Source of the DNA: an uncultured Solirubrobacterales bacterium
Lineage (GTDB): Bacteria; Actinomycetota; Thermoleophilia; Solirubrobacterales; Solirubrobacteraceae
NCBI GenBank assembly: GCA_963724305.1
Contig: CAVRUG010000004.1
Coordinates: 1,437,640-1,501,639 of the forward strand
Reading direction: 5' to 3'
Length of the DNA: 64,000 nucleotides
Of this stretch, positions 1 through 64,000 are shown piece by piece. A model generated the notes under the pieces. It was given only the letters and a program-made list of their open reading frames with translations, was not told where the DNA came from and did no database searches. Both the position numbers and the translations under genes were made by a program. Numbering within the stretch: the first letter of the stretch is position 1; each line of letters starts with the position of its first letter.

Positions 1-1874
<1,874 letters not shown>

Positions 1875-1996
1875 CTCCGCCCTTCTTTCTTCAGTCGCGT
1901 TTGCTCATAGGCACAATCGCCTCATAGGCGCCATCGCCCCCCAAGGTGGGGCAGTCCCTTGCCCCTAAGGCACCAGCCCTACCAGGGTAGGCTTCT

Positions 1997-2656
1997 TCAC
2001 TCGCGTTTGCCCAACGGCACCACCGGCAACATCGTGCGTCCGAACGTCGAGTTGACAACAGCCGCAAACGATGCGTACCAGGCGGCCGCCGCAGTCGCCA
2101 GGCCGAGGTAGCCACCCCAGTGGGTGACAGTCGCATGCGGGCCCACCGCGCCGATCGCCAGCAGGATGAAGGTGACCGTCAGCAACACGAACACCGTCAG
2201 CACCGCCACGTTGACGCGCAGCGCCGCCACCGTCATGTAGGCGGTGAAGATCGCCCAAGCCCACAGGTACACGCCGATCGCATGCCCTGCGTTGCCGCCG
2301 ATGGACTTGGCGTAGAAAACGTTCAGCGCCCAGAACGAGATCCAGAAGGCGCCGAACGAGCAGAAGGCCACGGCGCCAAAGGTGTTGCCGGTGCGGAACT
2401 CCCACATGCCGGCGAGCAACTGCACGATCCCGCCATAGGCGAGCGCCAGGCCAAGCACGACCGGGAACCCCTTTTCGTTGACGAGGTTCGAGTTGAACAT
2501 CGAGAGCACGAACGTCGTCATCGCGAATCCTGCCAGCCCGAGCGGCCCCGGGTCGGCCGGTTTCCACAGGCTCGCCTGTGCGGCCTCTCCAGGTGGTGGC
2601 TCACGACGCGGGATCGACTGAATCGAATCCGGACGATGAATGGATGCTGCCTCCAT
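1997..2656 (-). CDS. satP: Acetate uptake transporter, GPR1/FUN34/YaaH (SatP) family
   Basis: ADPGPLGLAGFAMTT signature, GGIVQLLAG, six TM segments; directly upstream of acs. Confidence 0.9.
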   Translation of the reverse strand: MEAASIHRPDSIQSIPRREPPPGEAAQASLWKPADPGPLGLAGFAMTTFVLSMFNSNLVNEKGFPVVLGLALAYGGIVQLLAGMWEFRTGNTFGAVAFCSFGAFWISFWALNVFYAKSIGGNAGHAIGVYLWAWAIFTAYMTVAALRVNVAVLTVFVLLTVTFILLAIGAVGPHATVTHWGGYLGLATAAAAWYASFAAVVNSTFGRTMLPVVPLGKRE

Positions 2657-2797
2657 GGGATCCTCCCTCCAGGGCCCAACGCCCCTCCCAGGGGCTTTCT
2701 GGGCTTCTAGGACGCTTTGTGGATCATTTGGCGAACGGGGAAGGGGGAATGTGACGATTCCCACGTTCTCAGGTCAATTGTTCCCGCTCGCGGGGAA

Positions 2798-2905
2798 ACC
2801 CAAACCCTTCACAAAATGAAGTGGTTGGGGCTGGAAATGAAGTGGTGGGGCTGGAAGATGCATTCGATCAGCACCCAAACCCTTTACAAAATGAAGTGGT
2901 TGGGG
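2798..2905. repeat. Cluster of dispersed palindromic (REP-like) repeats, copy set 1
   Basis: acccaaacccttYacaaaatgaagtggttgggg at 2798 and 2873, plus a partial unit at ~2835; same family (reverse complement) at 38457-38597 and 45285-45377. Confidence 0.85.
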
Positions 2906-2921
2906 TCTGAAATGAATACAA

Positions 2922-3971
2922 CTATCCGCGCGCGCCCCGCTTGCGACGCCGTTTCGAGGAGCTCCCGCCGCGAGCGGGCTGCATGGGGTCGGGCGCCACA
3001 TCGCCAGCCGCTCCGTTGGCGCCCCCTTCGAGGCTCGGCTGCGTGCTGGGCCGCCCGCTCGGCTGCGCCCGCCCACGGCGGCCGCCCGCTCCACCCGCCT
3101 CGCGCTGGGCGCGGGCTTCGGCCGACGAGGGCCACGGGCGCGCTTCGCCGGCGGCCCACGCGGCGGGATCTCCACCCGGCCAGCGTCCCATCAGCAGGAT
3201 GCCCGTGGCCACCATCCAGAAGGCCGGGATCAGCTGCTGCACCTCCCCCAGCGCCAGCCCGAAGGGGGTGAAGGCGAGCAGCGCAGCGAAGATCCCCAGG
3301 TACATCGCCCAGCGGGCCATCAACCCAGTACGCGTGGCGCCCAGCGTCACCACGACCATGCCCGCCGCTAGCGCCAGCCCCGCCAGCAGACCCAAGTACT
3401 CGCTGGCTTCCAGCACCGTGCTCTGCGTCAGCGCGTGGTTGACCGCTTCGGCCGTGAAGTCGTGGCCAGTGACGAAGTTGTGCGCGTTCAGCACCTGCGC
3501 AAGCGGGTGGGCGATCGAAACGAGCACCATCCCTATCCCCCCATAAAGAACCAGTGGCTGCGCAACCCTGCTCGTCTCCGGACGACGGAAGCGAACGGCA
3601 CCCAGCAGGAAGAGCAGCACCAAGATGAGGAAGAAGATCGCCACCGCCTGCAGCAGGTTGCCGGCGATCAACCCGAAGGCGTGATGGTCGATGAACCGCA
3701 CCTCGGCCGCGCCCGGGCTCACCGCGGGATTGGCTTCGCCGCGCAGCGCCGGCGCCAGGCCCTGGATCGTGCCGACCGTCGGCAGCGAGTGCAGCGTCGT
3801 CGTGACGATCACCCCGCCCAGTAGGAACAGCACGCCCCCGGCAATCGAGGGCACCCCGAGGCGCCCGCGGCGATAGGTCTCGTACTCGACCCGCGCGCGG
3901 ATCTGCTTCTTGTCCGGCTTGGCAGGCTGCTGCCCGACTGGTTCCTCGTCGTTTTCGCGGTTGCGGGGCAT
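2922..3971 (-). CDS. Multi-pass membrane protein, unknown function
   Basis: 349-aa ORF with several hydrophobic segments and a basic C-terminal tail (SSSKRRRKRGARG); host-like codon usage. Confidence 0.7.
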   Translation of the reverse strand: MPRNRENDEEPVGQQPAKPDKKQIRARVEYETYRRGRLGVPSIAGGVLFLLGGVIVTTTLHSLPTVGTIQGLAPALRGEANPAVSPGAAEVRFIDHHAFGLIAGNLLQAVAIFFLILVLLFLLGAVRFRRPETSRVAQPLVLYGGIGMVLVSIAHPLAQVLNAHNFVTGHDFTAEAVNHALTQSTVLEASEYLGLLAGLALAAGMVVVTLGATRTGLMARWAMYLGIFAALLAFTPFGLALGEVQQLIPAFWMVATGILLMGRWPGGDPAAWAAGEARPWPSSAEARAQREAGGAGGRRGRAQPSGRPSTQPSLEGGANGAAGDVAPDPMQPARGGSSSKRRRKRGARG

Positions 3972-4070
3972 CGGGCAGGCCAGTCTACGGAGAATCAAAA
4001 AGCGAGGGGCCCGGCTCACCGGCCTGCGGCCGCCTGCGCCACCCTCTTGGGCCGCTAGGATGGGATCACA

Positions 4071-4343
4071 ATGGAGAGCGGCGGTCTTGGAGACCTGTTC
4101 GGAGACCCTGAGGAGCTGCAACGGCGTCTGGCGGACTTCGCGATGCAGATGCAGGGCCAGCAGCGCCTAGCCTGGGCCGACAACGCGATCAAGCTCGCGG
4201 TCAACATGACGGTGGCCGCCGTCAACCGCATCAACGTGCAGGGCAGTGCCGAGGCACAGGCCGAGCAGATCCGCGCGGTGATGGCAACCGTCTTCCCCGA
4301 GGCGGTCACGCTCGTGCGCGAGGCGCGCGAGGGACTTCAGTAG
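4071..4343 (+). CDS. Small hypothetical protein (90 aa)
   Basis: ATG start, GC3-rich codons, helical amphipathic sequence. Confidence 0.7.
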   Translation: MESGGLGDLFGDPEELQRRLADFAMQMQGQQRLAWADNAIKLAVNMTVAAVNRINVQGSAEAQAEQIRAVMATVFPEAVTLVREAREGLQ

Positions 4344-4367
4344 CGAGGCGGTTCACGCTCGCGCCCG

Positions 4368-4510
4368 TGTGGCGCAGGGGACTTTGACTGTGGCGCAGGG
4401 GACTTTGACTGTGGCGCAGGGGACTTTGACTGTGGCGCAGGGGACTTTGACTGTGGCGCAGGGGACTTTGACTGTGGCGCAGGGGACTTTGACTGTGGCG
4501 CAGGGGACTT
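4368..4510. repeat. 21-bp tandem repeat x7, flanked by a 34-bp duplication of the upstream gene's 3' end
   Basis: Unit tgtggcgcaggggactttgac starts at 4368, 4389 ... 4494; gctcgtgcgcgaggcgcgcgagggacttcagtag occurs at 4310-4343 and 4521-4554. Confidence 0.95.
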
Positions 4511-4516
4511 CACGGT

Positions 4517-5590
4517 TCAGGCTCGTGCGCGAGGCGCGCGAGGGACTTCAGTAGGCGGCTCGTCGGGACGGGCGGGATCGAATAAAACCCCGGCCCGCTC
4601 GGCGCGGCGCTCGGCCTCGCGGGAGGCATGCCCGGCGGCGATCACCTCGCGGAAGGAGCGGAAGCGGAAGATGAACACCACCGCACCTAGACCCACCAGC
4701 GCGGTGAGCGTGGCGATCGCGATCTGCTGGCCCACCGAGTACGCGGCCACCGCCGCCGTGCCGGCGGCGCTCGAGGCGAACACCTTCACCAGCAGCGCCT
4801 GCTGAACCCCAGCGCCGCCGGGGGTGAACGGCACCGCACCCGCCACCTGGTTGACGCCGAACACCAACAGCACGTTCTCCACCGAGCCGCCGACGCGGAA
4901 GGCGTCGAGCAGAAACCAGAAGGCCGCGAAGCGGCAGATCCACCCGAGGGCCTGCAAAGCGGCCACTTCGCGCAGGTAGCGAGGACGGTCGGAGAGGATC
5001 GTCAGGCCCTGGCGGACACGCTCCCAAAACGCCTGCATGCGCACTGACAGCACCGCGAACGCCACCAGTCCGAGGATCGCGAGGGCGGTGATCAAGAAGA
5101 GCGTGAAGCGGAAGTGCCCCGCCAGGTAGGAGATATCGAAGGAGCCCAGCTGCGAGAAGTCCGGCGGTTTCGGGAAGACGCCCTGTGAGAAGGCGAAGAT
5201 CAGCACCAGCACCCCGACGGTCGCGTCAAACACCGACTCCACGAAGAACGCCGAGGCCACCGTGGGGTAGGTCGAGCCAGGGATCGAGCTGCGCGTGAGG
5301 AACAGCTTGATGATGTCCCCCCCCCGCGCCGGCACCACGTTGTTGAAGCCCACCGCCGCCCAGTAGGCGCCCCAGATGCGCCGCCACTGGAAACTCACTG
5401 CCGGGTAGGCCGCGCGCAGGCTGTGGAAGAACGCCCGCGAGCGCAGCGTCAGGTTGAGGCTGAAGAACGCCAGGCCCAACACCAGCGCCCCCCAGTGAAC
5501 CGCTGCCAGGTCCGAGAAGAACTGGCCGGCCGCTTCCAGGAAGGTGCTGACGCTGTGGCCGATCGAGGTCGAGGCAGGAGACAGGGGCAC
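4517..5590 (-). CDS. Lysylphosphatidylglycerol synthase TM-domain (flippase-like) membrane protein
   Basis: NNVVPARGGD and PFTPGGAGV motifs typical of the family; many TM segments. Confidence 0.8.
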   Translation of the reverse strand: MPLSPASTSIGHSVSTFLEAAGQFFSDLAAVHWGALVLGLAFFSLNLTLRSRAFFHSLRAAYPAVSFQWRRIWGAYWAAVGFNNVVPARGGDIIKLFLTRSSIPGSTYPTVASAFFVESVFDATVGVLVLIFAFSQGVFPKPPDFSQLGSFDISYLAGHFRFTLFLITALAILGLVAFAVLSVRMQAFWERVRQGLTILSDRPRYLREVAALQALGWICRFAAFWFLLDAFRVGGSVENVLLVFGVNQVAGAVPFTPGGAGVQQALLVKVFASSAAGTAAVAAYSVGQQIAIATLTALVGLGAVVFIFRFRSFREVIAAGHASREAERRAERAGVLFDPARPDEPPTEVPRAPRARA

Positions 5591-5782
5591 GCCTCAAGCG
5601 TACGGCCAGCAGGCACCGTCGGGGCCGCCGGCACCCATCTACCTAGCCGGCCACCTACCACCGTAGCCGGCCACCTACCGCCCGGCGACCGCCTCCGGGA
5701 GGCAGGCACCGTTCCGGGCGAATCCCGTCTCGACGGACGGGCAGCTCCTCGGCGCGCCCCACCTCAATCTCGTCCTCCCACC

Positions 5783-5935
5783 TCAAATCTCGTCCTCGTC
5801 TCCGTCCTCCTCGATCGGGTCGTCGTACTCGTCGAGGTCCAACTCCTCCTCGTCGGTGCCAAACTCCTCGTCGTCCTCCCACTCCTCGTCGTCGAACTCA
5901 TGCTCGGGGGCCTCGAGAATGGTGCCCAGCGACAT
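5783..5935 (-). CDS. 50-aa hyper-acidic protein (not in ORF track)
   Basis: MSLGTILEAPEHEFDDEEWEDDEEFGTDEEELDLDEYDDPIEEDGDEDEI*; AAGGAG Shine-Dalgarno just upstream of ATG. Confidence 0.65.
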   Translation of the reverse strand: MSLGTILEAPEHEFDDEEWEDDEEFGTDEEELDLDEYDDPIEEDGDEDEI

Positions 5936-6740
5936 GCCGCTCTCCTTTCAGGCTCGCTCGTGGTTGCTTGTCTGGTGCGTATACCCGGTCTCCGGGGAAA
6001 CGGGCCGCATCATAGTTCTACAGCAGCCACAGCTTGTGAACGATCGCCTTCCGGATCGCGCATTCCCCTGTCCTCAGCGACGCCCGATCACGCAGAAGCT
6101 CTGGGACCGCAGGTTCTCCCAGGCGGCATGGGGGTTCAGACGGTGTTCCTCCTGTTCGCGATCCGCTTCGCGCTGCCGCAGCCACACCGTGTATGGGTCG
6201 GCGGGCACGATGCGCCCCGGCCTGAGCACTTGCGCGTCATGACGGCTGGCCGTCCGGCTCGGGCCGTCTTGTGCGGATAGCGCGACGCCCCGCGGACTTG
6301 CGATGTGGTCGGTCGATGAGGCGTGTTGCAGTGTCTGTTTGAGAGCTTGAAGCGGTCGCATTTCAACAGTCTCCTGACTCAGTCATCGCTTATTTTGGTG
6401 AGTGTGGGTGGCGATTCACATTTCGCGAAGACACACTTTTGAAGCGCTGCCCGTGTTTCGGGCGAGATGGCAAGAATGCACCCGCTACCGACAATTCTCA
6501 CGTGGGTTGGACAAACGAATTAGCGACCTCCCCGTGGGGCCTACAAACACGTTGGCCAGGGTGTCGAAAGGGCTGCCCGAATCGGGCAGTTCGTGTGGTA
6601 CCTAAAGGACTTCGACAGACACCAACCCGTGCTCATCGCGCTCTTGCGACCCGTACTGGCCGCGCTATCGCAACCCGCACTCATCGCGCTATTGGCCGAG
6701 GAAGTCTCGATGTGTCAGTGAGCCGTGATGCTGCCGGAGC

Positions 6741-8010
6741 TCAGAAGCTCCGCTCGGCCCAGAGACCGCTGATTGGCACTGCCCACAGGCGGTCGCCGAG
6801 AGGGATCGTCTGTGTGCCCGTACATACGAGGACTCCGGCCCTGAAGCGCCCGCCGATCGAATCGCGCAGCCGCTCCATCGGTCTGATGTCACGGCGGGCG
6901 ACCGAGGTCGCAGCCTTCACCTCGATCGCGACCAGCTCGCCCGCGCGACTCTCGAGCACGAGGTCGATCTCCTCCTCGCGCTGACGGTAATGATGGGCAG
7001 TGGTGTCGATCTGCGACCAGTCCGCGTGCTTGAGCACCTCGGTGACGACGAAGTTCTCGAGTGCCTTGCCGGTCACCTGATCGTCCGCCGCGATCCTGCG
7101 TTCGTCGGCGCCGAGCAGATGCGCCAGCAGACCGGCATCGACGATGTACGCCTTGGGCGCTCGCGCCTCTCGGGCTCCAATTCCCGGGCGCCAGGCAGGC
7201 AACAGGCGGACGAGGAAGATCGTCTGCAGCAGCCCGACATACTCGCCGACGGTGTCGTGGCTCAGGTCGAGCTTGGCAGCGATGCTGCGATAGGAGAGGA
7301 TATTCGCGGCCTGTGCGGCGAGCAAGCGCAGGAGCCGCGGCATCTCTTGAAGCTTGCGCGCGTCGGTGATCTCTCGCAGATCCCTGTCGAGCGTGGTGTC
7401 GATGTAGTTGGCCAACCAGCGGCTGCGCCGGCGGCCGGTGCGCTGCAGTGCCTCGGGGTATCCGCCGGCCGCCACGATCTCCACGAACGCATCGCGCCCG
7501 GCGGTGGCACCGGTGATGTGGGGCGGCGAGGATGCAAACAGCGCGTCGAACGAAGTTCGCGCCGCTCCCGTGGATCTCGCTCTGCGACAGCGGCCACAGC
7601 GGGATCGTCTCCATGCGCCCGGTGAGTGCGTCCTTCACCTTGCGGGCGGTGAGGATGTTCGCCGAGCCGGTGAGCAGAAATCGCCCCGGAGTGGTGTCTC
7701 GGTCAACGGCGGCCTTGATCGCGAGTAACAACTCAGGCGCGCGCTGCACCTCATCGATGAACACGGGGCCATGCAGACCCGCGATCAGCCCCTCAGGATC
7801 GGCGAGCGCTGCCTCGCGCGTGGGGCGGTTGTCGAGGCTCAACTCCACCGCCGGACGGCCCGCGAGCCCCAAGCCGGCGATTTCGTGCGCGAGTGTGCTC
7901 TTGCCGACCTGCCGTGCACCGGCGATGAACACGACCCTTGTGTCTGCAAGCGCATCCAGCACCAGCGATCGGGCGTGGCGAGGAAGCATATGGGCGGCAG
8001 CAGCGGGCAT
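6741..8010 (-). CDS. AAA_14 ATPase + DUF4143 (C-terminal PD-(D/E)XK-like) protein; one frameshift near 7545
   Basis: GARQVGKST Walker A, FIDEVQR Walker B and LLTGSA in frame 6889-8010; EIDLVLE...AIEVKA in frame 6741-7484. Confidence 0.85.
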
Positions 8011-8021
8011 CAGCAGCTCCG

Positions 8022-8160
8022 GCAGATGGCGATTAGTTTAGCGGCAAATGGCGATTTCAGGCGTGGCAGATGGCGATTAGTTTAGCGGCAAATGGCGATT
8101 TCAGGCGTGGCAGACGGCGACTTAAAGCCTGGCAAATGGCGACTTCGACTCCCGCAGATG
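8022..8160. repeat. Iteron-like array: 11-mer gcaRaYggcga x7 at exact 22-bp period
   Basis: Copies start at 8022, 8044 ... 8154 (last one partial), immediately upstream of the AAA-DUF4143 gene. Confidence 0.85.
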
Positions 8161-8181
8161 GAGGACAGTGACCTCCTATAC

Positions 8182-8337
8182 CTACCTCGCCGCCAATGCC
8201 CCCAGCGCCGCCAGCACCAGTGCGTCGTGCTCGGCCGGCTTCACCTTGCGCAGGACCTCGGCCACCTTGCCGTCGGGCCCGATGATGAACGTCGTGCGCT
8301 CGTTGCCCCAGTAGGTCCGCCCGTACATCGACTTCTC
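8182..8337 (-). pseudogene. bcp: Displaced 3' end of bcp (att scar)
   Basis: Encodes EKSMYGRTYWGNERTTFIIGPDGKVAEVLRKVKPAEHDALVLAAL..., a paralogue of the C-terminus of bcp at 16079-16555; no 5' part present. Confidence 0.9.
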
Positions 8338-8405
8338 GCAAGGGGTAGTAACCCGAGGGGGCCGTGTCGGCTAATCAACGATCGCTACCCCCGTGGACAC
8401 TAAGC

Positions 8406-8427
8406 AAACGATATGCCATTATCGTTT
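8406..8427. promoter_or_regulatory. Palindromic operator-like site upstream of Fic
   Basis: AAACGATA-N6-TATCGTTT perfect inverted repeat in an AT-rich patch just before the start codon. Confidence 0.5.
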
Positions 8428-8435
8428 AGTAAGCT

Positions 8436-9644
8436 TTGGTCGTGGTAAGCGAACGAAAAGATCCCCCGCGCCCAGCATCGAGCCCCCGTACAGGCGCGTA
8501 TCGGCTCGCCGACAGTGGCCCCGACGGGTACTGGGCCTTCCATCCCAACTCGCTCCCACCCAAACCGCCCCTACGTATCGACGCAGCGATGCAATCCCTC
8601 CTGGACCGCACCAACCAGGCTCTCGGCCGCCTCGACGGGATCACGCTACTACTACCCGACCCCGACCAGTTCATCTACACGTTCGTCCGCAAGGAGGCCG
8701 TCCTCTCCTCCCAGATCGAGGGCACCCAGTCCTCCCTCTCAGACCTGCTGCTGTTCGAGCACGACGCCGCACCCGGCGCACTACGCGAAGACGCCCAAGA
8801 AACCGCCAACTACATCGCCGCCCTCGACTACGGCCTCGACCAGATCGCCAAACCAGGAGCGCCGCCGCTCTCCGCGCGGCTACTACGCGAAGTCCACCGA
8901 CGACTACTACAGACCGGACGGGGAGCGGACAAGAACCCCGGGGAGTTCCGCCGCGACCAGAACTGGCTCGGCGGGCCCCGCCCCTCAGCCGCACGATTCG
9001 TACCGCCACCATGGCAGGAGGTCACCGCGGCGATGGGCGCCCTCGAGAAGTTCATCCACGACGACCCAAACCCAACCCCCGTGCTCGTGAAGGCCGCGCT
9101 CGCGCACGCCCAGTTCGAGACGATCCACCCGTTCCTCGATGGCAACGGAAGAGTCGGACGGCTCCTCATCACTCTGCTGCTGTGCTCCGAGGGCGTACTC
9201 AGCCGGCCGCTCCTCTATTTGAGTCTGCACTTCAAGCGCAACCGCGACAGCTACTACGAGCACCTGCAGCGCGTCCGCACTGACGGGGCCTGGGAGGACT
9301 GGCTGCGGTTCTTCCTCGAAGGAGTCATCGAGGTCGCCGAGTCCACGACACTCACCACCCAGCGGGTTGTCGCAATGGTCGAGAACGATCGCCAGCAAAT
9401 CCACAGCTTCGGACGTGGCGCAGCCACCGCGCACCGCGTCCACGACCTCGCGACCCGCTCCGTCGTCATCGGAGCCAGCAGCTCTGCCGAACGCCTCGGC
9501 CTGACCGGCCCCCCCGTGTACGCCGCCATCCAACGACTCGAGAAAGCCGGGATTCTGCGTGAGGCAACCGGCCGGCAGAGAGGGAAGCTCTACGTATACG
9601 ACGAGTACTTGAAGATCCTGGGCGAGGGCACCGAACCGTTCTAG
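8436..9644 (+). CDS. Fic family protein (N-terminal SSQIEG inhibitory motif, C-terminal HTH)
   Basis: HPFLDGNGRVGR catalytic motif; EAVLSSQIEGT; C-terminal wHTH-like LREATGRQRGKLY. Confidence 0.92.
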   Translation: MVVVSERKDPPRPASSPRTGAYRLADSGPDGYWAFHPNSLPPKPPLRIDAAMQSLLDRTNQALGRLDGITLLLPDPDQFIYTFVRKEAVLSSQIEGTQSSLSDLLLFEHDAAPGALREDAQETANYIAALDYGLDQIAKPGAPPLSARLLREVHRRLLQTGRGADKNPGEFRRDQNWLGGPRPSAARFVPPPWQEVTAAMGALEKFIHDDPNPTPVLVKAALAHAQFETIHPFLDGNGRVGRLLITLLLCSEGVLSRPLLYLSLHFKRNRDSYYEHLQRVRTDGAWEDWLRFFLEGVIEVAESTTLTTQRVVAMVENDRQQIHSFGRGAATAHRVHDLATRSVVIGASSSAERLGLTGPPVYAAIQRLEKAGILREATGRQRGKLYVYDEYLKILGEGTEPF

Positions 9645-10257
9645 AGAACCAAAAAGAGGTATAGGAGTTACGGAGAAAAGCATCGTACTCGCGTTGAATC
9701 GGGTCGGTGTGCGTAGAGGTTCGCAAGCGCCGGAGTAGCGGACTTTGGGCAGGTATTGGCTGGCTGTATCGGAGCTAAACACCATCTTTGAAGAAGCGGA
9801 TGGCGAGGGATTGAACTCTGAGCAACGGCAGCGTACTCGCGCGCCTGGGATAAGGCCCTCTCCGCAGAGAACGCGTATCTCGATGCCACAGCCAAGGCGC
9901 TCGGGCTGGACATGACGCTACCCCGAAGGCGAAAGCTCTTTGCCCAGTCTCACGCGATCTCGGATAGCCAAGAGGTTCCGACGACCGACTCCGCTACTCC
10001 ATGCGCACCAACACAGTCCGCCTCCTCCTCGCAATGGCTGGAGCTGGGTTGCAGATCACAGGCTTTACTTGGGCACTGGTGGATACCTCTCTCGCTCGTG
10101 GTCGCGAGTTTGCTGAGTACGGCGTGCCGAGACGCATCTGGAACTGGTTCGCATCCTGGCTTGGACCTCCACCGCAGCCCAAGCAAATGAGCTCACGCCG
10201 GTGTAGGCCCGCTACGCCGAGCTTCGCCCCGACACGTCGGCGGGCGCTGAGCGACTG

Positions 10258-11124
10258 CTACGCAGGCAGCTTTGTGATGCTCTCCGCGAGGGCAACACCC
10301 GCTTCGGGGTTGCTCGCTTCGGCACTCAGGCGCAGTTCGAGGCTCGCACCACTGCGCCAGACGCTACGCACGCGGCGCCGTGCCCGGCCGCGGTAGCGAT
10401 AGCTGATCTGCTCGCTGCCGCCGGAGGCGGGCGCGATCGACACGCCCATCGGCGCGGGGTCGAGCTTTGGTGCGGGTACGGGCCGGCCGCGCCCGTGGAT
10501 GATCCACACGGTGGCCGTCGTGGTTCCCGTGCAGCTGAGGTTGCAGCTGACGTGGTAGGCGAGGGTTGCCTTGCGGGCGCGAAAGCGCGTCGGCGGGCCG
10601 ACGCTGAGGGTCAGGTGCGGTGGCGGCGTCAGGTCCGGTGTGATGAGCGCCGGAGCGGCGAGCACGGCCAGCGCGCGCGGCGGCGTCGTGAACGTGACCG
10701 GCGGGCCTTCGCAGTCCGTCAGGGTGCGCGTGAACGACGCCGCCCAGTAGATCGTGCGGGGTGTCGCACTCGCCTTCGTCGAGGTGAACGCATAGGTCGA
10801 GCCGGCCTGTGCCATCCCTGGGCCGCTGTCGATGTCGGGCGCCGCCGGCAGCGCTGGCGAGGAGGCGATTTGGAAGGTCAGCGGCACCGACGCCAAGCCG
10901 GATTCGGCGGTGAAGGTCACCGGTTCGCCGGCCGTGACCGTCGCTCCTTCGGCCGGGCTCAAAAGTTGCGTGTCAAGCTCGACGGTCCTATTGAAGCTTG
11001 CTTCGGAGCCACAGATCTCACTCGGGGAGAGCCCGAAGTTGAGCGCCCCGGCGGACGCGCACGCCAGCAGGGCAACGCCACTGAGCGCCGCCACTCCCGC
11101 CGCGATCCTGACGCTCGCTCGCAT
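10258..11124 (-). CDS. Secreted hypothetical protein
   Basis: N-terminal signal peptide (MRASVRIAAGVAALSGVALLACASAGA); beta-rich body with Cys pairs. Confidence 0.6.
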   Translation of the reverse strand: MRASVRIAAGVAALSGVALLACASAGALNFGLSPSEICGSEASFNRTVELDTQLLSPAEGATVTAGEPVTFTAESGLASVPLTFQIASSPALPAAPDIDSGPGMAQAGSTYAFTSTKASATPRTIYWAASFTRTLTDCEGPPVTFTTPPRALAVLAAPALITPDLTPPPHLTLSVGPPTRFRARKATLAYHVSCNLSCTGTTTATVWIIHGRGRPVPAPKLDPAPMGVSIAPASGGSEQISYRYRGRARRRVRSVWRSGASLELRLSAEASNPEAGVALAESITKLPA

Positions 11125-11544
11125 TGAGGCGGGATGGTAGCTCAAAGGTCGGGACACAGTCCATGCATTGATCAAACCTATGGACTATGCTGTCGCTATG
11201 CCGAGGCTCGGAGGTGGAGGACCGCATGTTCCCAAGACCACGGTTCTCCGGGGTTGGGGCGTTCACCGTCGGCTGCTCACCGTCCTTATCGCAATCGTGC
11301 TCGTAGGCAGCATTGAGGATGATCATGGGTGCGACGACTCCCACCCGAAAGGCAGCGACTTCCCGAGCAGCCCCACCACCCCCAGTACATACACATACAC
11401 CTACACACAGACCCAGCTGCGGTAGCGGCGGGCTCTACCCACCCCGTCAGCGGCCGCCACGGCGCGCCGTGCAGCGCCATCACGCATGATCGGATGCGGA
11501 CAGCGAGCGGCCGGAGTATGGGCGATCCGGCGTGCGGTGCTGCG

Positions 11545-11830
11545 ATCTCGAGATCGCTCGGGCCGCCACCAAGGGGATTGGAGTGCCAGTCGCCGAGGTA
11601 GGCGAGCGTCCGCCCGGATGCCTCATAGCGCTCTGCGATCCGCGCGCGCTGCCACGGCACGTCGGGATCGAAGCGGTGGTTCTCGTACTGCGCACCTGCC
11701 GGCGCGTGTCGGCCGCTGCGGGTGTTGTGGAAGTTCGCTGCTCGCGCTCACCGGCAACCCGCACCGTGACGGGACGCTCATCAGACGCCACGTGTGCTCG
11801 AGTCACTACCACGGCCGTTTCACCAGGCGC
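11545..11830 (-). pseudogene. Degenerate Mov34/JAB peptidase remnant
   Basis: HRFDPDVPWQRARIAERYEASGRTLAYLGDWHSNPLGGGPSDLE resembles the prokaryotic JAB motif YLGDWHSHP...S..D; second His lost and 5' part frameshifted. Boundaries approximate. Confidence 0.6.
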
Positions 11831-11909
11831 TGTAGTACCGGGGACGCTCCGAGACCGCGTTCGCGCAAGCGTCGCGTACGCGCGCGCGGAACTGCGCCTC
11901 CGGGCGGCG

Positions 11910-12263
11910 CTAGGGATTCTCGGCGACAATGGCCTCGCTCGCCGACGGGGTGGCCTCGCGTAGCGGCTTGGGTGCGAGCAGGTAAGCGATCAGCGCGAGG
12001 CCAGCGACAGTGCCGGCATCGCCCAGCATCGCGACGAGCAGACCGGCGGTGGGCCTGATCGTTTCGAATTCGGTGTGTTCGGCTTCGCGGACGATGAGGT
12101 AGATGTAGTTGCCGACGATGGCGACCACGGCGCCGCATAGACCACAAACGACGAAGAACGCGATCGTGCCGAGCGTCCCCGCGTCGAGGTCGGGGAGCCA
12201 GCGGCTTGAGGCGAAGACGCCCGCTGCGAAGCAGACGACAGCGACGATGATCGGTACCAGCAT
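11910..12263 (-). CDS. Small membrane protein
   Basis: 117 aa with three hydrophobic segments. Confidence 0.55.
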   Translation of the reverse strand: MLVPIIVAVVCFAAGVFASSRWLPDLDAGTLGTIAFFVVCGLCGAVVAIVGNYIYLIVREAEHTEFETIRPTAGLLVAMLGDAGTVAGLALIAYLLAPKPLREATPSASEAIVAENP

Positions 12264-12377
12264 TCCACTGTTCTGATTCGCCGCCGCGCACGATGCTCCT
12301 GCCAGCCTGGAGACGTGGGTCGGTGCCGCCCCCTGTTTCTGCGGTGCGAGAGCAGCTTGAGAGTGGGTGGGGCACGC

Positions 12378-12713
12378 TCAAGCTGCGGGGGTGCGGTTCT
12401 CGCTCGGCTGCGAGCTGGGATCGACGGGTAGCCGGGCGGCAGTTTGCCGCCAGCGCCGGATCGCGTGTCGATCGATCCACACGGTGAGGAGCACGAAGAT
12501 CACGTCGAGGATCACGTCACCGGGAATGTTCCCGCGCCCCGGGTGGGTGAGCACAAGCACCGTCCAGGCAGTGATGAGGAGCGCGAGCGTGGAGGCCAAT
12601 ACGGCCTTGGCGATCAGGAGGCTCGCGCTCGCGGTGCTCGCTGACGCGGGGTGCTCCGGCACAGAGGTCCGCAGGCCGCGGTAGCGCAGTGGGCGGCGTT
12701 GGGCGTGGCTCAT
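12378..12713 (-). CDS. Small two-TM membrane protein
   Basis: ATG overlaps the TGA of the IS-interrupted upstream gene (ATGA); two TM segments. Confidence 0.5.
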   Translation of the reverse strand: MSHAQRRPLRYRGLRTSVPEHPASASTASASLLIAKAVLASTLALLITAWTVLVLTHPGRGNIPGDVILDVIFVLLTVWIDRHAIRRWRQTAARLPVDPSSQPSENRTPAA

Positions 12714-12925
12714 CGCTGGCGGCGCAGGCGCGGTGGGTGGTAGCTGGTGCTGCATTCGTAGCCGTGGCGTTCGTACTGGCGCTCATAGCGTGTCGCGCAA
12801 TACTCGCCTGGGAACGGCGGTTTGATCTGGCCCCACTGCGGCGGTCTGAACTGGCCCCACCTCCGTCCGACTGGCTGCTGACTGTTTGAGGCTCATGGAG
12901 CTCGAGCGGGAGGCGGCAGTGAGGA

Positions 12926-14466
12926 ATGGGATCACGAGTGGAGACGTTCGAGCAGATCAGGCGGGACAGGGATCGGGAAGGCACTTCGATCGAGGGCGTT
13001 GGCGGCGAGGTATGGGGTGCATAGGCGGGCGGTGCGTCAGGCGTTGGCGGCGCCGTTGCTGCCCGTCAAGCGCAAGCCTGTGGGTCGGCCAGCGCCGAAG
13101 CTGGGGGCGTATCGGGAGCTGATCGACTCCTGGCTTGACGGGGACCGGGATGCGCCGCGCAAGCAGCGTCATACCGCGAAGCGGATCTGGGAGCGGCTGC
13201 GTGATGAGCACGCGGCTGATGTCGCTGAGCGCACTGTTCGGGAATACGTTCACGATCGCCGCGCCGAGCGCGGCGAAGGCGTCCAGGCGTTCGTGCCGCA
13301 AGTGCACGGTGCGGGTGTGGAGGCCGAGGTCGACTGGGGTGAGGCGCAGGTCGCGATGGCTGGATCGGCGGCGAGGGTCTACCTGTTTCACATGCGTGCG
13401 TGTCATTCTGGTGCGGCGTTCGCGATGGCGTTCCCGCACTGCTCCCAGCAAGCGTTCTTGGAGGCTCACGTGCATGCGTTTGACTGGTTCGGTGGCGTGT
13501 TCGGCTTGTTGCGCTATGACAATCTCGCGAGCGCGGTCAAGCAGGTGCTGCGCGGCCGGCGCAGGGTCGAGACGGACCGGTTCATCGCGTTGCGCTCGCA
13601 CTATCTCTATGAGTCGCAGTTCACGATCCCGGGCATCGAGGGCGCCCACGAAAAGGGCGGTGTCGAGGGAGAGGTCGGGCGTTTCCGTCGCCGTCACTTC
13701 GTCCCGGTCCCGGACGTCTCCTCGCTCGGGGAGCTGAACGCGCGGATGCTCGCTGGCTGCGAGTCCGACCTGTCGCGGCGGATCACGGGGCGCCAGGAGA
13801 CCGTCGGTGAGTCGTTCGCCAGGGAGCGCCCGCTGCTGCGAGGGCTGCCGGCTGAGCGGGCGTCCACGGCTGATGAGGCGACGCCGCGGGTGGACTCGAA
13901 GGCGCTGGTCACGATCAAGCAGAACCGCTACTCGGTGCCCGTCCGCCTCGCCGGCTTGCGGGTTCACGCGCGGGTCGGCGCGCGCGAGATCGAGTGCCGT
14001 CACGGCGGGGAGCTGGTCGCTGTCCACGAGCGCCAGCAGGGCCGCTTCGGCGATCTCAGCGTCACTCGACCACTACCTGGAGCTGCTCGCGCGCAAGCCG
14101 GGTGCGTTGGCTGGGTCGCTCGCTCTTTCCCAGCAGCGCGAGCGCGGCGCCTGGCCATCGGTGTTCGACGAGCTGTGGGAGAAGATCGCCGAGCGCTACG
14201 GCGCCTCGGAGGCCGCGCGGCAGATGGTCGACGTGCTGATGCTCGCCCGCGAGCACAGCGCCGGCGAGGTCGAGCTAGCGGTCCGTGGCGCGCTCACAGC
14301 GGGTGCGCACGACGGACGCGCGGTCGCGGTGCTCGCGAGCCGTGGTTCCCGCGGCCGTCCCGCGAGCGCTCGATGATCTCCCACAGCGCCTGCAGGGGCT
14401 CGGGGCGCCACCACCGACGCTCGGCCACTACGACGAGCTGCTCGTCCAGCAGGGGGAGCACAGTGA
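12926..14466 (+). CDS. istA: IS21 transposase IstA (frameshifted near 12992, 14055 and 14355)
   Basis: KQRHTAKRIWERL, EVDWGE, RYDNL, EKGGVEGEVG and NRYSVP motifs. Confidence 0.9.
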
Positions 14467-15244
14467 GCGCCCCGGCGAAGGTCCAAGCGATGGAGACACT
14501 GATCGACGCGCACGCGCTCGAGCTGAAGCTCCCGACCGTCCGGGCTCGCTTCCGCGCGCTCGCCGAGGAGGCGACACGCGACCAGCAAACCCCGACCGCC
14601 TATCTCGCCGCGCTGTTGGAGGCCGAGGTCTGCAGAGCGAGCTGAACGCCGCGAACGCCGACGGCTGATCGACGCGCGGTTCCCGCTGATGAAGCGCCTG
14701 GAGGACTTCCGCTTCGAGGAGAACCCGAAGATCCCCCAGGCCACGATCGCCGCGCTGGCGCAGGGCACCTGGATCGATGACCGCGAGTCGGTGATCCTCC
14801 TCGGCGACAGCGGCACCGGCAAGACCCATCTCGCGATCTCCCTCGCGGTGCTCGCCTGCCAACAAGGACGACGAGTCCGCTTCACCACCCTCGCCGCGCT
14901 CGCGAACGAACTACAAGCAGCCGAGAGCCGACGCGAGCTCGGCCGAGTCATCGCGCGCTACGCCCGAACCGAGCTCGTCGTCCTCGACGAGCTCGGGTAT
15001 CTCGCGTTGCCCGAGGGCGCCGCGGAGCTCGTCTTCCAGGTCATCTCCGAGCGCAACGAGCGCGCCAGCCTGATCGTCACGACGAACCTCCCGTTCGGGG
15101 AGTGGACGAAGGTCTTCCCCGACGCCCGTCTCGCGAAGGCCGTCGTGGACCGCATCACCCACCGAGCGCACATCATCGACACCGGCAGCAGAGTCCTGGC
15201 GCTTCCGCCACGGCCTCACCAGAGCGAAGAAAGGGGCCGCCTGA
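14463..15244 (+). CDS. istB: IS21 helper ATPase IstB (frameshifted near 14635 and 15190)
   Basis: GDSGTGKTHL, LVVLDELGYL, IVTTNLPFGEW, AVVDRITHRA. Confidence 0.92.
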
Positions 15245-15816
15245 CCCCCACCCGCGAGGCGCGCCGGCGATATCTCGTTCCGCTACGCGCTACGCGCTCC
15301 GCTCCACGAGACACCGCCGCAAGTCACAATCAGAGAAGATCAACTACACACAACAACCGACGCGAAGTGGGGCCACTTCAAGCCGCCGCGCCGGGGCCAC
15401 TGCAAACCGCCGCGCCCACTCGCCGGCTTGTAGGCACTTTTCCGCCCCGCCGATGCGGGCAGGAGTTCCGCTTTGGCAGACCTTCGCGGCGGTTCCGACG
15501 GGCGGGCTGGAGTTCGCGCTCGCGGGAAGCGCGACGGCGACGCTCACGAGGAGGACGGCCGCGATCGATCTGATGGAGGAGCACATCGGCGAGGCGCAGC
15601 TTACAAACTTATGGACGATCCGGCGATGTGGATTGCCTGACCATCTGGTGCAGCGCAGCCGGCGTACCGCCCGGCCCCCTGCACATCGGTGGGCTCAACG
15701 TACGCCGACTATCCCGCCGTTCCGTTGGTCGAGCGCAGCTGCTGTAAATGTCTCCGGGGCCTGCGCTCCTGTGGCGCGGCAACGCCGTCGAGCAGGGTGC
15801 AAAGTGGGACCTGCGG

Positions 15817-15916
15817 GGGCGTCCGCGAGGATCAGCAGCGCTATCAGGTGCGGCTCGCACTGCCCTCGCTCCAGTATGCCGATCTCGCTGCGGTGGAGGT
15901 TGGCGAGCTCCGCGAG
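15817..15916 (-). pseudogene. XRE-family HTH fragment
   Basis: LAELANLHRSEIGILERGQCEPHLIALLILADA; no credible start; directly downstream of the tRNA fragment. Confidence 0.55.
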
Positions 15917-15946
15917 GCGATTTGCCGATTTGCGGGACTTTTCTGA

Positions 15947-15996
15947 AGCGGATGATGGGACTCGAACCCACGACCTTCTGCATGGCAAGCAGACGC
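15947..15996 (-). pseudogene. 3' half of tRNA-Gly(GCC)
   Basis: TCTGC-TTGCCAT-GCAGA anticodon arm, GTGGGTTCGAGTCCCAT T-arm and CATCCGCT acceptor 3' strand; the D-arm and 5' acceptor strand are absent. Confidence 0.8.
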
Positions 15997-16078
15997 GCAA
16001 GCTCGTAAGGGAGCGTGACCTATAAACGGACGTGGGCAGCGGACAAGGACGGTCCGCCGACAACTGTGCCCATGCAGC

Positions 16079-16555
16079 CTACGCCGCCGACGGCGAGGCG
16101 TCCGCGAGCGCCTTCACCACCAACCGGTCGTGCTCGGCCGGCTTGACCTTGCGCAGTACCGAGCTAATGCGCCCATCGGGGTTGATCAAGAACGTGGTGC
16201 GCTCATTACCGAAGTACCTGCGGCCGTACATCGACTTCTCGACCCAAACGCCGTAGCGTTCCGCGACCGCGTGGCCCTCATCGGCCAGCAGCACAAAGTT
16301 CAGCCCCTCTTTGTCGTGGAACTTCTTGAGGGCCGCGACCGGGTCGGGGGAGATGCCGAGCACCACCGCACCGGCCTTGGCGTAGTCGGCTTGGTGGTCG
16401 CGGACCCCGCACGCCTGCACCGTGCAGCCCGCGGTTGCAGCCTTCGGGTAGAAATACACCGCGACCGCATTCCCGCGGAAGTCCGAGAGCTTGACCGTGC
16501 GACCGTCCTGGTCGGACAGCTCGAAGTCGGGGGCCTTCTGTCCTGGCTGGATCAT
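16079..16555 (-). CDS. bcp: Peroxiredoxin Bcp/PrxQ
   Basis: YFYPKAATAGCTVQAC peroxidatic motif; ERTTFLI. Confidence 0.93.
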   Translation of the reverse strand: MIQPGQKAPDFELSDQDGRTVKLSDFRGNAVAVYFYPKAATAGCTVQACGVRDHQADYAKAGAVVLGISPDPVAALKKFHDKEGLNFVLLADEGHAVAERYGVWVEKSMYGRRYFGNERTTFLINPDGRISSVLRKVKPAEHDRLVVKALADASPSAA

Positions 16556-16702
16556 CGCGGCATCGTAGCCAACCTCTCGCGCCACGTCTTTGGGGACCAC
16601 CCACGTGACACACACTCACGGCCACAGGCACGCGCACCCCGTTCTTGGCTTGGTCTTGCTCATCGTCTGGTCGTGCTCATCGTCGAATGTAGACTCTGAT
16701 CG

Positions 16703-16933
16703 ATGCGTATCCTCAAGCGATTCGAGCGCCCCGTGCGGTGCCGTGAAGGCCATGTGTTCATGACGATCTGGATCCCCGGAGGCTCGCTGAAGGCCATCAG
16801 GATGGGCAGGTGGCGGTGGCAGCGCTGCCCGGTTGGTCGCCACTGGACGTGGGTGCGGCGCATCGACCGGAACACGGGGAGCCTTATCGAGCTCGGGGCA
16901 GCTCGCGCGAAACACGACATCCGCGTCCCCTGA
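16703..16933 (+). CDS. Small hypothetical protein with Cys/His motif
   Basis: VRCREGH...QRCPVGRHW, a possible metal-binding motif. Confidence 0.6.
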   Translation: MRILKRFERPVRCREGHVFMTIWIPGGSLKAIRMGRWRWQRCPVGRHWTWVRRIDRNTGSLIELGAARAKHDIRVP

Positions 16934-17033
16934 GCACGCGGGGTCTCCCCGAGGCCCTCGAGTGGTTGGTTGTTCCTACTCTGCCAAGCCTGCGCGCTTC
17001 AGGTTGCGGGCGCCTGAGAGCGTCGGTGTGGCG

Positions 17034-17381
17034 CTACAGGGACAGGTGCAGACGTAGCGCGTCGTCGAGAGAGGTCATCAACCCATCTGGCAGTTGACCA
17101 AGCTGCCTGCCGACACGCTCGGCATCGATCGAGCGCACCTGCTCGGCCTGAGCCTTGGAGTCTCGTGGCAAACCGCCGGCTCCCGCGGGCAGCAACACCT
17201 GAAACGGGTAGACACGCTCGACGTTCGAGGTGATCGGCACGACCGTCAGCACTCCTCGGGCCAGCCTGGCCGCGGTTTGATTGGCGACATCGTTGCTCAC
17301 GATCACGGCTGGCCGTAGCTTGCTTGCCTCCGCGCCGCGGACGGGGTCAAGATCGACCATCCGCACCTCCCCCCGCCGCAT
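17034..17381 (-). CDS. mazF: PemK/MazF family toxin
   Basis: MRRGEVRMVDLDPVRGAEASKLRPAVIVSND; DSKAQAEQVRSI. Confidence 0.93.
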   Translation of the reverse strand: MRRGEVRMVDLDPVRGAEASKLRPAVIVSNDVANQTAARLARGVLTVVPITSNVERVYPFQVLLPAGAGGLPRDSKAQAEQVRSIDAERVGRQLGQLPDGLMTSLDDALRLHLSL

Positions 17382-17602
17382 CACGCACCATCGCCGACAA
17401 CAGCGTTCCAGCTCTCCGCCTCTCCATCCGCCTCCCACTCCGCCCAGGCATCGCCGTATGCCTCGTGAAGCTCACCGAGGCGAAGTGCACGGATCGCCTG
17501 ATGCACGACAGCTGAGCGTGATGGGTACGCATGAGTACTGGCGTATGCGTCCAAGAACGCCACATCTTCTCCAGGCAGGCTCACACTTACCTTCACCCCC
17601 AT
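17381..17602 (-). CDS. RHH antitoxin, cognate to MazF
   Basis: VKVSVSLP...SRSAVVHQAI...AWAEWE; stop codon overlaps the toxin start. Confidence 0.88.
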   Translation of the reverse strand: MGVKVSVSLPGEDVAFLDAYASTHAYPSRSAVVHQAIRALRLGELHEAYGDAWAEWEADGEAESWNAVVGDGA

Positions 17603-17670
17603 CATCCTACCATTTTTCCGACCCAATGGAGACCATGCGCTCTTGAGGGTTGCTGAATCACAGGCCACCG

Positions 17671-18525
17671 TCACTTCAACAGCCGCGACAACCGCCGGTC
17701 CTTGAGCACCCGGCCCTCGGTTTGACAGGTGGGGCAGTAGGCGATCACGTAGTCCTCGAAGTGCACCGAGCGCAATGTGGTGGCGCAGCGAGGGCAGGGC
17801 TCCCCCTCGTGGCGGTGGATGCGCAGCGGCATCGGCAGCTTGTCGGGGATCGGCAGGACGATCACGCGCTCGTAGTGGTCGATCGCCGCGCCGAGGATCG
17901 CGATCGTCGCCTCGCGCAGCCGCTGCGCCTCCTCCTCGGTGAGGTCGGCGCCGCGCTTGTAGGGAGAGAGTTGGGCTTCCCACAGGATCTCGTCCACCCA
18001 CGAGCGGCCGATGCCGGCGATTGTGTGTTGGTCGCGCAGCATCGTGTGCAGCGGGCGGGGGGCGTCCAGCAGCTCGCGCAACGACGGCGGGTCGGGCCAC
18101 GCTTCGGGGCCGAGGGTGGCGAGCGCCTGCTCCTGGTCGAGCTCCTCCGCACGCAGCAGCTTCACCCACGCCGCCTGCTTGGAGCCGAACTCGCGCAGGC
18201 GCAGCTCCTGACTGTCATCGATCCGCACGAGTAGGCGCGAGGTGCGGTCGCGCGGGCCGGCGCGCTTGTCGTAGAGTTGCAGCCGGCCGGCCGACATCAG
18301 ATGGATCAGCAGCGCCAGGCGTTCGGGGTCTCCGTCGACATCGACGATCAGGTGCTTTCCGCGCCGGCGCACACCCGCGATCGTGCGGCCCGCCAGCTCG
18401 GTGAGCGGCGGGTCGAAGCTCCGCAGCGCGTTGATGCCGGGCGCCAGCGCCGACTCGATCGCGGCCCCGCGCAGGGCGCCATCGAGCCGGCGTGCAGTTA
18501 TCTCTACCTCTGGCAGCTCCGGCAT
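17671..18525 (-). CDS. Fpg/Nei family DNA glycosylase
   Basis: MPELPEVE, RRGKHL, HLMSAG, H2TH (GIGRSWVDE) and C-terminal CPRC...CPTCQ zinc finger. Confidence 0.93.
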   Translation of the reverse strand: MPELPEVEITARRLDGALRGAAIESALAPGINALRSFDPPLTELAGRTIAGVRRRGKHLIVDVDGDPERLALLIHLMSAGRLQLYDKRAGPRDRTSRLLVRIDDSQELRLREFGSKQAAWVKLLRAEELDQEQALATLGPEAWPDPPSLRELLDAPRPLHTMLRDQHTIAGIGRSWVDEILWEAQLSPYKRGADLTEEEAQRLREATIAILGAAIDHYERVIVLPIPDKLPMPLRIHRHEGEPCPRCATTLRSVHFEDYVIAYCPTCQTEGRVLKDRRLSRLLK

Positions 18526-18605
18526 CGCCCTTCAACTTTAGGAGGCGATGCCGAGCCGACGAAAGGGACGATGGGGATGGGCGAGCTTCCGCGCCTCCCC
18601 CTGAC

Positions 18606-20075
18606 TCACGGTGAGGGCGTGGCTCCGATCGCCGGCCCTTCGTACTTAGCGCCGGTGGGACTGGTCCAACGCACTTTCCAAGACGCGCCCGCCGTGCTCG
18701 AGGTGAAGCTCCAGTAGCCGAGCGATTCGGTGGTGGCGGTCTTCAGCACGCGGTACTTCTTTGCGCCGCGCGTCTTGATGAGGATCGTCACTTTGGTCGA
18801 GCCCGTCGCCGGGCGCACCAAGCCCCACAGCGAGAAGCGGTGACCCACCTTCGAGACGACCAGCGGGATCGGCCATGCCGAGTAGAGCGGCTTGGGGCTG
18901 CCGTTGACGTACTCCAGGCCCGTCTGGAAGCCGACCGTGCCGCCGTGCACGCCCGATCCCGGAGGGCCACCGGTGGGATCGTCGTGCAGCAGGTACTGCG
19001 AGAAGGCCGCCACGCGCGGGTTCTTCCAGGCGATGTATTCGGCGAGCGCATCGTATTCGGCCTGTTTGGCGGGCGACACACCCTCGTAGCGGTTGGGCAC
19101 GCTCTGCACCCCAAACTCGGTGAGGTAGATCGGGATTCCGGCCCTGATCGCGCCCGCACGGGCAGCCAGGTTGAGAGCGTTTTCCAGACGGTAGAGCGTC
19201 CCGATCGTGACGTCGTCGCGCACCGGCGGCACCCACAGGGGACCCTGCTTCTGGGTGTAGGCGTGGGTGGAGTAGCCGTACGCCGACACCGATCCGCACC
19301 CGCCCGCCTTCTTGTAGTGGGAGTTGAGGCACAGCGCGCCGCGCATGAACGCCAGCGGCGCCACGTCGTGGAGCAGCCCATATTTGCGGACTTCCGAGCG
19401 GCTGAGGCTGTCGTTGCCGACCGGCGCCGTTTCGCCCATCAGCACCTTGGGGTGCGCGATGCCCGCGGCCTGCAGCCCCGCGTAGCCTTCCTGGAACAGG
19501 CCGCGATAGATGCGCGGCGAGACGGGCTGGCCGGAGGAGTTGAATTGCGGCTGCAGGGAGGCGATGTCGTTGGGCTCGTTCCAGATCGCGAACAGCGACA
19601 CCTCCGAGCCGTAGTGCTTGCCCACCGCGGTCATGAATTCTTTGAAGTAGCTCGCGTTGGGACTACCGAGAGCCGTGTGGTTGGCGCTCGCCCACTTCGG
19701 CACCGGCGAGGTCACGGTGAGCAGCACCGGCCATTTCAGTTCTTTCGCCTTGTTCAGCACCCAGTCGTACAGCGACCAGTTGTAGGCGGCGGGGTTGGTG
19801 GCTTCGAACTTCGGGCGCTTGTTGCTCCCGGAGGCAGGGGCCACGTAGGACCAATAGAGCTCCACGCGCAGCGCGTGCACCCCCAGATGCTCCATCTGCT
19901 GGAAGGCGTGTTCGCGCTTGTGCGGTTCGATCAGCACTTTGCCGGCCTCGAAGAAGACGGTTTGGTTGCGCGAGGCCAGCGCCGAGGGAGCGCTCACGGC
20001 GAGCGCGACGCCGGCCAGCAGCAGCGCGAGGAGGGATTTACGGGCTTTGGTGAGGGAGATGGGAGCTTTGGGCAT
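18606..20075 (-). CDS. Secreted clan GH-A-like glycoside hydrolase
   Basis: Signal peptide; IWNEPN acid/base and YLTEFG nucleophile motifs. Confidence 0.75.
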   Translation of the reverse strand: MPKAPISLTKARKSLLALLLAGVALAVSAPSALASRNQTVFFEAGKVLIEPHKREHAFQQMEHLGVHALRVELYWSYVAPASGSNKRPKFEATNPAAYNWSLYDWVLNKAKELKWPVLLTVTSPVPKWASANHTALGSPNASYFKEFMTAVGKHYGSEVSLFAIWNEPNDIASLQPQFNSSGQPVSPRIYRGLFQEGYAGLQAAGIAHPKVLMGETAPVGNDSLSRSEVRKYGLLHDVAPLAFMRGALCLNSHYKKAGGCGSVSAYGYSTHAYTQKQGPLWVPPVRDDVTIGTLYRLENALNLAARAGAIRAGIPIYLTEFGVQSVPNRYEGVSPAKQAEYDALAEYIAWKNPRVAAFSQYLLHDDPTGGPPGSGVHGGTVGFQTGLEYVNGSPKPLYSAWPIPLVVSKVGHRFSLWGLVRPATGSTKVTILIKTRGAKKYRVLKTATTESLGYWSFTSSTAGASWKVRWTSPTGAKYEGPAIGATPSP

Positions 20076-20148
20076 GGAGGCTATGACACGGCGGCGGGGA
20101 CGATGTTGCGGTGGACCCCACGAGGCGCGCTCCGATAGCGTGCGGACC

Positions 20149-21237
20149 ATGAGTTCAGCAGTCGCGCCGGATGACATCGTCCACACCCACGAGCAGGCGC
20201 AGGAGAACGCCCGCCCGCCGCTGCTGGTGCTCGACCCCCTGCGCGAGTTCCTCGACGCCCACGGCCTCGGCGAGGGCGACCTCGAGGCCAGCCCGATCGG
20301 CGAGGGCCACTCCAACGTCACCTACCTGATCAAGCGCGGCGACGGCAGTGAGCTGGTGCTGCGCCGCCCCCCGCGCCCGCCGCTGCCGCCTTCCGCGCAC
20401 GACGTCCTGCGCGAGGCACGGCTGCTGCGGGCGCTGCAGGGCACCGCCGCGCGCGTGCCCACCGTGCTCGCGGTGGAGGACGACCCCACCACGATCGGGT
20501 GCCCCTTCTACGTGATGGAGCGCGTGGAGGGCGAGGCGATCGTGTTCACGCTGCCGCCCGCACTCGACACACCGGCCGAGCGTAAGCGGATCGCCGAGGA
20601 GCTGATCGACGCGCTGGTGGAGATCCACGCCGTCGACTGGCGCGCGGCGGGCCTCGAGGACTTCGGCAAGCCCACTGGCTATCTGGAGCGCCAGCTGCGG
20701 CGCTTCGGGGGGCTGTGGGAGATCAACAAGACGCGCGAGATCCCTGCGGTCGAACGCGTGGCGGCGTGGCTGGCCGAGCACCTGCCGGAGTCCGGCTCGG
20801 CTACGATCGTGCACGGGGACTACCGCCTCGGCAACACGATGTTCGCGACCGGCGCCCCCGCGCAGCTGACGGCGGTGCTGGATTGGGAGATGGCGACGAT
20901 CGGCGACCCGTTGGCGGACCTCGGCTACATGTGCATGGTGTGGGGCCAGGCCGACGACCCGCCAGGCGGCATCAGGGACTCGCTGGGCGCGGTCACGAAG
21001 GCCGAGGGCTTCCCTACCCGCACAGAGCTGATCGCCCGCTACGAAGCGCACAGCGGCCGCTCGATGAGCGACCTGCGCTGGTATGTGACGCTGGCGGTGT
21101 GGAAGATGACGGTGTTCATGGAGGGCAACTACAAGCGCGCGCTCGCCGGCGCCACCGACGACCCCTACCTGAAGCACTTCGGCGAGGGCGTGCTGCAGCT
21201 GGCCGCCCACGCGGAGGAGGTGACACGCGGTGGGTGA
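20149..21237 (+). CDS. APH-like phosphotransferase (ACAD10/11 N-terminal type)
   Basis: GHSNVTY, SAHDVLRE, HGDYRLGN, LDWEMATIGDPLADLG. Confidence 0.9.
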   Translation: MSSAVAPDDIVHTHEQAQENARPPLLVLDPLREFLDAHGLGEGDLEASPIGEGHSNVTYLIKRGDGSELVLRRPPRPPLPPSAHDVLREARLLRALQGTAARVPTVLAVEDDPTTIGCPFYVMERVEGEAIVFTLPPALDTPAERKRIAEELIDALVEIHAVDWRAAGLEDFGKPTGYLERQLRRFGGLWEINKTREIPAVERVAAWLAEHLPESGSATIVHGDYRLGNTMFATGAPAQLTAVLDWEMATIGDPLADLGYMCMVWGQADDPPGGIRDSLGAVTKAEGFPTRTELIARYEAHSGRSMSDLRWYVTLAVWKMTVFMEGNYKRALAGATDDPYLKHFGEGVLQLAAHAEEVTRGG

Positions 21238-22009
21238 GTCCGCCGAGAGCGACCCCCTCGCCGGCTCAGGCGAGGAGCTGAAGCGGGCCGCGGAGGCTGG
21301 CGCAGACGAGGAGCTGGCAGCAGAGGCAAGCGCGGAGGCCAAGCAGGGCGTACAGGACGGAGTTGGGGCCGCTAACGTCAGTGGTAGCCCGATCCGCGGC
21401 CTGCTGGTCGACTGGGGCGGCGTGATGACCACCAACCTGTTTCGCTCCTTCTCCGACTTCTGCGAGCAGGAGGGCCTCGACTCCGGCGTGCTCGTGCAGC
21501 TGTTCCGGGGCAGCGAGCAGGCGCGCGAGCTGCTGATCGGCTTCGAGGAGGGCCGCGTCGAGGAGGCCCGGTTCGAGGCCGAGCTGGGCAGCCTGCTCGG
21601 CCTCGACACGGCAGATGGCCTGATCGATCGGCTCTTCTCCGGGGCAACACTGGAGCCCTCGATGGTGGACGCCGTGCGCGCGGCCCGCGCCGCCGGGATC
21701 GCCACCGGGCTGATCTCCAACTCGTGGGGCACCAGCCGCTACCCGCGCGAGCTGCTGGGCGAGCTGTTCGACGGCGTGGTGATCTCGGGAGAAGTTGGCA
21801 TCCGCAAGCCCGCCCCCCGCATCTACGAGCTTGGAGCGCAGGCGATCACTCGCGCTCCAGAGGAGTGCGTGTTCATCGACGACCTCCCCTTCAACCTGCC
21901 GCCGGCGACGGAGTTGGGGATGGCGACAGTGCATCACACCGCTGCCGACACCACGATCCCTGAGCTCGAACGACTGCTCGGTCTCGTGCTGCAGGATGTG
22001 GCCATCTGA
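21230..22009 (+). CDS. HAD family phosphatase
   Basis: LVDWGGV, ISNSWG, RKPAPRIY, FIDD. Confidence 0.88.
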   Translation: MGESAESDPLAGSGEELKRAAEAGADEELAAEASAEAKQGVQDGVGAANVSGSPIRGLLVDWGGVMTTNLFRSFSDFCEQEGLDSGVLVQLFRGSEQARELLIGFEEGRVEEARFEAELGSLLGLDTADGLIDRLFSGATLEPSMVDAVRAARAAGIATGLISNSWGTSRYPRELLGELFDGVVISGEVGIRKPAPRIYELGAQAITRAPEECVFIDDLPFNLPPATELGMATVHHTAADTTIPELERLLGLVLQDVAI

Positions 22010-22228
22010 TCGCGCGCCGCCCGTGCCTGGCCTTCTAAAAGCGCTGCAATACACTTGGACCCGTGGATGACCTGTTCTCCGTGCCACTTGGCTATGTGGA
22101 CCCAGACCAAGGGCCCGATGACGGACTCTCGACCTCGTCGATCCCATCGGAGGCTTTTTCAAGTGGGTCGCACTGCGCGGGAGCGTTCTCGACACCGTCA
22201 GCGACACCGTCGGCCCCATACTGATCAG

Positions 22229-22888
22229 TCAGCAGAAGAGCACCCCGACGGGGTCGTGGCGACTTTCCATGGTGATGTTGTTGACGCGCCCGCCAACGAT
22301 GCGAAGCGGCTGGTTGCTGCCCGGTAGTTTCCTGAGCTTGCCGCCTCGGATCGAGATGTAGAGGGAGGCGTTACGAGTGAGCTCGCTGATACCCGATTGG
22401 CAGCCGGCGATTGCCGGTCGGCGCTCGCGGCTTGCGGCGCTTTGCTCGGTGGTGCCGACGCGTGTGCCGTGACTCGTCGCGTAGCGCGTTGAGGTCGTCG
22501 AGAAGCCGCCGAGCACTCCAGTCGCGGTGTCCAGGTAGTACACGGTGCCGCAGTACGGCGGCCCCTCGTTGCTGACCGGACGCAGCTCGCCGCTCTGCTG
22601 CGCCGAGCATTCGTACCCGAGCCCCTTGTAGTTCGGTGTGTTGGGACCAACGAAGTTTCCTTCGCCTTTGGCTTCCGGCGCGCCGAGTGTCGCAACAACG
22701 TCGGCTTGCGTGGATTTCCCGAACTGCAGCACACCGATGCGTCCGCTCGACGAGACCGTGCGCGTGGCAACCGTGGTGGCATGCCCCGGATGCGCGGACG
22801 CGCCTGTGATCGAGCTGCCAAGCAACGTCAACGCGAGCACGGGCATGGCTGCTACGAGTAAGAACAGCTGTAGGCGGCTTTGCGTCAC
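22229..22888 (-). CDS. Secreted hypothetical protein at the left edge of the Ubl cluster
   Basis: Signal peptide ending ASA; several Cys; same strand as and downstream of the leftward arm of the cluster. Confidence 0.6.
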   Translation of the reverse strand: MTQSRLQLFLLVAAMPVLALTLLGSSITGASAHPGHATTVATRTVSSSGRIGVLQFGKSTQADVVATLGAPEAKGEGNFVGPNTPNYKGLGYECSAQQSGELRPVSNEGPPYCGTVYYLDTATGVLGGFSTTSTRYATSHGTRVGTTEQSAASRERRPAIAGCQSGISELTRNASLYISIRGGKLRKLPGSNQPLRIVGGRVNNITMESRHDPVGVLFC

Positions 22889-22985
22889 GCGCTAACCGCA
22901 AGCGACTCGTGGACGGCTCGGCCCGTGGGCCGCAGCTGCGTGAGCGACGCGAGGATCACGACACAGTGACCACTGGCGCAGCGAT

Positions 22986-24038
22986 TCAACACGAGTGTCG
23001 TTCGAGGCCGTCATGTGTGATCTTCCACGTGCCGCTGTAGTCGGTGAGTCTGTAGTAGCCGGTCCACGTGTAGCAACCTGTCTTCCTCGCCACCGTCTGT
23101 AGCGAGCCAACGTCTACCGTGGCTTCGTTCCCTTCGAGCGAGCCCGGTTCGAAGCTGTAGGAGACGCGCTCCACGCCTTCCTTTTCCTCGGCCTGCACCC
23201 ATTCAGATTCGCTGGACCCAGCGCTCGGTTCCTCGATCTGATAAGCCCCGGAGAAGTCGTGGTCTTCGATGTCGCTCCAATAGCTGTCCATTGCGGCGAC
23301 CGCGTGAGCCTCCCGTTCGCTCGGCGATGGCCCAGCCTGCGTTGCGGGCTGCGCAGCAGGTGTAACGGGTGGGGCGGGCGTAGAAGTGTGTGTGGTTGTA
23401 GAAGGCGTGTGGGTTGTTGCGGTTGGCGCGGGCGCGGCGGGCACCGTCTTTTCCACCGTCCTTTCCTTCACCGTGACCGTCGGCGCGTTGTGGTTCTTCG
23501 ATGAGGAGCTGAGCGCGACCGCTGCGCCGGCGCCGAGCAGCGCGACGACGATCGCTCCGATGACGATCGCGCCCGTCGGGTAGCGCCGGCTCGCCGGCGG
23601 CGGAGGCTTCTGCGGTGGTTGCGGCGGTGGCGGCACAGTCGCTGCGGTGGCTGGTTGGGTCGGGGTCGCTGGTGTGAGAACGTGTGTGGCGGTGGTGTTG
23701 GCGGGGCCGTTGACGCAGCCGGTGACGCTGCAGCCTGCGTTGTCCTGCCAGCACTCGTGGTGGTGAACGGTCCCGCAAGCGCCACAGGTCTCGATCGGGG
23801 CGCCCTCCTTCAGCGGGAAGCGGCAGTAGGGACAGACGCGTCCGGTCAGCTCAGGGCCAGCGTTCTGACCGGTCCCCGCGAAGGACGGAGAGCTCGTCCC
23901 GGGTTGAGACGGGAGCGGCGACCACCCGACGTCGCCGGTTTGCTGATGGGCCTGGACGGGGTTGCAGGCGACGCATACGCCCAGCGCGTTGAGCGGGCGG
24001 CCGCAGGCGGTGCAACGGGTATTTGGTTCGGCTGCCAT
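22986..24038 (-). CDS. Zn-ribbon + prokaryotic RING + TM + extracellular (NTF2-like?) domain protein (RING-1)
   Basis: CTAC...CVAC, then CPYC-x12-CGAC-x4-H-x2-CW-x5-C-x4-C, Pro-rich linker, TM (AIVIGAIVVALLGAGAAVAL), Thr/Pro stalk and a C-terminal domain ending WKIT. Confidence 0.85.
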   Translation of the reverse strand: MAAEPNTRCTACGRPLNALGVCVACNPVQAHQQTGDVGWSPLPSQPGTSSPSFAGTGQNAGPELTGRVCPYCRFPLKEGAPIETCGACGTVHHHECWQDNAGCSVTGCVNGPANTTATHVLTPATPTQPATAATVPPPPQPPQKPPPPASRRYPTGAIVIGAIVVALLGAGAAVALSSSSKNHNAPTVTVKERTVEKTVPAAPAPTATTHTPSTTTHTSTPAPPVTPAAQPATQAGPSPSEREAHAVAAMDSYWSDIEDHDFSGAYQIEEPSAGSSESEWVQAEEKEGVERVSYSFEPGSLEGNEATVDVGSLQTVARKTGCYTWTGYYRLTDYSGTWKITHDGLERHSC

Positions 24039-24199
24039 TTCCCCCCGGTTCTCCTGAAGTCAGCGGCAAACCATACCGTAGCCGTGCCGCTCTAGTGGGA
24101 CAGTATGAAAAGTATGTCACGTAGTCCGCGCGTTGCGTGGTCACATCGGCCGCGCGGCCCGTAGCCAAAGATCAAATGATTCAGTGCCACTGAATGCGG

Positions 24200-25213
24200 T
24201 CATGCACAGCCCAGAGCGTGCCGGACCGGGTGGAGGACCCGATGCAGCCAGGTTGCGGTGCGTGTGATCATTTCGATGCCGACGTCGAACGACGACCCCC
24301 CCGGGGGTGGGTGGGCGATGATTGCGACAGCGGTGGCGTTGGCCGTGCCGGGGTCAACAATGCCGGATTGTCTCACGAGGTAGGCTTCGCCTTCCGGCCC
24401 CCACCCGCCCTTGAAGGCGACATGAGCGAAATCGGCCGATCCGAGTCCCCAGCTCTCCGACGGGACGATCTGCTGCATCAAGCTCAAGATGTGCTGCGTG
24501 TGTCGAGGGGGGAGCAGGCAGCCGGCGTCGAGGGCGCTGAAGAACAGCACGGCGCTGCCCGGGGCCCACTCGGTTTGGCCGAACGTGGTGACGGCGCCTG
24601 GCGGCGGGGGTTGGGTTGCAACGACGGTGGCGCGGTCGCCGCTGCGCTGCAACTCCCCTTCAACGGCTTCACTCGCCCCCGCGAGACCCCCCTCGATTGC
24701 TTCCAAGTCGTGAAAGAGGCTGAGGATCGCTTCGTTGCTCGATTCGGTGATCGCCAGTCTGGTCTCTTCCTGCTCTTGGTAGCTGAGTTGGTGCGGTTCG
24801 AGCGCCGTCATGAGAGCCGCGATCACGGGGATCTTCATCGTGCTCCAACCGTGAGCCGCCTCGTCTAGTCCGAAGAGCTTTGGTTTGCCCGCGCCGACGG
24901 GCATCACCGCAACCTCGACGGGGCCCGGGAGCTCGCGCTGCAGCGCGGCGAACGTAACGTCGGCTTCGGGGGCAAGCTCCGTGACCGCTTCGGCCGGGGG
25001 CGCCGGCGCGACTCCCGGCGCTATCGCCGATCGTCGGGCTGTTGCGGTTGTCGGGCTGCTCTCCAGGCCCGTCGTCGTGGTGGTGCGAGCGGCGCCGTTC
25101 GCGGGGTTGCTCACGAAACGTTGCACGATGATCCCGACCGTGAGGCCGCCGAGGAACAGGAGCCCCACGATGAGCAGCACGTTCGTGCGATGGCTTGCGG
25201 GCCGCGGTCTCAC
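24200..25213 (-). CDS. Membrane-anchored serine hydrolase, beta-lactamase/PBP fold
   Basis: SxxK (WSTMK), SxN (ESSNE) and K-G-G-W-G motifs; N-terminal TM; GTG start overlaps the ABC gene stop. Confidence 0.82.
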   Translation of the reverse strand: MRPRPASHRTNVLLIVGLLFLGGLTVGIIVQRFVSNPANGAARTTTTTGLESSPTTATARRSAIAPGVAPAPPAEAVTELAPEADVTFAALQRELPGPVEVAVMPVGAGKPKLFGLDEAAHGWSTMKIPVIAALMTALEPHQLSYQEQEETRLAITESSNEAILSLFHDLEAIEGGLAGASEAVEGELQRSGDRATVVATQPPPPGAVTTFGQTEWAPGSAVLFFSALDAGCLLPPRHTQHILSLMQQIVPSESWGLGSADFAHVAFKGGWGPEGEAYLVRQSGIVDPGTANATAVAIIAHPPPGGSSFDVGIEMITRTATWLHRVLHPVRHALGCA

Positions 25214-27567
25214 TGCGCGGGTCTGGCGAGCATGTGAATGATGCCCGCTACGAGGATCGTGGCGAAGACGGCGCAGATGAGAGCGAAGTCGATGATCGTC
25301 ACGGAGAAGAAGGCGTGGCCATAGTGGTTGATGTGGGAGTAGACGCGGTCTTCGTCGATGCGCTGCTGCATGTTCACGACGTGCCCGGCGGTCGCAAAGC
25401 CCCACCGCGACGGCACGAGCGCAGAGAAGACTTTGACGATCGGCTGCATTTCCTGGTACTGCACGAGCGCGCCACCGAAGAGCAGCTGGGGGACGAGCAG
25501 CAGGGGGATGATCGCCGTGGCTTGGTCCTCAGACGTCGAGACGGCTGAGACCAGGAGACCTAGGAGGGTGGCGATCGAGCCGACCATCACCAAGACCGCG
25601 ACGAAGGCCAGCACCGTCAGGGGTGGTTCGTGCAGGGGACGGAGGACGAGGAGGATCAGCGCGAACAACGTAATCTGTACGGCTGCGAAGGCGAGGAGGA
25701 CGACGAGCTTCGAGGCAAGGTAGGCGGGCAGGCGAACGCCGATCGCGAGCTCCCGATTGAGCACGTTGCGCTCCTTCACGATCTCGCGCGCGGCGTTGAT
25801 CGAGCCGAGCCAGATTGCGATCGTCACCATCAGGAAGACGAGCTGGGCGGACTTGCCCGACCCGTTTGGTTGCGGCGGTGTCACGAAAATCGTGGAGGCG
25901 AAGAGGATCGCCGTGAAGACGCCGAGCACGGGGACCTGGATCAGGGCACTACGGATGTGTTTCCGGTCGCGTAGCACGAGGAGCGCGTAGCGACTCGCAA
26001 GGATCTTCGTCTGGTAGCCGAGCGACTGGCGGACGCGCGGCGGTGTTTGCGGAGCGTCGCGACGAACCGGCGGCAGGGATCGTACGGCCGCCGGCGTCGG
26101 GTGGTTGGGGGCGAGCCGTTCGAGCGCGGAGTAAACGTCGTCGTAGTGGTCAACGCCGAAGGTGGTGAGGAGCTCCCCGGGTGGACCATCGAAGCGCATG
26201 TGACCACCCCGGCCCATGACGATCACGCGATCGTATTGGTGCATACTCCCCGTGGCGTGGGTAACGAGCGCGACGGTTTGGCCGGCGTTGGCGAGCTGAC
26301 GGAAGAGCTCGGTCATGTGGTGCTCGAGCCCGGGGTCGAGTCCCGTGGTGGGCTCGTCGAGGAACAGCGCGCCCGGCCGGTGCAGGAGCTCAACCCCCAC
26401 GGCAACGCGCTTGCGCTGCCCGCCGGAGAGACGACTGACGCGGATGTCGGCACGATCGGCGAGCCCAAGCTCAGCGATCACCTCGTGGACTCGTTCGAGG
26501 CGCTCATGCTCGGCGGTGTCCGGCGGCAGACGCAGGCGAGCAGCGAAGTCGAGCGCCTCCGTGACCGTCAGCTCGTCGTGGACGATGTCGAACTGGGGCA
26601 CGTAGCCGATCTCCGACTGGCGAAGCATCACCGCTTCCCCACCGACGAGCACACTGCCGCCGGTAGGGGCGGAAACACCCGCGAGTGCCTTCAGGAGGGT
26701 ACTCTTGCCGGCACCGGACTCGCCGATGATCGCGACGAGCTCGCCGGCGCGCAGCTGCAGGTCGGTGGGCTGCAGGATCGTCCCGCTCTCCACGTCGACG
26801 CGGACGCCGCTTGCCGCGATCGCAAGACCGGCAGCGACCGCCCGCTCGAACAGCTCCAAGCCGTCGAAGAGGATCCGGTACGGGCCGATCGCGATCTGGT
26901 CGCCGACGTGCAACCGAGTCCTCCGTACGGGTGCGCCGTTGACGCGCACCCCGACGGCGCTGCCGAGGTCGGTGATCGTAGTGGCGGTGCCGTCGGAGTT
27001 GAGGACGGCGTGGTGGAGGGAGATCGTCGGGTGGTCGAGCACGAGGTCACACGCAGGGTCACGACCGATCGTGAATCCGCGCTTGGTTGCGCGGAGTCGC
27101 CCGGCGTCGACCGGCTTGACGGGCGCGAGGCGCGGGAGCCCGTGGCCGGTCGGAAGGTAGTAGAAGCTCGTACCGCCAAGCGCGATCGCGTCACCCCGGC
27201 GGAGCGTGCGGCGCTCCCCGGAGACGAGCAGTTCTCCATTCACGTACGTGGCAGCACGCCCGCCGCGCTCGACGAGCGCGTGACCGTTGTCGGTCGGCTC
27301 GATCGCCGCTTGGATCGGCGCCACGTTGGCGACGCGCACCGTCGCGCTCTCGGCGGCGCCGATCGTGAGGCCGTCGTGAGGGATGGTGAGGCGGCGCTCG
27401 CCGCAGAGCAGCGCCGCGGATTGCAGCGCGACCTCGAGCTCGTCCTCGAAGCCGATAACGAGCGGCCGCGGCGGGGCTCCGGGCAGCGTCTCGAGGTCGA
27501 TCGATGCCTCGCTAGTCGGCCCGGGTGAGCGGATCTTGACTAGCTCGTCATCGGGATTGTCAACCAT
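25210..27567 (-). CDS. FHA-FHA-ABC ATPase-ABC2 permease fusion (Rv1747-like exporter)
   Basis: FTIGRDPACD...TISLHHA FHA; GESGAGKST, LSGGQRKR, FLDEPTTGLD; REIVKER permease motif. Confidence 0.92.
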   Translation of the reverse strand: MVDNPDDELVKIRSPGPTSEASIDLETLPGAPPRPLVIGFEDELEVALQSAALLCGERRLTIPHDGLTIGAAESATVRVANVAPIQAAIEPTDNGHALVERGGRAATYVNGELLVSGERRTLRRGDAIALGGTSFYYLPTGHGLPRLAPVKPVDAGRLRATKRGFTIGRDPACDLVLDHPTISLHHAVLNSDGTATTITDLGSAVGVRVNGAPVRRTRLHVGDQIAIGPYRILFDGLELFERAVAAGLAIAASGVRVDVESGTILQPTDLQLRAGELVAIIGESGAGKSTLLKALAGVSAPTGGSVLVGGEAVMLRQSEIGYVPQFDIVHDELTVTEALDFAARLRLPPDTAEHERLERVHEVIAELGLADRADIRVSRLSGGQRKRVAVGVELLHRPGALFLDEPTTGLDPGLEHHMTELFRQLANAGQTVALVTHATGSMHQYDRVIVMGRGGHMRFDGPPGELLTTFGVDHYDDVYSALERLAPNHPTPAAVRSLPPVRRDAPQTPPRVRQSLGYQTKILASRYALLVLRDRKHIRSALIQVPVLGVFTAILFASTIFVTPPQPNGSGKSAQLVFLMVTIAIWLGSINAAREIVKERNVLNRELAIGVRLPAYLASKLVVLLAFAAVQITLFALILLVLRPLHEPPLTVLAFVAVLVMVGSIATLLGLLVSAVSTSEDQATAIIPLLLVPQLLFGGALVQYQEMQPIVKVFSALVPSRWGFATAGHVVNMQQRIDEDRVYSHINHYGHAFFSVTIIDFALICAVFATILVAGIIHMLARPAQ

Positions 27568-27684
27568 ATCCCCCCCATTCTTGCCTTCCACATCGCCTAA
27601 TCGTATAAGCTGTCGCCGCTATTCAGCCAAGGCCGGTCAGCGCGGGTACCTCCCGTTCATTCGGCCCGAACCAGGAGTTGGGGG

Positions 27685-28326
27685 ATGGACCCGCGTCTGC
27701 GCAGGCTCCAATCGGACTACGAACTCGTGCGGGAGGTGTTCTCGGGGCATCCGCATGTCGCCGTGGAAGCGCTCGGCACGCGGCTGCCGCCGGAGAACTA
27801 CCGTGTCGAGTACCGCCTGCGCGGGCTTTACTTGAACGGTGATCAACCGGCCTACCGGGACGTTCACCACATCGAGGTGATGTTGCCGCGTCGCTACCCC
27901 GCGGAGAAGCCGTACGTGGTGCCGCTTGAGCCGATCTTCCACCCGAACATTCGCGACTATTTCTGCATCGCGGATTACTGGGCGGCCGGGACGACCCTCG
28001 CCGACGTGATCGTGAAGCTCGGCGACATGATCCAATGGCGCGTCTACAACACCGCGAGCCCACTAGACGCAATCGCTGCGCGTTGGGCCGCTGAACAGGA
28101 GTACTCGGGGATCTTCCCGATCGGCAACGTGGATCTCGGCGTTGCCGACTTCGAAATCGCGATCCGCTCGCGCGCGCTCGAGCAACCGATCCCGGCGCCC
28201 GAGACAGCGCCTGCGCTTGCTCCGGTCGCCACTGTGGACGAGGTGGAAGCCGAGCCACCTCCGGCGACCCTCACTGCAAACGACGATGACGATGGCCTCG
28301 TCGTGATGCTGCGCTCGCGCGGGTGA
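27685..28326 (+). CDS. Ubiquitin-conjugating enzyme E2 (UBC fold), copy A
   Basis: RLRRLQSD N-terminal helix, YPAEKP, PIFHPNIRDYFCIAD (HPN plus catalytic Cys), SPLDAIAA; acidic/Pro tail; GGAG RBS. Confidence 0.9.
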   Translation: MDPRLRRLQSDYELVREVFSGHPHVAVEALGTRLPPENYRVEYRLRGLYLNGDQPAYRDVHHIEVMLPRRYPAEKPYVVPLEPIFHPNIRDYFCIADYWAAGTTLADVIVKLGDMIQWRVYNTASPLDAIAARWAAEQEYSGIFPIGNVDLGVADFEIAIRSRALEQPIPAPETAPALAPVATVDEVEAEPPPATLTANDDDDGLVVMLRSRG

Positions 28327-28344
28327 TCAGGAGGGGTCGGGACG

Positions 28345-29502
28345 ATGACCGACAAGAGAAGGATCGTTCTCGGTGAGGAGGACTTCCTCGAAGCGGAGCC
28401 ACCGAGCTCGGCGCCAGCGCCCCCGGTTGCCAGCGCCGCGCCGCCAACACGACCCCTGAGGCCGCCCGCGCCGGACCTCCCGACGGTCACGCGTGGCGTT
28501 CCACGCCGAGTCGACCCCAGCGAACCGGGATTTGCGGCCTCGCCCGGCGGGGCGCCTACGAGCGCGCCGACCTGGATGACGGCGCCGCAAACCGCCCACC
28601 TCGTCGCCGCCGCGGTCGGAATCGTCGGAGGCTGGGCCGTCACTGAAATCACCGGCATCGCGAGCATCGCGGCGCAATCGAGCCTCGGCCTCGACGCAAC
28701 GGCGGGCCTCTGGGTCGGTGTCGTCGGGCTCTTCTTCGGCGGCACGGTACTTGCGTACGACAGCGCGATCGGGGGCGCGTGGGCGGCGGCTCGGAGCCGC
28801 TTCGCGAAAGCGGCGCTGCCGATGTTTGGCGCCTCGTTCGCCGCCGGGTTCCTTGCGCAGGTCGTCTACGGCGAAATCATCAAAGCGATTCTCGAAGAAG
28901 TGTTGCGGGGACAGACAACGGTCGGCGCCAACGACGTGCGCCTGTACCTCGCCCGCGCGCTCGGCTGGGCGTTGTTCGGCATCGGCATCGGCGTCTCCGT
29001 CGGACTACTGCGAAAATCGAACCGCCTGGCGGTCAACGGCGGGATCGGAGGCGCGATCGGTGGAGCTATCGGCGGCGTGATCTTCGAGTACGTGGCCTTC
29101 AACGTCGGGCTCAGCGGAGCCTTGACGCGGCTCGTGGGGCTCACCGCGGTAGGCAGTCTGATCGCAGTCGCGACGCGCGTCGTTGAAACCGCGCGCCGGC
29201 AAGCCTGGCTGCACATCACCGCAGGCGGAATGGCCGGCAAGGAGTTCATCATCTACCACGACGTCACGCGGATCGGCGCCTCGGCGGAGTGCGAGATCTT
29301 CCTCTTGAAGGACCCGGCGGTCGCGAAGCTGCACGCCCAGATCGACGACCGGGATGAGCGCAGGCTGCTCACGGCAATGCCTAACGCGCCCGTCTACGTG
29401 AACGCGCAGCCCGTCCAATCCCACGTCCTGCGCAACGGAGACAAGCTGCGAATAGGAAGCACAACTATTGCGTATTCCGAGCGTGCGGAGGCGGCCGCGT
29501 AG
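28345..29502 (+). CDS. Multi-TM protein with C-terminal FHA domain
   Basis: Pro-rich N-terminus, several Gly-rich TM segments, then GKEFII...RIGASAECEIFLLKDPAVAKLHAQI...VYVN...LRNGDKLRIG. Confidence 0.85.
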   Translation: MTDKRRIVLGEEDFLEAEPPSSAPAPPVASAAPPTRPLRPPAPDLPTVTRGVPRRVDPSEPGFAASPGGAPTSAPTWMTAPQTAHLVAAAVGIVGGWAVTEITGIASIAAQSSLGLDATAGLWVGVVGLFFGGTVLAYDSAIGGAWAAARSRFAKAALPMFGASFAAGFLAQVVYGEIIKAILEEVLRGQTTVGANDVRLYLARALGWALFGIGIGVSVGLLRKSNRLAVNGGIGGAIGGAIGGVIFEYVAFNVGLSGALTRLVGLTAVGSLIAVATRVVETARRQAWLHITAGGMAGKEFIIYHDVTRIGASAECEIFLLKDPAVAKLHAQIDDRDERRLLTAMPNAPVYVNAQPVQSHVLRNGDKLRIGSTTIAYSERAEAAA

Positions 29503-29586
29503 GTTCAACAACGGCGGAGGACGCCCCTCCCTATTGTTCAATATGTAGTGACACAACACACTACTTGTAACCAAAACGGAGGCGAC

Positions 29587-29850
29587 ATGGACCTGACAAT
29601 CGTGGACGCGACTGGCAACAAGGCCGAGGAGGTGAGCGTTCCCGACACCGTCGCCAGCGGTCGCATCGTCGGCCGGCTCGTCCAGTTGCTGCAGCTCCCC
29701 GCGGTGGGGCCGGACGGGCAGCCGCTGTCCTACAAGTTCCACCACAAGCAGTCCGGGCGCCAGATCAACGACAATGAGACCCTCGGCGACGCTGGCGTGA
29801 AAGAAAACGACGTGCTGCGCCTGGTGGCTGAAATCACGGCGGGCGCTTAG
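29587..29850 (+). CDS. Ubiquitin-like beta-grasp protein (EsaB/YukD-like), 87 aa
   Basis: ETLGDAGVKENDVLRLV matches the Ub/YukD TLxDxGIxxGDxLxL pattern; ends EITAG-A; GGAGG RBS; directly upstream of E1. Confidence 0.9.
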   Translation: MDLTIVDATGNKAEEVSVPDTVASGRIVGRLVQLLQLPAVGPDGQPLSYKFHHKQSGRQINDNETLGDAGVKENDVLRLVAEITAGA

Positions 29851-29860
29851 CTCTGCGCAC

Positions 29861-31069
29861 ATGCCGGCGAGCCATGACAGCAAGCGCATCCGAGTCGACG
29901 CCGAGGACGGGCGCTACGACCGCCAGAGCCTGATCACCTGGTGGGACCAGGCGCGGCTGCAGGATGCTCGCGTGCTGGTGGTTGGTGCGGGCGCGCTCGG
30001 GAACGAGATCGTGAAGAATCTCGTGCTCGTCGGCATCGGCACGGTGATCGTTGTCGACCTGGACAGAGTCGAGAGCTCGAACCTCTCGCGCTGCGTGTTT
30101 TTCCGTGCCGAGGACGAGGGGCGCCCGAAGGCGAGGGCGTTGGCGGAGCGCGCCGCGGAGCTGAACCCCAACGTCGAGGTCATCCCGGTCGTCGGCGACG
30201 TCCGGCTCGCGATCGGGCTCGCCGCGTTCGCCGAGGTCAACGTGGTGATCGGCGGACTCGACAATCGCGAAGCGCGCCTGTTCGTCAACCAGGCCTGTTG
30301 GAAGACGACCACGCCGTGGATCGACGGCGCGATCGAGGGCCTGATGGGTGTCGCCAAGGTCTTCATCCCGCCGGATACAGCGTGTTACGAGTGCACGCTC
30401 GGCGAGCGCGACCACGAGTTGCTCGCGGCACGCCGGACCTGCGCGATGCTTAGCCGCGAGGAGATGTTGGCGGGCAAGACGCCGACAACGGCGACCACGT
30501 CGAGCGTGGTTGCGGCGCTGCAGGCGCAAGAGGCGATCAAGCTGCTGCACGCAGATCGCCTCGGAGAACCGGCGCTCGCCGGCAATGGCTACCAGTTTGT
30601 CGGCCTCACGCACGAGTCCTACGTTGTCCGTTACGGCCGCCGGGAGGACTGCTTGAGCCACGATACCTACGCGCGCGACGCCGTCACCGTCGTCGCCCAC
30701 GACGTCGTGTTCGGCGAACTCCTCGCGCTGGCCCGGGAGACGCTCGGCGCGCAGGCGGTGCTCGAGCTCGAGCACGAGCTCGTCGTTAGCGCGTCGTGTC
30801 AGCGGTGCGACATCGCCGAGGAGCTGCTGTGTCCGGTCAACACGCTCGACGCCGGTGCCGGTCTGTGCCCCCGTTGTGGCGAGCCGTGGAGGCTTGAGTT
30901 CGCGCACACGATCGACTGGGCGTCCCCGCTGCTGGAGCGCACAGCGGAGGACCTCGGACTGCCGCCCGGCGACTACGTCGTGGCACGCGAGGGATTTCGT
31001 CGCCGCTTCTATTCGCTCTCGGCGCCCGGAACGGCGCTTGACCTCCTCCGCAGGAAGTCCGTGGCGTGA
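29861..31069 (+). CDS. E1 / ThiF-family Ubl-activating enzyme with C-terminal Zn domain
   Basis: RYDRQ, VVGAGALGNE, DLDRVESSNLSR, GLDNREAR, CYECTL followed by candidate catalytic RRTC, CLSH, and extra CQRC/CPRC. Confidence 0.93.
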   Translation: MPASHDSKRIRVDAEDGRYDRQSLITWWDQARLQDARVLVVGAGALGNEIVKNLVLVGIGTVIVVDLDRVESSNLSRCVFFRAEDEGRPKARALAERAAELNPNVEVIPVVGDVRLAIGLAAFAEVNVVIGGLDNREARLFVNQACWKTTTPWIDGAIEGLMGVAKVFIPPDTACYECTLGERDHELLAARRTCAMLSREEMLAGKTPTTATTSSVVAALQAQEAIKLLHADRLGEPALAGNGYQFVGLTHESYVVRYGRREDCLSHDTYARDAVTVVAHDVVFGELLALARETLGAQAVLELEHELVVSASCQRCDIAEELLCPVNTLDAGAGLCPRCGEPWRLEFAHTIDWASPLLERTAEDLGLPPGDYVVAREGFRRRFYSLSAPGTALDLLRRKSVA

Positions 31070-31938
31070 GCGCGCGACTGGGACGCGTCCCCGTCCAAGC
31101 GGCCGCCGTTCTCGTCGCGGTTGTCGCCCTCGTCGCGATGCTGACGCCGAACGCGGCGTTGGCGGTGCCCTCCCGCATCCTCTCCGCCGCGGAGCACAGC
31201 GTTGCTGCGGCGCAGGGCCCGAACGGAACGACGACCGCGTTTGCGTTCGGCGCCGAAGGCGGCCTGATCGCCGTCGCCACGAGCGGCAAATCGGTCCACG
31301 CCGTGACGAGCAACGGGGGCACAATCAACGGCGATGTGGGAACCGCCCGCGACGGCCTCGGCGTCGCCCACGTCTCGGGGTTGGCGCTACGCCCTCTGCC
31401 AGCCAGCCGCGCGCGAACTGTCTCAGGTCGGACGGCGAAGTACGTGCTCGGTCCTCCCCTCGGCTACGAAGCCGCACGAATCCGGTATGTGCGTACACCC
31501 AGGCTGCCATTGACGCGACTGGGCTTGAGAGTCATTCCCGGCTCCCTGCCGGGCAGCTTCCTCGGCGCGCCGGTGGTCACCGGGCACGGCGCACTGATCG
31601 GCGCCGTTGCCAAAGTGGGTACGCGGAGCTGGGAGTTTGCGCCGCTGGCACTGCTGCGGGAGCTGGCCGCCGTCAAGCACGGAGCATCGACGCCGGTGGC
31701 AGCGATCATCGTTGGGGGGGTGATCGTGTTCCTCCTGGGCGCCGCGTTCGGGATTTGGCGCGTGAGGCATCGCCGCGATCGCGAGCAGGATCTTCATGCT
31801 CGTCAGCGCCGCGCACACGCGACGGAGCCACGCGCTCATGGTCCGCTCGTGCGCTTGCGCACGCCGCCAGAGCCCGAACAGGAATTGGACGCGGAGGACT
31901 TCGAGGTGATCGTGAAGCCGCGGGGGGAGGAAGCGTGA
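31066..31938 (+). CDS. Signal peptide + degenerate trypsin-like domain + TM + cytoplasmic tail
   Basis: GSFLGAPVVTGHGALIGAV aligns with trypsin GNSGGPL...GELIGI but lacks the catalytic Ser; TM AAIIVGGVIVFLLGAAFGIW followed by a basic stretch. Confidence 0.6.
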   Translation: MSARLGRVPVQAAAVLVAVVALVAMLTPNAALAVPSRILSAAEHSVAAAQGPNGTTTAFAFGAEGGLIAVATSGKSVHAVTSNGGTINGDVGTARDGLGVAHVSGLALRPLPASRARTVSGRTAKYVLGPPLGYEAARIRYVRTPRLPLTRLGLRVIPGSLPGSFLGAPVVTGHGALIGAVAKVGTRSWEFAPLALLRELAAVKHGASTPVAAIIVGGVIVFLLGAAFGIWRVRHRRDREQDLHARQRRAHATEPRAHGPLVRLRTPPEPEQELDAEDFEVIVKPRGEEA

Positions 31939-32444
31939 GTCCTCGCGATCGTCGTTTGGCGAGCGATCTGCGGCAGATGCAAGAGCTTGCATCCACGGGC
32001 GGCGTGACCTTCCGGACGGAGAGCAACCCACCTGACCTCTACCACGTGATGTTGGACGAGCAGGGTATCGCGCTCGATTCGAATGGACGACTGGTGCGCC
32101 GCGGTCTGCACCGTTTCGACGCCTACCTGCACCGCGAGTATCCGCGGAGGCCGCCGATCGTCACGTGGTTGACGCCGATCTTCCACCCCAACATTCTCGG
32201 CCCCGAGCGCAACGGGGGGGTGTGTATCGGCAGCTGGAGCGCAGCTGAGAGCCTGGCTGATCTTTGCGTGCGGCTTCGCTCGCTCGTCGCCTACCGCTCG
32301 CTGAACCCTGCGGACGCGCTGAACCGCGAAGCCGGGGAATGGGCGACGCGGCATCACGTCCGCCCCGGCGCGCCGCTCGCGCAGCTCGTGTCTCTAGAGC
32401 TCGATCGGGGATTCGATGTCGCGCTGACGGGGGCGTCGGGATGA
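31935..32444 (+). CDS. Ubiquitin-conjugating enzyme E2 (UBC fold), copy B
   Basis: RDRRLASD, YPRRPP, PIFHPNILGPERNGGVCIGSW, NPADALNREA; GTG start coupled to the previous stop (GTGA) with GGAGG RBS. Hidden inside ORF-track entry 30855..32444. Confidence 0.9.
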   Translation: MSPRDRRLASDLRQMQELASTGGVTFRTESNPPDLYHVMLDEQGIALDSNGRLVRRGLHRFDAYLHREYPRRPPIVTWLTPIFHPNILGPERNGGVCIGSWSAAESLADLCVRLRSLVAYRSLNPADALNREAGEWATRHHVRPGAPLAQLVSLELDRGFDVALTGASG

Positions 32445-33205
32445 GCGTCCGGTTGAAGTCCGCCGCGGGAGGAACGAGGCGCCGCGTACGACGCGGCGAG
32501 GACGGTCCCGAGATCGCCGGGCTGAGAGGCGTGAGCGACGTCACGATCTACCCCCACGTCTTCCGCAATGCGGATCGGGAGGTGGGAGGAGTGCTCATCG
32601 GTCGGCAGTCCGGCGAAGGTGGTTTGCCGCTTGTGACGGGGGCAATCCCCGCGCTCAGCGCGAACGAGCAGAAGGCAACGCTGACGTTCACGCAGGAGGC
32701 TTGGGCGCACGTGCATCAGGTGCTCGAATCGGAGTTTCCCGCCGACGAACAGATCGTCGGCTGGTATCACAGCCATCCGAGTTTCGGCATTTTCCTCTCC
32801 GGGCACGACCTCTTCATCCACGAAAACTTCTTCGACGCGCCGTCGCAGATCGCGGTCGTCGTCGACCCGATCGGCTGCCGCGAGGGCGCGTTCGGGTGGC
32901 GGGAGGGCAAGCTCGTGCCACTTTACGAGCAGGCGACGCCGACGCGTTGGCGAGCGCCCGCCGAGTTGCAGCGTCCCCCTCAGCCTCGCGTCGATGAGAC
33001 CCGCATCGTCGTGGCCGCCGACCGCGCAAGGTTGTCCTCGGCGCGGCTGCTCGCGCTCGTGGCCTTGGTGTCTTGCGTGCTCGTCGTGATCGCCCTGCTC
33101 CTTGTCACGGGCATCCTCGGCGGGTCCGCTAAGAGCGGCGGCGCAGAACACAGCCCGCCGCAACGGCTGCACACGGTGGACACCAACCGGCGGGCACATC
33201 CATGA
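32441..33205 (+). CDS. JAB/MPN+ (JAMM) metallopeptidase with C-terminal TM anchor
   Basis: EVGGVLIG...GWYHSHPSFGIFLSGHD (E...HxHx7Sx2D intact); TM LLALVALVSCVLVVIALLLVTGIL. Confidence 0.93.
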   Translation: MSVRLKSAAGGTRRRVRRGEDGPEIAGLRGVSDVTIYPHVFRNADREVGGVLIGRQSGEGGLPLVTGAIPALSANEQKATLTFTQEAWAHVHQVLESEFPADEQIVGWYHSHPSFGIFLSGHDLFIHENFFDAPSQIAVVVDPIGCREGAFGWREGKLVPLYEQATPTRWRAPAELQRPPQPRVDETRIVVAADRARLSSARLLALVALVSCVLVVIALLLVTGILGGSAKSGGAEHSPPQRLHTVDTNRRAHP

Positions 33206-34080
33206 CGGCGAGGGCCGCAACCCCGACCGACGTGGGCAAGCCGTGCCCGTACTGCCGCTTCCCCTTGAAGGAAGGCGTGCCCGTTGAGGTCTGCGACACG
33301 TGCGGTTCGATCCACCACGCGGAGTGCTGGACCGATGGCAGCGGTTGCGCAGTCTTTGGCTGCCTGGCCGCGGGCGCGGCGATCGCCGCGCCGACAGCCG
33401 CTCCGGGCATAGCGGCGCAAGCTTACGCAGCGCCAACACCGTATCCACAAGCGCTCCCTGCGCCGGATGCTGTGCCAGGAGCCCCGCCGCCACCACCCGC
33501 GCCACCGCTGTCCTACCCGCCGCCGAGCCCCGGGATGCGACCGTTGACGATCGCGTTGGCGGCGGTCGTCGCGCTGATCGGCATCGGCGCCGGGGTCGCC
33601 GTGGCGAGCGGTGCGTTCGGGTCAGGCAACCACCACGCCGTGACGGTTGTAACCGTGCACCAACCGGTGGGGGGCGGCGGCGCGGCAAGGATGACGCCGG
33701 CAGAAGAACAGCAGAAGCGGGGCGCAATCGTCGGGGTGCTGGACGAATACCAGCGTGACTACTCAAGCCACAGCGTATCCGGGCTCGGCAACATATTCGC
33801 GGAAAAAATCAAACGCCACGGCCTCTCGGGATCGGGGTGCAGCGTCGTCGAAGGGCGCCAGCCGGTGTTGGAAGATTACGAACAGCAGTTCAATGCTGGC
33901 ACCGGCACGTACACCCTGGTGGGATTGGGCGCCAACCAGGTGCAACTGCATGGCCCGAGTACGGCGGAAGTGCATTCGCACTATGAAATCTCGCCGGGCG
34001 GATCGGGATTCGTCAACTTCAAGCTCGCGGCGAACGGGAGTGAATGGAAGATCAGTGAAGTCTATGCAACCTGCGCGTGA
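33202..34080 (+). CDS. Prokaryotic RING + TM + extracellular NTF2/SnoaL-like domain protein (RING-2)
   Basis: CPYC-x12-CDTC-x4-H-x2-CW-x5-C-x4-C; Pro-rich linker; TM; C-terminal domain ending EWKISEVYATCA; ATGA-coupled to JAB. Confidence 0.87.
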   Translation: MTARAATPTDVGKPCPYCRFPLKEGVPVEVCDTCGSIHHAECWTDGSGCAVFGCLAAGAAIAAPTAAPGIAAQAYAAPTPYPQALPAPDAVPGAPPPPPAPPLSYPPPSPGMRPLTIALAAVVALIGIGAGVAVASGAFGSGNHHAVTVVTVHQPVGGGGAARMTPAEEQQKRGAIVGVLDEYQRDYSSHSVSGLGNIFAEKIKRHGLSGSGCSVVEGRQPVLEDYEQQFNAGTGTYTLVGLGANQVQLHGPSTAEVHSHYEISPGGSGFVNFKLAANGSEWKISEVYATCA

Positions 34081-34100
34081 ACTAAGGAAAGGCGATCGAG

Positions 34101-34733
34101 ATGCCCGATGAGCTGCCCGGAGTGAACCGGCCGAGCCGGATCGTGATCGATGAGTCCGACCTCGCGCCGGCCGCGCCTGCACCACCCAACCCTGCTCCCC
34201 CCGCTCAGCGGCACGCGCCCGTTCCGGCTCCCGCAGCTCCGCCGCGGCCCGTGCCGCCGTCGTCTCCCGCAGTTGCGGGCACGGCCACAACGGGCCAGGC
34301 ACCAAAGCCGGCGCCGCCGGCGCAACACAAGCCGCCCATGCTCGGCAGCTACTGCTCGGGGTGCGGAGCGCCGCTGCATGAGCAAGCGGTCGTGTGTCTG
34401 CGTTGCGGGGTGCCCACCCGCGGAGCCGCGCAAGCGACGACAGCCGCAATGGGCGTAGCGATGAACTCGAAGTCGACCGCCGCGGCGATCCTGCTCTCGC
34501 TCTTGTTCACCGGGGCCGGCCACTGGTACGTCGGCCGGGTTGGGCGCGGCTTCGCGTTCCTCGCTGCGGCCGTGGTCTCGGGGATCCTGGTGATCGCCGT
34601 TGTCGGGCTCTTCCTGCTTCCCGTCGTTTGGGCATGGGCTGCGATCGATGCGAACAATTGCGCGCGCAAGCACAATGTGGAGCTCCTGCGCCAAGCTGGC
34701 TTCCCCGGCATGCCGCCGACACTCAATGCGTAA
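34101..34733 (+). CDS. Zinc-ribbon + TM2-domain membrane protein
   Basis: CSGCG...CLRCG; KSTAAAILLSLLFTGAGHWYVG TM2 signature; AAGGA RBS. Confidence 0.82.
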   Translation: MPDELPGVNRPSRIVIDESDLAPAAPAPPNPAPPAQRHAPVPAPAAPPRPVPPSSPAVAGTATTGQAPKPAPPAQHKPPMLGSYCSGCGAPLHEQAVVCLRCGVPTRGAAQATTAAMGVAMNSKSTAAAILLSLLFTGAGHWYVGRVGRGFAFLAAAVVSGILVIAVVGLFLLPVVWAWAAIDANNCARKHNVELLRQAGFPGMPPTLNA

Positions 34734-36072
34734 CCCAATCGAGGCCGGGTGGACGGGTGGGTCGTTCGAGACCCGGTGCAGACCCAGGACAAAACGCCGC
34801 CAACCGGCACGGCGGATGGCTGGCATCGCCGTCGGGGTTGCGTGTGTGCTCGGCGTGGCTGCGTGTGGTGGCTCCGGCGACGCGAGCTCGACGGGACGGA
34901 CGATCACGATCACGAGGACGGTGACGCGATCGACCAAGACCGCGAAACCGCTTGCGTCGAAGACAGTGTCGAAGGCAACGCCAAAGCGAAGCGGGGCGAG
35001 CACCGTGCCGGTGGACGCAATGCTGGGCCAAATGATCGTCACCGCCTTCTCGGGCAGCTCGCCGCCGGGCGCGTTGCTCGATCGAATCAGAGCGGGCCAG
35101 GTGGGTGGTGTGATCTTGTTCTCAGAAAACACCGCGGGCGGCGAAGTATCGACGCGCACCGAGGTCGCACAGCTGCAGGCCGCGGCGAGTGCCGGGGGTC
35201 GGCCACCGCTGCTAATCATGACCGACCAGGAGGGCGGCGAGGTGAAGCGGCTCACGTGGGCGCCGCCGTTGCACGCCGCCCAGGAAATGCGTTCCGCCGC
35301 GCTGGCGGAGGCGGAAGGGGAGGCGGCGGGGAGGGCGCTGCGCGCCGTCGGTGTGAACCTCGACCTCGCGCCGGTTGCCGACGTCGAGCGCGTCGCGAAC
35401 TCGTTCCTCGGCACGCGCTCCTTCGGCGACGAATCGCTCGAGGTTGCCGAGCGTGCGTGTGCATTCGCAGAAGGGCTCGCGAGCGCAGGAGTCGGGTTCA
35501 CGCTCAAGCACTTCCCGGGCCTCGGACGGGCCCTCGGGGATACAGACCTGGAACCGGTCACGATCAGCGCCTCAGCCGCGGAGCTTCGCGAGGACTATGA
35601 GGCATACGTGAACTGTGCGTCAAATCCTAATGGCGTGGTGATGGTCAGCAACGGGACCTATCCGTCGCTTACCGGCACCTCGCTGCCAGCGGTGATGTCC
35701 CCCGAGATCTACAAAACCGAGCTCGGCGAGATCGTCGGCTACTACGGCGTCACGATCAGCGACGCTCTCGGGGCGCGCGCTCTCGCGCACGAGCCCGCCG
35801 CGGCTGAGAGCGCGATCAACGCGGGCCTCGACTTGGCGCTCTACGCCGGGACCGAAGAAGAATCGGCCGACGCCTACGCAACCCTCCAAGAAGATATGCG
35901 AGCGGGCGATATCCCGCGTAATCGCGTCGAAGAAGCCTACAACGCGATCGTCGCGCTGAAGACCAAGATCGCCGGGGCGGCGCCGCAGACAACCGCGAAC
36001 GACTCGCAGTCATCGTCCTACTCCGAAAACGCTGGGGCACCCGCAACGATCAGTCCCGGAAAAGGGAAGTGA
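34726..36072 (+). CDS. GH3 NagZ-like beta-N-acetylhexosaminidase, lipoprotein (start uncertain: 34726 or 34816)
   Basis: Lipobox VAAC; GQMIV, GGVILFSEN, DQEGGEVKRL, NLDLAPVAD, RSFG, KHFPGLG, ISDAL. Confidence 0.88.
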   Translation: MRNPIEAGWTGGSFETRCRPRTKRRQPARRMAGIAVGVACVLGVAACGGSGDASSTGRTITITRTVTRSTKTAKPLASKTVSKATPKRSGASTVPVDAMLGQMIVTAFSGSSPPGALLDRIRAGQVGGVILFSENTAGGEVSTRTEVAQLQAAASAGGRPPLLIMTDQEGGEVKRLTWAPPLHAAQEMRSAALAEAEGEAAGRALRAVGVNLDLAPVADVERVANSFLGTRSFGDESLEVAERACAFAEGLASAGVGFTLKHFPGLGRALGDTDLEPVTISASAAELREDYEAYVNCASNPNGVVMVSNGTYPSLTGTSLPAVMSPEIYKTELGEIVGYYGVTISDALGARALAHEPAAAESAINAGLDLALYAGTEEESADAYATLQEDMRAGDIPRNRVEEAYNAIVALKTKIAGAAPQTTANDSQSSSYSENAGAPATISPGKGK

Positions 36073-37301
36073 GAGCAATAACCAAGCATCGGCCCTGGGC
36101 GGTAGTGGGATGCGTGGCGGTGATTGCAGGCTTGGGCGTGTCGGTGGGCATTGCGATCGCCGACACGGGCGCCGAAACTGGTGGAACCGCCGCACCTGAA
36201 GGTACCGTTGAAGGCACCCAGCCGATCGCAACGACCACTGCGAGCTCCACCGCGGCGACGCCCGTCGTCAGCCCACCCACCCGAGCCCCAGCTGCGGGAA
36301 AGCTGACGCTTGGTCAGGCCGTCGGGCAGATGCTGATCAGCCACGTCACCGGTCTGAGCGCATCATCGGCGCTCCTGAAGAGGATTCGCGCAGGCCAGGT
36401 CGGAAGCGTGATCCTCTACTCCGAAAACATCTCGACCATCAGCCAACTCACCGCGCTGACCGCGGCACTGCAGGGCGCAGCCCGCGACGGACACAACCCG
36501 CCGCTGTTCATCGGCACCGACCAAGAGGGCGGCCCGGTGAAGCGACTGGCGGACGCACCCCCGTGGCTGTCAGCCGCACAGATGGGCGCCACCCGCCACG
36601 TGAAGTCCGTCGCCCAAGCCGAAGGCCGCGCGGCCGGCCGAGCACTTCTCAAGGCCGGCGTCAACCTCGACTTCGCCCCGGTCGCGGACATCCCGACAAG
36701 CGCCGACAACTTCCTCGGCGAACGGGCCTTCGGCGAGAAAGCACGAACCGTCGAAGAAGGCGTCACAGGCTTCGCCACCGGCCTTGAGGAAGCTCATATC
36801 GCCGGCAGCGTCAAGCACTTCCCGGGCCTGGGCGGAGCCGGACCACGCGACACCGACACCGAAGTGGTGACGATCGACTTGTCCGAGTCGCAGTTGAGAT
36901 CGGCGTGGGCGCCGTACCGCGCTGTTGCCAAACTCGGGGCGATGATCGCGCCCTTCGTGATGGTGTCGAACGCCATCTACCCAGCACTCAACCACTCGCA
37001 GCTCCCCGCCGACCTGTCATCGACTGTCGTCCGCAACGAGCTCGCTAGCACGGGCCTCGGGAACCGGGTCACGGTCACCGACGACCTCGAGGTGCCGGCG
37101 ATTGAGCGCTACTCGGATGCTGCAGTAAAAGCCGTACGTGCCGGCATTGATCTCCTGATGTTCGCGCAGGAAGAAGCCGCGTCGGAACGCGCGTTCGACG
37201 AGATCGTGGCCGCTGTGAAGACGGGAGCCCTCACAAGCACCGATGTGATTGCCGCCGCAGATCGCGTCGTCGCGTTGAAGTCCGCACTCGGCCTAGGCTG
37301 A
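36069..37301 (+). CDS. Second GH3 NagZ-like glycosidase, exported/anchored
   Basis: N-terminal hydrophobic segment; DQEGGPVKRL, NLDFAPVAD, KHFPGLG, VTDDL; GTGA-coupled to the first GH3. Confidence 0.88.
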   Translation: MRAITKHRPWAVVGCVAVIAGLGVSVGIAIADTGAETGGTAAPEGTVEGTQPIATTTASSTAATPVVSPPTRAPAAGKLTLGQAVGQMLISHVTGLSASSALLKRIRAGQVGSVILYSENISTISQLTALTAALQGAARDGHNPPLFIGTDQEGGPVKRLADAPPWLSAAQMGATRHVKSVAQAEGRAAGRALLKAGVNLDFAPVADIPTSADNFLGERAFGEKARTVEEGVTGFATGLEEAHIAGSVKHFPGLGGAGPRDTDTEVVTIDLSESQLRSAWAPYRAVAKLGAMIAPFVMVSNAIYPALNHSQLPADLSSTVVRNELASTGLGNRVTVTDDLEVPAIERYSDAAVKAVRAGIDLLMFAQEEAASERAFDEIVAAVKTGALTSTDVIAAADRVVALKSALGLG

Positions 37302-37397
37302 TATGCCGCCCCGGTGCAAGCGAGGGGCCAGACCCAATCGGACCGAACTCACGCGATCGGATCACCAGCCCCGGTCCCGCACCGGAGCACGAGGAGC

Positions 37398-38345
37398 TCA
37401 TTCGCATTCCGATGTGAACGAGTTGGCCACCGCACGAAACGTCGGCCGTATCGCATCGAAGCTTGAGGGGGTCGCGGAGCCAAGCACGGCCACGGTGTTG
37501 CTGCAGGTCTCGAAGAAGTAGTCAATCCGCTCGTTGCCTTCGACTTCGAAGATCCACATCCACGATTCGGAATGCCGAGACAAGTCTCCGGGACCGTAAT
37601 AGATCTGGGTGTAGCCAGGCTGCTTCGCGAGCTCTTCACGCACTGGTTCGGCACCTTCGCGCATCGTTATATGAGTTGGTGTGTGCACGTCAAGCAAGAC
37701 ATATTCACTTGAGCCGGATGGATTGGACCACTTCGATTCAACTTCTGCTCCCAACTGCTTTTCATCGACATCCTGGACCCAGCCCGAGGGGATCATCATG
37801 GAGAAGTAGGAACCCGAGTAGGACCGCAGACTTGACGTGCTCGGAGTCTCCGGCTGAGACGAGGTGCCGCTCGGGAGTTCCTTCGGAGAGGTCGTCAACG
37901 TAGTCCGAGCGGAGTTCGCGTTGGACGCATCCGTCTTCACCAGCTCGGTCGTCGTCGAGCCATGACTGTTGTTTTTGCCGATCACGAATGCGAGCGTGAC
38001 GCCCAGGACGAGAATCGCGAGCAGTGAGACGAAGAGCGCCCCGTTACGCGAGCGGTCGCGGGGTTGGCGGCCGGTGGGCGCGTGGCCGAGCGCAGACTGG
38101 CTGCTGGGGGGCGTCAGCGGGACCGATGGAGCCTGCATCCGCTGCGTCTGCGGCTCCGAAGGTCGAACGCTGGTTGAGCCCGGTCCGCTTGCGCAGGCGA
38201 TGATCGCACAGCCGTGGTTGTCAGTCCAGCACTCCGCGTGGTGCGGAGAGTTGCAGGTCGGGCAGATCGTGACGTCGCCGTCCTCCTTGATTGGGAAGCG
38301 ACAATACGGGCAGTGCCGTCCGGCTATGACAGGGGATGCTTTCAA
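37398..38345 (-). CDS. Prokaryotic RING + TM + extracellular PsbP/DcrB-like domain protein (RING-3)
   Basis: CPYC-x12-CPTC-x4-H-x2-CW-x5-C-x4-C; TM ALFVSLLAILVLGVTLAFVIG; FSMMIPSGW...FRAVANSF is typical of the PsbP-like fold. TTG start uncertain. Confidence 0.83.
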   Translation of the reverse strand: MKASPVIAGRHCPYCRFPIKEDGDVTICPTCNSPHHAECWTDNHGCAIIACASGPGSTSVRPSEPQTQRMQAPSVPLTPPSSQSALGHAPTGRQPRDRSRNGALFVSLLAILVLGVTLAFVIGKNNSHGSTTTELVKTDASNANSARTTLTTSPKELPSGTSSQPETPSTSSLRSYSGSYFSMMIPSGWVQDVDEKQLGAEVESKWSNPSGSSEYVLLDVHTPTHITMREGAEPVREELAKQPGYTQIYYGPGDLSRHSESWMWIFEVEGNERIDYFFETCSNTVAVLGSATPSSFDAIRPTFRAVANSFTSECE

Positions 38346-38456
38346 AGCTCAGGGGTTGATGCTTGTGAAACTACTCATCTAATAGCTCGTGGTGCTGCAG
38401 TATCCCACGCCGCTTATGGCGATAGTTTGGGCTCGCAAAACAAAGCATCCAACCAC

Positions 38457-38597
38457 GCCCACCACTTCACAAGGTAAAGGGTTTGGGTCTCAAGAGAATG
38501 ATTTGCCTACCCCACGACTTCACAAAGTAAAGGGTTGGGGCTCAAAAACGAAGCATCCTGCTGCCCCAACCACTTCACAAAATGAAGTGGTATAGGC
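38457..38597. repeat. Dispersed palindromic repeats, copy set 2 (three units, ~52-54 bp period)
   Basis: cccaccacttcacaaggtaaagggtttggg-like units at ~38457, 38509 and 38563; a half unit near 38424. Confidence 0.8.
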
Positions 38598-38683
38598 CCA
38601 AAAAATACACGCACCACCCCCCACCTGCCACAGCCTGAACAGCCCCGGGCCGGGCCCCAGGTATCGGCGAATCCGACCCCGCG

Positions 38684-40249
<1,566 letters not shown>

Positions 40250-40399
40250 TGCGGGACCTCCCATGCTGGTTTGCGCTCAAGTAAGAGGCTACACCTCACG
40301 CGGGGTCGTGTCTGGCTCGGGAGCCAATTTCTTTGTGCGGATGGCGCATGCTGTTCCAGTCTGCGCACGCGCAGACTGCCCGGGGGCGCATGCGCCCCC

Positions 40400-40500
40400 G
40401 GCGCAGCCGCACATGTGCGGCTGCGGGAGCGGCCACATGTGGCCGCTCCTGGCAGGGCCACATGTGGCCCTGCCGACCCCGCCACATGTGGCGGGGTCCC
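40400..40500. repeat. Short palindromic repeats (cacatgtg core) between ALDH and cyclophilin
   Basis: gccgcacatgtgcggc, ggccacatgtggcc (x2) and cgccacatgtggcg. Confidence 0.7.
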
Positions 40501-40527
40501 ACCCCGCGCATTGCGCGGGGTGGCCTC

Positions 40528-40986
40528 CTACTCCGACAGCTCGATCGAGGCGATCCCCACCGGCTCGACCGGGCGGTCGGAGCCGTCGGTGGCGACGCCC
40601 TCCAGGCGGTCCACCACGTCCATGCCGTCGGCGACCTCGCCGAACACGGTGTGCTTGCCGTCCAGCCACGACGCCTTCTTCGCGGTCACGATGAAGAACT
40701 GCGAGCCGTTGGTGTTGGGGCCGGCGTTGGCCATCGCCAGCGCGCCGCGCACGATCTTGTGGGGATTGATCTCGTCCTCGAAGGTGTACCCGGGGCCGCC
40801 CGTGCCGGTCCCCTGCGGGCAGCCGCCCTGGATCATGAAGTCCTTGATGATCCGGTGGAAGCTCAGCCCGTCGTAGAAGCCGTCGGCGGCCAGCTTGCGG
40901 AAGTTCTCGACCGTTTTCGGGGCGTCCTGGTCGAACAGCTCGAAGGTGATCGTGCCCTCTGTGGTTTGCATCGTGGCGGTGGACAT
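40528..40986 (-). CDS. Cyclophilin-type peptidyl-prolyl isomerase
   Basis: [39 protein letters not shown]. Confidence 0.95.
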
Positions 40987-41062
40987 CTCGACGGCTCCTC
41001 TGCTCGTGGTCGGGGTTAGTAAACGACAGGCTGCTCCCGGAGCAGAGTCTATGGCCATGTCG

Positions 41063-41359
41063 TCAGGGCCGGCGAAACACCGAATGTGTGCCGACGCGGC
41101 GCCAGATGATGTGCGCCTCGCCGGGTTGAACCTCGTCTCCGTACTCGAAGGTTGCGCGGCCATCCGGCGCCCAAGTCATCTCCCACACACCTGGGTGTCC
41201 TTGCACCCGCTTGACGCGCAACCTTGGATGGAAATTTTGGCCACCGCCCGCAATGTCGGTGATGAACTGAGCTACCGCTTGGCGGAAAGTTCGCTGCTGC
41301 TGTGGAGTGAGCCGGTCCCAATCACGCCAGAATGACGCGAGGACATCACGCGTCGGCAT
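41063..41359 (-). CDS. RelE/ParE-like toxin
   Basis: [21 protein letters not shown]...GRATF...WRRVGTH; overlaps the upstream antitoxin. Confidence 0.7.
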
Positions 41360-41603
41360 CCATCGGCTTCGTGCGCTCGTCCAACGCCGCCAAGAAATCC
41401 CCGTCTGTCTCATAACGCGAGACGCGACCCGCTACGCGGTCGTCGTCTGCCTCGCGCTCCTTTGCCTGCCACTCGCGCGTCCAGTACCAAGCCTGCCCAG
41501 GATCAATCCGGCCATCGCCGATCTCCCCAAGGATGATCGCAGCGCCATCGACCGCGCCCTCCGGCAAGCGGTCCACCAGCTGATGAAGCTCGGCCTTGGT
41601 CAT
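41346..41603 (-). CDS. Antitoxin, cognate to the downstream toxin
   Basis: MTKAELHQLVDRLP...DPGQAWYWTREWQAKEREADDD...GRV, a typical antitoxin C-terminal motif. Confidence 0.7.
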   Translation of the reverse strand: MTKAELHQLVDRLPEGAVDGAAIILGEIGDGRIDPGQAWYWTREWQAKEREADDDRVAGRVSRYETDGDFLAALDERTKPMDADA

Positions 41604-41761
41604 GCCCTCATTGTCGCATGCCCGCCAACGTCTTCTCCGCAATAGAGACGCTCACTCGTGGAGCATAGAGCCCCCAGCGATCGCCGAATCGAATGGGCTT
41701 CTCGAGGTCTCGGCATTCGCGGGGTGAAGCCGCGCAAGATAGCGCGGGGAGACTGAGACTC

Positions 41762-43183
41762 CTACCCCACCCGTTCCAACCGCACGGGATGTCCCCGCAC
41801 GCGGCGCTCCTGTAGCGCCTCGATCACGCGGTCGGCCTCGGTGGCCGGCACCGACAGGAACGAGAAGCGGTCCAGCACCAGCACGTCGCGCACTGCCTCC
41901 CCGTCGAGGCCCGTCGCGGAGGTAACCGCGCCGACGATGTCCGCCACTCTCACCCCGCCCGCGCGGCCGCCGGCCAGCAGCAGCTTCGTGTGCGGCTCGC
42001 TCCCGTCGCGGGTGATATGCGGCTTGGAGTGGCGGCGCGGGCGCTCCCTTACCGGAGTGGGCGGGGCCTTGGCATGCGGCTCCCACGGCGCGACCGAGGT
42101 GCCGATGTGGCGCTCGATCGCCTCCAGCTCGCGCTTCTGGCGACTCTCCACGAACGTGATCGCCCGGCCGGAGCGGCCCACCCTGCCGGTGCGCCCGATG
42201 CGGTGCACGTAGGTGTCGGGGGAAGTAGGCACGTCGTAGTTGATCACGTGCGTCACGGTCGAGATGTCGAGGCCCCGCGCCGCCACGTCGGTCGCCACGA
42301 GGATCGGCACCCTGCCGGCCTTGAACGCCAGCATCACCCCGTCGCGCGAGCCCTGTGTCATGTCGCCGTGCAGCGCCCTCACGTTCATCCCGCGGTCGCG
42401 CAGCGTTCTGAACAGCTGGTCGCAGCGCACCTTCGTGCGCACGAACACGATCGCTTGGTCGGGCTTCTCGGCGCTCAGCACCTCCACCAGCTTCTCCGGC
42501 TTCTGCTTGGCGTCCACCGGGAGCTGGAACTGCGCCACGGTGTCGATCGTCAATGTTGCCGCCTCCACCTTCACCAGCACCGGGTCGTATAGGTACCCGT
42601 CGGCCAGTTTGCGAATCGGCGGGGGCATCGTCGCGCTGAACAGCGCCGTCTGGCGGCCGCTCGGGGTCATCGAGAGAATCCGCTCCACATCCTCCAGGAA
42701 GCCGAGGTCGAGCATCTCGTCGGCCTCGTCCAACACCACGAAGCGGCAGTCGTGCAGCACCAGCGAGTGGCGGGAGATCAGGTCGAGCACCCTGCCCACG
42801 GTCCCCACCACCACGTGCCCACCGGAGCGCAGCTGCGCCTGCTGGCTGCGGATCGGCGCGCCGCCGAACACGGCCACCACGTCGACGCCTGCATGGGCGC
42901 CGTATGCGCGCAGCGCCTGCGTCACCTGGATGCACAGCTCGCGCGTGGGGGTCATCACCAGCGCCTGCACCTCACCCAGCTCCGGGTCGATGTACTCCAT
43001 GATCGGCAGCCCAAACGCCGCCGTCTTGCCGGTGCCGGTCTGCGCCTGGCCGATCACGTCACGGCCTTCCAGGAGCGGCGGAATCGCCTGCTCCTGGATC
43101 GGGCTGGGCGACTCGTAGCCGACCGCGCGCAACGCCGCGAGGGTACGCTCGGTGAGCCCGAGCTCTGCGAATGACTTGGCCAT
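41762..43183 (-). CDS. deaD: DEAD-box RNA helicase with C-terminal DbpA-type domain
   Basis: AQTGTGKT, PTREL, DEAD, SAT, ARGLD, HRIGRTGR. Confidence 0.93.
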   Translation of the reverse strand: MAKSFAELGLTERTLAALRAVGYESPSPIQEQAIPPLLEGRDVIGQAQTGTGKTAAFGLPIMEYIDPELGEVQALVMTPTRELCIQVTQALRAYGAHAGVDVVAVFGGAPIRSQQAQLRSGGHVVVGTVGRVLDLISRHSLVLHDCRFVVLDEADEMLDLGFLEDVERILSMTPSGRQTALFSATMPPPIRKLADGYLYDPVLVKVEAATLTIDTVAQFQLPVDAKQKPEKLVEVLSAEKPDQAIVFVRTKVRCDQLFRTLRDRGMNVRALHGDMTQGSRDGVMLAFKAGRVPILVATDVAARGLDISTVTHVINYDVPTSPDTYVHRIGRTGRVGRSGRAITFVESRQKRELEAIERHIGTSVAPWEPHAKAPPTPVRERPRRHSKPHITRDGSEPHTKLLLAGGRAGGVRVADIVGAVTSATGLDGEAVRDVLVLDRFSFLSVPATEADRVIEALQERRVRGHPVRLERVG

Positions 43184-43259
43184 GACGCTGGGGAGCTTAC
43201 GGGTTGGGGAGTGCTCGGGTGTAAATGCGCGGTCAACCGGCGAGTCGCACTGCGCGCGA

Positions 43260-44231
43260 TCAGCACGTCGGATCGAGCAGCAACTTGCCCGTGGTACGCC
43301 GCTCGCGCAGGTCGATATGAGCCTGCGGCACCTGCTCCAGGGGGTAAGTGTTCCCGACAACGACCTCCAGCCGCGGGTGGGCTGGGTTCGGCACCACGCG
43401 GGCGAAGAGATCGGTGAGCGCCTGCTCGAACATGCCAGGGCGCTCCAGGCAGTGGAAGATGTAGAAGCCCACCACGGCGCGCGAGTGGCGCAGCAGCGAT
43501 CCGCTCCTCACCTCATTGGGCTGCTGCGAGGCGATCCCGCACACCACCAGGCGCCCGAACGGGGCCAGCGCCGCGTATGAGGCGTCGAACACCTCGCCGC
43601 CCGCCATCTCGAACACCACGTCCACCGGCCTGCCCCCGTTGGCCTCCAGCAGGCGTTCGGTGAGGCCCTTGGGCGCGGGGTCGATCGCCACGTCGGCGCC
43701 CAGTCGCAGCGCCAGCGCGCGCTTCTGCTCGCTCGACGCGGTCGCAATCACGCGGCCGGCCCCCAGCGGTTGCCCTAGCTGCACCGCCAGCGAGCCCACG
43801 CCGCCCGCGGCCGCGTGCACCACGACGGTTTCGCCGCCGCCCTCCGCCATGTGGGCCGCGGTGCGGTAGAGGTGCCACGCGGTGGTGCCTTGCACGAGCA
43901 GCGCCAAGGCCGTATCGTCGTCGACGCCCTCCGGGATCGGGAACACGTGCGCGGCGGGCGCCACTGCGTATTCGGCGTAGCCGCCGGTGCCGGTGAGCGC
44001 CACCACACGCTCCCCCGTGTCCTCGCGCACGCCCGCCACCTCTGCGCCCGGCACCAGCGGCAGCGTGGCCTTGCGCACGTAGGAGTTGGTGCGCGTGTGC
44101 GTGTCCGCGAAGTTCACGCCCGCCTTGGTGACGCGGATCAGCACCTCCTCCGGGGCGGGCTGGGGCTGCGGCAGCTCCACCAGCTTCAACACCTCCGGCC
44201 CCCCGAACTCGGTCATCTGAATCGCGCGCAT
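43260..44231 (-). CDS. NADPH:quinone oxidoreductase (MDR family)
   Basis: FGGPEVL, GVNFAD, HAAAGGVG, TTGKLLL. Confidence 0.9.
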   Translation of the reverse strand: MRAIQMTEFGGPEVLKLVELPQPQPAPEEVLIRVTKAGVNFADTHTRTNSYVRKATLPLVPGAEVAGVREDTGERVVALTGTGGYAEYAVAPAAHVFPIPEGVDDDTALALLVQGTTAWHLYRTAAHMAEGGGETVVVHAAAGGVGSLAVQLGQPLGAGRVIATASSEQKRALALRLGADVAIDPAPKGLTERLLEANGGRPVDVVFEMAGGEVFDASYAALAPFGRLVVCGIASQQPNEVRSGSLLRHSRAVVGFYIFHCLERPGMFEQALTDLFARVVPNPAHPRLEVVVGNTYPLEQVPQAHIDLRERRTTGKLLLDPTC

Positions 44232-44258
44232 CCGCGGGAGGCTATAGGGTCCGCATCG

Positions 44259-45254
44259 ATGCCCATCACCGTTGTCGGATCGATCGCCTACGACAGTGTC
44301 TCCACACCGTTCGGTGAGCGCCAGCGGATGCTCGGCGGCGCCGCGGTGCACTTCGCGCTTGCCGCCTCCTTCTTCCAGGAGGTGCGCGTGGTGGGGCCCG
44401 TCGGGGATGACTTCGGGGAGACCGAGCTCGATGTGCTGCGCAACCGCGGCGTGGACATCTCCGACGTCGAGCGCATCCCCGGGGGCAAGACTTTCTTCTG
44501 GCGTGGCAAGTACGGCTGGGATCTCAACTCGCGCGAGACGCTCGACACGCAGCTGGGCGTGTTCGAGGGCTTCCAGCCGAAGCTCTCGGAGAGCTCGCGC
44601 TCCAGTGACGTGCTGTTCCTCGCCAACATCCAGCCCGACCTGCAGCGCGAGGTGCGCGCGCAGATGCCCCACGCGCGCTTCGTCGCGCTCGACTCGATGA
44701 ACCTCTGGATCGAAGCGGCGCGCGAGTCGCTGATGAAGGCGATCGCGGAGTGTGACTGCCTGATCCTCAACGACTCAGAGCTGCGCCAGCTCACCGACAA
44801 AGCCTCGCTGTACGCCGCTGCGCGCGAGGTGCTCTCGTGGGCCTCCTCCCCTGCGGACTCGTCCCCCGCTGCCGGCGACCGAGAGACGCCGGCGAGGCGC
44901 GGGCCGCGGGTGATCGTCGCCAAGCAGGGCGAGTACGGTGCCGCGCTGGTCACCGCCGACGGCTTCTTCTCGCTGCCCGCCTTCCCGCTGGAGTCGGTCG
45001 TCGATCCCACCGGGGCGGGCGACACGTTTGCGGGCGGCTTCGTCGGCTACATCGCTGCCCACGCCGACGAGGAGATCACCGACGAGCTGCTGCGCCAGGC
45101 GATGGCGCACGGCACCGCGCTCGCCTCGTTCAACGTCGAAGAGTTCGGTACTCATCGGATCGAGAGCCTCGCGGGGGCCGAGATCGTCGCGCGTGTGCGC
45201 CAGCTGCGGGAGTTCACGCAGTTCTCGGCTGCGCCCGTGCCGCTGGGGGAGTGA
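44259..45254 (+). CDS. PfkB family carbohydrate/nucleoside kinase
   Basis: VVGSIAYD, LGGAA, DPTGAGDTFAGG. Confidence 0.9.
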   Translation: MPITVVGSIAYDSVSTPFGERQRMLGGAAVHFALAASFFQEVRVVGPVGDDFGETELDVLRNRGVDISDVERIPGGKTFFWRGKYGWDLNSRETLDTQLGVFEGFQPKLSESSRSSDVLFLANIQPDLQREVRAQMPHARFVALDSMNLWIEAARESLMKAIAECDCLILNDSELRQLTDKASLYAAAREVLSWASSPADSSPAAGDRETPARRGPRVIVAKQGEYGAALVTADGFFSLPAFPLESVVDPTGAGDTFAGGFVGYIAAHADEEITDELLRQAMAHGTALASFNVEEFGTHRIESLAGAEIVARVRQLREFTQFSAAPVPLGE

Positions 45255-45284
45255 GCCCCCTCGGTGTGGAGTATTAACTTTTTG

Positions 45285-45377
45285 GACCCCAACCACTTCA
45301 CTTTGTAAAGGGTTTGGGGTGTCGATCGAAGACTATTCCCCGACCCCAACCACTTCACTTTGTAAAGGGTTTGAGGG
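45285..45377. repeat. Dispersed palindromic repeats, copy set 3 (two units, 57-bp period)
   Basis: gaccccaaccacttcactttgtaaagggtttg at 45285 and 45342. Confidence 0.88.
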
Positions 45378-45478
45378 CTGATCGAACGGTATCTCTCGCG
45401 CCCCTGCCGCCCGGCCCGCGCCTCAGCCCCGGGATCCTGCGAGAATCCCGCGCCGTGACGCAGCCCCCCCCTTGCTCC

Positions 45479-46057
45479 GTGCTCTCGGACGGCACGATCG
45501 TCCGCCTCGTCGAAGAGGGCCGCATCGGGATCGACCCGTGGGACGCCACGCTCGTGCAGCCCGCCAGCGTGGACCTGCGCTTGGGCGACTCCTTCAGGGT
45601 CTTCCACAACCACAAGATCACCGCGATCGACCTGCGCGACCCCCCGCGCGGGCTCACCGAGCAGGTCGGCCCCCCGCAGGGCGAGCCGTTCGTGATCCAC
45701 CCCGGCGAGTTCTGCCTGGGCAGGACGCTCGAGCACGTGGAGCTCCCCGACGACATCGTCGCGCGCATCGAGGGCAAGTCGAGCCTCGGTCGCCTGGGGC
45801 TGATCGTGCACGCCACCGCCGGCTTCTGCGACCCGGGCTGGAAAGGCACGCTGACGCTCGAGCTCAACAACCTCACGCGCGTGCCGATCAAGCTCTACCC
45901 CGGCCTGCCGATCGCGCAGCTGTCCTTCATGACCCTCGACGCGCCCGCCCTGCGGCCATACGGACACAAGGATCTTGGCAGCCACTACCAAGGGCAGGTC
46001 GATGCCACCGAGAGTCGCTACGGTGGGAGCAAGAGCGGCCCACAGGAGGAACGATGA
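45479..46057 (+). CDS. dcd: dCTP deaminase
   Basis: VLSD, QPASVDLRL, EGKSSLGRLGL, HATAGFCDPGW, YQGQ. Confidence 0.95.
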   Translation: MLSDGTIVRLVEEGRIGIDPWDATLVQPASVDLRLGDSFRVFHNHKITAIDLRDPPRGLTEQVGPPQGEPFVIHPGEFCLGRTLEHVELPDDIVARIEGKSSLGRLGLIVHATAGFCDPGWKGTLTLELNNLTRVPIKLYPGLPIAQLSFMTLDAPALRPYGHKDLGSHYQGQVDATESRYGGSKSGPQEER

Positions 46058-47389
46058 GCACCGAGACAAGCGCGCAGGAACCCGCCCACAACGGCACGGC
46101 GGCCGCTAACACGCTGACGGTCACCGACAACCGCACCGGGCACGCCTACGAGCTGCCGATCACCGACGGCACCGTCCGCGCGATGGACCTCCGGCAGATC
46201 AAAGCCGACGAGCAGGACTTCGGGCTGATGGCGTACGACCCGGCGTACATGAACACGGCCTCCTGCCGCAGCTCGATCACCTACATCGACGGCGACGCCG
46301 GCATCCTGCAGCATCGCGGCATCCCGATCGAGCAGCTGTGCGAGCACTCCAGCTACCTCGAGGTCGCCTATCTGCTGATCAACGGCAGGCTTCCCACGCT
46401 CCTCGAGCTGACGGGCTGGGTGGACGAGATCACGATCCACACGTTCGTGCACGAGAACGTCAAGGACTTCATGCAGGGCTTCCGCTACGACGCCAACCCG
46501 ATGGGGATGCTCGTCGCCTCCGTCGGTGCGCTGTTCGACGTTCTACCCCGACGCCAACAAGATCCACGACGAGCGCGTCCGCGCGATCCAAATCATCCGG
46601 CTGCTGGCGAAGATGCCGACGCTGGCCGCGTTCGCCTTCCGCCACAACATGGGCCAGCCGTATGTCTACCCCGACAACGACCTCAACTACGCCGGCAACT
46701 TCCTGGGGATGATGTACAAAATGACCGAGCTCAAATACGAGCCCGATCCCCGCCTGGCGCGCGCGCTCGACGTGCTGTTCATCCTGCACGCCGACCACGA
46801 ACAGAACGCCTCCACCAGCGCCGTGCGCTCGGTCGGATCCACCCAGGTCGATCCCTACTCCGCCGTCGCCGCCGGCGTGGCCGCGCTGTACGGGCCGCTG
46901 CATGGCGGCGCCAACGAGCAGGCGCTGCGGATGCTGGCGCGGATCGAGAAGGTCGAGAACATCCCCGACTTCCTCGAGGGCGTCAAGGCCGGCAACGAGC
47001 GCCTGATGGGCTTCGGGCACCGCGTCTACAAGAACTACGATCCGCGCGCGCGGATCATCCGCAAATACCTCGACGACGTCTTTGAGGTGCGCGGCAAGAG
47101 CCCTTTGCTGGACGTCGCCACCGAGCTCGAGAAGCGCGCGCTCGACGACGAGTACTTCACCTCGCGCAAGCTCTACCCCAACGTGGACTTCTACTCCGGC
47201 CTGATCTACGAGGCGCTGGGGCTACCCGTGGCGATGTTCCCGGTGATGTTCGCGATCGGGCGCACCTCCGGCTGGATCGCGCAGTGGAAGGAGATGGTGG
47301 GGGACTCCGAGCAGAAGATCGCCCGTCCCCGCCAGATCTACACCGGCGAGCGCGACGTCGACTACGTGCCGATCGCGCAGCGGAGCTGA
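46054..47389 (+). CDS. gltA: Citrate synthase (one frameshift near 46535)
   Basis: YDPAYMNTASC in the first frame; HADHEQNAST, GPLHGGAN, GFGHRVYK and YPNVDFYSG in the second frame. Confidence 0.93.
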
Positions 47390-47405
47390 GCCCGACGGAC
47401 CACGC

Positions 47406-47448
47406 AACTCCAAATTCTTGGAGAAATTTGGAGTTATTTGGAGTTGGG
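47406..47448. repeat. ttggag-repeat block, left flank of the Fic fragment
   Basis: aactccaaattcttggagaaatttggagttatttggagttggg; a similar direct copy lies at 48283-48324. Confidence 0.8.
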
Positions 47449-48273
47449 TATCGGGAGCTGCCGGAGCGCATGCGGAAGCCCACGAGTGCGCATGTACCAG
47501 TAGAAGAGCGCCCTCGCGGTGCGCCCGTTGCCGTCTTCGAAGGGGTGGTCGTAAGCAAGCCAGAAGTGCAAGAGGATCGCCCGCACCACCGGATGGATGA
47601 AGCCCTTGGAGTCCTCGTCGCGCTGATTGGCGAAGTCGCACAGTGCGTGCAGCCGTGCCGGCAGCTGCTCGGCGGGAGGGGGCCTGTGAATGACGCTTCC
47701 GTCGGTGGCGTCGACTACATCGACGCGCTCATCAATCGCGGTCTGCAGGCGCCCAGCCGCGGTGGGGTCCTCGAGCGTGCCCTCCGTGAGGATGCGGTGC
47801 AGCTCAAGCACAGTCCCCGGCTCGAGACGCTCGCCCATACCTTCACGCATGAACTCCAACGCGCGATAGTTGTTGAGGATCATCAGCTCGCTGCGATCTC
47901 TCGGTGCCCTACCCGTGCTCAACAGCTCCTTGGCCACCCTGCGCGTCGTGGTGGCGCCCTCCAGCTGGCTGGAGCGGATCGCCTCCTCCATCAAGGAGTT
48001 GACGAGGTAGTGGCGACGTGCCTGCTCATCGGTGGTAACCACCTCGGCCATCGCAATCTCCCCGCTGCAACGCTGATCCACGTAGTGCAGCAGCCACTGA
48101 GCCGCGGCCGGCGTGCCGTATCTGAAGTGTCTACCCCCGGTGTCGCGCAGAGGAATCTCTTGCAGCGAGGGCTGCCTCGCCCATTCGATCGCGAGCCACC
48201 ACTCCTCATGACTGAGGCCAGAAGGCGGAGTGAGATGGCGCAGCTTGTCCCAGTGAACATAGGCACTCCCCAA
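47434..48273 (-). pseudogene. Fic family gene fragment (probably truncated at both ends)
   Basis: EEAIRSSQLEGA and HPFEDGNGRTAR; the ORF ends ~25 aa after the catalytic motif inside the repeat block and has a weak TTG start. Confidence 0.75.
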
Positions 48274-48282
48274 CCCTGTACA

Positions 48283-48324
48283 TCTCCAAATTTTGGAGTT
48301 CCTTGGAGTTCATTTGGAGTTGGG
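48283..48324. repeat. ttggag-repeat block, right flank of the Fic fragment
   Basis: tctccaaattttggagttccttggagttcatttggagttggg. Confidence 0.8.
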
Positions 48325-48345
48325 ATCACACACCAGACCCGAGAG

Positions 48346-49000
48346 CTACAGCACCAGCGTCGCCCCATTGCGACGCAGCCACTCGCGATCCTCGCGCCAG
48401 CGTGGCCAGCGGCGCTCGACGAGCGCCCAGAACCGGGGCGAGTGGTCGAGGATCTCCAGATGGCACACCTCGTGCCAGACCACGTAGTCGAGCACGCTCT
48501 CGGGCGCCATCAACAGACGCCAGTTGAAGCTCATCCGCCCCTTTGCCGAGCACGACGCCCAGCGTGAGCGCTGCGCGCGGATCGACAGGCCGCTGTAGGG
48601 GGTCCCCGCCAGCGCCGTTGCACGATCCAGCCGTTTCGCGACCTCCACACGAGCGGCGCGGCGGTAGAAGCGCTCGAGCGCCGGCCTTGGATCCTCCGCC
48701 GGCACCAGTAGCCGCGCGCCGCGGCGGTGCACCCGCGTGCGCCCCGGCTGTGCTACCAGCGCCAGCGGCTCGCCGAGGTAGGGCACTGTGGCGCCGCGCT
48801 CGGCGATGCGCGCGAGCGTCTGGTGGGCCTCCTGCAGTCGAACGCTCAATCCACGGACGCAGCTCCTGTACCGCAGCGGCGGCCGCCCGCTCGGAGGCAC
48901 GCGCCGGGAGCACCACCTCGACACCCGTGTGGGCGTGCACGTTGACGCGCACCCGGTGCGCGCGCGTGGAGCGGCGGATCGTGTAGGGGATCTCACTCAT
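48346..49000 (-). CDS. YgjP/DUF45 (SprT/M48-like) metalloprotein; frameshift near 48843
   Basis: RWASCS, FNWRL, DYVVWHEVCHL, HSPRFW; the 5' part MSEIPYTIRRS is in another frame. Confidence 0.85.
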
Positions 49001-49029
49001 CCGCGGAAGGGTACGCGGGCAGCCGGGCG

Positions 49030-49974
49030 CTACGAAGCCGCCGAGGACTCGCCACGCGTGAGGAGGTACCCGGAGATCGCGCCCGGGCGAACGTTCCGCT
49101 CCCACGGCCGCGCCAGCTTCAAGGCGCTGAGGATCGCGCGTGTGGCGGGGGAGCGGTTGAGCGTGTAGAAGTGGATCCCGGGGGCACCTCCGGCGAGCAG
49201 CTCGGCGCACTGCAGCGTGGCGTAGGCCACGCCGAAGTCCAGCACCGCCTCGGGGTCTTCCCCGCGCGCGTGTAGCTCACGACGCAGGCCGTCGGGGATC
49301 GAGGAGCCGCACATGCTGGCCATACGCTCAACCTGGCCGACGCGCGTGATCGGCATGATGCCCGGGATGATCGGCACCTCGATCCCGGCCGCACGTGCGC
49401 GCGCGATGAAGTCGAAGTACACGGCGTTGTCGAAGAACAGCTGGGTGATCAGGAAGTCCACGCCCGCCCTCACCTTCTCGCCGAGGTGCTCGAGGTCGGC
49501 CTCAGGGCTTTCCGCGTGGATGTGGGTCTCGGGGAAGCAGGCAGCGCCGATCGCGAATGGGTAGCCGCCGGCGATCAGCTCGACTAGTTCGCGCGAGTAC
49601 TCGAGGCCCCCCTCCGTCTTCCTCCACGCCTCCTCACCCGTCGGTGGATCGCCGCGCAGCGCGAGCACGTTGTGGATTCTCGCCTCCTGCATCTCGGCGA
49701 GCGTCGCGTGCAGCTCGGGCACGGTCGCGCCCACGCATGTGAAGTGCGCCATCGCCTCCAGGCCGTACTCCTCGCGAATCCGCTTGACGATCTCGATCGT
49801 CTTCTCCCTGGTGGAGCCGCCCGCGCCGTAGGTGACCGACACAAACGCGGGGTCGAGCGTCTTCAGCTCGGCGAGCGCCGCATACAGGTTCTGCTCGCCC
49901 ACCTCGGTCTTCGGGGGGAAGAACTCGAACGAGAAGACGGGGCCGTCGTCTTGGAGCAGCTTGTCGATGCGCAT
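49030..49974 (-). CDS. metF: 5,10-methylenetetrahydrofolate reductase
   Basis: FSFEFFPPK, SVTYGAGG, LALRGD, ITQLFFD, HFYTLN. Confidence 0.95.
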   Translation of the reverse strand: MRIDKLLQDDGPVFSFEFFPPKTEVGEQNLYAALAELKTLDPAFVSVTYGAGGSTREKTIEIVKRIREEYGLEAMAHFTCVGATVPELHATLAEMQEARIHNVLALRGDPPTGEEAWRKTEGGLEYSRELVELIAGGYPFAIGAACFPETHIHAESPEADLEHLGEKVRAGVDFLITQLFFDNAVYFDFIARARAAGIEVPIIPGIMPITRVGQVERMASMCGSSIPDGLRRELHARGEDPEAVLDFGVAYATLQCAELLAGGAPGIHFYTLNRSPATRAILSALKLARPWERNVRPGAISGYLLTRGESSAAS

Positions 49975-50039
49975 CGCCACTCAGTTTGCCATCGCGCGCC
50001 ACCGCCACCCCATGGCGCGAGGCTGAGACCGACTCACGC

Positions 50040-51083
50040 TCACCCCTCGCCGGCCGAGACAGCCGCCCACGTCTCCGGCTCCCCCTCGATCCGCCGCGCG
50101 CGCCCTGTGACCTCCAGATGGGTGAGGAAGGCCAGCGTCTCGGTGAGCAGCCACGGCGCCGTGTTGGGGGAGAACGGAATCTCGTACAGCACCTCCGGCA
50201 CGACTTCGAAGGCGGTGCGCGGACGCTCGGAGATAACCTCCAGCACGCGCTCGGTGCGCTCGCGCACCAGCTCGCGGTTGCCTTCGATGTGAGCGTGCAC
50301 GTCGGCGAACGTGCGCCCGTGCCCCGGCAGGCAGAGCCGCGCGCCCAGCCGCTCCACCACTCCCAGCGAGCTGACGAATTCGCCCACCGGGTCGGGGGAG
50401 TAGCCGTAGTCGAAGAACAGCGAGATGCGCCCCAGCAGGTGATCGCCGGAGATCAGCAGGCGCCGCTCTGGCTGGAACAGGCAGACATGCGAGGGGGCGT
50501 GACCGGGCGTCTCGTGTACCGTCCACGGCCCGAGATCGGTGGCGATTGTGACACCGGGCAGCAGTGCGCGGTGGGGCTCGATCACCGCGGCGATCCCCGA
50601 GTCGTGCTCACCCCGCTCGGCGGCGTAGCGGCGCAGCGGCTCCTCGGGCACCCCGCTCTGGCGCGCCACTTCAAGCCGGCGTTCGATCGCCGTGTCGATG
50701 TCCTGCGCCCACTGCAGCATGTGCTGGTAGTTGGGGTGCATCCACAGCTCGCAACCGGTGCGCTCCACGATCGTGGCGGCCTGCCCGTAGTGATCGGAGT
50801 GGGCGTGCGTGCACACCACCAGGCGAATGTCCTCCACGCGCAGCCCGCACATCGCCAGAGCCCGTTCGAGGTTGGCGAAGGAGCCCTCTTCGTGCATCCC
50901 CGTGTCAAACAGCACCACCCCGTCCCCTGCTGCCACCGCCCATGCGTTGCCGTGGGGGACGCCCGGCCAGGGCAGCGGCAAGCGTAGGCGGAAGACGCCT
51001 GGCAGGATCCGTTCGCCACGGCCCAGCTCGCGCCGGCTGGCAGCCCTGTGGTCGGTCGGTGTGCGATCGCTCGTCTCGGCCAC
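50040..51083 (-). CDS. MBL-fold metallo-hydrolase (start approximate)
   Basis: THAHSDHYG, TPGHAPSH, ISGDH, LPGHG. Confidence 0.88.
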   Translation of the reverse strand: MAETSDRTPTDHRAASRRELGRGERILPGVFRLRLPLPWPGVPHGNAWAVAAGDGVVLFDTGMHEEGSFANLERALAMCGLRVEDIRLVVCTHAHSDHYGQAATIVERTGCELWMHPNYQHMLQWAQDIDTAIERRLEVARQSGVPEEPLRRYAAERGEHDSGIAAVIEPHRALLPGVTIATDLGPWTVHETPGHAPSHVCLFQPERRLLISGDHLLGRISLFFDYGYSPDPVGEFVSSLGVVERLGARLCLPGHGRTFADVHAHIEGNRELVRERTERVLEVISERPRTAFEVVPEVLYEIPFSPNTAPWLLTETLAFLTHLEVTGRARRIEGEPETWAAVSAGEG

Positions 51084-51156
51084 CACCGGGGAGCCTATTG
51101 GGATCTGCGCGTCTCGGCCACCACCGGGGCCCCAATTGGGATCTGCTCGTCTCGGC
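51072..51156. repeat. ~38-bp tandem duplication overlapping the MBL gene start
   Basis: cgtctcggccaccaccgggg..cc.attgggatctgc occurs twice, plus a partial third copy. Confidence 0.75.
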
Positions 51157-51292
51157 CTCTCTCCTTGCAGCTTTCGCCTCCCATGCGCCACCAGCCCGCC
51201 CCCAACCGCGATTCAAACTGCCTAGACTGAGTCTTTGTCGTTGGATCGTGTCGTTGGATCGCCCAAGGCGCATTCGCCAGGAGGAGCCGAGC

Positions 51293-52587
51293 ATGGCCGA
51301 GGAGACCGCAGAGCAGGCCGCCACAAGGGTGCAGGAGGCCGCCGCCAACATCCATCCCACTGGCACGCCGAGGGAACGGATCTCGGGGGACCAGACTGGG
51401 ATGAGCGAAGCCGAGACGGTGGCGCGCCGCTACTTCGAGGCGATCAACGCCCACGACCTCGACGGCGCCGTGGCGCTGTGGGCCGTCGGCGGACGCGAGA
51501 ACGTGCGCGGACAGATCGATGCCGCGGCGCCCGAGGGTGTGCGGACGTTCATCGGCGACATGCTGGGGGCGATGCCCGACGTGCGCTTCGAGATCCTGAG
51601 CACCACCACCGAAGGCGAGCGCTGCGCCTTGCAGTGGCGGCTGACCGGCACGTTCGTCGGCCCTGGCAGGTTCAACGGACTGACCCCCACCAGCCATCCC
51701 CTGACGTTCGAAGGCGTCGATCTGCTGACGGTGCGCGATGGGCTGGTGCAAGGCAACGACGCCTTCCCCGACTCGATGGCGGTGCCACGTCAGATCGGGA
51801 TGCTGCCGCCCAGGGCTCCACCGCCGAACAGCGGATGATGGGCGCGTTCAACGTCAAAACAAGTATGACCGAGCGGATGCTCTCCGAGCCGGAGCTGGTC
51901 GCCGAGGGCGTGTGGGTGGTGCAGGGCAGCTGGCCGGGCCGCTGCAACGTCTACCTGATCGAGGACGAGGGTGGCGTCACGTTGTTCGACGCGGGCGCCC
52001 GCACGATGGTGCGCGCGGTCGCCGCCGGCGCCGCGAAGCTCGGCGGCATCCGCCGCGTGGTGCTCGGCCACGGCCACACCGATCACCGCGGCACCGCCCC
52101 CGCATTGGGAGTGCCGGTGTACTGCCACCCCAACGAGGTGCAGGACACCGAAGGCAGCGGCGGCTTTCGCTACTGGCCGGAGGGCCTCGCCACCCTGCCC
52201 ACCCCCCAGCGCCAGCTCCACCGCGCGATGCACCGCTTCGCGTGGGACGGCGGCCCGGTGAAGGTGGCGGGCACGCTCGCGGAGGGCGACGAGGTGGCGG
52301 GCTTCAAGGTGATCGACCTCCCCGGCCACGCCCCCGGCCTGATCGGGCTGTGGCGCGAATCCGACCGCCTCGCGCTGGCGAGCGACACCTTCTACACCGT
52401 GGACATGTGGGGACGCGACCGCGAGCCCAGGGTGACCGACTCCGTCTACAACTACGACACCGAGCAGGCCCGTGCCAGCATCCGCAAGCTGGCCGCCCTA
52501 GAGCCCGCCGTGGCGTGGGTCGGCCACGCCAAGCCGGCCACAGGCGACGTACGTGGGCAGTTGGAACGTGCGGTCAACGCCACGTGA
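51293..52587 (+). CDS. SnoaL-like (ester cyclase) + MBL-fold fusion; frameshift near 51810
   Basis: ARRYFEAINAHDLD...WRLTGT...FEGVD in one frame continues into GHGHTDHRG, LPGHAPG and GHA in another; GGAG RBS. Confidence 0.75.
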
Positions 52588-52603
52588 GGCCGAGCGGCCG
52601 GCG

Positions 52604-52670
52604 CGTAGTTCATGCGTCTTCCTGTAGTTCATGCGTCCTCCCGTAGTGCATGCGTCTTCCCGTAGTTCAT
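52604..52670. repeat. ~19-bp tandem repeat x4
   Basis: cgtagttcatgcgtcttcc-like units. Confidence 0.75.
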
Positions 52671-52960
52671 CCGTTTTGCCAGGGCACCCAATTGGCTAGG
52701 GGCCCAGACCAACTCATTAGTACCTAGACGCACTAATTGGTTAGGGGCCGAGAGAAAGATCATTCATCTCCGAGCCCAACCAATAATCAGTTGTCCGTCG
52801 GTCACGCCGAAATTGGTTAGAGCGCGGAAAGAGAAGACTCCCAAGCACAACCCCACCACCCGCTGCCGACCCGTCCAACCCACCACCCGCTGCCGACCCG
52901 TCCACCGCCTGCCCGCCGTCCACCGTTCGGCCGTCCGCGGCGTGGGGATACCCTTCGGCG

Positions 52961-53329
52961 GTGGCGAAACGCAAGCCCAAACAGCGGCCGCAGCGGCTGA
53001 AAGCCCCGAGCAGCGACTACGCCGACGTGGAGGGCAACGTGCTGACGCTTCGCGGCGCGATGACGCCCGCCACGCGGGTCAAGTACGCCGAAACCCTCGC
53101 AGGCGAGGACGCCCGGGCGGCGAGCACGCGCGAGGACACCTGGCAGCGGGCGGTGGAGCTGCTGTTTGAGCACCTCGCGGTGCGCTGGACGATCGCGGGC
53201 GCGCCGATCGAGCGCCAACGGGAGCTGCTAGATCGCTTCCGCGTCGCCAGCCCCGCGGAGCGCACATGGGTGCGCGAAACACTACGCGAGCACTGCGCTG
53301 AGAACTTTCCCGACGTCCAAGCGCCGTAA
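52961..53329 (+). CDS. Hypothetical protein (122 aa)
   Basis: Host-like codon usage; directly upstream of pyk. Confidence 0.7.
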   Translation: MAKRKPKQRPQRLKAPSSDYADVEGNVLTLRGAMTPATRVKYAETLAGEDARAASTREDTWQRAVELLFEHLAVRWTIAGAPIERQRELLDRFRVASPAERTWVRETLREHCAENFPDVQAP

Positions 53330-53361
53330 GAGCACGCGCGGCCGCTACCGTGGCGTGCGAC

Positions 53362-54771
53362 ATGCGCCGCACGAAGATCGTCGCCACCATCGGCCCCGCC
53401 TCGCGCGAGCCGGAGACCCTGCTGCGGATGGTCAACGCCGGGATGGACGTGGCGCGGCTGAACTACTCGCATGGGACGCTGGAGGAGCACGCAGAGACCG
53501 TGAGGCGCGTGCGCGACGCCGCCGGGCGGGCGGGGCGGCCGGTGGCGATTCTGCAGGACCTGCCCGGCCCGAAGCTCCGCATCGGCCCGCTGCGCGAAGG
53601 CGTGGTGGAGCTGAAGCCGGGCGAGCGCGTCACCTTCTCCTGCGGCGAGGAAGATGGGGAAGGGGACGCGCGCCACATGTCGATCTCCTGGCCGGGCCTC
53701 GCCGACGCGCTGCAACCGGAGGAGGTGATCTACCTCGCCGACGGCTCGGTGAGGCTGCGGGTGGTGGAGGTGCGCGCGGGCGCCCACGAGGTCGAGGCGG
53801 AGATCGAGGTGGGCGGCGCGGTGGCCTCGCGCCAGGGCCTCAACATCCCCGGCCCGGTGGACCTGCTACCGGCGGTGCCCGAGGAGGACCTCGAGCTGCT
53901 GCGCCACGGCGAGTCGATCGGGGTGGACATGGTGGCGCTGTCGTTCGTGCGCCGCCCGGAGGACATCGAGCAGGTGCGCGAGCACACGCGGCTGCCGCTG
54001 ATCGCGAAGATGGAGAAGCCCCAAGCGGTGGAGCGCGCCGAGGAGATAGTGCGAGCGGCCGACTGCGTGATGGTCGCACGCGGCGATCTCGGCATCGAGC
54101 TGCCAATCGAGAAAGTGCCGCTGGTGCAGAAGGAGCTGCTACGCCTCGCGGGATGGCTGGCGCGGCCATCGATCACCGCGACGCAGATGCTCGACTCGAT
54201 GGTCACCTCCTCGCGACCCACGCGCGCTGAGGTCGCGGACGTGGCGAACGCGATCCTCGACGGCACCGACGCGGTGATGCTCTCGCAGGAGACCGCGGTC
54301 GGCGCCTACCCGGTGGAGGCGATCGCGATGATGGCGTCGGTCGCCGAACAGGCCGAGTCGATCGCCCCGTACGAGGAGTGGAACGCCTCACGCGTGCGCC
54401 GCACCGAATCCGACCCCGCCTACACGCTGGCGCACAGCCTCTGCATCGCGGTGCGCGAGCTGGGCCTGGCGGCGCTGGTGGTGCCGACGCTCTCCGGCCG
54501 CTCCGCCCGCCTGGTATCGGCGCACCGCCCGACAGTGCCGATCTATGCGCTCTCCCCCGGCCGCGAGACTGTCCGCCGCTGCGGACTGATGTGGGGCGTG
54601 CAGGCCGCCTCGATGCACCGCCACGAGACCACCGAGGAGCTGATCGCCGAATCTGCCAAGCGCGTGGTGGAGCTCGGCTGGTGCAAGCGGGGCCAGCGCG
54701 TGGGCATCACCGCCGGTCTGCCGAGCGGGCGGCCGGGGACGACCAGCCTCGTGCAGATTCAGGTGCTTTAG
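53362..54771 (+). CDS. pyk: Pyruvate kinase
   Basis: RRTKIVATIGPAS, DLPGPKLR, IAKME, MVARGDLG, ATQMLDSM. Confidence 0.96.
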   Translation: MRRTKIVATIGPASREPETLLRMVNAGMDVARLNYSHGTLEEHAETVRRVRDAAGRAGRPVAILQDLPGPKLRIGPLREGVVELKPGERVTFSCGEEDGEGDARHMSISWPGLADALQPEEVIYLADGSVRLRVVEVRAGAHEVEAEIEVGGAVASRQGLNIPGPVDLLPAVPEEDLELLRHGESIGVDMVALSFVRRPEDIEQVREHTRLPLIAKMEKPQAVERAEEIVRAADCVMVARGDLGIELPIEKVPLVQKELLRLAGWLARPSITATQMLDSMVTSSRPTRAEVADVANAILDGTDAVMLSQETAVGAYPVEAIAMMASVAEQAESIAPYEEWNASRVRRTESDPAYTLAHSLCIAVRELGLAALVVPTLSGRSARLVSAHRPTVPIYALSPGRETVRRCGLMWGVQAASMHRHETTEELIAESAKRVVELGWCKRGQRVGITAGLPSGRPGTTSLVQIQVL

Positions 54772-54849
54772 CGGGGGATCGTCCGCGCGCGCGGTTGACC
54801 CGGCCACCGGCCCAGGGGCAGGGCCTCCATGCCCTGCCACGAGCGCGAG

Positions 54850-56250
54850 CTACGAGGCCGCGCCGACGCCGCCCCGCGCGTAGAACTCAGCCTCTTCGCG
54901 CCCCAACTCGGTGACGGGCGGATCGCCGTAGATCCACTCGCGCGCGATCCGGTGCCAGTTGGCGCCGGCGCGCAGCTGCGAGAGCACCGCGAGGGTCAGC
55001 ATCTCCATGCGCCGGCCGAACAGATGCTCGGCGCGCATGTCCTGGTGGCGCATGTGGCGGAAGTGGCGCGAGCGCGGGTCGGAGCTCTCGATCATCACCT
55101 CGGTGGCGATCTCCGGCGTGAGCGCGAACACCTCATCCCTCGTGTACCAGCCGATCCCATCCTCGATGAACTCCAGCAGCTCCTCGGGATCCACGCGCTC
55201 GGGCTGAGGCAGGAAGCCCGACTGCGCCAGCAGCCCGTGCAGCGCAAGCGCGTCGTGCTCGATCACCGCGCGCTGCGCCGCCAGCTCCAGTTCCACCGGC
55301 GGCGGGTCGAGGCGCTTGAAGAGGCCGAAGTCGAGGAACGCCACCCGCCCGTCGCCCAGCAGCATGAAGTTGCCGGGGTGGGGGTCGCCGGAGAACTGGT
55401 GGTGGCGGTAGAGACAGCCGAGGAAGAAGCGGAACACAATCTCCCCGATGCGATCGCGTTGGGCCTGCGGGTAGCCCTTGAGCTCCTCGAAGCCCACCCC
55501 CTCGACGAGCTCGGTCACGAGCACCCGCTCACGCGATAGCTCGGTGATCACGTCAGGAATCTTGATGAACGGGTGCCCGTTGAAGATGCGCCCCAGCGAA
55601 CGCTGGTTCTGGGCCTCCAGCTCGTAGTCGAGCTCCTCGCCGATCCGTTCCCTGATCTCCCGCGCCACGGCGCGCACGTCCAGCTGCGGGGTCATCCGCT
55701 TGAGCAGGCGCATGATCATCTCCAGGTTCTGCATGTCGGCGCGCACCGCCGTCGCCACCCCGGGGTACTGCACCTTCACGGCGACCTCGCGGCCGTCATC
55801 GCGCAACCGCGCGCGGTACACCTGCCCGATCGAGGCCGCCGCGATCGGCTGCTCGTCGAAGGACTCGAACACTGCGGGGATCCGCTCTTCGAGGTCGTCC
55901 TCGATCACCTTGCGCATCTGCTTGAACGACACGGTGGGCGCCGCGTCGCGCAGCTTCGCCAGCTCGTGCTGGAATTCCTCGCGGTACTCCTCCGGCACCA
56001 ACCCGACGTCCAGGAAGGACATCACCTGGCCAAGCTTCATCGCCGCACCCTTCATCGTGCCCAGTACCGACACGATCTGCTTGGCGGTCTCGACCTGACG
56101 GCGCGCCAGCGCCTCCTGGCTGGCCTGCTCGCCGCGCGTCACGTTGGCCGCGCGCGTACCGAACTGCTTCACGGTCTCCGTGGCCGCCAGCTTCCCCACC
56201 GTCGCCGTGCGGCGCACCCTCGATGTCGGGACCTTCTTCTCGCGGGCCAC
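54850..56250 (-). CDS. ABC1/UbiB/AarF atypical kinase
   Basis: MKLGQ, AAASIGQV, VAVKVQYPG, DPHPGN, LDFG. Confidence 0.92.
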   Translation of the reverse strand: MAREKKVPTSRVRRTATVGKLAATETVKQFGTRAANVTRGEQASQEALARRQVETAKQIVSVLGTMKGAAMKLGQVMSFLDVGLVPEEYREEFQHELAKLRDAAPTVSFKQMRKVIEDDLEERIPAVFESFDEQPIAAASIGQVYRARLRDDGREVAVKVQYPGVATAVRADMQNLEMIMRLLKRMTPQLDVRAVAREIRERIGEELDYELEAQNQRSLGRIFNGHPFIKIPDVITELSRERVLVTELVEGVGFEELKGYPQAQRDRIGEIVFRFFLGCLYRHHQFSGDPHPGNFMLLGDGRVAFLDFGLFKRLDPPPVELELAAQRAVIEHDALALHGLLAQSGFLPQPERVDPEELLEFIEDGIGWYTRDEVFALTPEIATEVMIESSDPRSRHFRHMRHQDMRAEHLFGRRMEMLTLAVLSQLRAGANWHRIAREWIYGDPPVTELGREEAEFYARGGVGAAS

Positions 56251-56369
56251 GCCACCATCTTATGGGCGGGCGGTGCGACCCCGGGTGTTTGCCCTGCTGG
56301 CGGGGCAGGCGCCACCCTAGGTGTTTGACCCACTGGCGGGGTGGGCACTTGACCCGCTGGCGGGGCGGG

Positions 56370-57182
56370 CTACCCCAGACGCTTGACCTGCGAGCCGGGC
56401 ACGATGTCGTCCGAGCCGTCCGACCAGCGCACCCATGCCTTGTAGCCGCCGTCGTAGTCGCCGCACAGCAGCACCAGCGTGGCGGGCTCGCCGAGGGCCG
56501 TGCAGCGGTCGGAGCCCTCGCCGTCGAGGCCACGCCACACGCGGATGAACGGGTTGTGCTCCCACTCCTCGGCCACCGAGGTGGGGTCGGCGTGGCCGGG
56601 CTGGATGACCGTCTCCGGCGGCAACTCCATCAACGTGCCCATGATCGAGTCCTTCAGGTCGGTGTAGGTGGTGTGGCCGGGGGCTCTCACCCCGCCGACC
56701 GATCCGCGGAAGAGCGTGTCCCCGGTGAACACCGCCCCTTCCCGGCCCGTGAACCCACCCGGTGCGGTGGTCGAGGACGGACGCACGTGCCCGTCGGGCA
56801 CGCACACAGCGAACGACAGCATCCCCGCCGTGTGCCCGGGCGTCAGCAGCGGGCGCACCTCAAGCGTGCCGAAGTGCAGCGCCTGCCCCGGCTCGATGGC
56901 GGCGGTCGCCACACCCTCCCCCAACAGCTCCTGTTCGACCGGGTGGATCACCACCTCGAGCTTCGGCCAGCGCTCGCGCAGCGCCCCCACCTCGCTGACG
57001 TGGTCGAAGTGGTGGTGGGTGAGCAGCACGTGCGTGGGCGTCACCCCCAGACGCTCGGCCGCCTCGATCAGCGGGCCCACCGGCCCGCCCGCGTCCACGA
57101 AGAACGCCGGCCCACCCTCCCCGTCGTACACCAGGTAGGTGTTCGACAGGAACTGCGGATGCGTTGCACGCTCAACTATCAC
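56370..57182 (-). CDS. MBL-fold hydrolase (glyoxalase II-like)
   Basis: LTHHHFDH, TPGHT, FTGDTLF, PGH; divergent from glyoxalase I. Confidence 0.88.
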   Translation of the reverse strand: MIVERATHPQFLSNTYLVYDGEGGPAFFVDAGGPVGPLIEAAERLGVTPTHVLLTHHHFDHVSEVGALRERWPKLEVVIHPVEQELLGEGVATAAIEPGQALHFGTLEVRPLLTPGHTAGMLSFAVCVPDGHVRPSSTTAPGGFTGREGAVFTGDTLFRGSVGGVRAPGHTTYTDLKDSIMGTLMELPPETVIQPGHADPTSVAEEWEHNPFIRVWRGLDGEGSDRCTALGEPATLVLLCGDYDGGYKAWVRWSDGSDDIVPGSQVKRLG

Positions 57183-57305
57183 GCCGCCTCCATCCCCACG
57201 ATCATCGGGCCATCCTTGCACGAAGCGGCGTGCGGGGAGGCGCCGCCCGTCGCGGCGACGACACGCGCCCACACGCGCGGCGAGTCAGCCCATACACTGG
57301 CGTCC

Positions 57306-57683
57306 ATGCCCCTCATCCACACCTGCTACCGCATCACCGATATCGACCGCTCGATCGCCTTCTACAACGCGCTCGGGTTCGAGGAGGTCGGGCGCATCCC
57401 GATCAAAGACGAGGCGATCAACGTCTTCATGAACCAGCCCGGCGACGGCGACATGCCCCGGCTGGAGCTGACCTACAACTTCGGCGTCAACTCTTACGAG
57501 ATCGGCACCGGCTACGGCCACATCGCGATCACTTCATCCGATCTCGACGCGACGCTTGCGCGGCTTGCCGAGCAGGGCATCGAGCCCGAGAAGCCGCCGT
57601 ACAGCGTCCGCGAGGGGGGCTCGCGGCTTTGCTTCGTGCGCGATCCCGACGGGTATCGGATCGAGATCATCGAGATGCCTTGA
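57306..57683 (+). CDS. gloA: Lactoylglutathione lyase / VOC family
   Basis: IHTCYRI, LELTYN, GYGHIAI, DPDGYRIE. Confidence 0.85.
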   Translation: MPLIHTCYRITDIDRSIAFYNALGFEEVGRIPIKDEAINVFMNQPGDGDMPRLELTYNFGVNSYEIGTGYGHIAITSSDLDATLARLAEQGIEPEKPPYSVREGGSRLCFVRDPDGYRIEIIEMP

Positions 57684-57779
57684 CGACCGGTGGCAGCTCG
57701 CGGCTCTCTCGCTCGACCTCGGACAGGAAGAACTTGAATCCTGTCGCGTTGAACTCGAAAGCGCCCTCGATGCGATTCC

Positions 57780-57995
57780 TCAGCGCGCGTAGATCGCAGG
57801 ACGGTAGCGCGGCTCGGGAATCGGCCGGCCGGCTTCCTGTGCAACGGCAAGCCAGGCTCGTTTGGCCTGTTCGACCTCAGCCAGGGCCTCCTCGGCGCTT
57901 GAGCCGAATGCAGAACACGCCTCCAGGTCCGGGATGTCGGCCACGTAGGCCCCATCCTCCTCGCTGTAGAAAACGTTGATGTGGTAGTCACTCAT
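57780..57995 (-). CDS. hicB: HicB family antitoxin
   Basis: EEDGAYVADIPDL...FGSSAEEA...GRPIPEP. Confidence 0.9.
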   Translation of the reverse strand: MSDYHINVFYSEEDGAYVADIPDLEACSAFGSSAEEALAEVEQAKRAWLAVAQEAGRPIPEPRYRPAIYAR

Positions 57996-58248
57996 GACCT
58001 GTCCCTAGTTTGAGATCGTAGCGCTCGACAAGTCTCAGGAGTTGGCGGACTTGGTATGGCTTGGCTTGCCCCCGCACCGACTGAAGATTGATGATCTGTG
58101 GGATGTCGGGATGCGCGAAGACGTGATGGCTTCCGCTGACACGGCGCAACTCGAAGCCAAGTCCCTCCGCAAGGTTGCACAGGTCGGCAAAGGCCACGTT
58201 GGTCACCGCACCGCGCGCGAGCCGCACGAGGAGCTTCCGCTCGTCCAT
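57988..58248 (-). CDS. hicA: HicA family toxin
   Basis: GFELRRVSGSHHVF...AKPYQVRQ. Confidence 0.9.
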   Translation of the reverse strand: MDERKLLVRLARGAVTNVAFADLCNLAEGLGFELRRVSGSHHVFAHPDIPQIINLQSVRGQAKPYQVRQLLRLVERYDLKLGTGHE

Positions 58249-58329
58249 AAGAAGCACGGTAACCCCAGCTTGGGACGGGACAGATCACCGCACAGCGGTG
58301 TAGCACCGCGTGGCGCTAGCCTCGCGTGA

Positions 58330-59499
58330 ATGGAACTTGGACTCGCCACCTTCGCCGACCTGCCGCTCGGAGCAGACGCGCCCCACGCGGCGCGGCGGCT
58401 GCGGGAGCTGCTGGAGGAGATCGAGCTCGCCGACCAGCTCGGGCTCGAAGTGTTTGGGGTCGGCGAGCACCATCGGCCCGACTACGCGGTGTCCGCGCCG
58501 CCGATCGCGCTGGCTGCCGCGGCGGCGCGCACGCAGCGCATCCGTTTGAGCAGCGCCGTCACGGTACTCAGCTCGGCCGATCCGGTGAGGGTGTTCCAGG
58601 ACTTCGCCACGCTCGACCTGATCTCCGGGGGGCGCGCGGAGATCATGGCTGGTAGGGGGTCCTTCACGGAGTCGTTTCCGCTGTACGGCTTCGACCTCGA
58701 CGACTACGACGAGCTGTTTGCGGAGAAGCTCGAGCTGCTGCTGGCGCTGCGCTCCTCCGAGCGCGTCACCTGGTCGGGGCGGCACCGGGCAGCTTTGCAC
58801 GACGTGGGTGTGTATCCGCGCCCACTGCAAAACCCACTGCCGGTGTGGATCGCCGTTGGTGGGACACCGGCATCGGTGGCGCGCGCGGGGATGCTGGGGC
58901 TGCCGTTGATGATCGCGATCATCGGTGGGCCGCCCGCGCGGTTTGCGCCGCTGGTCGAGCTCTACCACCGGGCCGTCGCTCAGGGTCAGGCCCTGGCCGA
59001 CGCGGAGGGGACGCGGAAAGACGGTGCCGCAGGGACCACCGCACCGGTGCCGGGCCGCGACGAAGACGCGGCCGATCGTGCCGGAGCGCACGGCAAGGCG
59101 AAGGATGCCCCCGCCAACCCAGCGGCGCCCGCCGTCGGGGTCAACTCGCACACCTACCTCGCCCCCACCTCACAACGAGCGGCCGACGAGTACTTCCCCG
59201 CCTACTCGCAGGTGATGAACCGCATCGGGCGCGAGCGGGGCTGGCCGCCGATGGCGCGCGCCCAGTTCGATGCGGCGTGCGGCCCCGAGGGGCATCTGCT
59301 CGTGGGGAGCCCACAGCAGGTGGTGGAGAAGATCCTCGCCGAGCACGAGCTGTTCGGGCACGACCGCTTCCTCGCACAGGTCAGCATCGGAGCGCTGCCG
59401 CACACGCGGGCAATGCGCGCGATCGAGCTGTTCGGCAGCGAGGTCGCGCCAGCCGTGCGCGAGGCGCTCGCCACGCGCCCCACCAGCTCTATGCAGTGA
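58330..59499 (+). CDS. LLM class flavin-dependent oxidoreductase
   Basis: [38 protein letters not shown]; contains a low-complexity insert of ~45 aa. Confidence 0.9.
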
Positions 59500-60202
59500 C
59501 CGGACGCCGCTCCTCGACGCCGTCGAGCAGCTGCCAGTTGCCCTCCAGCGCAGCTTGAGCGCGGGCAAGCATACGCTCGCCGACGGCATCGCGCTCCTGC
59601 GCGTCCGCGGGCAGCAGCTGCTCGATCAGCTCGCGCGCCTGGCGGGCGTGCTCGACGTCGAGCTTGGCGTGCAGCGTGAAGTACGCCGCCCCCAGGGAGT
59701 CCTCCGGCACTCCGTAGTGGGTCGCCAGGCCCTCCAGCTTGGTGGTCGAGATCGCCGGCTGGCTGGCCTCCACGGTGTACAGCACCGCCAGATGCTCCAG
59801 CAGGTCCTCGCCCGCGGTCCACGACTCCACGCATGTGCACGTCTGCGCCAGCGGCTCTGCGCTCGCGCCTAGCGATCCCGAGCTGACACCCGTGCGCCGG
59901 TCTTCCAGCCGGGGCCGGGTCTCCTCGGGAATTCCCACCACCCGGGCAAACTGCTCCCACAGCTCCACGTGGCTCTCCTCCTCGGCGGCGTGGCGGGCGA
60001 GGCCGGCGGCGTGTTGAGGGCCCGCCTGCTCCGCGGCCAGTCGCGATGCCCGCGCCAGCGCGCGCACCGCGTGGCCGTACTCGCCGGCGTAAAGCTCAAG
60101 CTCGCCGTCCTGCAGCTCGCCCGCACTCCAGCGCTGGTAGAAGGGGTGTTCGAGCACGTTGGTGCGCCTGCGCGCCTCGTCGAGCTGGGCGAAGATATCC
60201 AT
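59489..60202 (-). CDS. PqqC/CADD-like heme-oxygenase-fold diiron enzyme
   Basis: [30 protein letters not shown]. Confidence 0.82.
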
Positions 60203-60372
60203 CGCGGGTCAACTCCCTTCCGTCGGCTTTGGTGTTCGTTGGTGGGCGTGAGCGTGGTACTGCAAGGGCGACCGCTCCGTGGCCGCTCCGTCGCCGGCCG
60301 CCGTATCTCGGTGGACCGCCGCTGGCATCGTACGCCCGCGGACGGTCGCCCGCGCTACGCTTCCGGCGAGCG

Positions 60373-60711
60373 ATGGCGGACACCGGCAAAATCGCCAAGA
60401 ACCTCGAGCGCTTTGCCCAGGCGGTGGCGGCGCACGACCGCGAGAATCCTACGCACACCGCGCACGGCATCGGTCTCGCTCACTTCGACATGGAGCGGCT
60501 GGGCTTCGAGGAGGGCGAGGAGATCCTCCCCGGCATCACGATCCACGCCGACAGCGGCGTCACCGGCAACTTCCGCGTGCTGTGCGACGGGCAGCACGAT
60601 GAAGAGCGCGAGGAGTCCGAGGCGGAGGTGGTCGAGGCCGTCGCCACCCAGATGGTCCCCGCCACACCGGGCGAGGCGGGCGAGCCTCGATTCCGCCCGT
60701 TCGGCGAGTAG
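60373..60711 (+). CDS. Hypothetical protein (112 aa)
   Basis: MADTGKIAKNLERF...; GC3-rich codons. Confidence 0.65.
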   Translation: MADTGKIAKNLERFAQAVAAHDRENPTHTAHGIGLAHFDMERLGFEEGEEILPGITIHADSGVTGNFRVLCDGQHDEEREESEAEVVEAVATQMVPATPGEAGEPRFRPFGE

Positions 60712-60716
60712 CTCGC

Positions 60717-61628
60717 TCAGCGCGCGGGGATCGGGGCGGGGACGCCCACGCGCTTGGCGATCATCCTCACCAACCGCACGATCGTCGGGCACTCCACGCC
60801 GTGGCGGGCCGCCGCGCGCAGCACCGCCCCGGGGATCGCGTCCAGCTCGGGGGGACGGCCGGCGGCGATGTCGCGTTGCATCGAGCTGCCCAGCGTGGGG
60901 TGCGCGGCGCTCAGTTCGCCCAGCGGGTCGGCCACGTCGATGCTCGCTCCCTCGGCCGCCGCCACCGCACAGCCCTCCTCGATTGCGCCCACCAGCTCGG
61001 CGCGCAGCTCCGGCGTGGTGAGGATCTCGCCCAGCAGCTTGTCGAACGCGCTGGTGGTGCACGCCAGCGCGTTGAGGCGCACCAGCTTGCCCCACAGCAC
61101 CTGCGGCTCGGACTCCTCCACGCGCGCGGGGATCCCCGCCGCCTCCAGCTTCGCCGCCAGCGCCTCCATCCCCGGCCGCGCCGCCGGGTAGGCGGAGGCC
61201 ATGTCGATGCGCAGGAAGGGACTGGTGTGCACCACCGTGCCCGACTCGGGACGGTCGGCCTCAACGCGGATCGTGCCCGCCACCACCGTCTGCTCGCCGA
61301 AGCGCTCGCGCAGCACCGTGACGTGATCGAGGCCGTTGAGCAGCGGCACCACCAGCGCAGGTGGGGCGGCGATGCGCGCCAGTGCCTCCTGCAGACCGGT
61401 CGCCTTGGTTGCCACCACCAGCGTCTCCACCGGCTCCTCCAGGCGTGCCACCACGTGGGGGTGGGCGACGAAGTCGCCGAGTCGTACGGAGCTCACCCGC
61501 AGGCCGCGCGCAGCGATCAGCTCCGCGGTGGACTCGCGCGCGACCAGCGTGACCGGGGTGCCAGCACGGTCGAGCGCGCCCGCCACCAAACCGCCCACGC
61601 CGCCGGGGCCCAGCACGGCGATCGTCAT
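60717..61628 (-). CDS. panE: 2-dehydropantoate 2-reductase
   Basis: IAVLGPGGVGG, ATK, LNG, WGKL, SSMQRD...ELD. Confidence 0.9.
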   Translation of the reverse strand: MTIAVLGPGGVGGLVAGALDRAGTPVTLVARESTAELIAARGLRVSSVRLGDFVAHPHVVARLEEPVETLVVATKATGLQEALARIAAPPALVVPLLNGLDHVTVLRERFGEQTVVAGTIRVEADRPESGTVVHTSPFLRIDMASAYPAARPGMEALAAKLEAAGIPARVEESEPQVLWGKLVRLNALACTTSAFDKLLGEILTTPELRAELVGAIEEGCAVAAAEGASIDVADPLGELSAAHPTLGSSMQRDIAAGRPPELDAIPGAVLRAAARHGVECPTIVRLVRMIAKRVGVPAPIPAR

Positions 61629-61689
61629 GGGACATCCCCCCAGGCTCCCGCCGCCGACCCGGCATGGGAGGCTGCCATCGCCGCCAGCC

Positions 61690-63516
61690 TCACCGCAACG
61701 GCTCCACCAGCACGCCCGGGTTCATGATGCCCCGTGGATCCACCGCCTTCTTCGCCCCTTGCAGCGCCGCCGCGAACGGGTCGGGGCGCTGGCGGTCATA
61801 CCAGGGGCGATGGTCGCGACCCACCGCGTGGTGATGGGTGATCGTGCCGCCTCCCTCGATGATCGCATCCGACACCGCGCGCTTGATCGCCGCCCACTGC
61901 TCCAGCTCCTCCCCGCGCCGCCCTCTGGCGAGCACGGTGAAGTAAGGGGCGGGGCCGTCGGGGTAGACGTGCGTGAAGCGACACGACACCCCGCCCGGCT
62001 GCGCTCCCACCTCGCGCATCGCCAGCTCGGCCGTCGCCATCACCCGCTCGTAGAGGGCCGGGAAGCGCTCCCAGGTGATCGCCGTCTCGAAGGTTTCGCT
62101 GATCGCGCTCATCGCCACGAACACATCTCGCAGGTAGGGGGCCGCCAGAAACGTCTCCCGCCAAGTGCTCACGGCGTCGGACCCCTCACCGCCGCCGCCC
62201 GCACCGGCGCCCCGCGAGCCCGTGCCGCCTGCGCTGCCCGTGCCACCACCCCGCAAGCCCATGCCGCCCGCGCTGCCCGTGCCACCACCCCGCGAGCCCA
62301 TGCCGCCTGCGCTGCCCGTGCCACCACCCCGCAAGCCCATGCCACCGCTGCCCATGCCACCGCCGCCCGCACCGCCACCCCCGGAGCCGGTCGGCGCGCG
62401 ACTGCTTGCGCTGCCACCAGAACCGCGCTCCTTGGCCTCCCCCCCGTGCTCCACGCAAATCTCCAAAGCCCGCTCCATCGAGCTGTCCACCGAGTGGTCG
62501 GTGGACTCGAAGCCCATCACCAGCAGTGCGCTGCCGCCGTCGCCCGCCATCGTCATCATCGCCTCGCGCTCGTCGATCAGGCGACAGTTGGCGGGATTCA
62601 GCCCCGACTGGCTGAGCTCCCGCACGCACTCCGCACCCCTGGCGAAGTCGGCAAAGCTCACACCCGCCGAGCGGCGGTGGGTGGGGCGCGGCTGCACGCG
62701 CACCCACGCCTCGGTGATGACCCCGAGGATCCCCTCCGAGCCGGCCAACATGCGGTCGGGGCTAACCCCCGCGCCCGAGCCCGGCAAACGACGCGACTCC
62801 CACTCTCCCGCCGGCGTGATGGCGCGCACCGACTCCACGAAGTCCTCGATGTGCGTCCTCACGGTGGCGAAGTGCCCCGCCGCGCGGGTGGCGATCCAGC
62901 CGCCGAGCGTCGCGAGCTCGAACGACTGCGGGAAGTGGCGCAGGGTCAGGTCGTGCTCGGCGAGCTGGCGCTCCAGCTCCGGTCCGCTCGCGCCGGCTTG
63001 GATGCGCGCCGCACGGGACACTTTGTCCACCTCCAGCACCTGGTCGAGCGCGCCGAGGTCGAGGGTAATGACCCCGTTGTAGGAGGGATCCACCTCGGGC
63101 CGTATGCCGCCCACCACGCTGGTGCCACCGCCGTAGGGGATCGCCGCCACGCGCTGCGCCGCGCACCACTCCAGCAGCTGCTCCACCTCGTGCTCCTCGC
63201 GCGGGTACGCCACGAAGTCCGGCGGGTGCTCGAAGTTGCCGCGAAAGCCCCTCACCACGTCGGGGTAGGACTTGCCCCACGCGTGAGAGGCGCGCGCGTG
63301 GGTGTCGTCGGCGCACAGCTCCGCGAGGGCGGCCGGCGGGGAGATCCGCGGGGCCGGCAGCTTCACGGCCTCGATCGCCACCGGATCATCCACCTCCACC
63401 GGCTCTCCCAATCCCAGGTGCGTCGCCAGCCCGACCGCTGTCGCGCGCACCTGCTCGGGGGAGAAGCGCTGGTCCTCATACCCCCAGCCCCAGTGGTTAC
63501 GCCGTCGCGCCTGCAT
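61690..63516 (-). CDS. FAD-binding oxidoreductase (alkyl-DHAP synthase/GlcD-like) with a Gly-rich repeat insert
   Basis: PYGGGTSVVG, TLGGWIATR, GSEGILGVIT, THHHAVG, MNPG. Confidence 0.9.
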   Translation of the reverse strand: MQARRRNHWGWGYEDQRFSPEQVRATAVGLATHLGLGEPVEVDDPVAIEAVKLPAPRISPPAALAELCADDTHARASHAWGKSYPDVVRGFRGNFEHPPDFVAYPREEHEVEQLLEWCAAQRVAAIPYGGGTSVVGGIRPEVDPSYNGVITLDLGALDQVLEVDKVSRAARIQAGASGPELERQLAEHDLTLRHFPQSFELATLGGWIATRAAGHFATVRTHIEDFVESVRAITPAGEWESRRLPGSGAGVSPDRMLAGSEGILGVITEAWVRVQPRPTHRRSAGVSFADFARGAECVRELSQSGLNPANCRLIDEREAMMTMAGDGGSALLVMGFESTDHSVDSSMERALEICVEHGGEAKERGSGGSASSRAPTGSGGGGAGGGGMGSGGMGLRGGGTGSAGGMGSRGGGTGSAGGMGLRGGGTGSAGGTGSRGAGAGGGGEGSDAVSTWRETFLAAPYLRDVFVAMSAISETFETAITWERFPALYERVMATAELAMREVGAQPGGVSCRFTHVYPDGPAPYFTVLARGRRGEELEQWAAIKRAVSDAIIEGGGTITHHHAVGRDHRPWYDRQRPDPFAAALQGAKKAVDPRGIMNPGVLVEPLR

Positions 63517-63620
63517 CGCTGCCGAGTCTATTGCCGGATGCGGTGACGCCTTCGCGGAGCGCTAGTAGCCTCACTTCGCCACCAAGCGCATCGGTCTCGA
63601 CCTCAGCCTCACTCCGCCCC

Positions 63621-64000
63621 CATGCACATCGGCCTCAACCTCATCTACCTCGTGCCCGGCGACACCGGCGGAATGGAGGTCTACGCCCGTGAGCTACTCC
63701 CGGAGTTGGTGCGCTGCGCGCCGCCAGGCACGCGCTTCACCGCGTTCGTCTCGCGCGAGGCTTCCGCCGCGGCGGATGGGCCTTGGGGCGAGCTGATGCC
63801 GGCCGTCACAGTGCCGGTCAACGCCCGCCGGCGCGAGCAGTGGGTGCTCGGCGAGCAGGCCTTTCTGCCGCGCCTTGCCGCGCGCGTGGGAGTGGATCTC
63901 GTGCACTCTCTCGCCTCCACCGCGCCCGCGTATGGGCGCTTCCGGCGGGTGCTCACAGTCCACGACCTGATCTACGCCCGCTTCCCCGACGCCCACCCCG
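63621..64000 (+). CDS. Glycosyltransferase family 4 (GT-B), 5' part
   Basis: MHIGLNLIYLVPGDTGGMEVYARELL...DLVHSL...VLTVHDL; runs off the window. Confidence 0.85.

Follow-up and report, generated by a model that had tools for sequence, protein, structure and literature searches.

A soil actinobacterium, an uncultured member of the Solirubrobacterales, carries an intact 15-gene cassette for complete ubiquitin-style tagging in the window analyzed here, a 64,000-nucleotide stretch of contig CAVRUG010000004.1. As the original prediction held, the cassette contains Ubl, E1, two E2s, three RINGs and JAB (Table 1). When the ORFs of the window were re-checked, all 15 were uninterrupted and lay at the place and on the strand listed, with the starts of the Ubl, PBP-like and ABC genes corrected to 29587, 25213 and 27567, respectively. 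Overlaps of 4 nt join E1, the trypsin-like gene, E2b, JAB and RING-b in series, as well as GH3a to GH3b and the ABC gene to the PBP-like gene, and zero indels over the stretch were present in contigs of three public DNA runs (from one study, possibly of the source sample). Hydropathy analysis revealed membrane segments in JAB and every non-core protein. The tight spacing, the lack of frameshifts and the mostly membrane-anchored or exported non-core parts that had been foreseen were thus all found, and membrane anchoring extended to relatives (RING with TM, 101/109; JAB-TM, 84/90 loci). The neighboring gene at 22229-22888 had no relative in the surveyed loci and was left out of the cassette. 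No tRNA was found in the window, and a promoter and terminator scan gave signals at chance level. The cassette contains no kinase, the ten kinase hits of its genome (G000) being elsewhere, and a Pfam scan detected no AAA+ gene in it.

Table 1. Genes of the cassette, with positions in the window and strand.
Gene	Position	Strand	Features
RING-a	22986..24038	-	zinc-ribbon-like N-terminus, Prok-RING_1, Pro-rich linker, one TM, NTF2/SnoaL-like outer domain, conserved Cys pair
PBP-like	24200..25213	-	class A beta-lactamase/PBP-like serine hydrolase with membrane anchor; has SxxK, SxN and KGG
FHA-FHA-ABC	25210..27567	-	FHA(degenerate)-FHA-ABC ATPase-ABC2 permease; Rv1747-type architecture
E2a	27685..28326	+	UBC fold, HPN and C94, disordered tail with acidic SIM-like motifs
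TM-FHA	28345..29502	+	multi-pass membrane protein, C-terminal pseudo-FHA
Ubl	29587..29850	+	YukD-like ubiquitin-like protein, 87 aa, invariant Ala85-Gly86 and one-residue tail
E1	29861..31069	+	one adenylation domain, of ThiF type; C194, invariant, lies in a mobile loop; beta-rich C-terminal domain containing two CxxC
pseudo-trypsin	31066..31938	+	signal/TM, trypsin-like domain without catalytic serine motif, then TM and a cytoplasmic tail bearing an acidic motif
E2b	31935..32444	+	UBC fold, HPN and C97
JAB	32441..33205	+	JAB/JAMM peptidase, C-terminal TM, short outer tail
RING-b	33202..34080	+	Prok-RING_1, Pro-rich linker, TM, NTF2-fold outer domain that receptor Ser/Thr kinases also carry
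TM2-like	34101..34733	+	zinc ribbon and TM2-like membrane protein (weak Pfam match), accessory
GH3a	34726..36072	+	NagZ-like glycosidase, exported and probably a lipoprotein; begins at 34726 or 34816; Asp replaces catalytic His
GH3b	36069..37301	+	membrane-anchored NagZ-like glycosidase; same His-to-Asp variant
RING-c	37398..38345	-	Prok-RING_1, linker, TM, outer domain that receptor Ser/Thr kinases also carry

Pfam recognized ThiF in E1 (6e-54), YukD in Ubl (5e-8), JAB (4e-11), UQ_con in E2b (1e-10) and Prok-RING_1 in all three RING proteins (2e-8, 2e-7 and 2e-10, each over the cut-off). FHA and Glyco_hydro_3 domains had likewise been expected and were found, the latter twice; the TM2 match (2e-4) and the UQ_con match of E2a (1e-5) stayed under their cut-offs. 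E1, a 402 aa protein with one ThiF domain, has GxGxxG at residue 42 and a C194 that is invariant in 61 sequences. E2a contains HPN86 and C94, E2b contains HPN84 and C97, and JAB contains E47 and HSH110 followed by a downstream D, so that the catalytic motifs of E1, both E2s and JAB are present as predicted. The Ubl ends in Ala-Gly plus one extra residue. Across the family, the E2 Cys was kept in 99/108 sequences, the JAB motif in 119/121 and the Ala-Gly of Ubl in 107/108. Sulfur transfer of the ThiS/MoaD type was ruled out by the presence of E2s and RINGs and by NCBIfam ThiF and MoeB scores far under cut-off.

In 2011, Burroughs, Iyer and Aravind (Mol Biosyst 7:2261) predicted bacterial Ubl operons with E1, E2, RING and JAB (tri-ligase operons), which, as summarized in PMC4197634 and PMC10557695, encode a C4HC3 RING and occur sporadically in Actinobacteria, Planctomycetes and Acidobacteria. 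The cassette has in common with them (Pfam Prok-RING_1 PF14446) a Ubl, E1, E2, JAB and C4HC3 RING in one operon: Ubl, E1, E2 and JAB lie together with linked Prok-RING_1 genes, all three RINGs are of C4HC3 type, and the catalytic Cys, the JAMM motif and the terminal Gly of Ubl are in place. In our own survey, the same core occurred in those three phyla and in Bacillota, Armatimonadota and Verrucomicrobiota. The core is not new; the view that the architecture is unlike any characterized system has to yield here, as the core belongs to the class that these summaries trace to 2011. Relative to tri-ligase operons as the citing papers summarize them, the cassette adds two cysteine E2s, the pseudo-trypsin, FHA-FHA-ABC, PBP-like and GH3 genes, and kinase-type outer domains on the RINGs; the sharing of outer domains, the actinobacterial wall-enzyme genes, the pseudo-FHA and the SIM-like motifs are likewise, with the two E2s and the pseudo-trypsin, additions of this locus. 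Our literature search, which covered few subscription papers, found no experiments on RING operons or on ectodomain sharing between RINGs and kinases.

The Ub operon of Caldiarchaeum subterraneum (Ub, E1, E2, small RING and Rpn11) provides the same five functions, the Ubl profile matched its Ub-like structures 6fj7 and 2mqj weakly (E about 0.003), and its JAMM enzyme trims the Ub precursor (PMC6043591), as is predicted for JAB here. That system is soluble, uses a di-Gly ubiquitin and belongs to a proteasome-bearing host, whereas the cassette has a single Ala-Gly end, is membrane-anchored and has a host in which no proteasome was found. BilABCD (Type I/II) also has a separate Ubl, a cysteine E2, a cysteine E1 and a JAB that exposes a single C-terminal Gly, but it is soluble, lacks an E3 and has an IAD-AAD-CYS E1; it was ruled out by the three RING genes and by the single adenylation domain of our E1, which matched BilD over 113 residues only (2e-8, PADLOC models). 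Type II CBASS Cap2/Cap3 was rejected because no nucleotidyltransferase matched and E1 and E2 are separate rather than an E2-E1 fusion, and Bub (6E/DUF6527) because we found no DUF6527 match, no Ubl-E2, JAB-E1 or E2-E1 fusion, and Cys instead of the Ser/Tyr oxyester residues. Type VII secretion, whose YukD/EsaB Ubl is unconjugated, was excluded by the lack of an FtsK-like ATPase or WXG100 protein among 16 proteins scanned. The FtsH vWA-MoxR ternary systems (Kaur et al. 2020, PMC7159879), a predicted conflict system, share JAB, E1, a prokaryotic RING and Ubl/E2; the cassette lacks MoxR, vWA, FtsH, EAD1 and caspase, and its Ubl and E2 are separate genes.

Among the accessory proteins, two had FHA matches, one of them together with ABC_tran and ABC2_membrane. 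In this ABC protein the first FHA domain is degenerate and the second keeps Arg, Ser and His; the FHA domain of TM-FHA, a protein fused to E2 in clostridial relatives, lacks the phosphothreonine-binding Arg/Ser. The PBP-like protein matched Beta-lactamase2 (2e-5). The trypsin-like protein had no Pfam match and was assigned by an iterated profile joining it to Trypsin_2-positive relatives. NagZ enzymes have a KHFPG motif followed by Asp-Ser/Thr-His. GH3a and GH3b have Asp-Thr-Asp in place of the latter and score 117 and 110 bits against an NCBIfam NagZ cut-off of 207; their activity is doubtful because the catalytic His is replaced. In a SUMO-interacting motif, a short hydrophobic strand flanked by acidic residues docks into the beta2/alpha1 groove of the modifier, and putative SIM-like acidic tail motifs were enriched in a PSSM analysis, in which some matches fell inside folded or exported domains and the pseudo-trypsin tail motif of the window did not exceed 6.5 bits. 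A predicted complex of Ubl with that tail scored 0.29 against a mark of 0.32 and is given no weight here.

Burroughs and colleagues reportedly noted TM-fused RINGs in 2011. Here, a search of the order's 301 genomes with the outer domain of RING-b gave 15 matches, spread over 14 genomes: three on RING-TM, seven on kinase-TM and three on zinc-ribbon-TM proteins, with two unassigned; the search alignment included two of the seven kinase-TM matches, and a kinase outside it showed 37% identity over 120 aa (E 2e-26). The model of this domain has an NTF2-like pocket (pLDDT 91, TM 0.74-0.76). The outer domain of RING-c, which is without a Pfam match and which we take to be PsbP-like, also gave 15 matches (four on RINGs, six on kinases, two beside or in a broken kinase, two on zinc ribbons and one on none of these) from an alignment that contained zero kinases. 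The kinases with such outer domains occur in relatives without the tagging system; their genes flank the same PBP-like gene in four loci (L133, L134, L136 and L160), and FHA-FHA-ABC as well in L133 and L134. PknF and Rv1747 have been described as a pairing of a kinase with an FHA-FHA-ABC exporter, and the cassette resembles modules of this type in the architecture of its exporter, in single-pass receptors with Pro-rich linkers, in homologous outer domains and in a neighboring PBP-like gene, but its output domain is a RING where theirs is a kinase, and degeneration has affected most of its FHA domains. Since both outer domains are also carried by receptor kinases of related bacteria, cell-wall signals are likely turned into tagging instead of phosphorylation. 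Because they also occur on plain zinc-ribbon-TM proteins, the domains are mobile modules, and their sharing points to a common type of input, not to E3 activity. In outer-domain trees, which gave no direction for the swap between kinase and RING, a single RING clade was not rejected for the RING-b domains (p-AU 0.12) and was rejected for the RING-c domains. A word-index search found no longer proteins with these outer domains, a result that reflects its insensitivity, as such kinases exist. Atlas searches with the RING-a outer domain and the membrane part of TM-FHA led to hypothetical-protein clusters, with one SnoaL-like lead at 0.89.

The proposed role in envelope sensing or remodeling was upheld in part. 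A link to the envelope is supported by the ectodomains shared with kinases, by SPOR domains on RING-TM proteins of relatives and by LysM on JAB-TM in 3 of 10 JAB proteins scanned. The link to wall enzymes proved lineage-specific: within 10 kb per side, a PBP-like or GH3 gene occurred in 14/16 actinobacterial loci and was absent from all 60 non-actinobacterial loci, although the surveyed loci are mutually related and these counts are not independent.

We give a probability of roughly one half to the reading that the three single-pass RINGs are receptor E3 ligases, which would convert an envelope cue outside into tagging of membrane-associated partners inside, the role of receptor Ser/Thr kinases in relatives. 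The conjugation chemistry, targets and trigger we infer as follows. Since the Ala-Gly end is invariant, JAB is predicted to remove the one residue that follows Gly86 of Ubl; by family analogy, E1 would then adenylate Ubl, form the C194 thioester and hand Ubl to C94 of E2a or C97 of E2b. The domain layout suggests that ligand binding or clustering of the outer domains would let the RINGs, in the cytoplasm, stimulate E2~Ubl at the membrane. The tag is likely placed on, or read by, membrane proteins of the cassette itself, namely the FHA-ABC exporter, pseudo-FHA protein, pseudo-trypsin and wall hydrolases; the acidic SIM-like tail motifs, if their enrichment is a guide, would bind Ubl and hold partners together, and JAB, anchored in the membrane, would take the tag off again. 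The result would probably be regulation, not proteasomal breakdown. Distinctly more tentative is a fuller version, in which a RING E3 stands in place of the kinase of a Ser/Thr-kinase envelope-signaling module, the Ubl mark is read through SUMO-style motifs and erased by a membrane JAMM, and peptidoglycan hydrolases and the ABC exporter are controlled by true bacterial receptor ubiquitin ligases. If correct, this would be non-defence, non-proteasomal, eukaryote-style ubiquitin signaling from a bacterial cell surface, and receptor-triggered ubiquitin signaling with SIM-like readers would not be a eukaryotic invention. The outer domains common to RINGs and receptor kinases offer a handle on what predicted RING operons respond to and make kinase/RING chimeras and ligand screens possible; two cysteine E2s with three RINGs provide material for E2-E3 pairing.

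A serious rival, though in our judgment a less likely one, is defense against phages or other invaders. Membrane RINGs would detect adsorbing phages, incoming DNA or lysis enzymes, and Ubl would be placed on phage proteins or on an effector of the host, as Bil does. The bacterial ubiquitin-like pathways reported as tested in the literature covered, CBASS Cap2, Bil and Bub, work without an E3, and CBASS Cap2 and Bil, both phage defense, set the precedent; uncharacterized RING-containing operon families have been predicted to be antiviral (Chambers et al.). The spread of the cassette is patchy and mobile (only 2 of the 15 further genomes from its genus have it, and insertion sites differ), and an integrase, IrrE-like peptidases and a TIR-Sel1 gene are found close to clostridial copies. 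However, only 8 of 150 flanking proteins of actinobacterial loci matched PADLOC at 1e-12, mostly through generic ABC, methyltransferase and kinase domains, the Ubl, E2s and RINGs matched no PADLOC model, and the genes alongside encode wall hydrolases and an exporter, which accompany kinases elsewhere. E1 relatives were absent from plasmid and phage collections, and viral contigs held one partial E1 match with no other system gene.

Membrane-protein quality control, in which RINGs would tag damaged membrane proteins for protease removal in an ERAD-like manner, appears improbable. Kaur et al. (PMC7159879) connect related tri-ligase systems with FtsH and Pup, proposing degradation, and in 30/31 non-actinobacterial copies the trypsin-like partner retains its catalytic motif; this motif is nevertheless lost in the cassette and in 10/12 actinobacterial-type copies, no proteasome subunits were found in 5/5 system-bearing genomes and no Pup ligase in G000 (76% complete), the cassette lacks an AAA+ gene, and the system is absent from most relatives. 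About equally improbable is that the RINGs are zinc-binding adaptors only, swappable with zinc ribbons, with E1 and E2 conjugating without an E3 as in Bil and the E2/TM-FHA link giving membrane targeting. Zinc-ribbon-TM proteins do carry the same outer domains, and 20/60 non-actinobacterial loci have no RING in 10 kb per side, but among the 301 genomes none without E1 had Prok-RING_1, RING copies are expanded to 2-5 per locus, and an archaeal RING cascade is reported to have been reconstituted.

Chance adjacency of a small Ubl operon to unrelated envelope genes, for which the spread of PBP-like (40/301 genomes) and GH3 (115/301) relatives might speak, is refuted as far as inheritance of the block as one unit is concerned and has a negligible probability, as the cassette recurs in the same order at other chromosomal sites in three relatives (G188, L014 and L113; 72-79% nucleotide identity, with homology stopping at the block ends), the only PBP-like and GH3 copies of G000 sit in it, and across loci RING and envelope genes intermingle in several arrangements. 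Fusions in relatives (E2-TM-FHA, RING-TM-trypsin and FHA-RING) link these components to one another. Loci without RING, FHA and GH3 neighbors had been named as a sign of chance; instead, synteny and the finding that the 5 of 301 genomes with E1 are also those with Prok-RING_1 mark one conserved unit, in which the paired GH3 genes (7/16 actinobacterial loci) and TM2 (4/16) are accessory.

The cassette (22986-38345) comprises 15 genuine ORFs with tight or overlapping junctions, none of them interrupted, as the original prediction of a block without frameshifts had held. The proposed domains were confirmed by Pfam, which detected ThiF, UQ_con (twice), YukD, JAB, Prok-RING_1 (three times), FHA and GH3 (twice), as well as ABC and Beta-lactamase2; E2a (UQ_con) and TM2 were below the Pfam cut-offs, and the trypsin-like protein was assigned through its relatives only. 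The catalytic motifs expected in E1, the E2s and JAB are all present: E1 has a nucleotide-binding motif, and its C194 does not vary across an alignment of 61 relatives; each E2 has HPN and a cysteine, and JAB has the JAMM residues. All three RINGs are C4HC3. In the structure model of E1 (pLDDT 93), C194 lies within a low-confidence loop and the C-terminal domain is beta-rich. Searches found no solved structure for the E1, E2 or Ubl family represented here; the best sequence matches were to E1s and E2s of eukaryotes and to Ub-like proteins of archaea. The cassette holds the genome's sole copies of Ubl, E2, JAB, RING, PBP-like and GH3 genes, and close relatives bearing a name are Solirubrobacteraceae.

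Coordinates of cassette genes and other features (window positions unless a fetched locus, L, or genome of the order set, G, is named)
Feature	Position	Strand
RING-a	22986-24038	-
PBP-like	24200-25213	-
FHA-FHA-ABC	25210-27567	-
E2a	27685-28326	+
TM-FHA	28345-29502	+
Ubl	29587-29850	+
E1	29861-31069	+
Trypsin-like	31066-31938	+
E2b	31935-32444	+
JAB	32441-33205	+
RING-b	33202-34080	+
TM2-like	34101-34733	+
GH3a	34726-36072	+
GH3b	36069-37301	+
RING-c	37398-38345	-
LmeA-like gene	L007:4026-4742; L014:4614-5336; L113:4608-5330	
Receptor Ser/Thr kinase, FHA-HTH regulator and Amidase_3, G107 cassette	L013:3032-5128 and 8644-9657	
Distant RING-TM genes, G107 (L139, L140)	G107:C1 about 2213500 and 181300	
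Fourth RING-TM	L113:575-2179	
Exported 219-aa protein	22229-22888	
IS21-family transposase remnants	12999-15570	
AAA_14/DUF4143, Fic, MazF-like, toxin-antitoxin-like and HicAB genes	6744-9641; 17037-17438; 41063-41642; 47437-48273; 57783-58257	
Short tandem repeat	about 4369-4551	

The cassette is a single unit. Of the order's 301 genomes, 5 have E1 relatives, and Prok-RING_1 was found in exactly those 5. In genome G188 and loci L014 and L113, the entire block is syntenic with the window (72-79% nucleotide identity), and no homology extends past its ends, indicating that the cassette occupies different sites. All three have an additional, LmeA-like gene between the ABC and PBP-like genes; it is cleanly missing from the window, where those two genes overlap.

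We surveyed the best 80 of 577 genome matches plus 34 metagenome matches. Two duplicates were removed, and loci of 10 kb or longer were counted; profiles were seeded from the window, and counts from related loci are non-independent. The 16 actinobacterial-type loci (8 placed by E1 identity, not by name) all had Ubl, E2 and JAB, with RING in 15, two E2s in 9, FHA-ABC in 11, TM-FHA in 10, PBP-like in 10, GH3 in 7, trypsin-like in 6 and TM2 in 4; 14 had PBP-like or GH3. Among 60 loci of other phyla, the core was again frequent (Ubl 56, E2 54, JAB 59, RING 40), as were TM-FHA (30) and trypsin-like genes (24), with FHA-ABC in 1 and PBP-like and GH3 in 0. These counts indicate that the core, TM-FHA and trypsin-TM cross phyla, and that the wall enzymes and exporter are an actinobacterial addition. 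Fusions (E2-TM-FHA in Clostridia, RING-TM-trypsin and FHA-RING) connect cassette parts. Eight Planctomycete loci (L058, L064, L065, L072, L078, L087, L089 and L091) have an additional, UEV-like E2 that lacks the catalytic Cys, along with a further JAB that is soluble. In Armatimonadota, loci L022 and L026 have two Cys E2s of the window's two types.

Membrane anchoring, predicted for the cassette, is general in the family: 101/109 RING proteins have a TM segment, and 84 of 90 loci have JAB-TM. Of 108 Ubl copies, 107 have the terminal Ala-Gly; 43 of these stop there, 58 carry tails of 1-12 residues and 6 are fusions. The window's Ubl has one residue beyond Ala-Gly, which would have to be removed. 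In Clostridial loci L034, L044, L051, L053, L060 and L067, a zinc ribbon and/or TM protein is fused to Ubl directly after Ala-Gly; these are membrane-tethered precursors, whose release would be required of JAB.

Several partners are degenerate. Both phosphothreonine-binding residues were found in 1/49 TM-FHA FHAs, versus 8/11 other FHAs in the loci, indicating a pseudo-FHA throughout the family. The serine motif of the trypsin-like domain is absent from 10/12 actinobacterial-type copies and kept in 30/31 others. The Asp nucleophile motif is retained in both GH3s; where the NagZ consensus has its catalytic His, they have Asp, as do all 11 GH3s of the loci. The PBP-like protein keeps all three active-site motifs.

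Short hydrophobic strands with acidic flanks occur in tails of E2s, trypsin-TM, TM-FHA and E1. A scoring matrix was built from 13 trypsin tails of non-actinobacterial loci, the motifs being defined after seeing the data; it gave at least 8 bits for 18/19 E2-TM-FHA linkers (shuffled mean 3.0), 19/77 free E2 tails (4.8) and 4/9 actinobacterial trypsin tails (0.4); E2 cores (5/108), E1 ends (8/104) and genome controls (27/894) were at chance level. A second acidic pattern was found in 22/51 TM-FHA N-regions, versus 1.9 when shuffled. By sequence, these motifs resemble SUMO-interacting motifs, which are found on flexible extensions of SUMO E1 and SENPs (PMC12687455).

Each RING protein consists of a RING, a Pro-rich linker, one TM segment and a folded outer domain, which contains a conserved pair of Cys residues and probably faces outside. 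The PBP-like gene is present in 40/301 genomes; in those without the system, receptor Ser/Thr kinases adjoin it in 3 of 10 fetched neighborhoods, and two of these kinases terminate in the RING-b outer domain. A systematic search for this domain, an NTF2-like pocket fold, gave 15 matches in 14/301 genomes: RING-TM 3, kinase-TM 7 (2 of which were part of the query alignment), zinc-ribbon-TM 3 and unassigned 2. Similarly, the RING-c outer domain gave 15 matches: RING-TM 4, kinase-TM 6, beside or in a broken kinase 2, zinc-ribbon-TM 2 and none 1. Kinase identity was confirmed by Pfam. In pairwise comparison, the RING-b domain was 23-44% and the RING-c domain 24-37% identical to kinase outer domains, and RING-b matched an independent kinase outer domain with E 2e-26. 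The RING-a domain, in fetched loci, was on RING, zinc-ribbon and exported proteins only. Because zinc-ribbon proteins bear these outer domains too, the domains are mobile modules.

Kinase loci L133 (FHA-HTH, kinase, PBP-like, FHA-FHA-ABC) and L134 (kinase, PBP-like, FHA-FHA-ABC, kinase) share the layout of PknF-Rv1747. In the window, the cassette retains PBP-like gene, exporter and receptor bodies, has RING where its relatives have kinase, and contains no kinase gene. One related locus, that of G107, has both; outer-domain trees do not fix the direction of the swap. The linker of the G107 kinase carries a SIM-like acidic motif, and the G107 cassette also encodes an FHA-HTH regulator and an Amidase_3 protein anchored in the membrane. 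Two further RING-TM-outer-domain genes lie distant from G107's Ubl operon, one adjoining a GH3 gene; they could be satellite receptors using the operon in trans. In L113, a fourth RING-TM beside the cassette has an outer domain that is beta-propeller-like by inspection, with no Pfam match. SPOR and LysM are peptidoglycan-binding families: two RING-TM proteins in L102 end in SPOR domains (one above, one below cut-off), and LysM forms the C-terminus of 3 among 10 scanned JAB proteins of other phyla.

The original prediction did not recognize the architecture from any characterized system; its core belongs to an already predicted E1-E2-RING class. Zuin et al. (PMC4197634, citing Burroughs 2011) describe uncharacterized operons in Actinobacteria, Planctomycetes and Acidobacteria related to the Caldiarchaeum E1-E2-RING-Rpn11 cluster. 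Other sources describe rare RING-type E3s and uncharacterized families predicted to be antiviral (Chambers et al., PMC10557695), a tri-ligase module in FtsH ternary systems (Kaur et al., PMC7159879) and the definition of Bil and Bub (Ye et al., 10.1101/2024.11.21.623953); the passages of Gong et al. (10.1101/2024.11.21.623966) do not mention RING or membrane. Further literature sources were PMC11354881, PMC6043591, PMC1779556, PMC3239186 and PMC12687455. Literature searches returned neither an experimental study of RING operons nor a description of ectodomains shared between RING proteins and kinases. The cassette is a real, intact member of the class predicted from genomes. The new element of this variant appears to be RING proteins tied to receptor-kinase sensor domains and a wall-enzyme/exporter module, although Burroughs 2011 and a 2012 review, in text or supplements, may already list some of these partners.

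From the observed genes, motifs, hydropathy topology, co-occurrence and shared outer domains, we propose, with a probability of about one half, that the RINGs are E3s whose outer domains sense an envelope ligand, that membrane-associated cassette proteins are the targets and that the outcome is regulatory. Ubl maturation, adenylation, thioester relay and tag removal would follow from E1/E2/JAMM chemistry, and the acidic motifs may bind Ubl. A regulatory outcome is suggested because no proteasome subunit was found in the 5 system-bearing genomes, 4 of which are 94-100% complete. That the cassette is instead a defense system, as its patchy distribution and the antiviral activity of tested relatives would allow, is a less likely but serious rival; PADLOC matched just 8/150 flanking proteins of actinobacterial loci, mostly through generic domains; the two readings can overlap, because phage attack is an envelope event.

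Elsewhere in the window, an exported protein just past RING-a has no family match and no relative among the fetched loci. Transposase remnants (Mu-transpos_C_2, IstB) lie about 7 kb from the cassette. Genes scattered over the stretch include an AAA_14/DUF4143 gene (two ORFs), two Fic genes, a MazF-like toxin, a HicAB pair and one unannotated toxin-antitoxin-like pair. The short tandem repeat encodes a seven-residue repeat in one frame.

Follow-up and report, generated by a model that had tools for sequence, protein, structure and literature searches.

The window, meaning the whole 64,000-nucleotide stretch of contig CAVRUG010000004.1 analyzed here, carries an operon that encodes a small ubiquitin-like protein (Ubl) together with an E1, two E2s, a JAB/JAMM peptidase, and a RING-finger membrane protein. 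The plus-strand order is E2 (27685), TM-FHA (28345), Ubl, E1 (29861), two-TM protein (31066), E2, JAB, RING-TM (33202), Zn-ribbon-TM2 (34101), and two GH3 genes, with 4-nt stop/start overlaps joining the E1 through RING genes. The features are as follows.

22986–24038, minus strand: second Prok-RING_1-TM protein, candidate E3
24200–25405, minus strand: beta-lactamase-like protein
25210–27591, minus strand: FHA-FHA-ABC transporter, divergently transcribed, found beside many homologous operons
27685–28326, plus strand: E2 (UQ_con) no. 1, HPN...Cys94; at 25.6 bits it falls slightly short of the Pfam cut-off of 27
28345–29502, plus strand: hydrophobic, probably membrane protein with a C-terminal FHA domain (TM-FHA) and the conserved N-terminal SIM-like motif RIVLGEEDF (28360–28386)
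29578–29582, plus strand: GGAGG ribosome-binding site in the sequence, supporting the ATG at 29587
29587–29850, plus strand: ubiquitin-fold modifier (Ubl; Pfam YukD), 87 aa, ending EITAG-A (translation, Pfam, alignment, model)
29842–29847, plus strand: Gly86, conserved and aligned with ubiquitin Gly76, and Ala87, a variable one-residue tail (sequence, homologue alignments)
29861–31069, plus strand: E1 (ThiF/UBA-like), 402 aa, with a CYEC Zn pair and putative catalytic Cys194 (Pfam, conservation)
31066–31938, plus strand: two-TM protein, translationally coupled between the E1 and E2 no. 2
31935–32444, plus strand: E2 (UQ_con) no. 2, HPN...Cys97; its stop codon overlaps the JAB start
32441–33205, plus strand: Rpn11-like JAB/JAMM peptidase, 254 aa, with E47, H110, H112, S120, and D123 (motif, Pfam, fold)
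33050–33106, plus strand: predicted TM helix of the JAB (residues 204–222), N-in by the positive-inside rule (hydropathy, model)
33202–34080, plus strand: Prok-RING_1, Pro linker, TM, and NTF2-like C-terminal domain; candidate E3
34101–34733, plus strand: membrane protein with Zn-ribbon and TM2-like parts; SIM-like motif at the N-terminus
within 34600–37301, plus strand: two GH3 glycosidase genes
37398–38345, minus strand: third Prok-RING_1-TM protein, candidate E3

The Ubl gene ends exactly as the original prediction read it, with its last Gly masked by a single Ala: the C-terminus is ...LRLVAEITAGA, with codons GGC (29842–29844), GCT (29845–29847), and the stop TAG (29848–29850). A longer frame from GTG 29548 (100 aa) was dropped because GGAGG precedes the ATG at 29587 and most close homologues are 84–95 aa long. 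Assembly error does not account for the single Ala, since four other records—L001, L002, L004, and L037, of which the first two are near-identical—also end in Gly-Ala-stop; it is on these other assemblies that we discount a sequencing error at the stop codon. Run X1 has a contig that shows no difference over 29818–30000, but it begins fewer than 31 bases before the codon in question and may come from the source sample, so it was not counted.

The protein scores 34.6 bits against Pfam YukD (PF08817; cut-off 27), and the Pfam ubiquitin match falls below its cut-off. We modeled the structure with AlphaFold2 (pLDDT 92.6) from a 30-row alignment whose rows were hand-picked by us from standalone-sized matches. 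The folds closest to the model are NEDD8, Caldiarchaeum subterraneum ubiquitin (rank third), and ubiquitin, and T7SS YukD is absent among the structural matches listed, to rank 50.

The conjugation enzymes have the expected residues. The E1 scores 183 bits against Pfam ThiF and matches UBA7/UBA1 better than ThiF/MoeB. A residue equivalent to Cys194 is present in 46 of 47 E1 loci, and position together with conservation points to it as the catalytic Cys. The E1 of L013 has DYES in place of the CYEC zinc pair and retains the downstream Cys. Prok-RING_1 (PF14446) gives three matches above cut-off, all inside the window's island. Neither the Ubl, the E1, nor either E2 has a membrane helix, the single borderline E1 stretch sitting in a soluble domain.

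Several accessory proteins have features of their own. The 31066–31938 two-TM protein has no Pfam, NCBIfam, or PADLOC match; a 6-row profile gave a weak DegP-like match (E 0.064), which together with a G-x-F-L-G-A-P-V motif suggests a catalytically dead trypsin-like ectodomain. The FHA domain of 28345–29502 reads IGAS and VAKLH at the consensus GR and SxxH positions, which we take to be the phosphothreonine-binding Arg and Ser; both are thus seemingly missing there, and the second FHA domain of the ABC protein (25210–27591) keeps GR and SxxH. The two GH3 genes, the beta-lactamase-like gene, and the FHA-ABC transporter gene accompany the operon in many loci despite changes in gene order, and their traveling together hints at a cell-wall link. 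In a promoter/terminator scan, the two promoter-like sites fell on the minus strand and the terminators were at about the level of shuffled sequence; neither result was usable.

The JAB shows both of the properties first read from it, an intact JAMM motif and, by prediction, a C-terminal TM helix. Its active-site pattern is E47 and H110-S-H112-x7-S120-x2-D123, it scores 43.4 bits against Pfam JAB (cut-off 22.5), and among solved structures C. subterraneum Rpn11 (6FJU/6FJV/6FNN) is closest to it in both sequence and fold. Residues 204–222 have a mean Kyte-Doolittle hydropathy of 3.34, and in the structure model residues 200–227 form a helix separate from the catalytic domain. Both properties recur among 119 JAB homologues, with the JAMM motif in 119/119 and a TM-like stretch in 112/119. 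Lys and Arg are commoner before than after the helix in 71 of these homologues, with the reverse in 12, an excess that indicates a cytoplasmic catalytic domain.

Exceptions to this architecture occur at several loci. JABs of L011, L013, L020, and L046, all accompanied by a tail-less Ubl, have no TM helix, which shows that some lineages can do without the anchor. A second JAB, soluble and with an intact JAMM motif, is encoded in L010 (18847–19287) and L019 (13011–13448), and a second JAB in L015 (5554–5814) bears a TM helix without a JAMM motif.

The masked Gly is conserved and its mask is not. A search returned 455 Ubl homologues; of the best 120 of these 455, 119 keep [ED]ITAG, so the check named beforehand, that homologues conserve the terminal Gly, came out in favor of the original prediction. 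Judged from sequence, this conservation is far beyond chance, and A85 and G86 are invariant in the 30-row alignment down to 40% identity. Within the same best 120 of 455, 77 have the Gly as their last residue and 42 run on for another 1–37 aa, in tails that vary in both length and sequence, and exactly one Ala occurs in 1/120, the query's own cluster.

For comparisons of whole loci we used 56 rows: the window, L001–L025, L034, L035, and L037–L064. L026–L033 and L036 were left out as weak matches or short loci, and some near-duplicates were retained. The E1 gene follows the Ubl gene in 52 of the 56 rows, the misses being three short contigs and one Gly-less fusion. In the 53 loci with a readable Ubl C-terminus, 29 are tail-less and 24 tailed. 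On a quick 47-row E1 tree with many open forks, tail state changes at least six times. The window's clade comprises 11 rows (SH-aLRT 98), all tailed and nested among mostly tail-less relatives; its Ubls are 85–98% identical, and their tails read A, T, R, AHC, AER, ARL, and a 20-mer. Farther out, the motif occurs in 116 of 149 distant representatives, of which 18 end on it and 98 continue past it; cluster representatives may be biased toward long sequences. With 98 of 116 extended, processing may matter more family-wide than in the window's clade.

The tails that do exist look like substrates. Across the 42 tails in the best 120 of 455 homologues, the residue after the Gly (+1) is A in 24, S in 8, G in 5, T in 2, N in 2, and R in 1. 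The set A/S/G/T/N, which was chosen post hoc, thus fills +1 in 41/42 tails and +2 in 15/41, against a six-frame background of 39%, with kin among the 42 tails not independent. Beyond +1 the tails look random. The small +1 bias is weaker elsewhere—18/24 loci and 70/99 distant representatives, where R, L, I, and V occur. Twenty distant homologues extend more than 100 residues past the Gly, into Zn-ribbon-TM, lipoprotein-like, and E2 domains among others, and releasing the tag from such long fusions would take an endopeptidase; the junction residue is A, S, or G in 16 of these 20 long natural fusions. The 41/42 bias in the best 120 of 455 fits real trimming, and on this sequence evidence the tails are probably trimmed.

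Published systems supply a chemistry for such trimming. In the available text of PMC6043591, C. subterraneum Rpn11 (CsRpn11) performs both precursor processing and deconjugation, and the P1' residue must be small, a steric limit that the +1 bias of the tails matches; Cys79Glu blocks precursor cleavage and Cys79Gly speeds it. The same source reports that Gly77Ala slowed cleavage. With Ala, not Gly, just ahead of Gly86, the window's JAB would, by analogy, have to suit an Ala-Gly end. C. subterraneum pro-ubiquitin is described as resisting E1 until trimmed by Rpn11 (PMC5654768, available portion). Ensifer aridi BilC is described as removing the last residue of BilA, Ala98, by a cut after Gly97, type II BilA homologues having up to nine residues after the Gly, and BilC is reported to deconjugate as well (excerpted text of 10.1101/2023.09.26.559546). 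According to an excerpt of PMC11601596, the JAMM domain of BubCD cuts the BubAB precursor after a conserved Gly. Given the BilA/BilC, C. subterraneum, and BubCD precedents, the idea of a capped precursor was already established. The Ubl itself has the short extension after Gly and the small P1' residue (Ala87) of a JAMM-processed precursor.

We therefore separated the chemistry of trimming from its proposed role. As originally put, the JAB licenses the Ubl by removing the Ala. In favor are the invariant Gly, a JAB that travels with the Ubl and is the sole PF01398 match in its own genome (76% complete), the helix common to most JAB homologues, and the parts of PMC5654768 and 10.1101/2023.09.26.559546 that describe, respectively, a tail blocking E1 and JAMM removal of one Ala; against it, the cap is not conserved. 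By analogy with these systems, the trimming chemistry is likely as proposed. The cap as a conserved licensing step is not supported: most of the best 120 of 455 homologues are tail-less, tail state has changed repeatedly, and the JAB stays intact without a tail. Both tail and JAB are in view at 40 loci, with the JAMM motif in 19/19 tailed and 20/21 tail-less loci, the remaining one cut by a contig end. An anchored JAB that is intact where nothing needs trimming makes deconjugation the best explanation of its retention, and deconjugation is probably what the JAB is conserved for, trimming being a side task. The terminal Ala is likely an ordinary optional precursor tail, not a control switch. 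Because the JAB would trim small tails anyway, tails could come and go freely, hardly constrained except in needing a small +1 residue.

As a model, the original prediction makes the Ala a regulatory cap: the membrane JAB licenses the Ubl nowhere but at the membrane, to which the cycle is then confined. Each of the 11 rows in the window's clade does carry some tail, small side chains are favored at +1, and some distant homologues fuse EITAG through Ala to membrane proteins, where the cut would be at the membrane. The JAB TM helix is also present in 18/18 tailed versus 15/19 tail-less loci with a readable JAB end, the four soluble JABs all being in tail-less loci, a lean in the same direction that is not significant (Fisher p = 0.105, related loci included); on these numbers we claim no link between tail and anchor. 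Yet the many relatives among the best 120 of 455 that stop at the Gly keep the JAB and usually its TM helix, tail sequence and length are free even inside the window's clade, and we found nothing that would gate the JAB. Nor does a local cycle follow from trimming at the membrane, because neither the trimmed Ubl nor the E1 nor either E2 has a membrane helix. We regard a regulatory cap as unlikely; if the cycle is localized at all, the RING-TM proteins and tag removal at the membrane are the more likely cause.

An exopeptidase can, in principle, act on a one-residue tail. The Ala could then be removed by a general cytoplasmic carboxypeptidase or another protease, leaving the JAB as purely an isopeptidase, in keeping with its retention where there is nothing to trim. 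Against this, the 3- and 20-residue tails of close relatives and the whole fused domains of distant ones call for an endopeptidase halting at the Gly, and the nearest characterized JAMMs, in the excerpts cited above, perform both jobs. This division of labor seems improbable, and trimming by the JAB remains our preferred reading.

A non-conjugated adaptor resembling T7SS YukD/EsaB, with a Gly-Ala end that has no processing role, is more doubtful still. YukD is the best Pfam match, the two share a beta-grasp fold as well as a Pfam family, and some membrane proteins have a Gly-less copy of the domain as their N-terminal module, so the Ubl fold also works non-covalently. T7SS YukD, EsaB, and TsxB are described as having no terminal Gly motif and as not conjugated (available text of PMC11217815), whereas A85-G86 is invariant in the window's Ubl family and an E1 gene follows nearly every copy. 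T7SS YukD/EsaB genes are said to adjoin genes for ESAT-6/WXG100 and FtsK-type ATPases (PMC1779556, in part). WXG100 had no match in the window's own genome (76% complete) or in 5/5 other carriers, four of them at least 94% complete, and an EccC/EssC FtsK-type ATPase was absent from the 16 ORFs scanned. By its Gly motif, the E1 gene behind it, and the missing WXG100 match, the window's Ubl is not a T7SS YukD, and the contrast first drawn with T7SS proteins is therefore beside the point. That the tail is a stop-codon accident and the Ubl dead in this lineage is the least credible account: tails do look random past +1, but the whole 11-row clade is tailed with its closely similar Ubls, and JAMM and E1 sites are intact where in view.

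In 2011, Burroughs, Iyer, and Aravind reportedly predicted operons in prokaryotes that combine YukD-like Ubls with E1, E2, and JAB proteins and with RING proteins of the Prok-RING_1 type, and by its defining features we take the window's operon to belong to that class. It shares a YukD-fold Ubl ending in Gly, an E1 with its Cys, HPN...C E2s, Prok-RING_1 fingers, and a JAB with an intact JAMM motif, and we found no difference in kind; the extras nearby are the duplication of the E2, three RING-TM genes, the TM-FHA gene, the FHA-ABC transporter gene, and two GH3 genes. An excerpt of PMC7159879 cites the 2011 work for bacterial RING E3 operons. The literature searched, which left most subscription papers outside its coverage, yielded no experimental work on operons of this class or on a bacterial JAMM anchored in the membrane.

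Three better-characterized systems resemble the operon in part. Type II BilABCD of E. aridi shares a Ubl with one Ala after a conserved Gly, as seen in the excerpt of 10.1101/2023.09.26.559546; the available text of PMC11601596 gives Bil operons no E3 and an IAD-AAD-CYS E1, whereas the window has RING-TM proteins, two E2s, and a JAB predicted to be membrane-anchored. PADLOC left the Ubl and E2s unmatched, placed the JAB only in CBASS-type JAB models, and matched the E1 weakly to BilD (31.6 bits). With no Bil model for the Ubl, E2s, or JAB and three RING genes present, we did not assign the operon to BilABCD. The C. subterraneum CsUb/CsRpn11 pair shares fold matches to both JAB and Ubl and the precedent of a JAMM-trimmed pro-ubiquitin with small P1'. 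In the parts of PMC6043591 and PMC5654768 available, CsUb ends in Gly-Gly plus a 9-aa tail and CsRpn11 is soluble; the window's Ubl ends in Ala-Gly, and its JAB and RINGs are predicted membrane proteins. The Ala-Gly rather than di-Gly end, and the lack of a PF00227 match in 6/6 carriers, set the operon apart from the archaeal/eukaryotic ubiquitin-proteasome system. Bub (6E/DUF6527) shares the JAMM cut after the conserved Gly of a Ubl precursor and differs in its Tyr/Ser oxyesters and DUF6527 (PMC11601596, in excerpt). The window's E1 and both E2s keep Cys, and DUF6527 is absent from the 16 ORFs scanned, which excludes membership in Bub.

In the window's own genome (76% complete), the only matches to YukD, JAB, and Prok-RING_1 are those of the window's island. 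The nearest relatives are titled Solirubrobacteraceae, and more distant ones lie in Armatimonadota and Planctomycetota. The Ubl was found in 7/301 genomes of the order (5 strong matches) and Prok-RING_1 above cut-off in 4/401 genomes of the class, counts that make the system rare and patchy; this distribution is compatible with anti-phage activity and is not proof of it. GC content in the 22–38 kb region (63–69%) is similar to that across the window (63–73%), so there is no clear compositional island. We found no Ubl relative in viral contigs, plasmids, or phages and no tRNA in the window, and with the unremarkable GC we set aside a mobile carrier.

Proteasome components were likewise sought. 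PF00227 was matched in 0 of 6 carrier genomes and in 10 of 14 control genomes, and no Pup ligase was found in the window's own genome (76% complete), which argues against Pup/proteasome coupling. With no proteasome found in six carriers, the tag is unlikely to feed a 20S proteasome, and a signaling role is likely.

Domain fusions offer hints in the same direction. In P0126, P0154, P0159, P0174, P0197, and P0215, a Gly-less Ubl lies N-terminal to a TM helix and a C-terminal domain, both homologous to those of the 33202–34080 protein (P0159, 43% identity over 188 aa); the C-terminal domain looks NTF2-like (structure atlas scores 0.90–0.91, a lead). These six Ubl-TM-ectodomain fusions imply that Ubl and RING are interchangeable N-terminal modules; the Ubl would stand in the RING's place, as if the receptor were permanently tagged. 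P0155, P0226, and a minus-strand gene from L034:10913 onward also join a Gly-less Ubl to a Pro linker, TM helix, and ectodomain, and nothing within 10 kb of the L034 fusion matched an E1, E2, or JAB.

A second set—P0127, P0131–P0133, P0136–P0139, P0141, P0142, P0151, P0153; P0252, P0259, P0262—keeps EITAG intact and fuses it, mostly via Ala, to Zn-ribbon(-TM), lipoprotein-like proteins, or E2 domains; these are candidate JAB-released precursors. P0244 (1052 aa) combines CHAT, two YukD-like Ubls, and Hint, with the Hint domain beginning right after an ...AG-C junction.

SIM-like motifs recur on flexible protein ends, combine hydrophobic with acidic residues, and are retained while adjacent linkers diverge. 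RIVLGEEDF, RIRVDAED, and RIVIDESDL lie at 28360–28386, about 29885–29910 (the E1 N-terminus), and about 34152–34178, respectively, and reversed forms, DDDGLVVML and EDFEVIVK, lie at the C-termini of 27685–28326 and 31066–31938. RIVLGEEDF opens the TM-FHA protein in 21/29 rows that have the gene, four of the misses being cut by contig ends. The pattern, built from these same sequences, occurs in only two places in the whole genome. Binding by the SIM-like motif is putative; together with the Gly-less fusions, it hints at a signaling role.

Together, these observations make it reasonably likely that the Ubl is the tag of a complete E1-E2-RING-JAMM operon, with an optional Ala trimmed by a JAB that is mainly a membrane-protein deconjugase. 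The Ubl would be made as ...EITAG-A, as its gene encodes, and a cytoplasm-facing, membrane-anchored JAB would cut after Gly86, as BilC and CsRpn11 suggest. The E1 would then adenylate Gly86, load it onto Cys194, and hand it to the Cys of either E2; the residues are in place, and the chemistry follows by homology. Receptor-like RING-TM proteins may steer the tag onto lysines of membrane proteins, the operon's own probably among them, and the JAB would strip the tag again at the membrane. Our certainty in these steps falls from JAB trimming, through carriage by the E1 and E2 Cys residues and deconjugation by the JAB at the membrane, to target choice by the RING-TM proteins.

A broader reading is tentative and somewhat doubtful: a proteasome-independent, SUMO-like circuit in which envelope-sensing RING-TM-ectodomain E3s tag membrane proteins, themselves included, SIM-like motifs read the tag, and the JAMM peptidase erases it. 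The Gly-less Ubl-TM-ectodomain fusions would be its permanently tagged receptors.

The one-Ala cap, from which the analysis began, is optional and has an exact published precedent in BilA/BilC; with that Gly-Ala trimming in print and most close relatives tail-less, it is of little importance in itself. The host system matters more: among solved structures its Ubl, E1, and JAMM are nearest to eukaryotic and Caldiarchaeum proteins, in carriers with no detected proteasome. The window's copy offers a compact reconstitution set, with natural tailed and tail-less alleles to compare. If conjugation to membrane proteins were shown, this bacterial RING-E3 pathway would be a reversible membrane signal.
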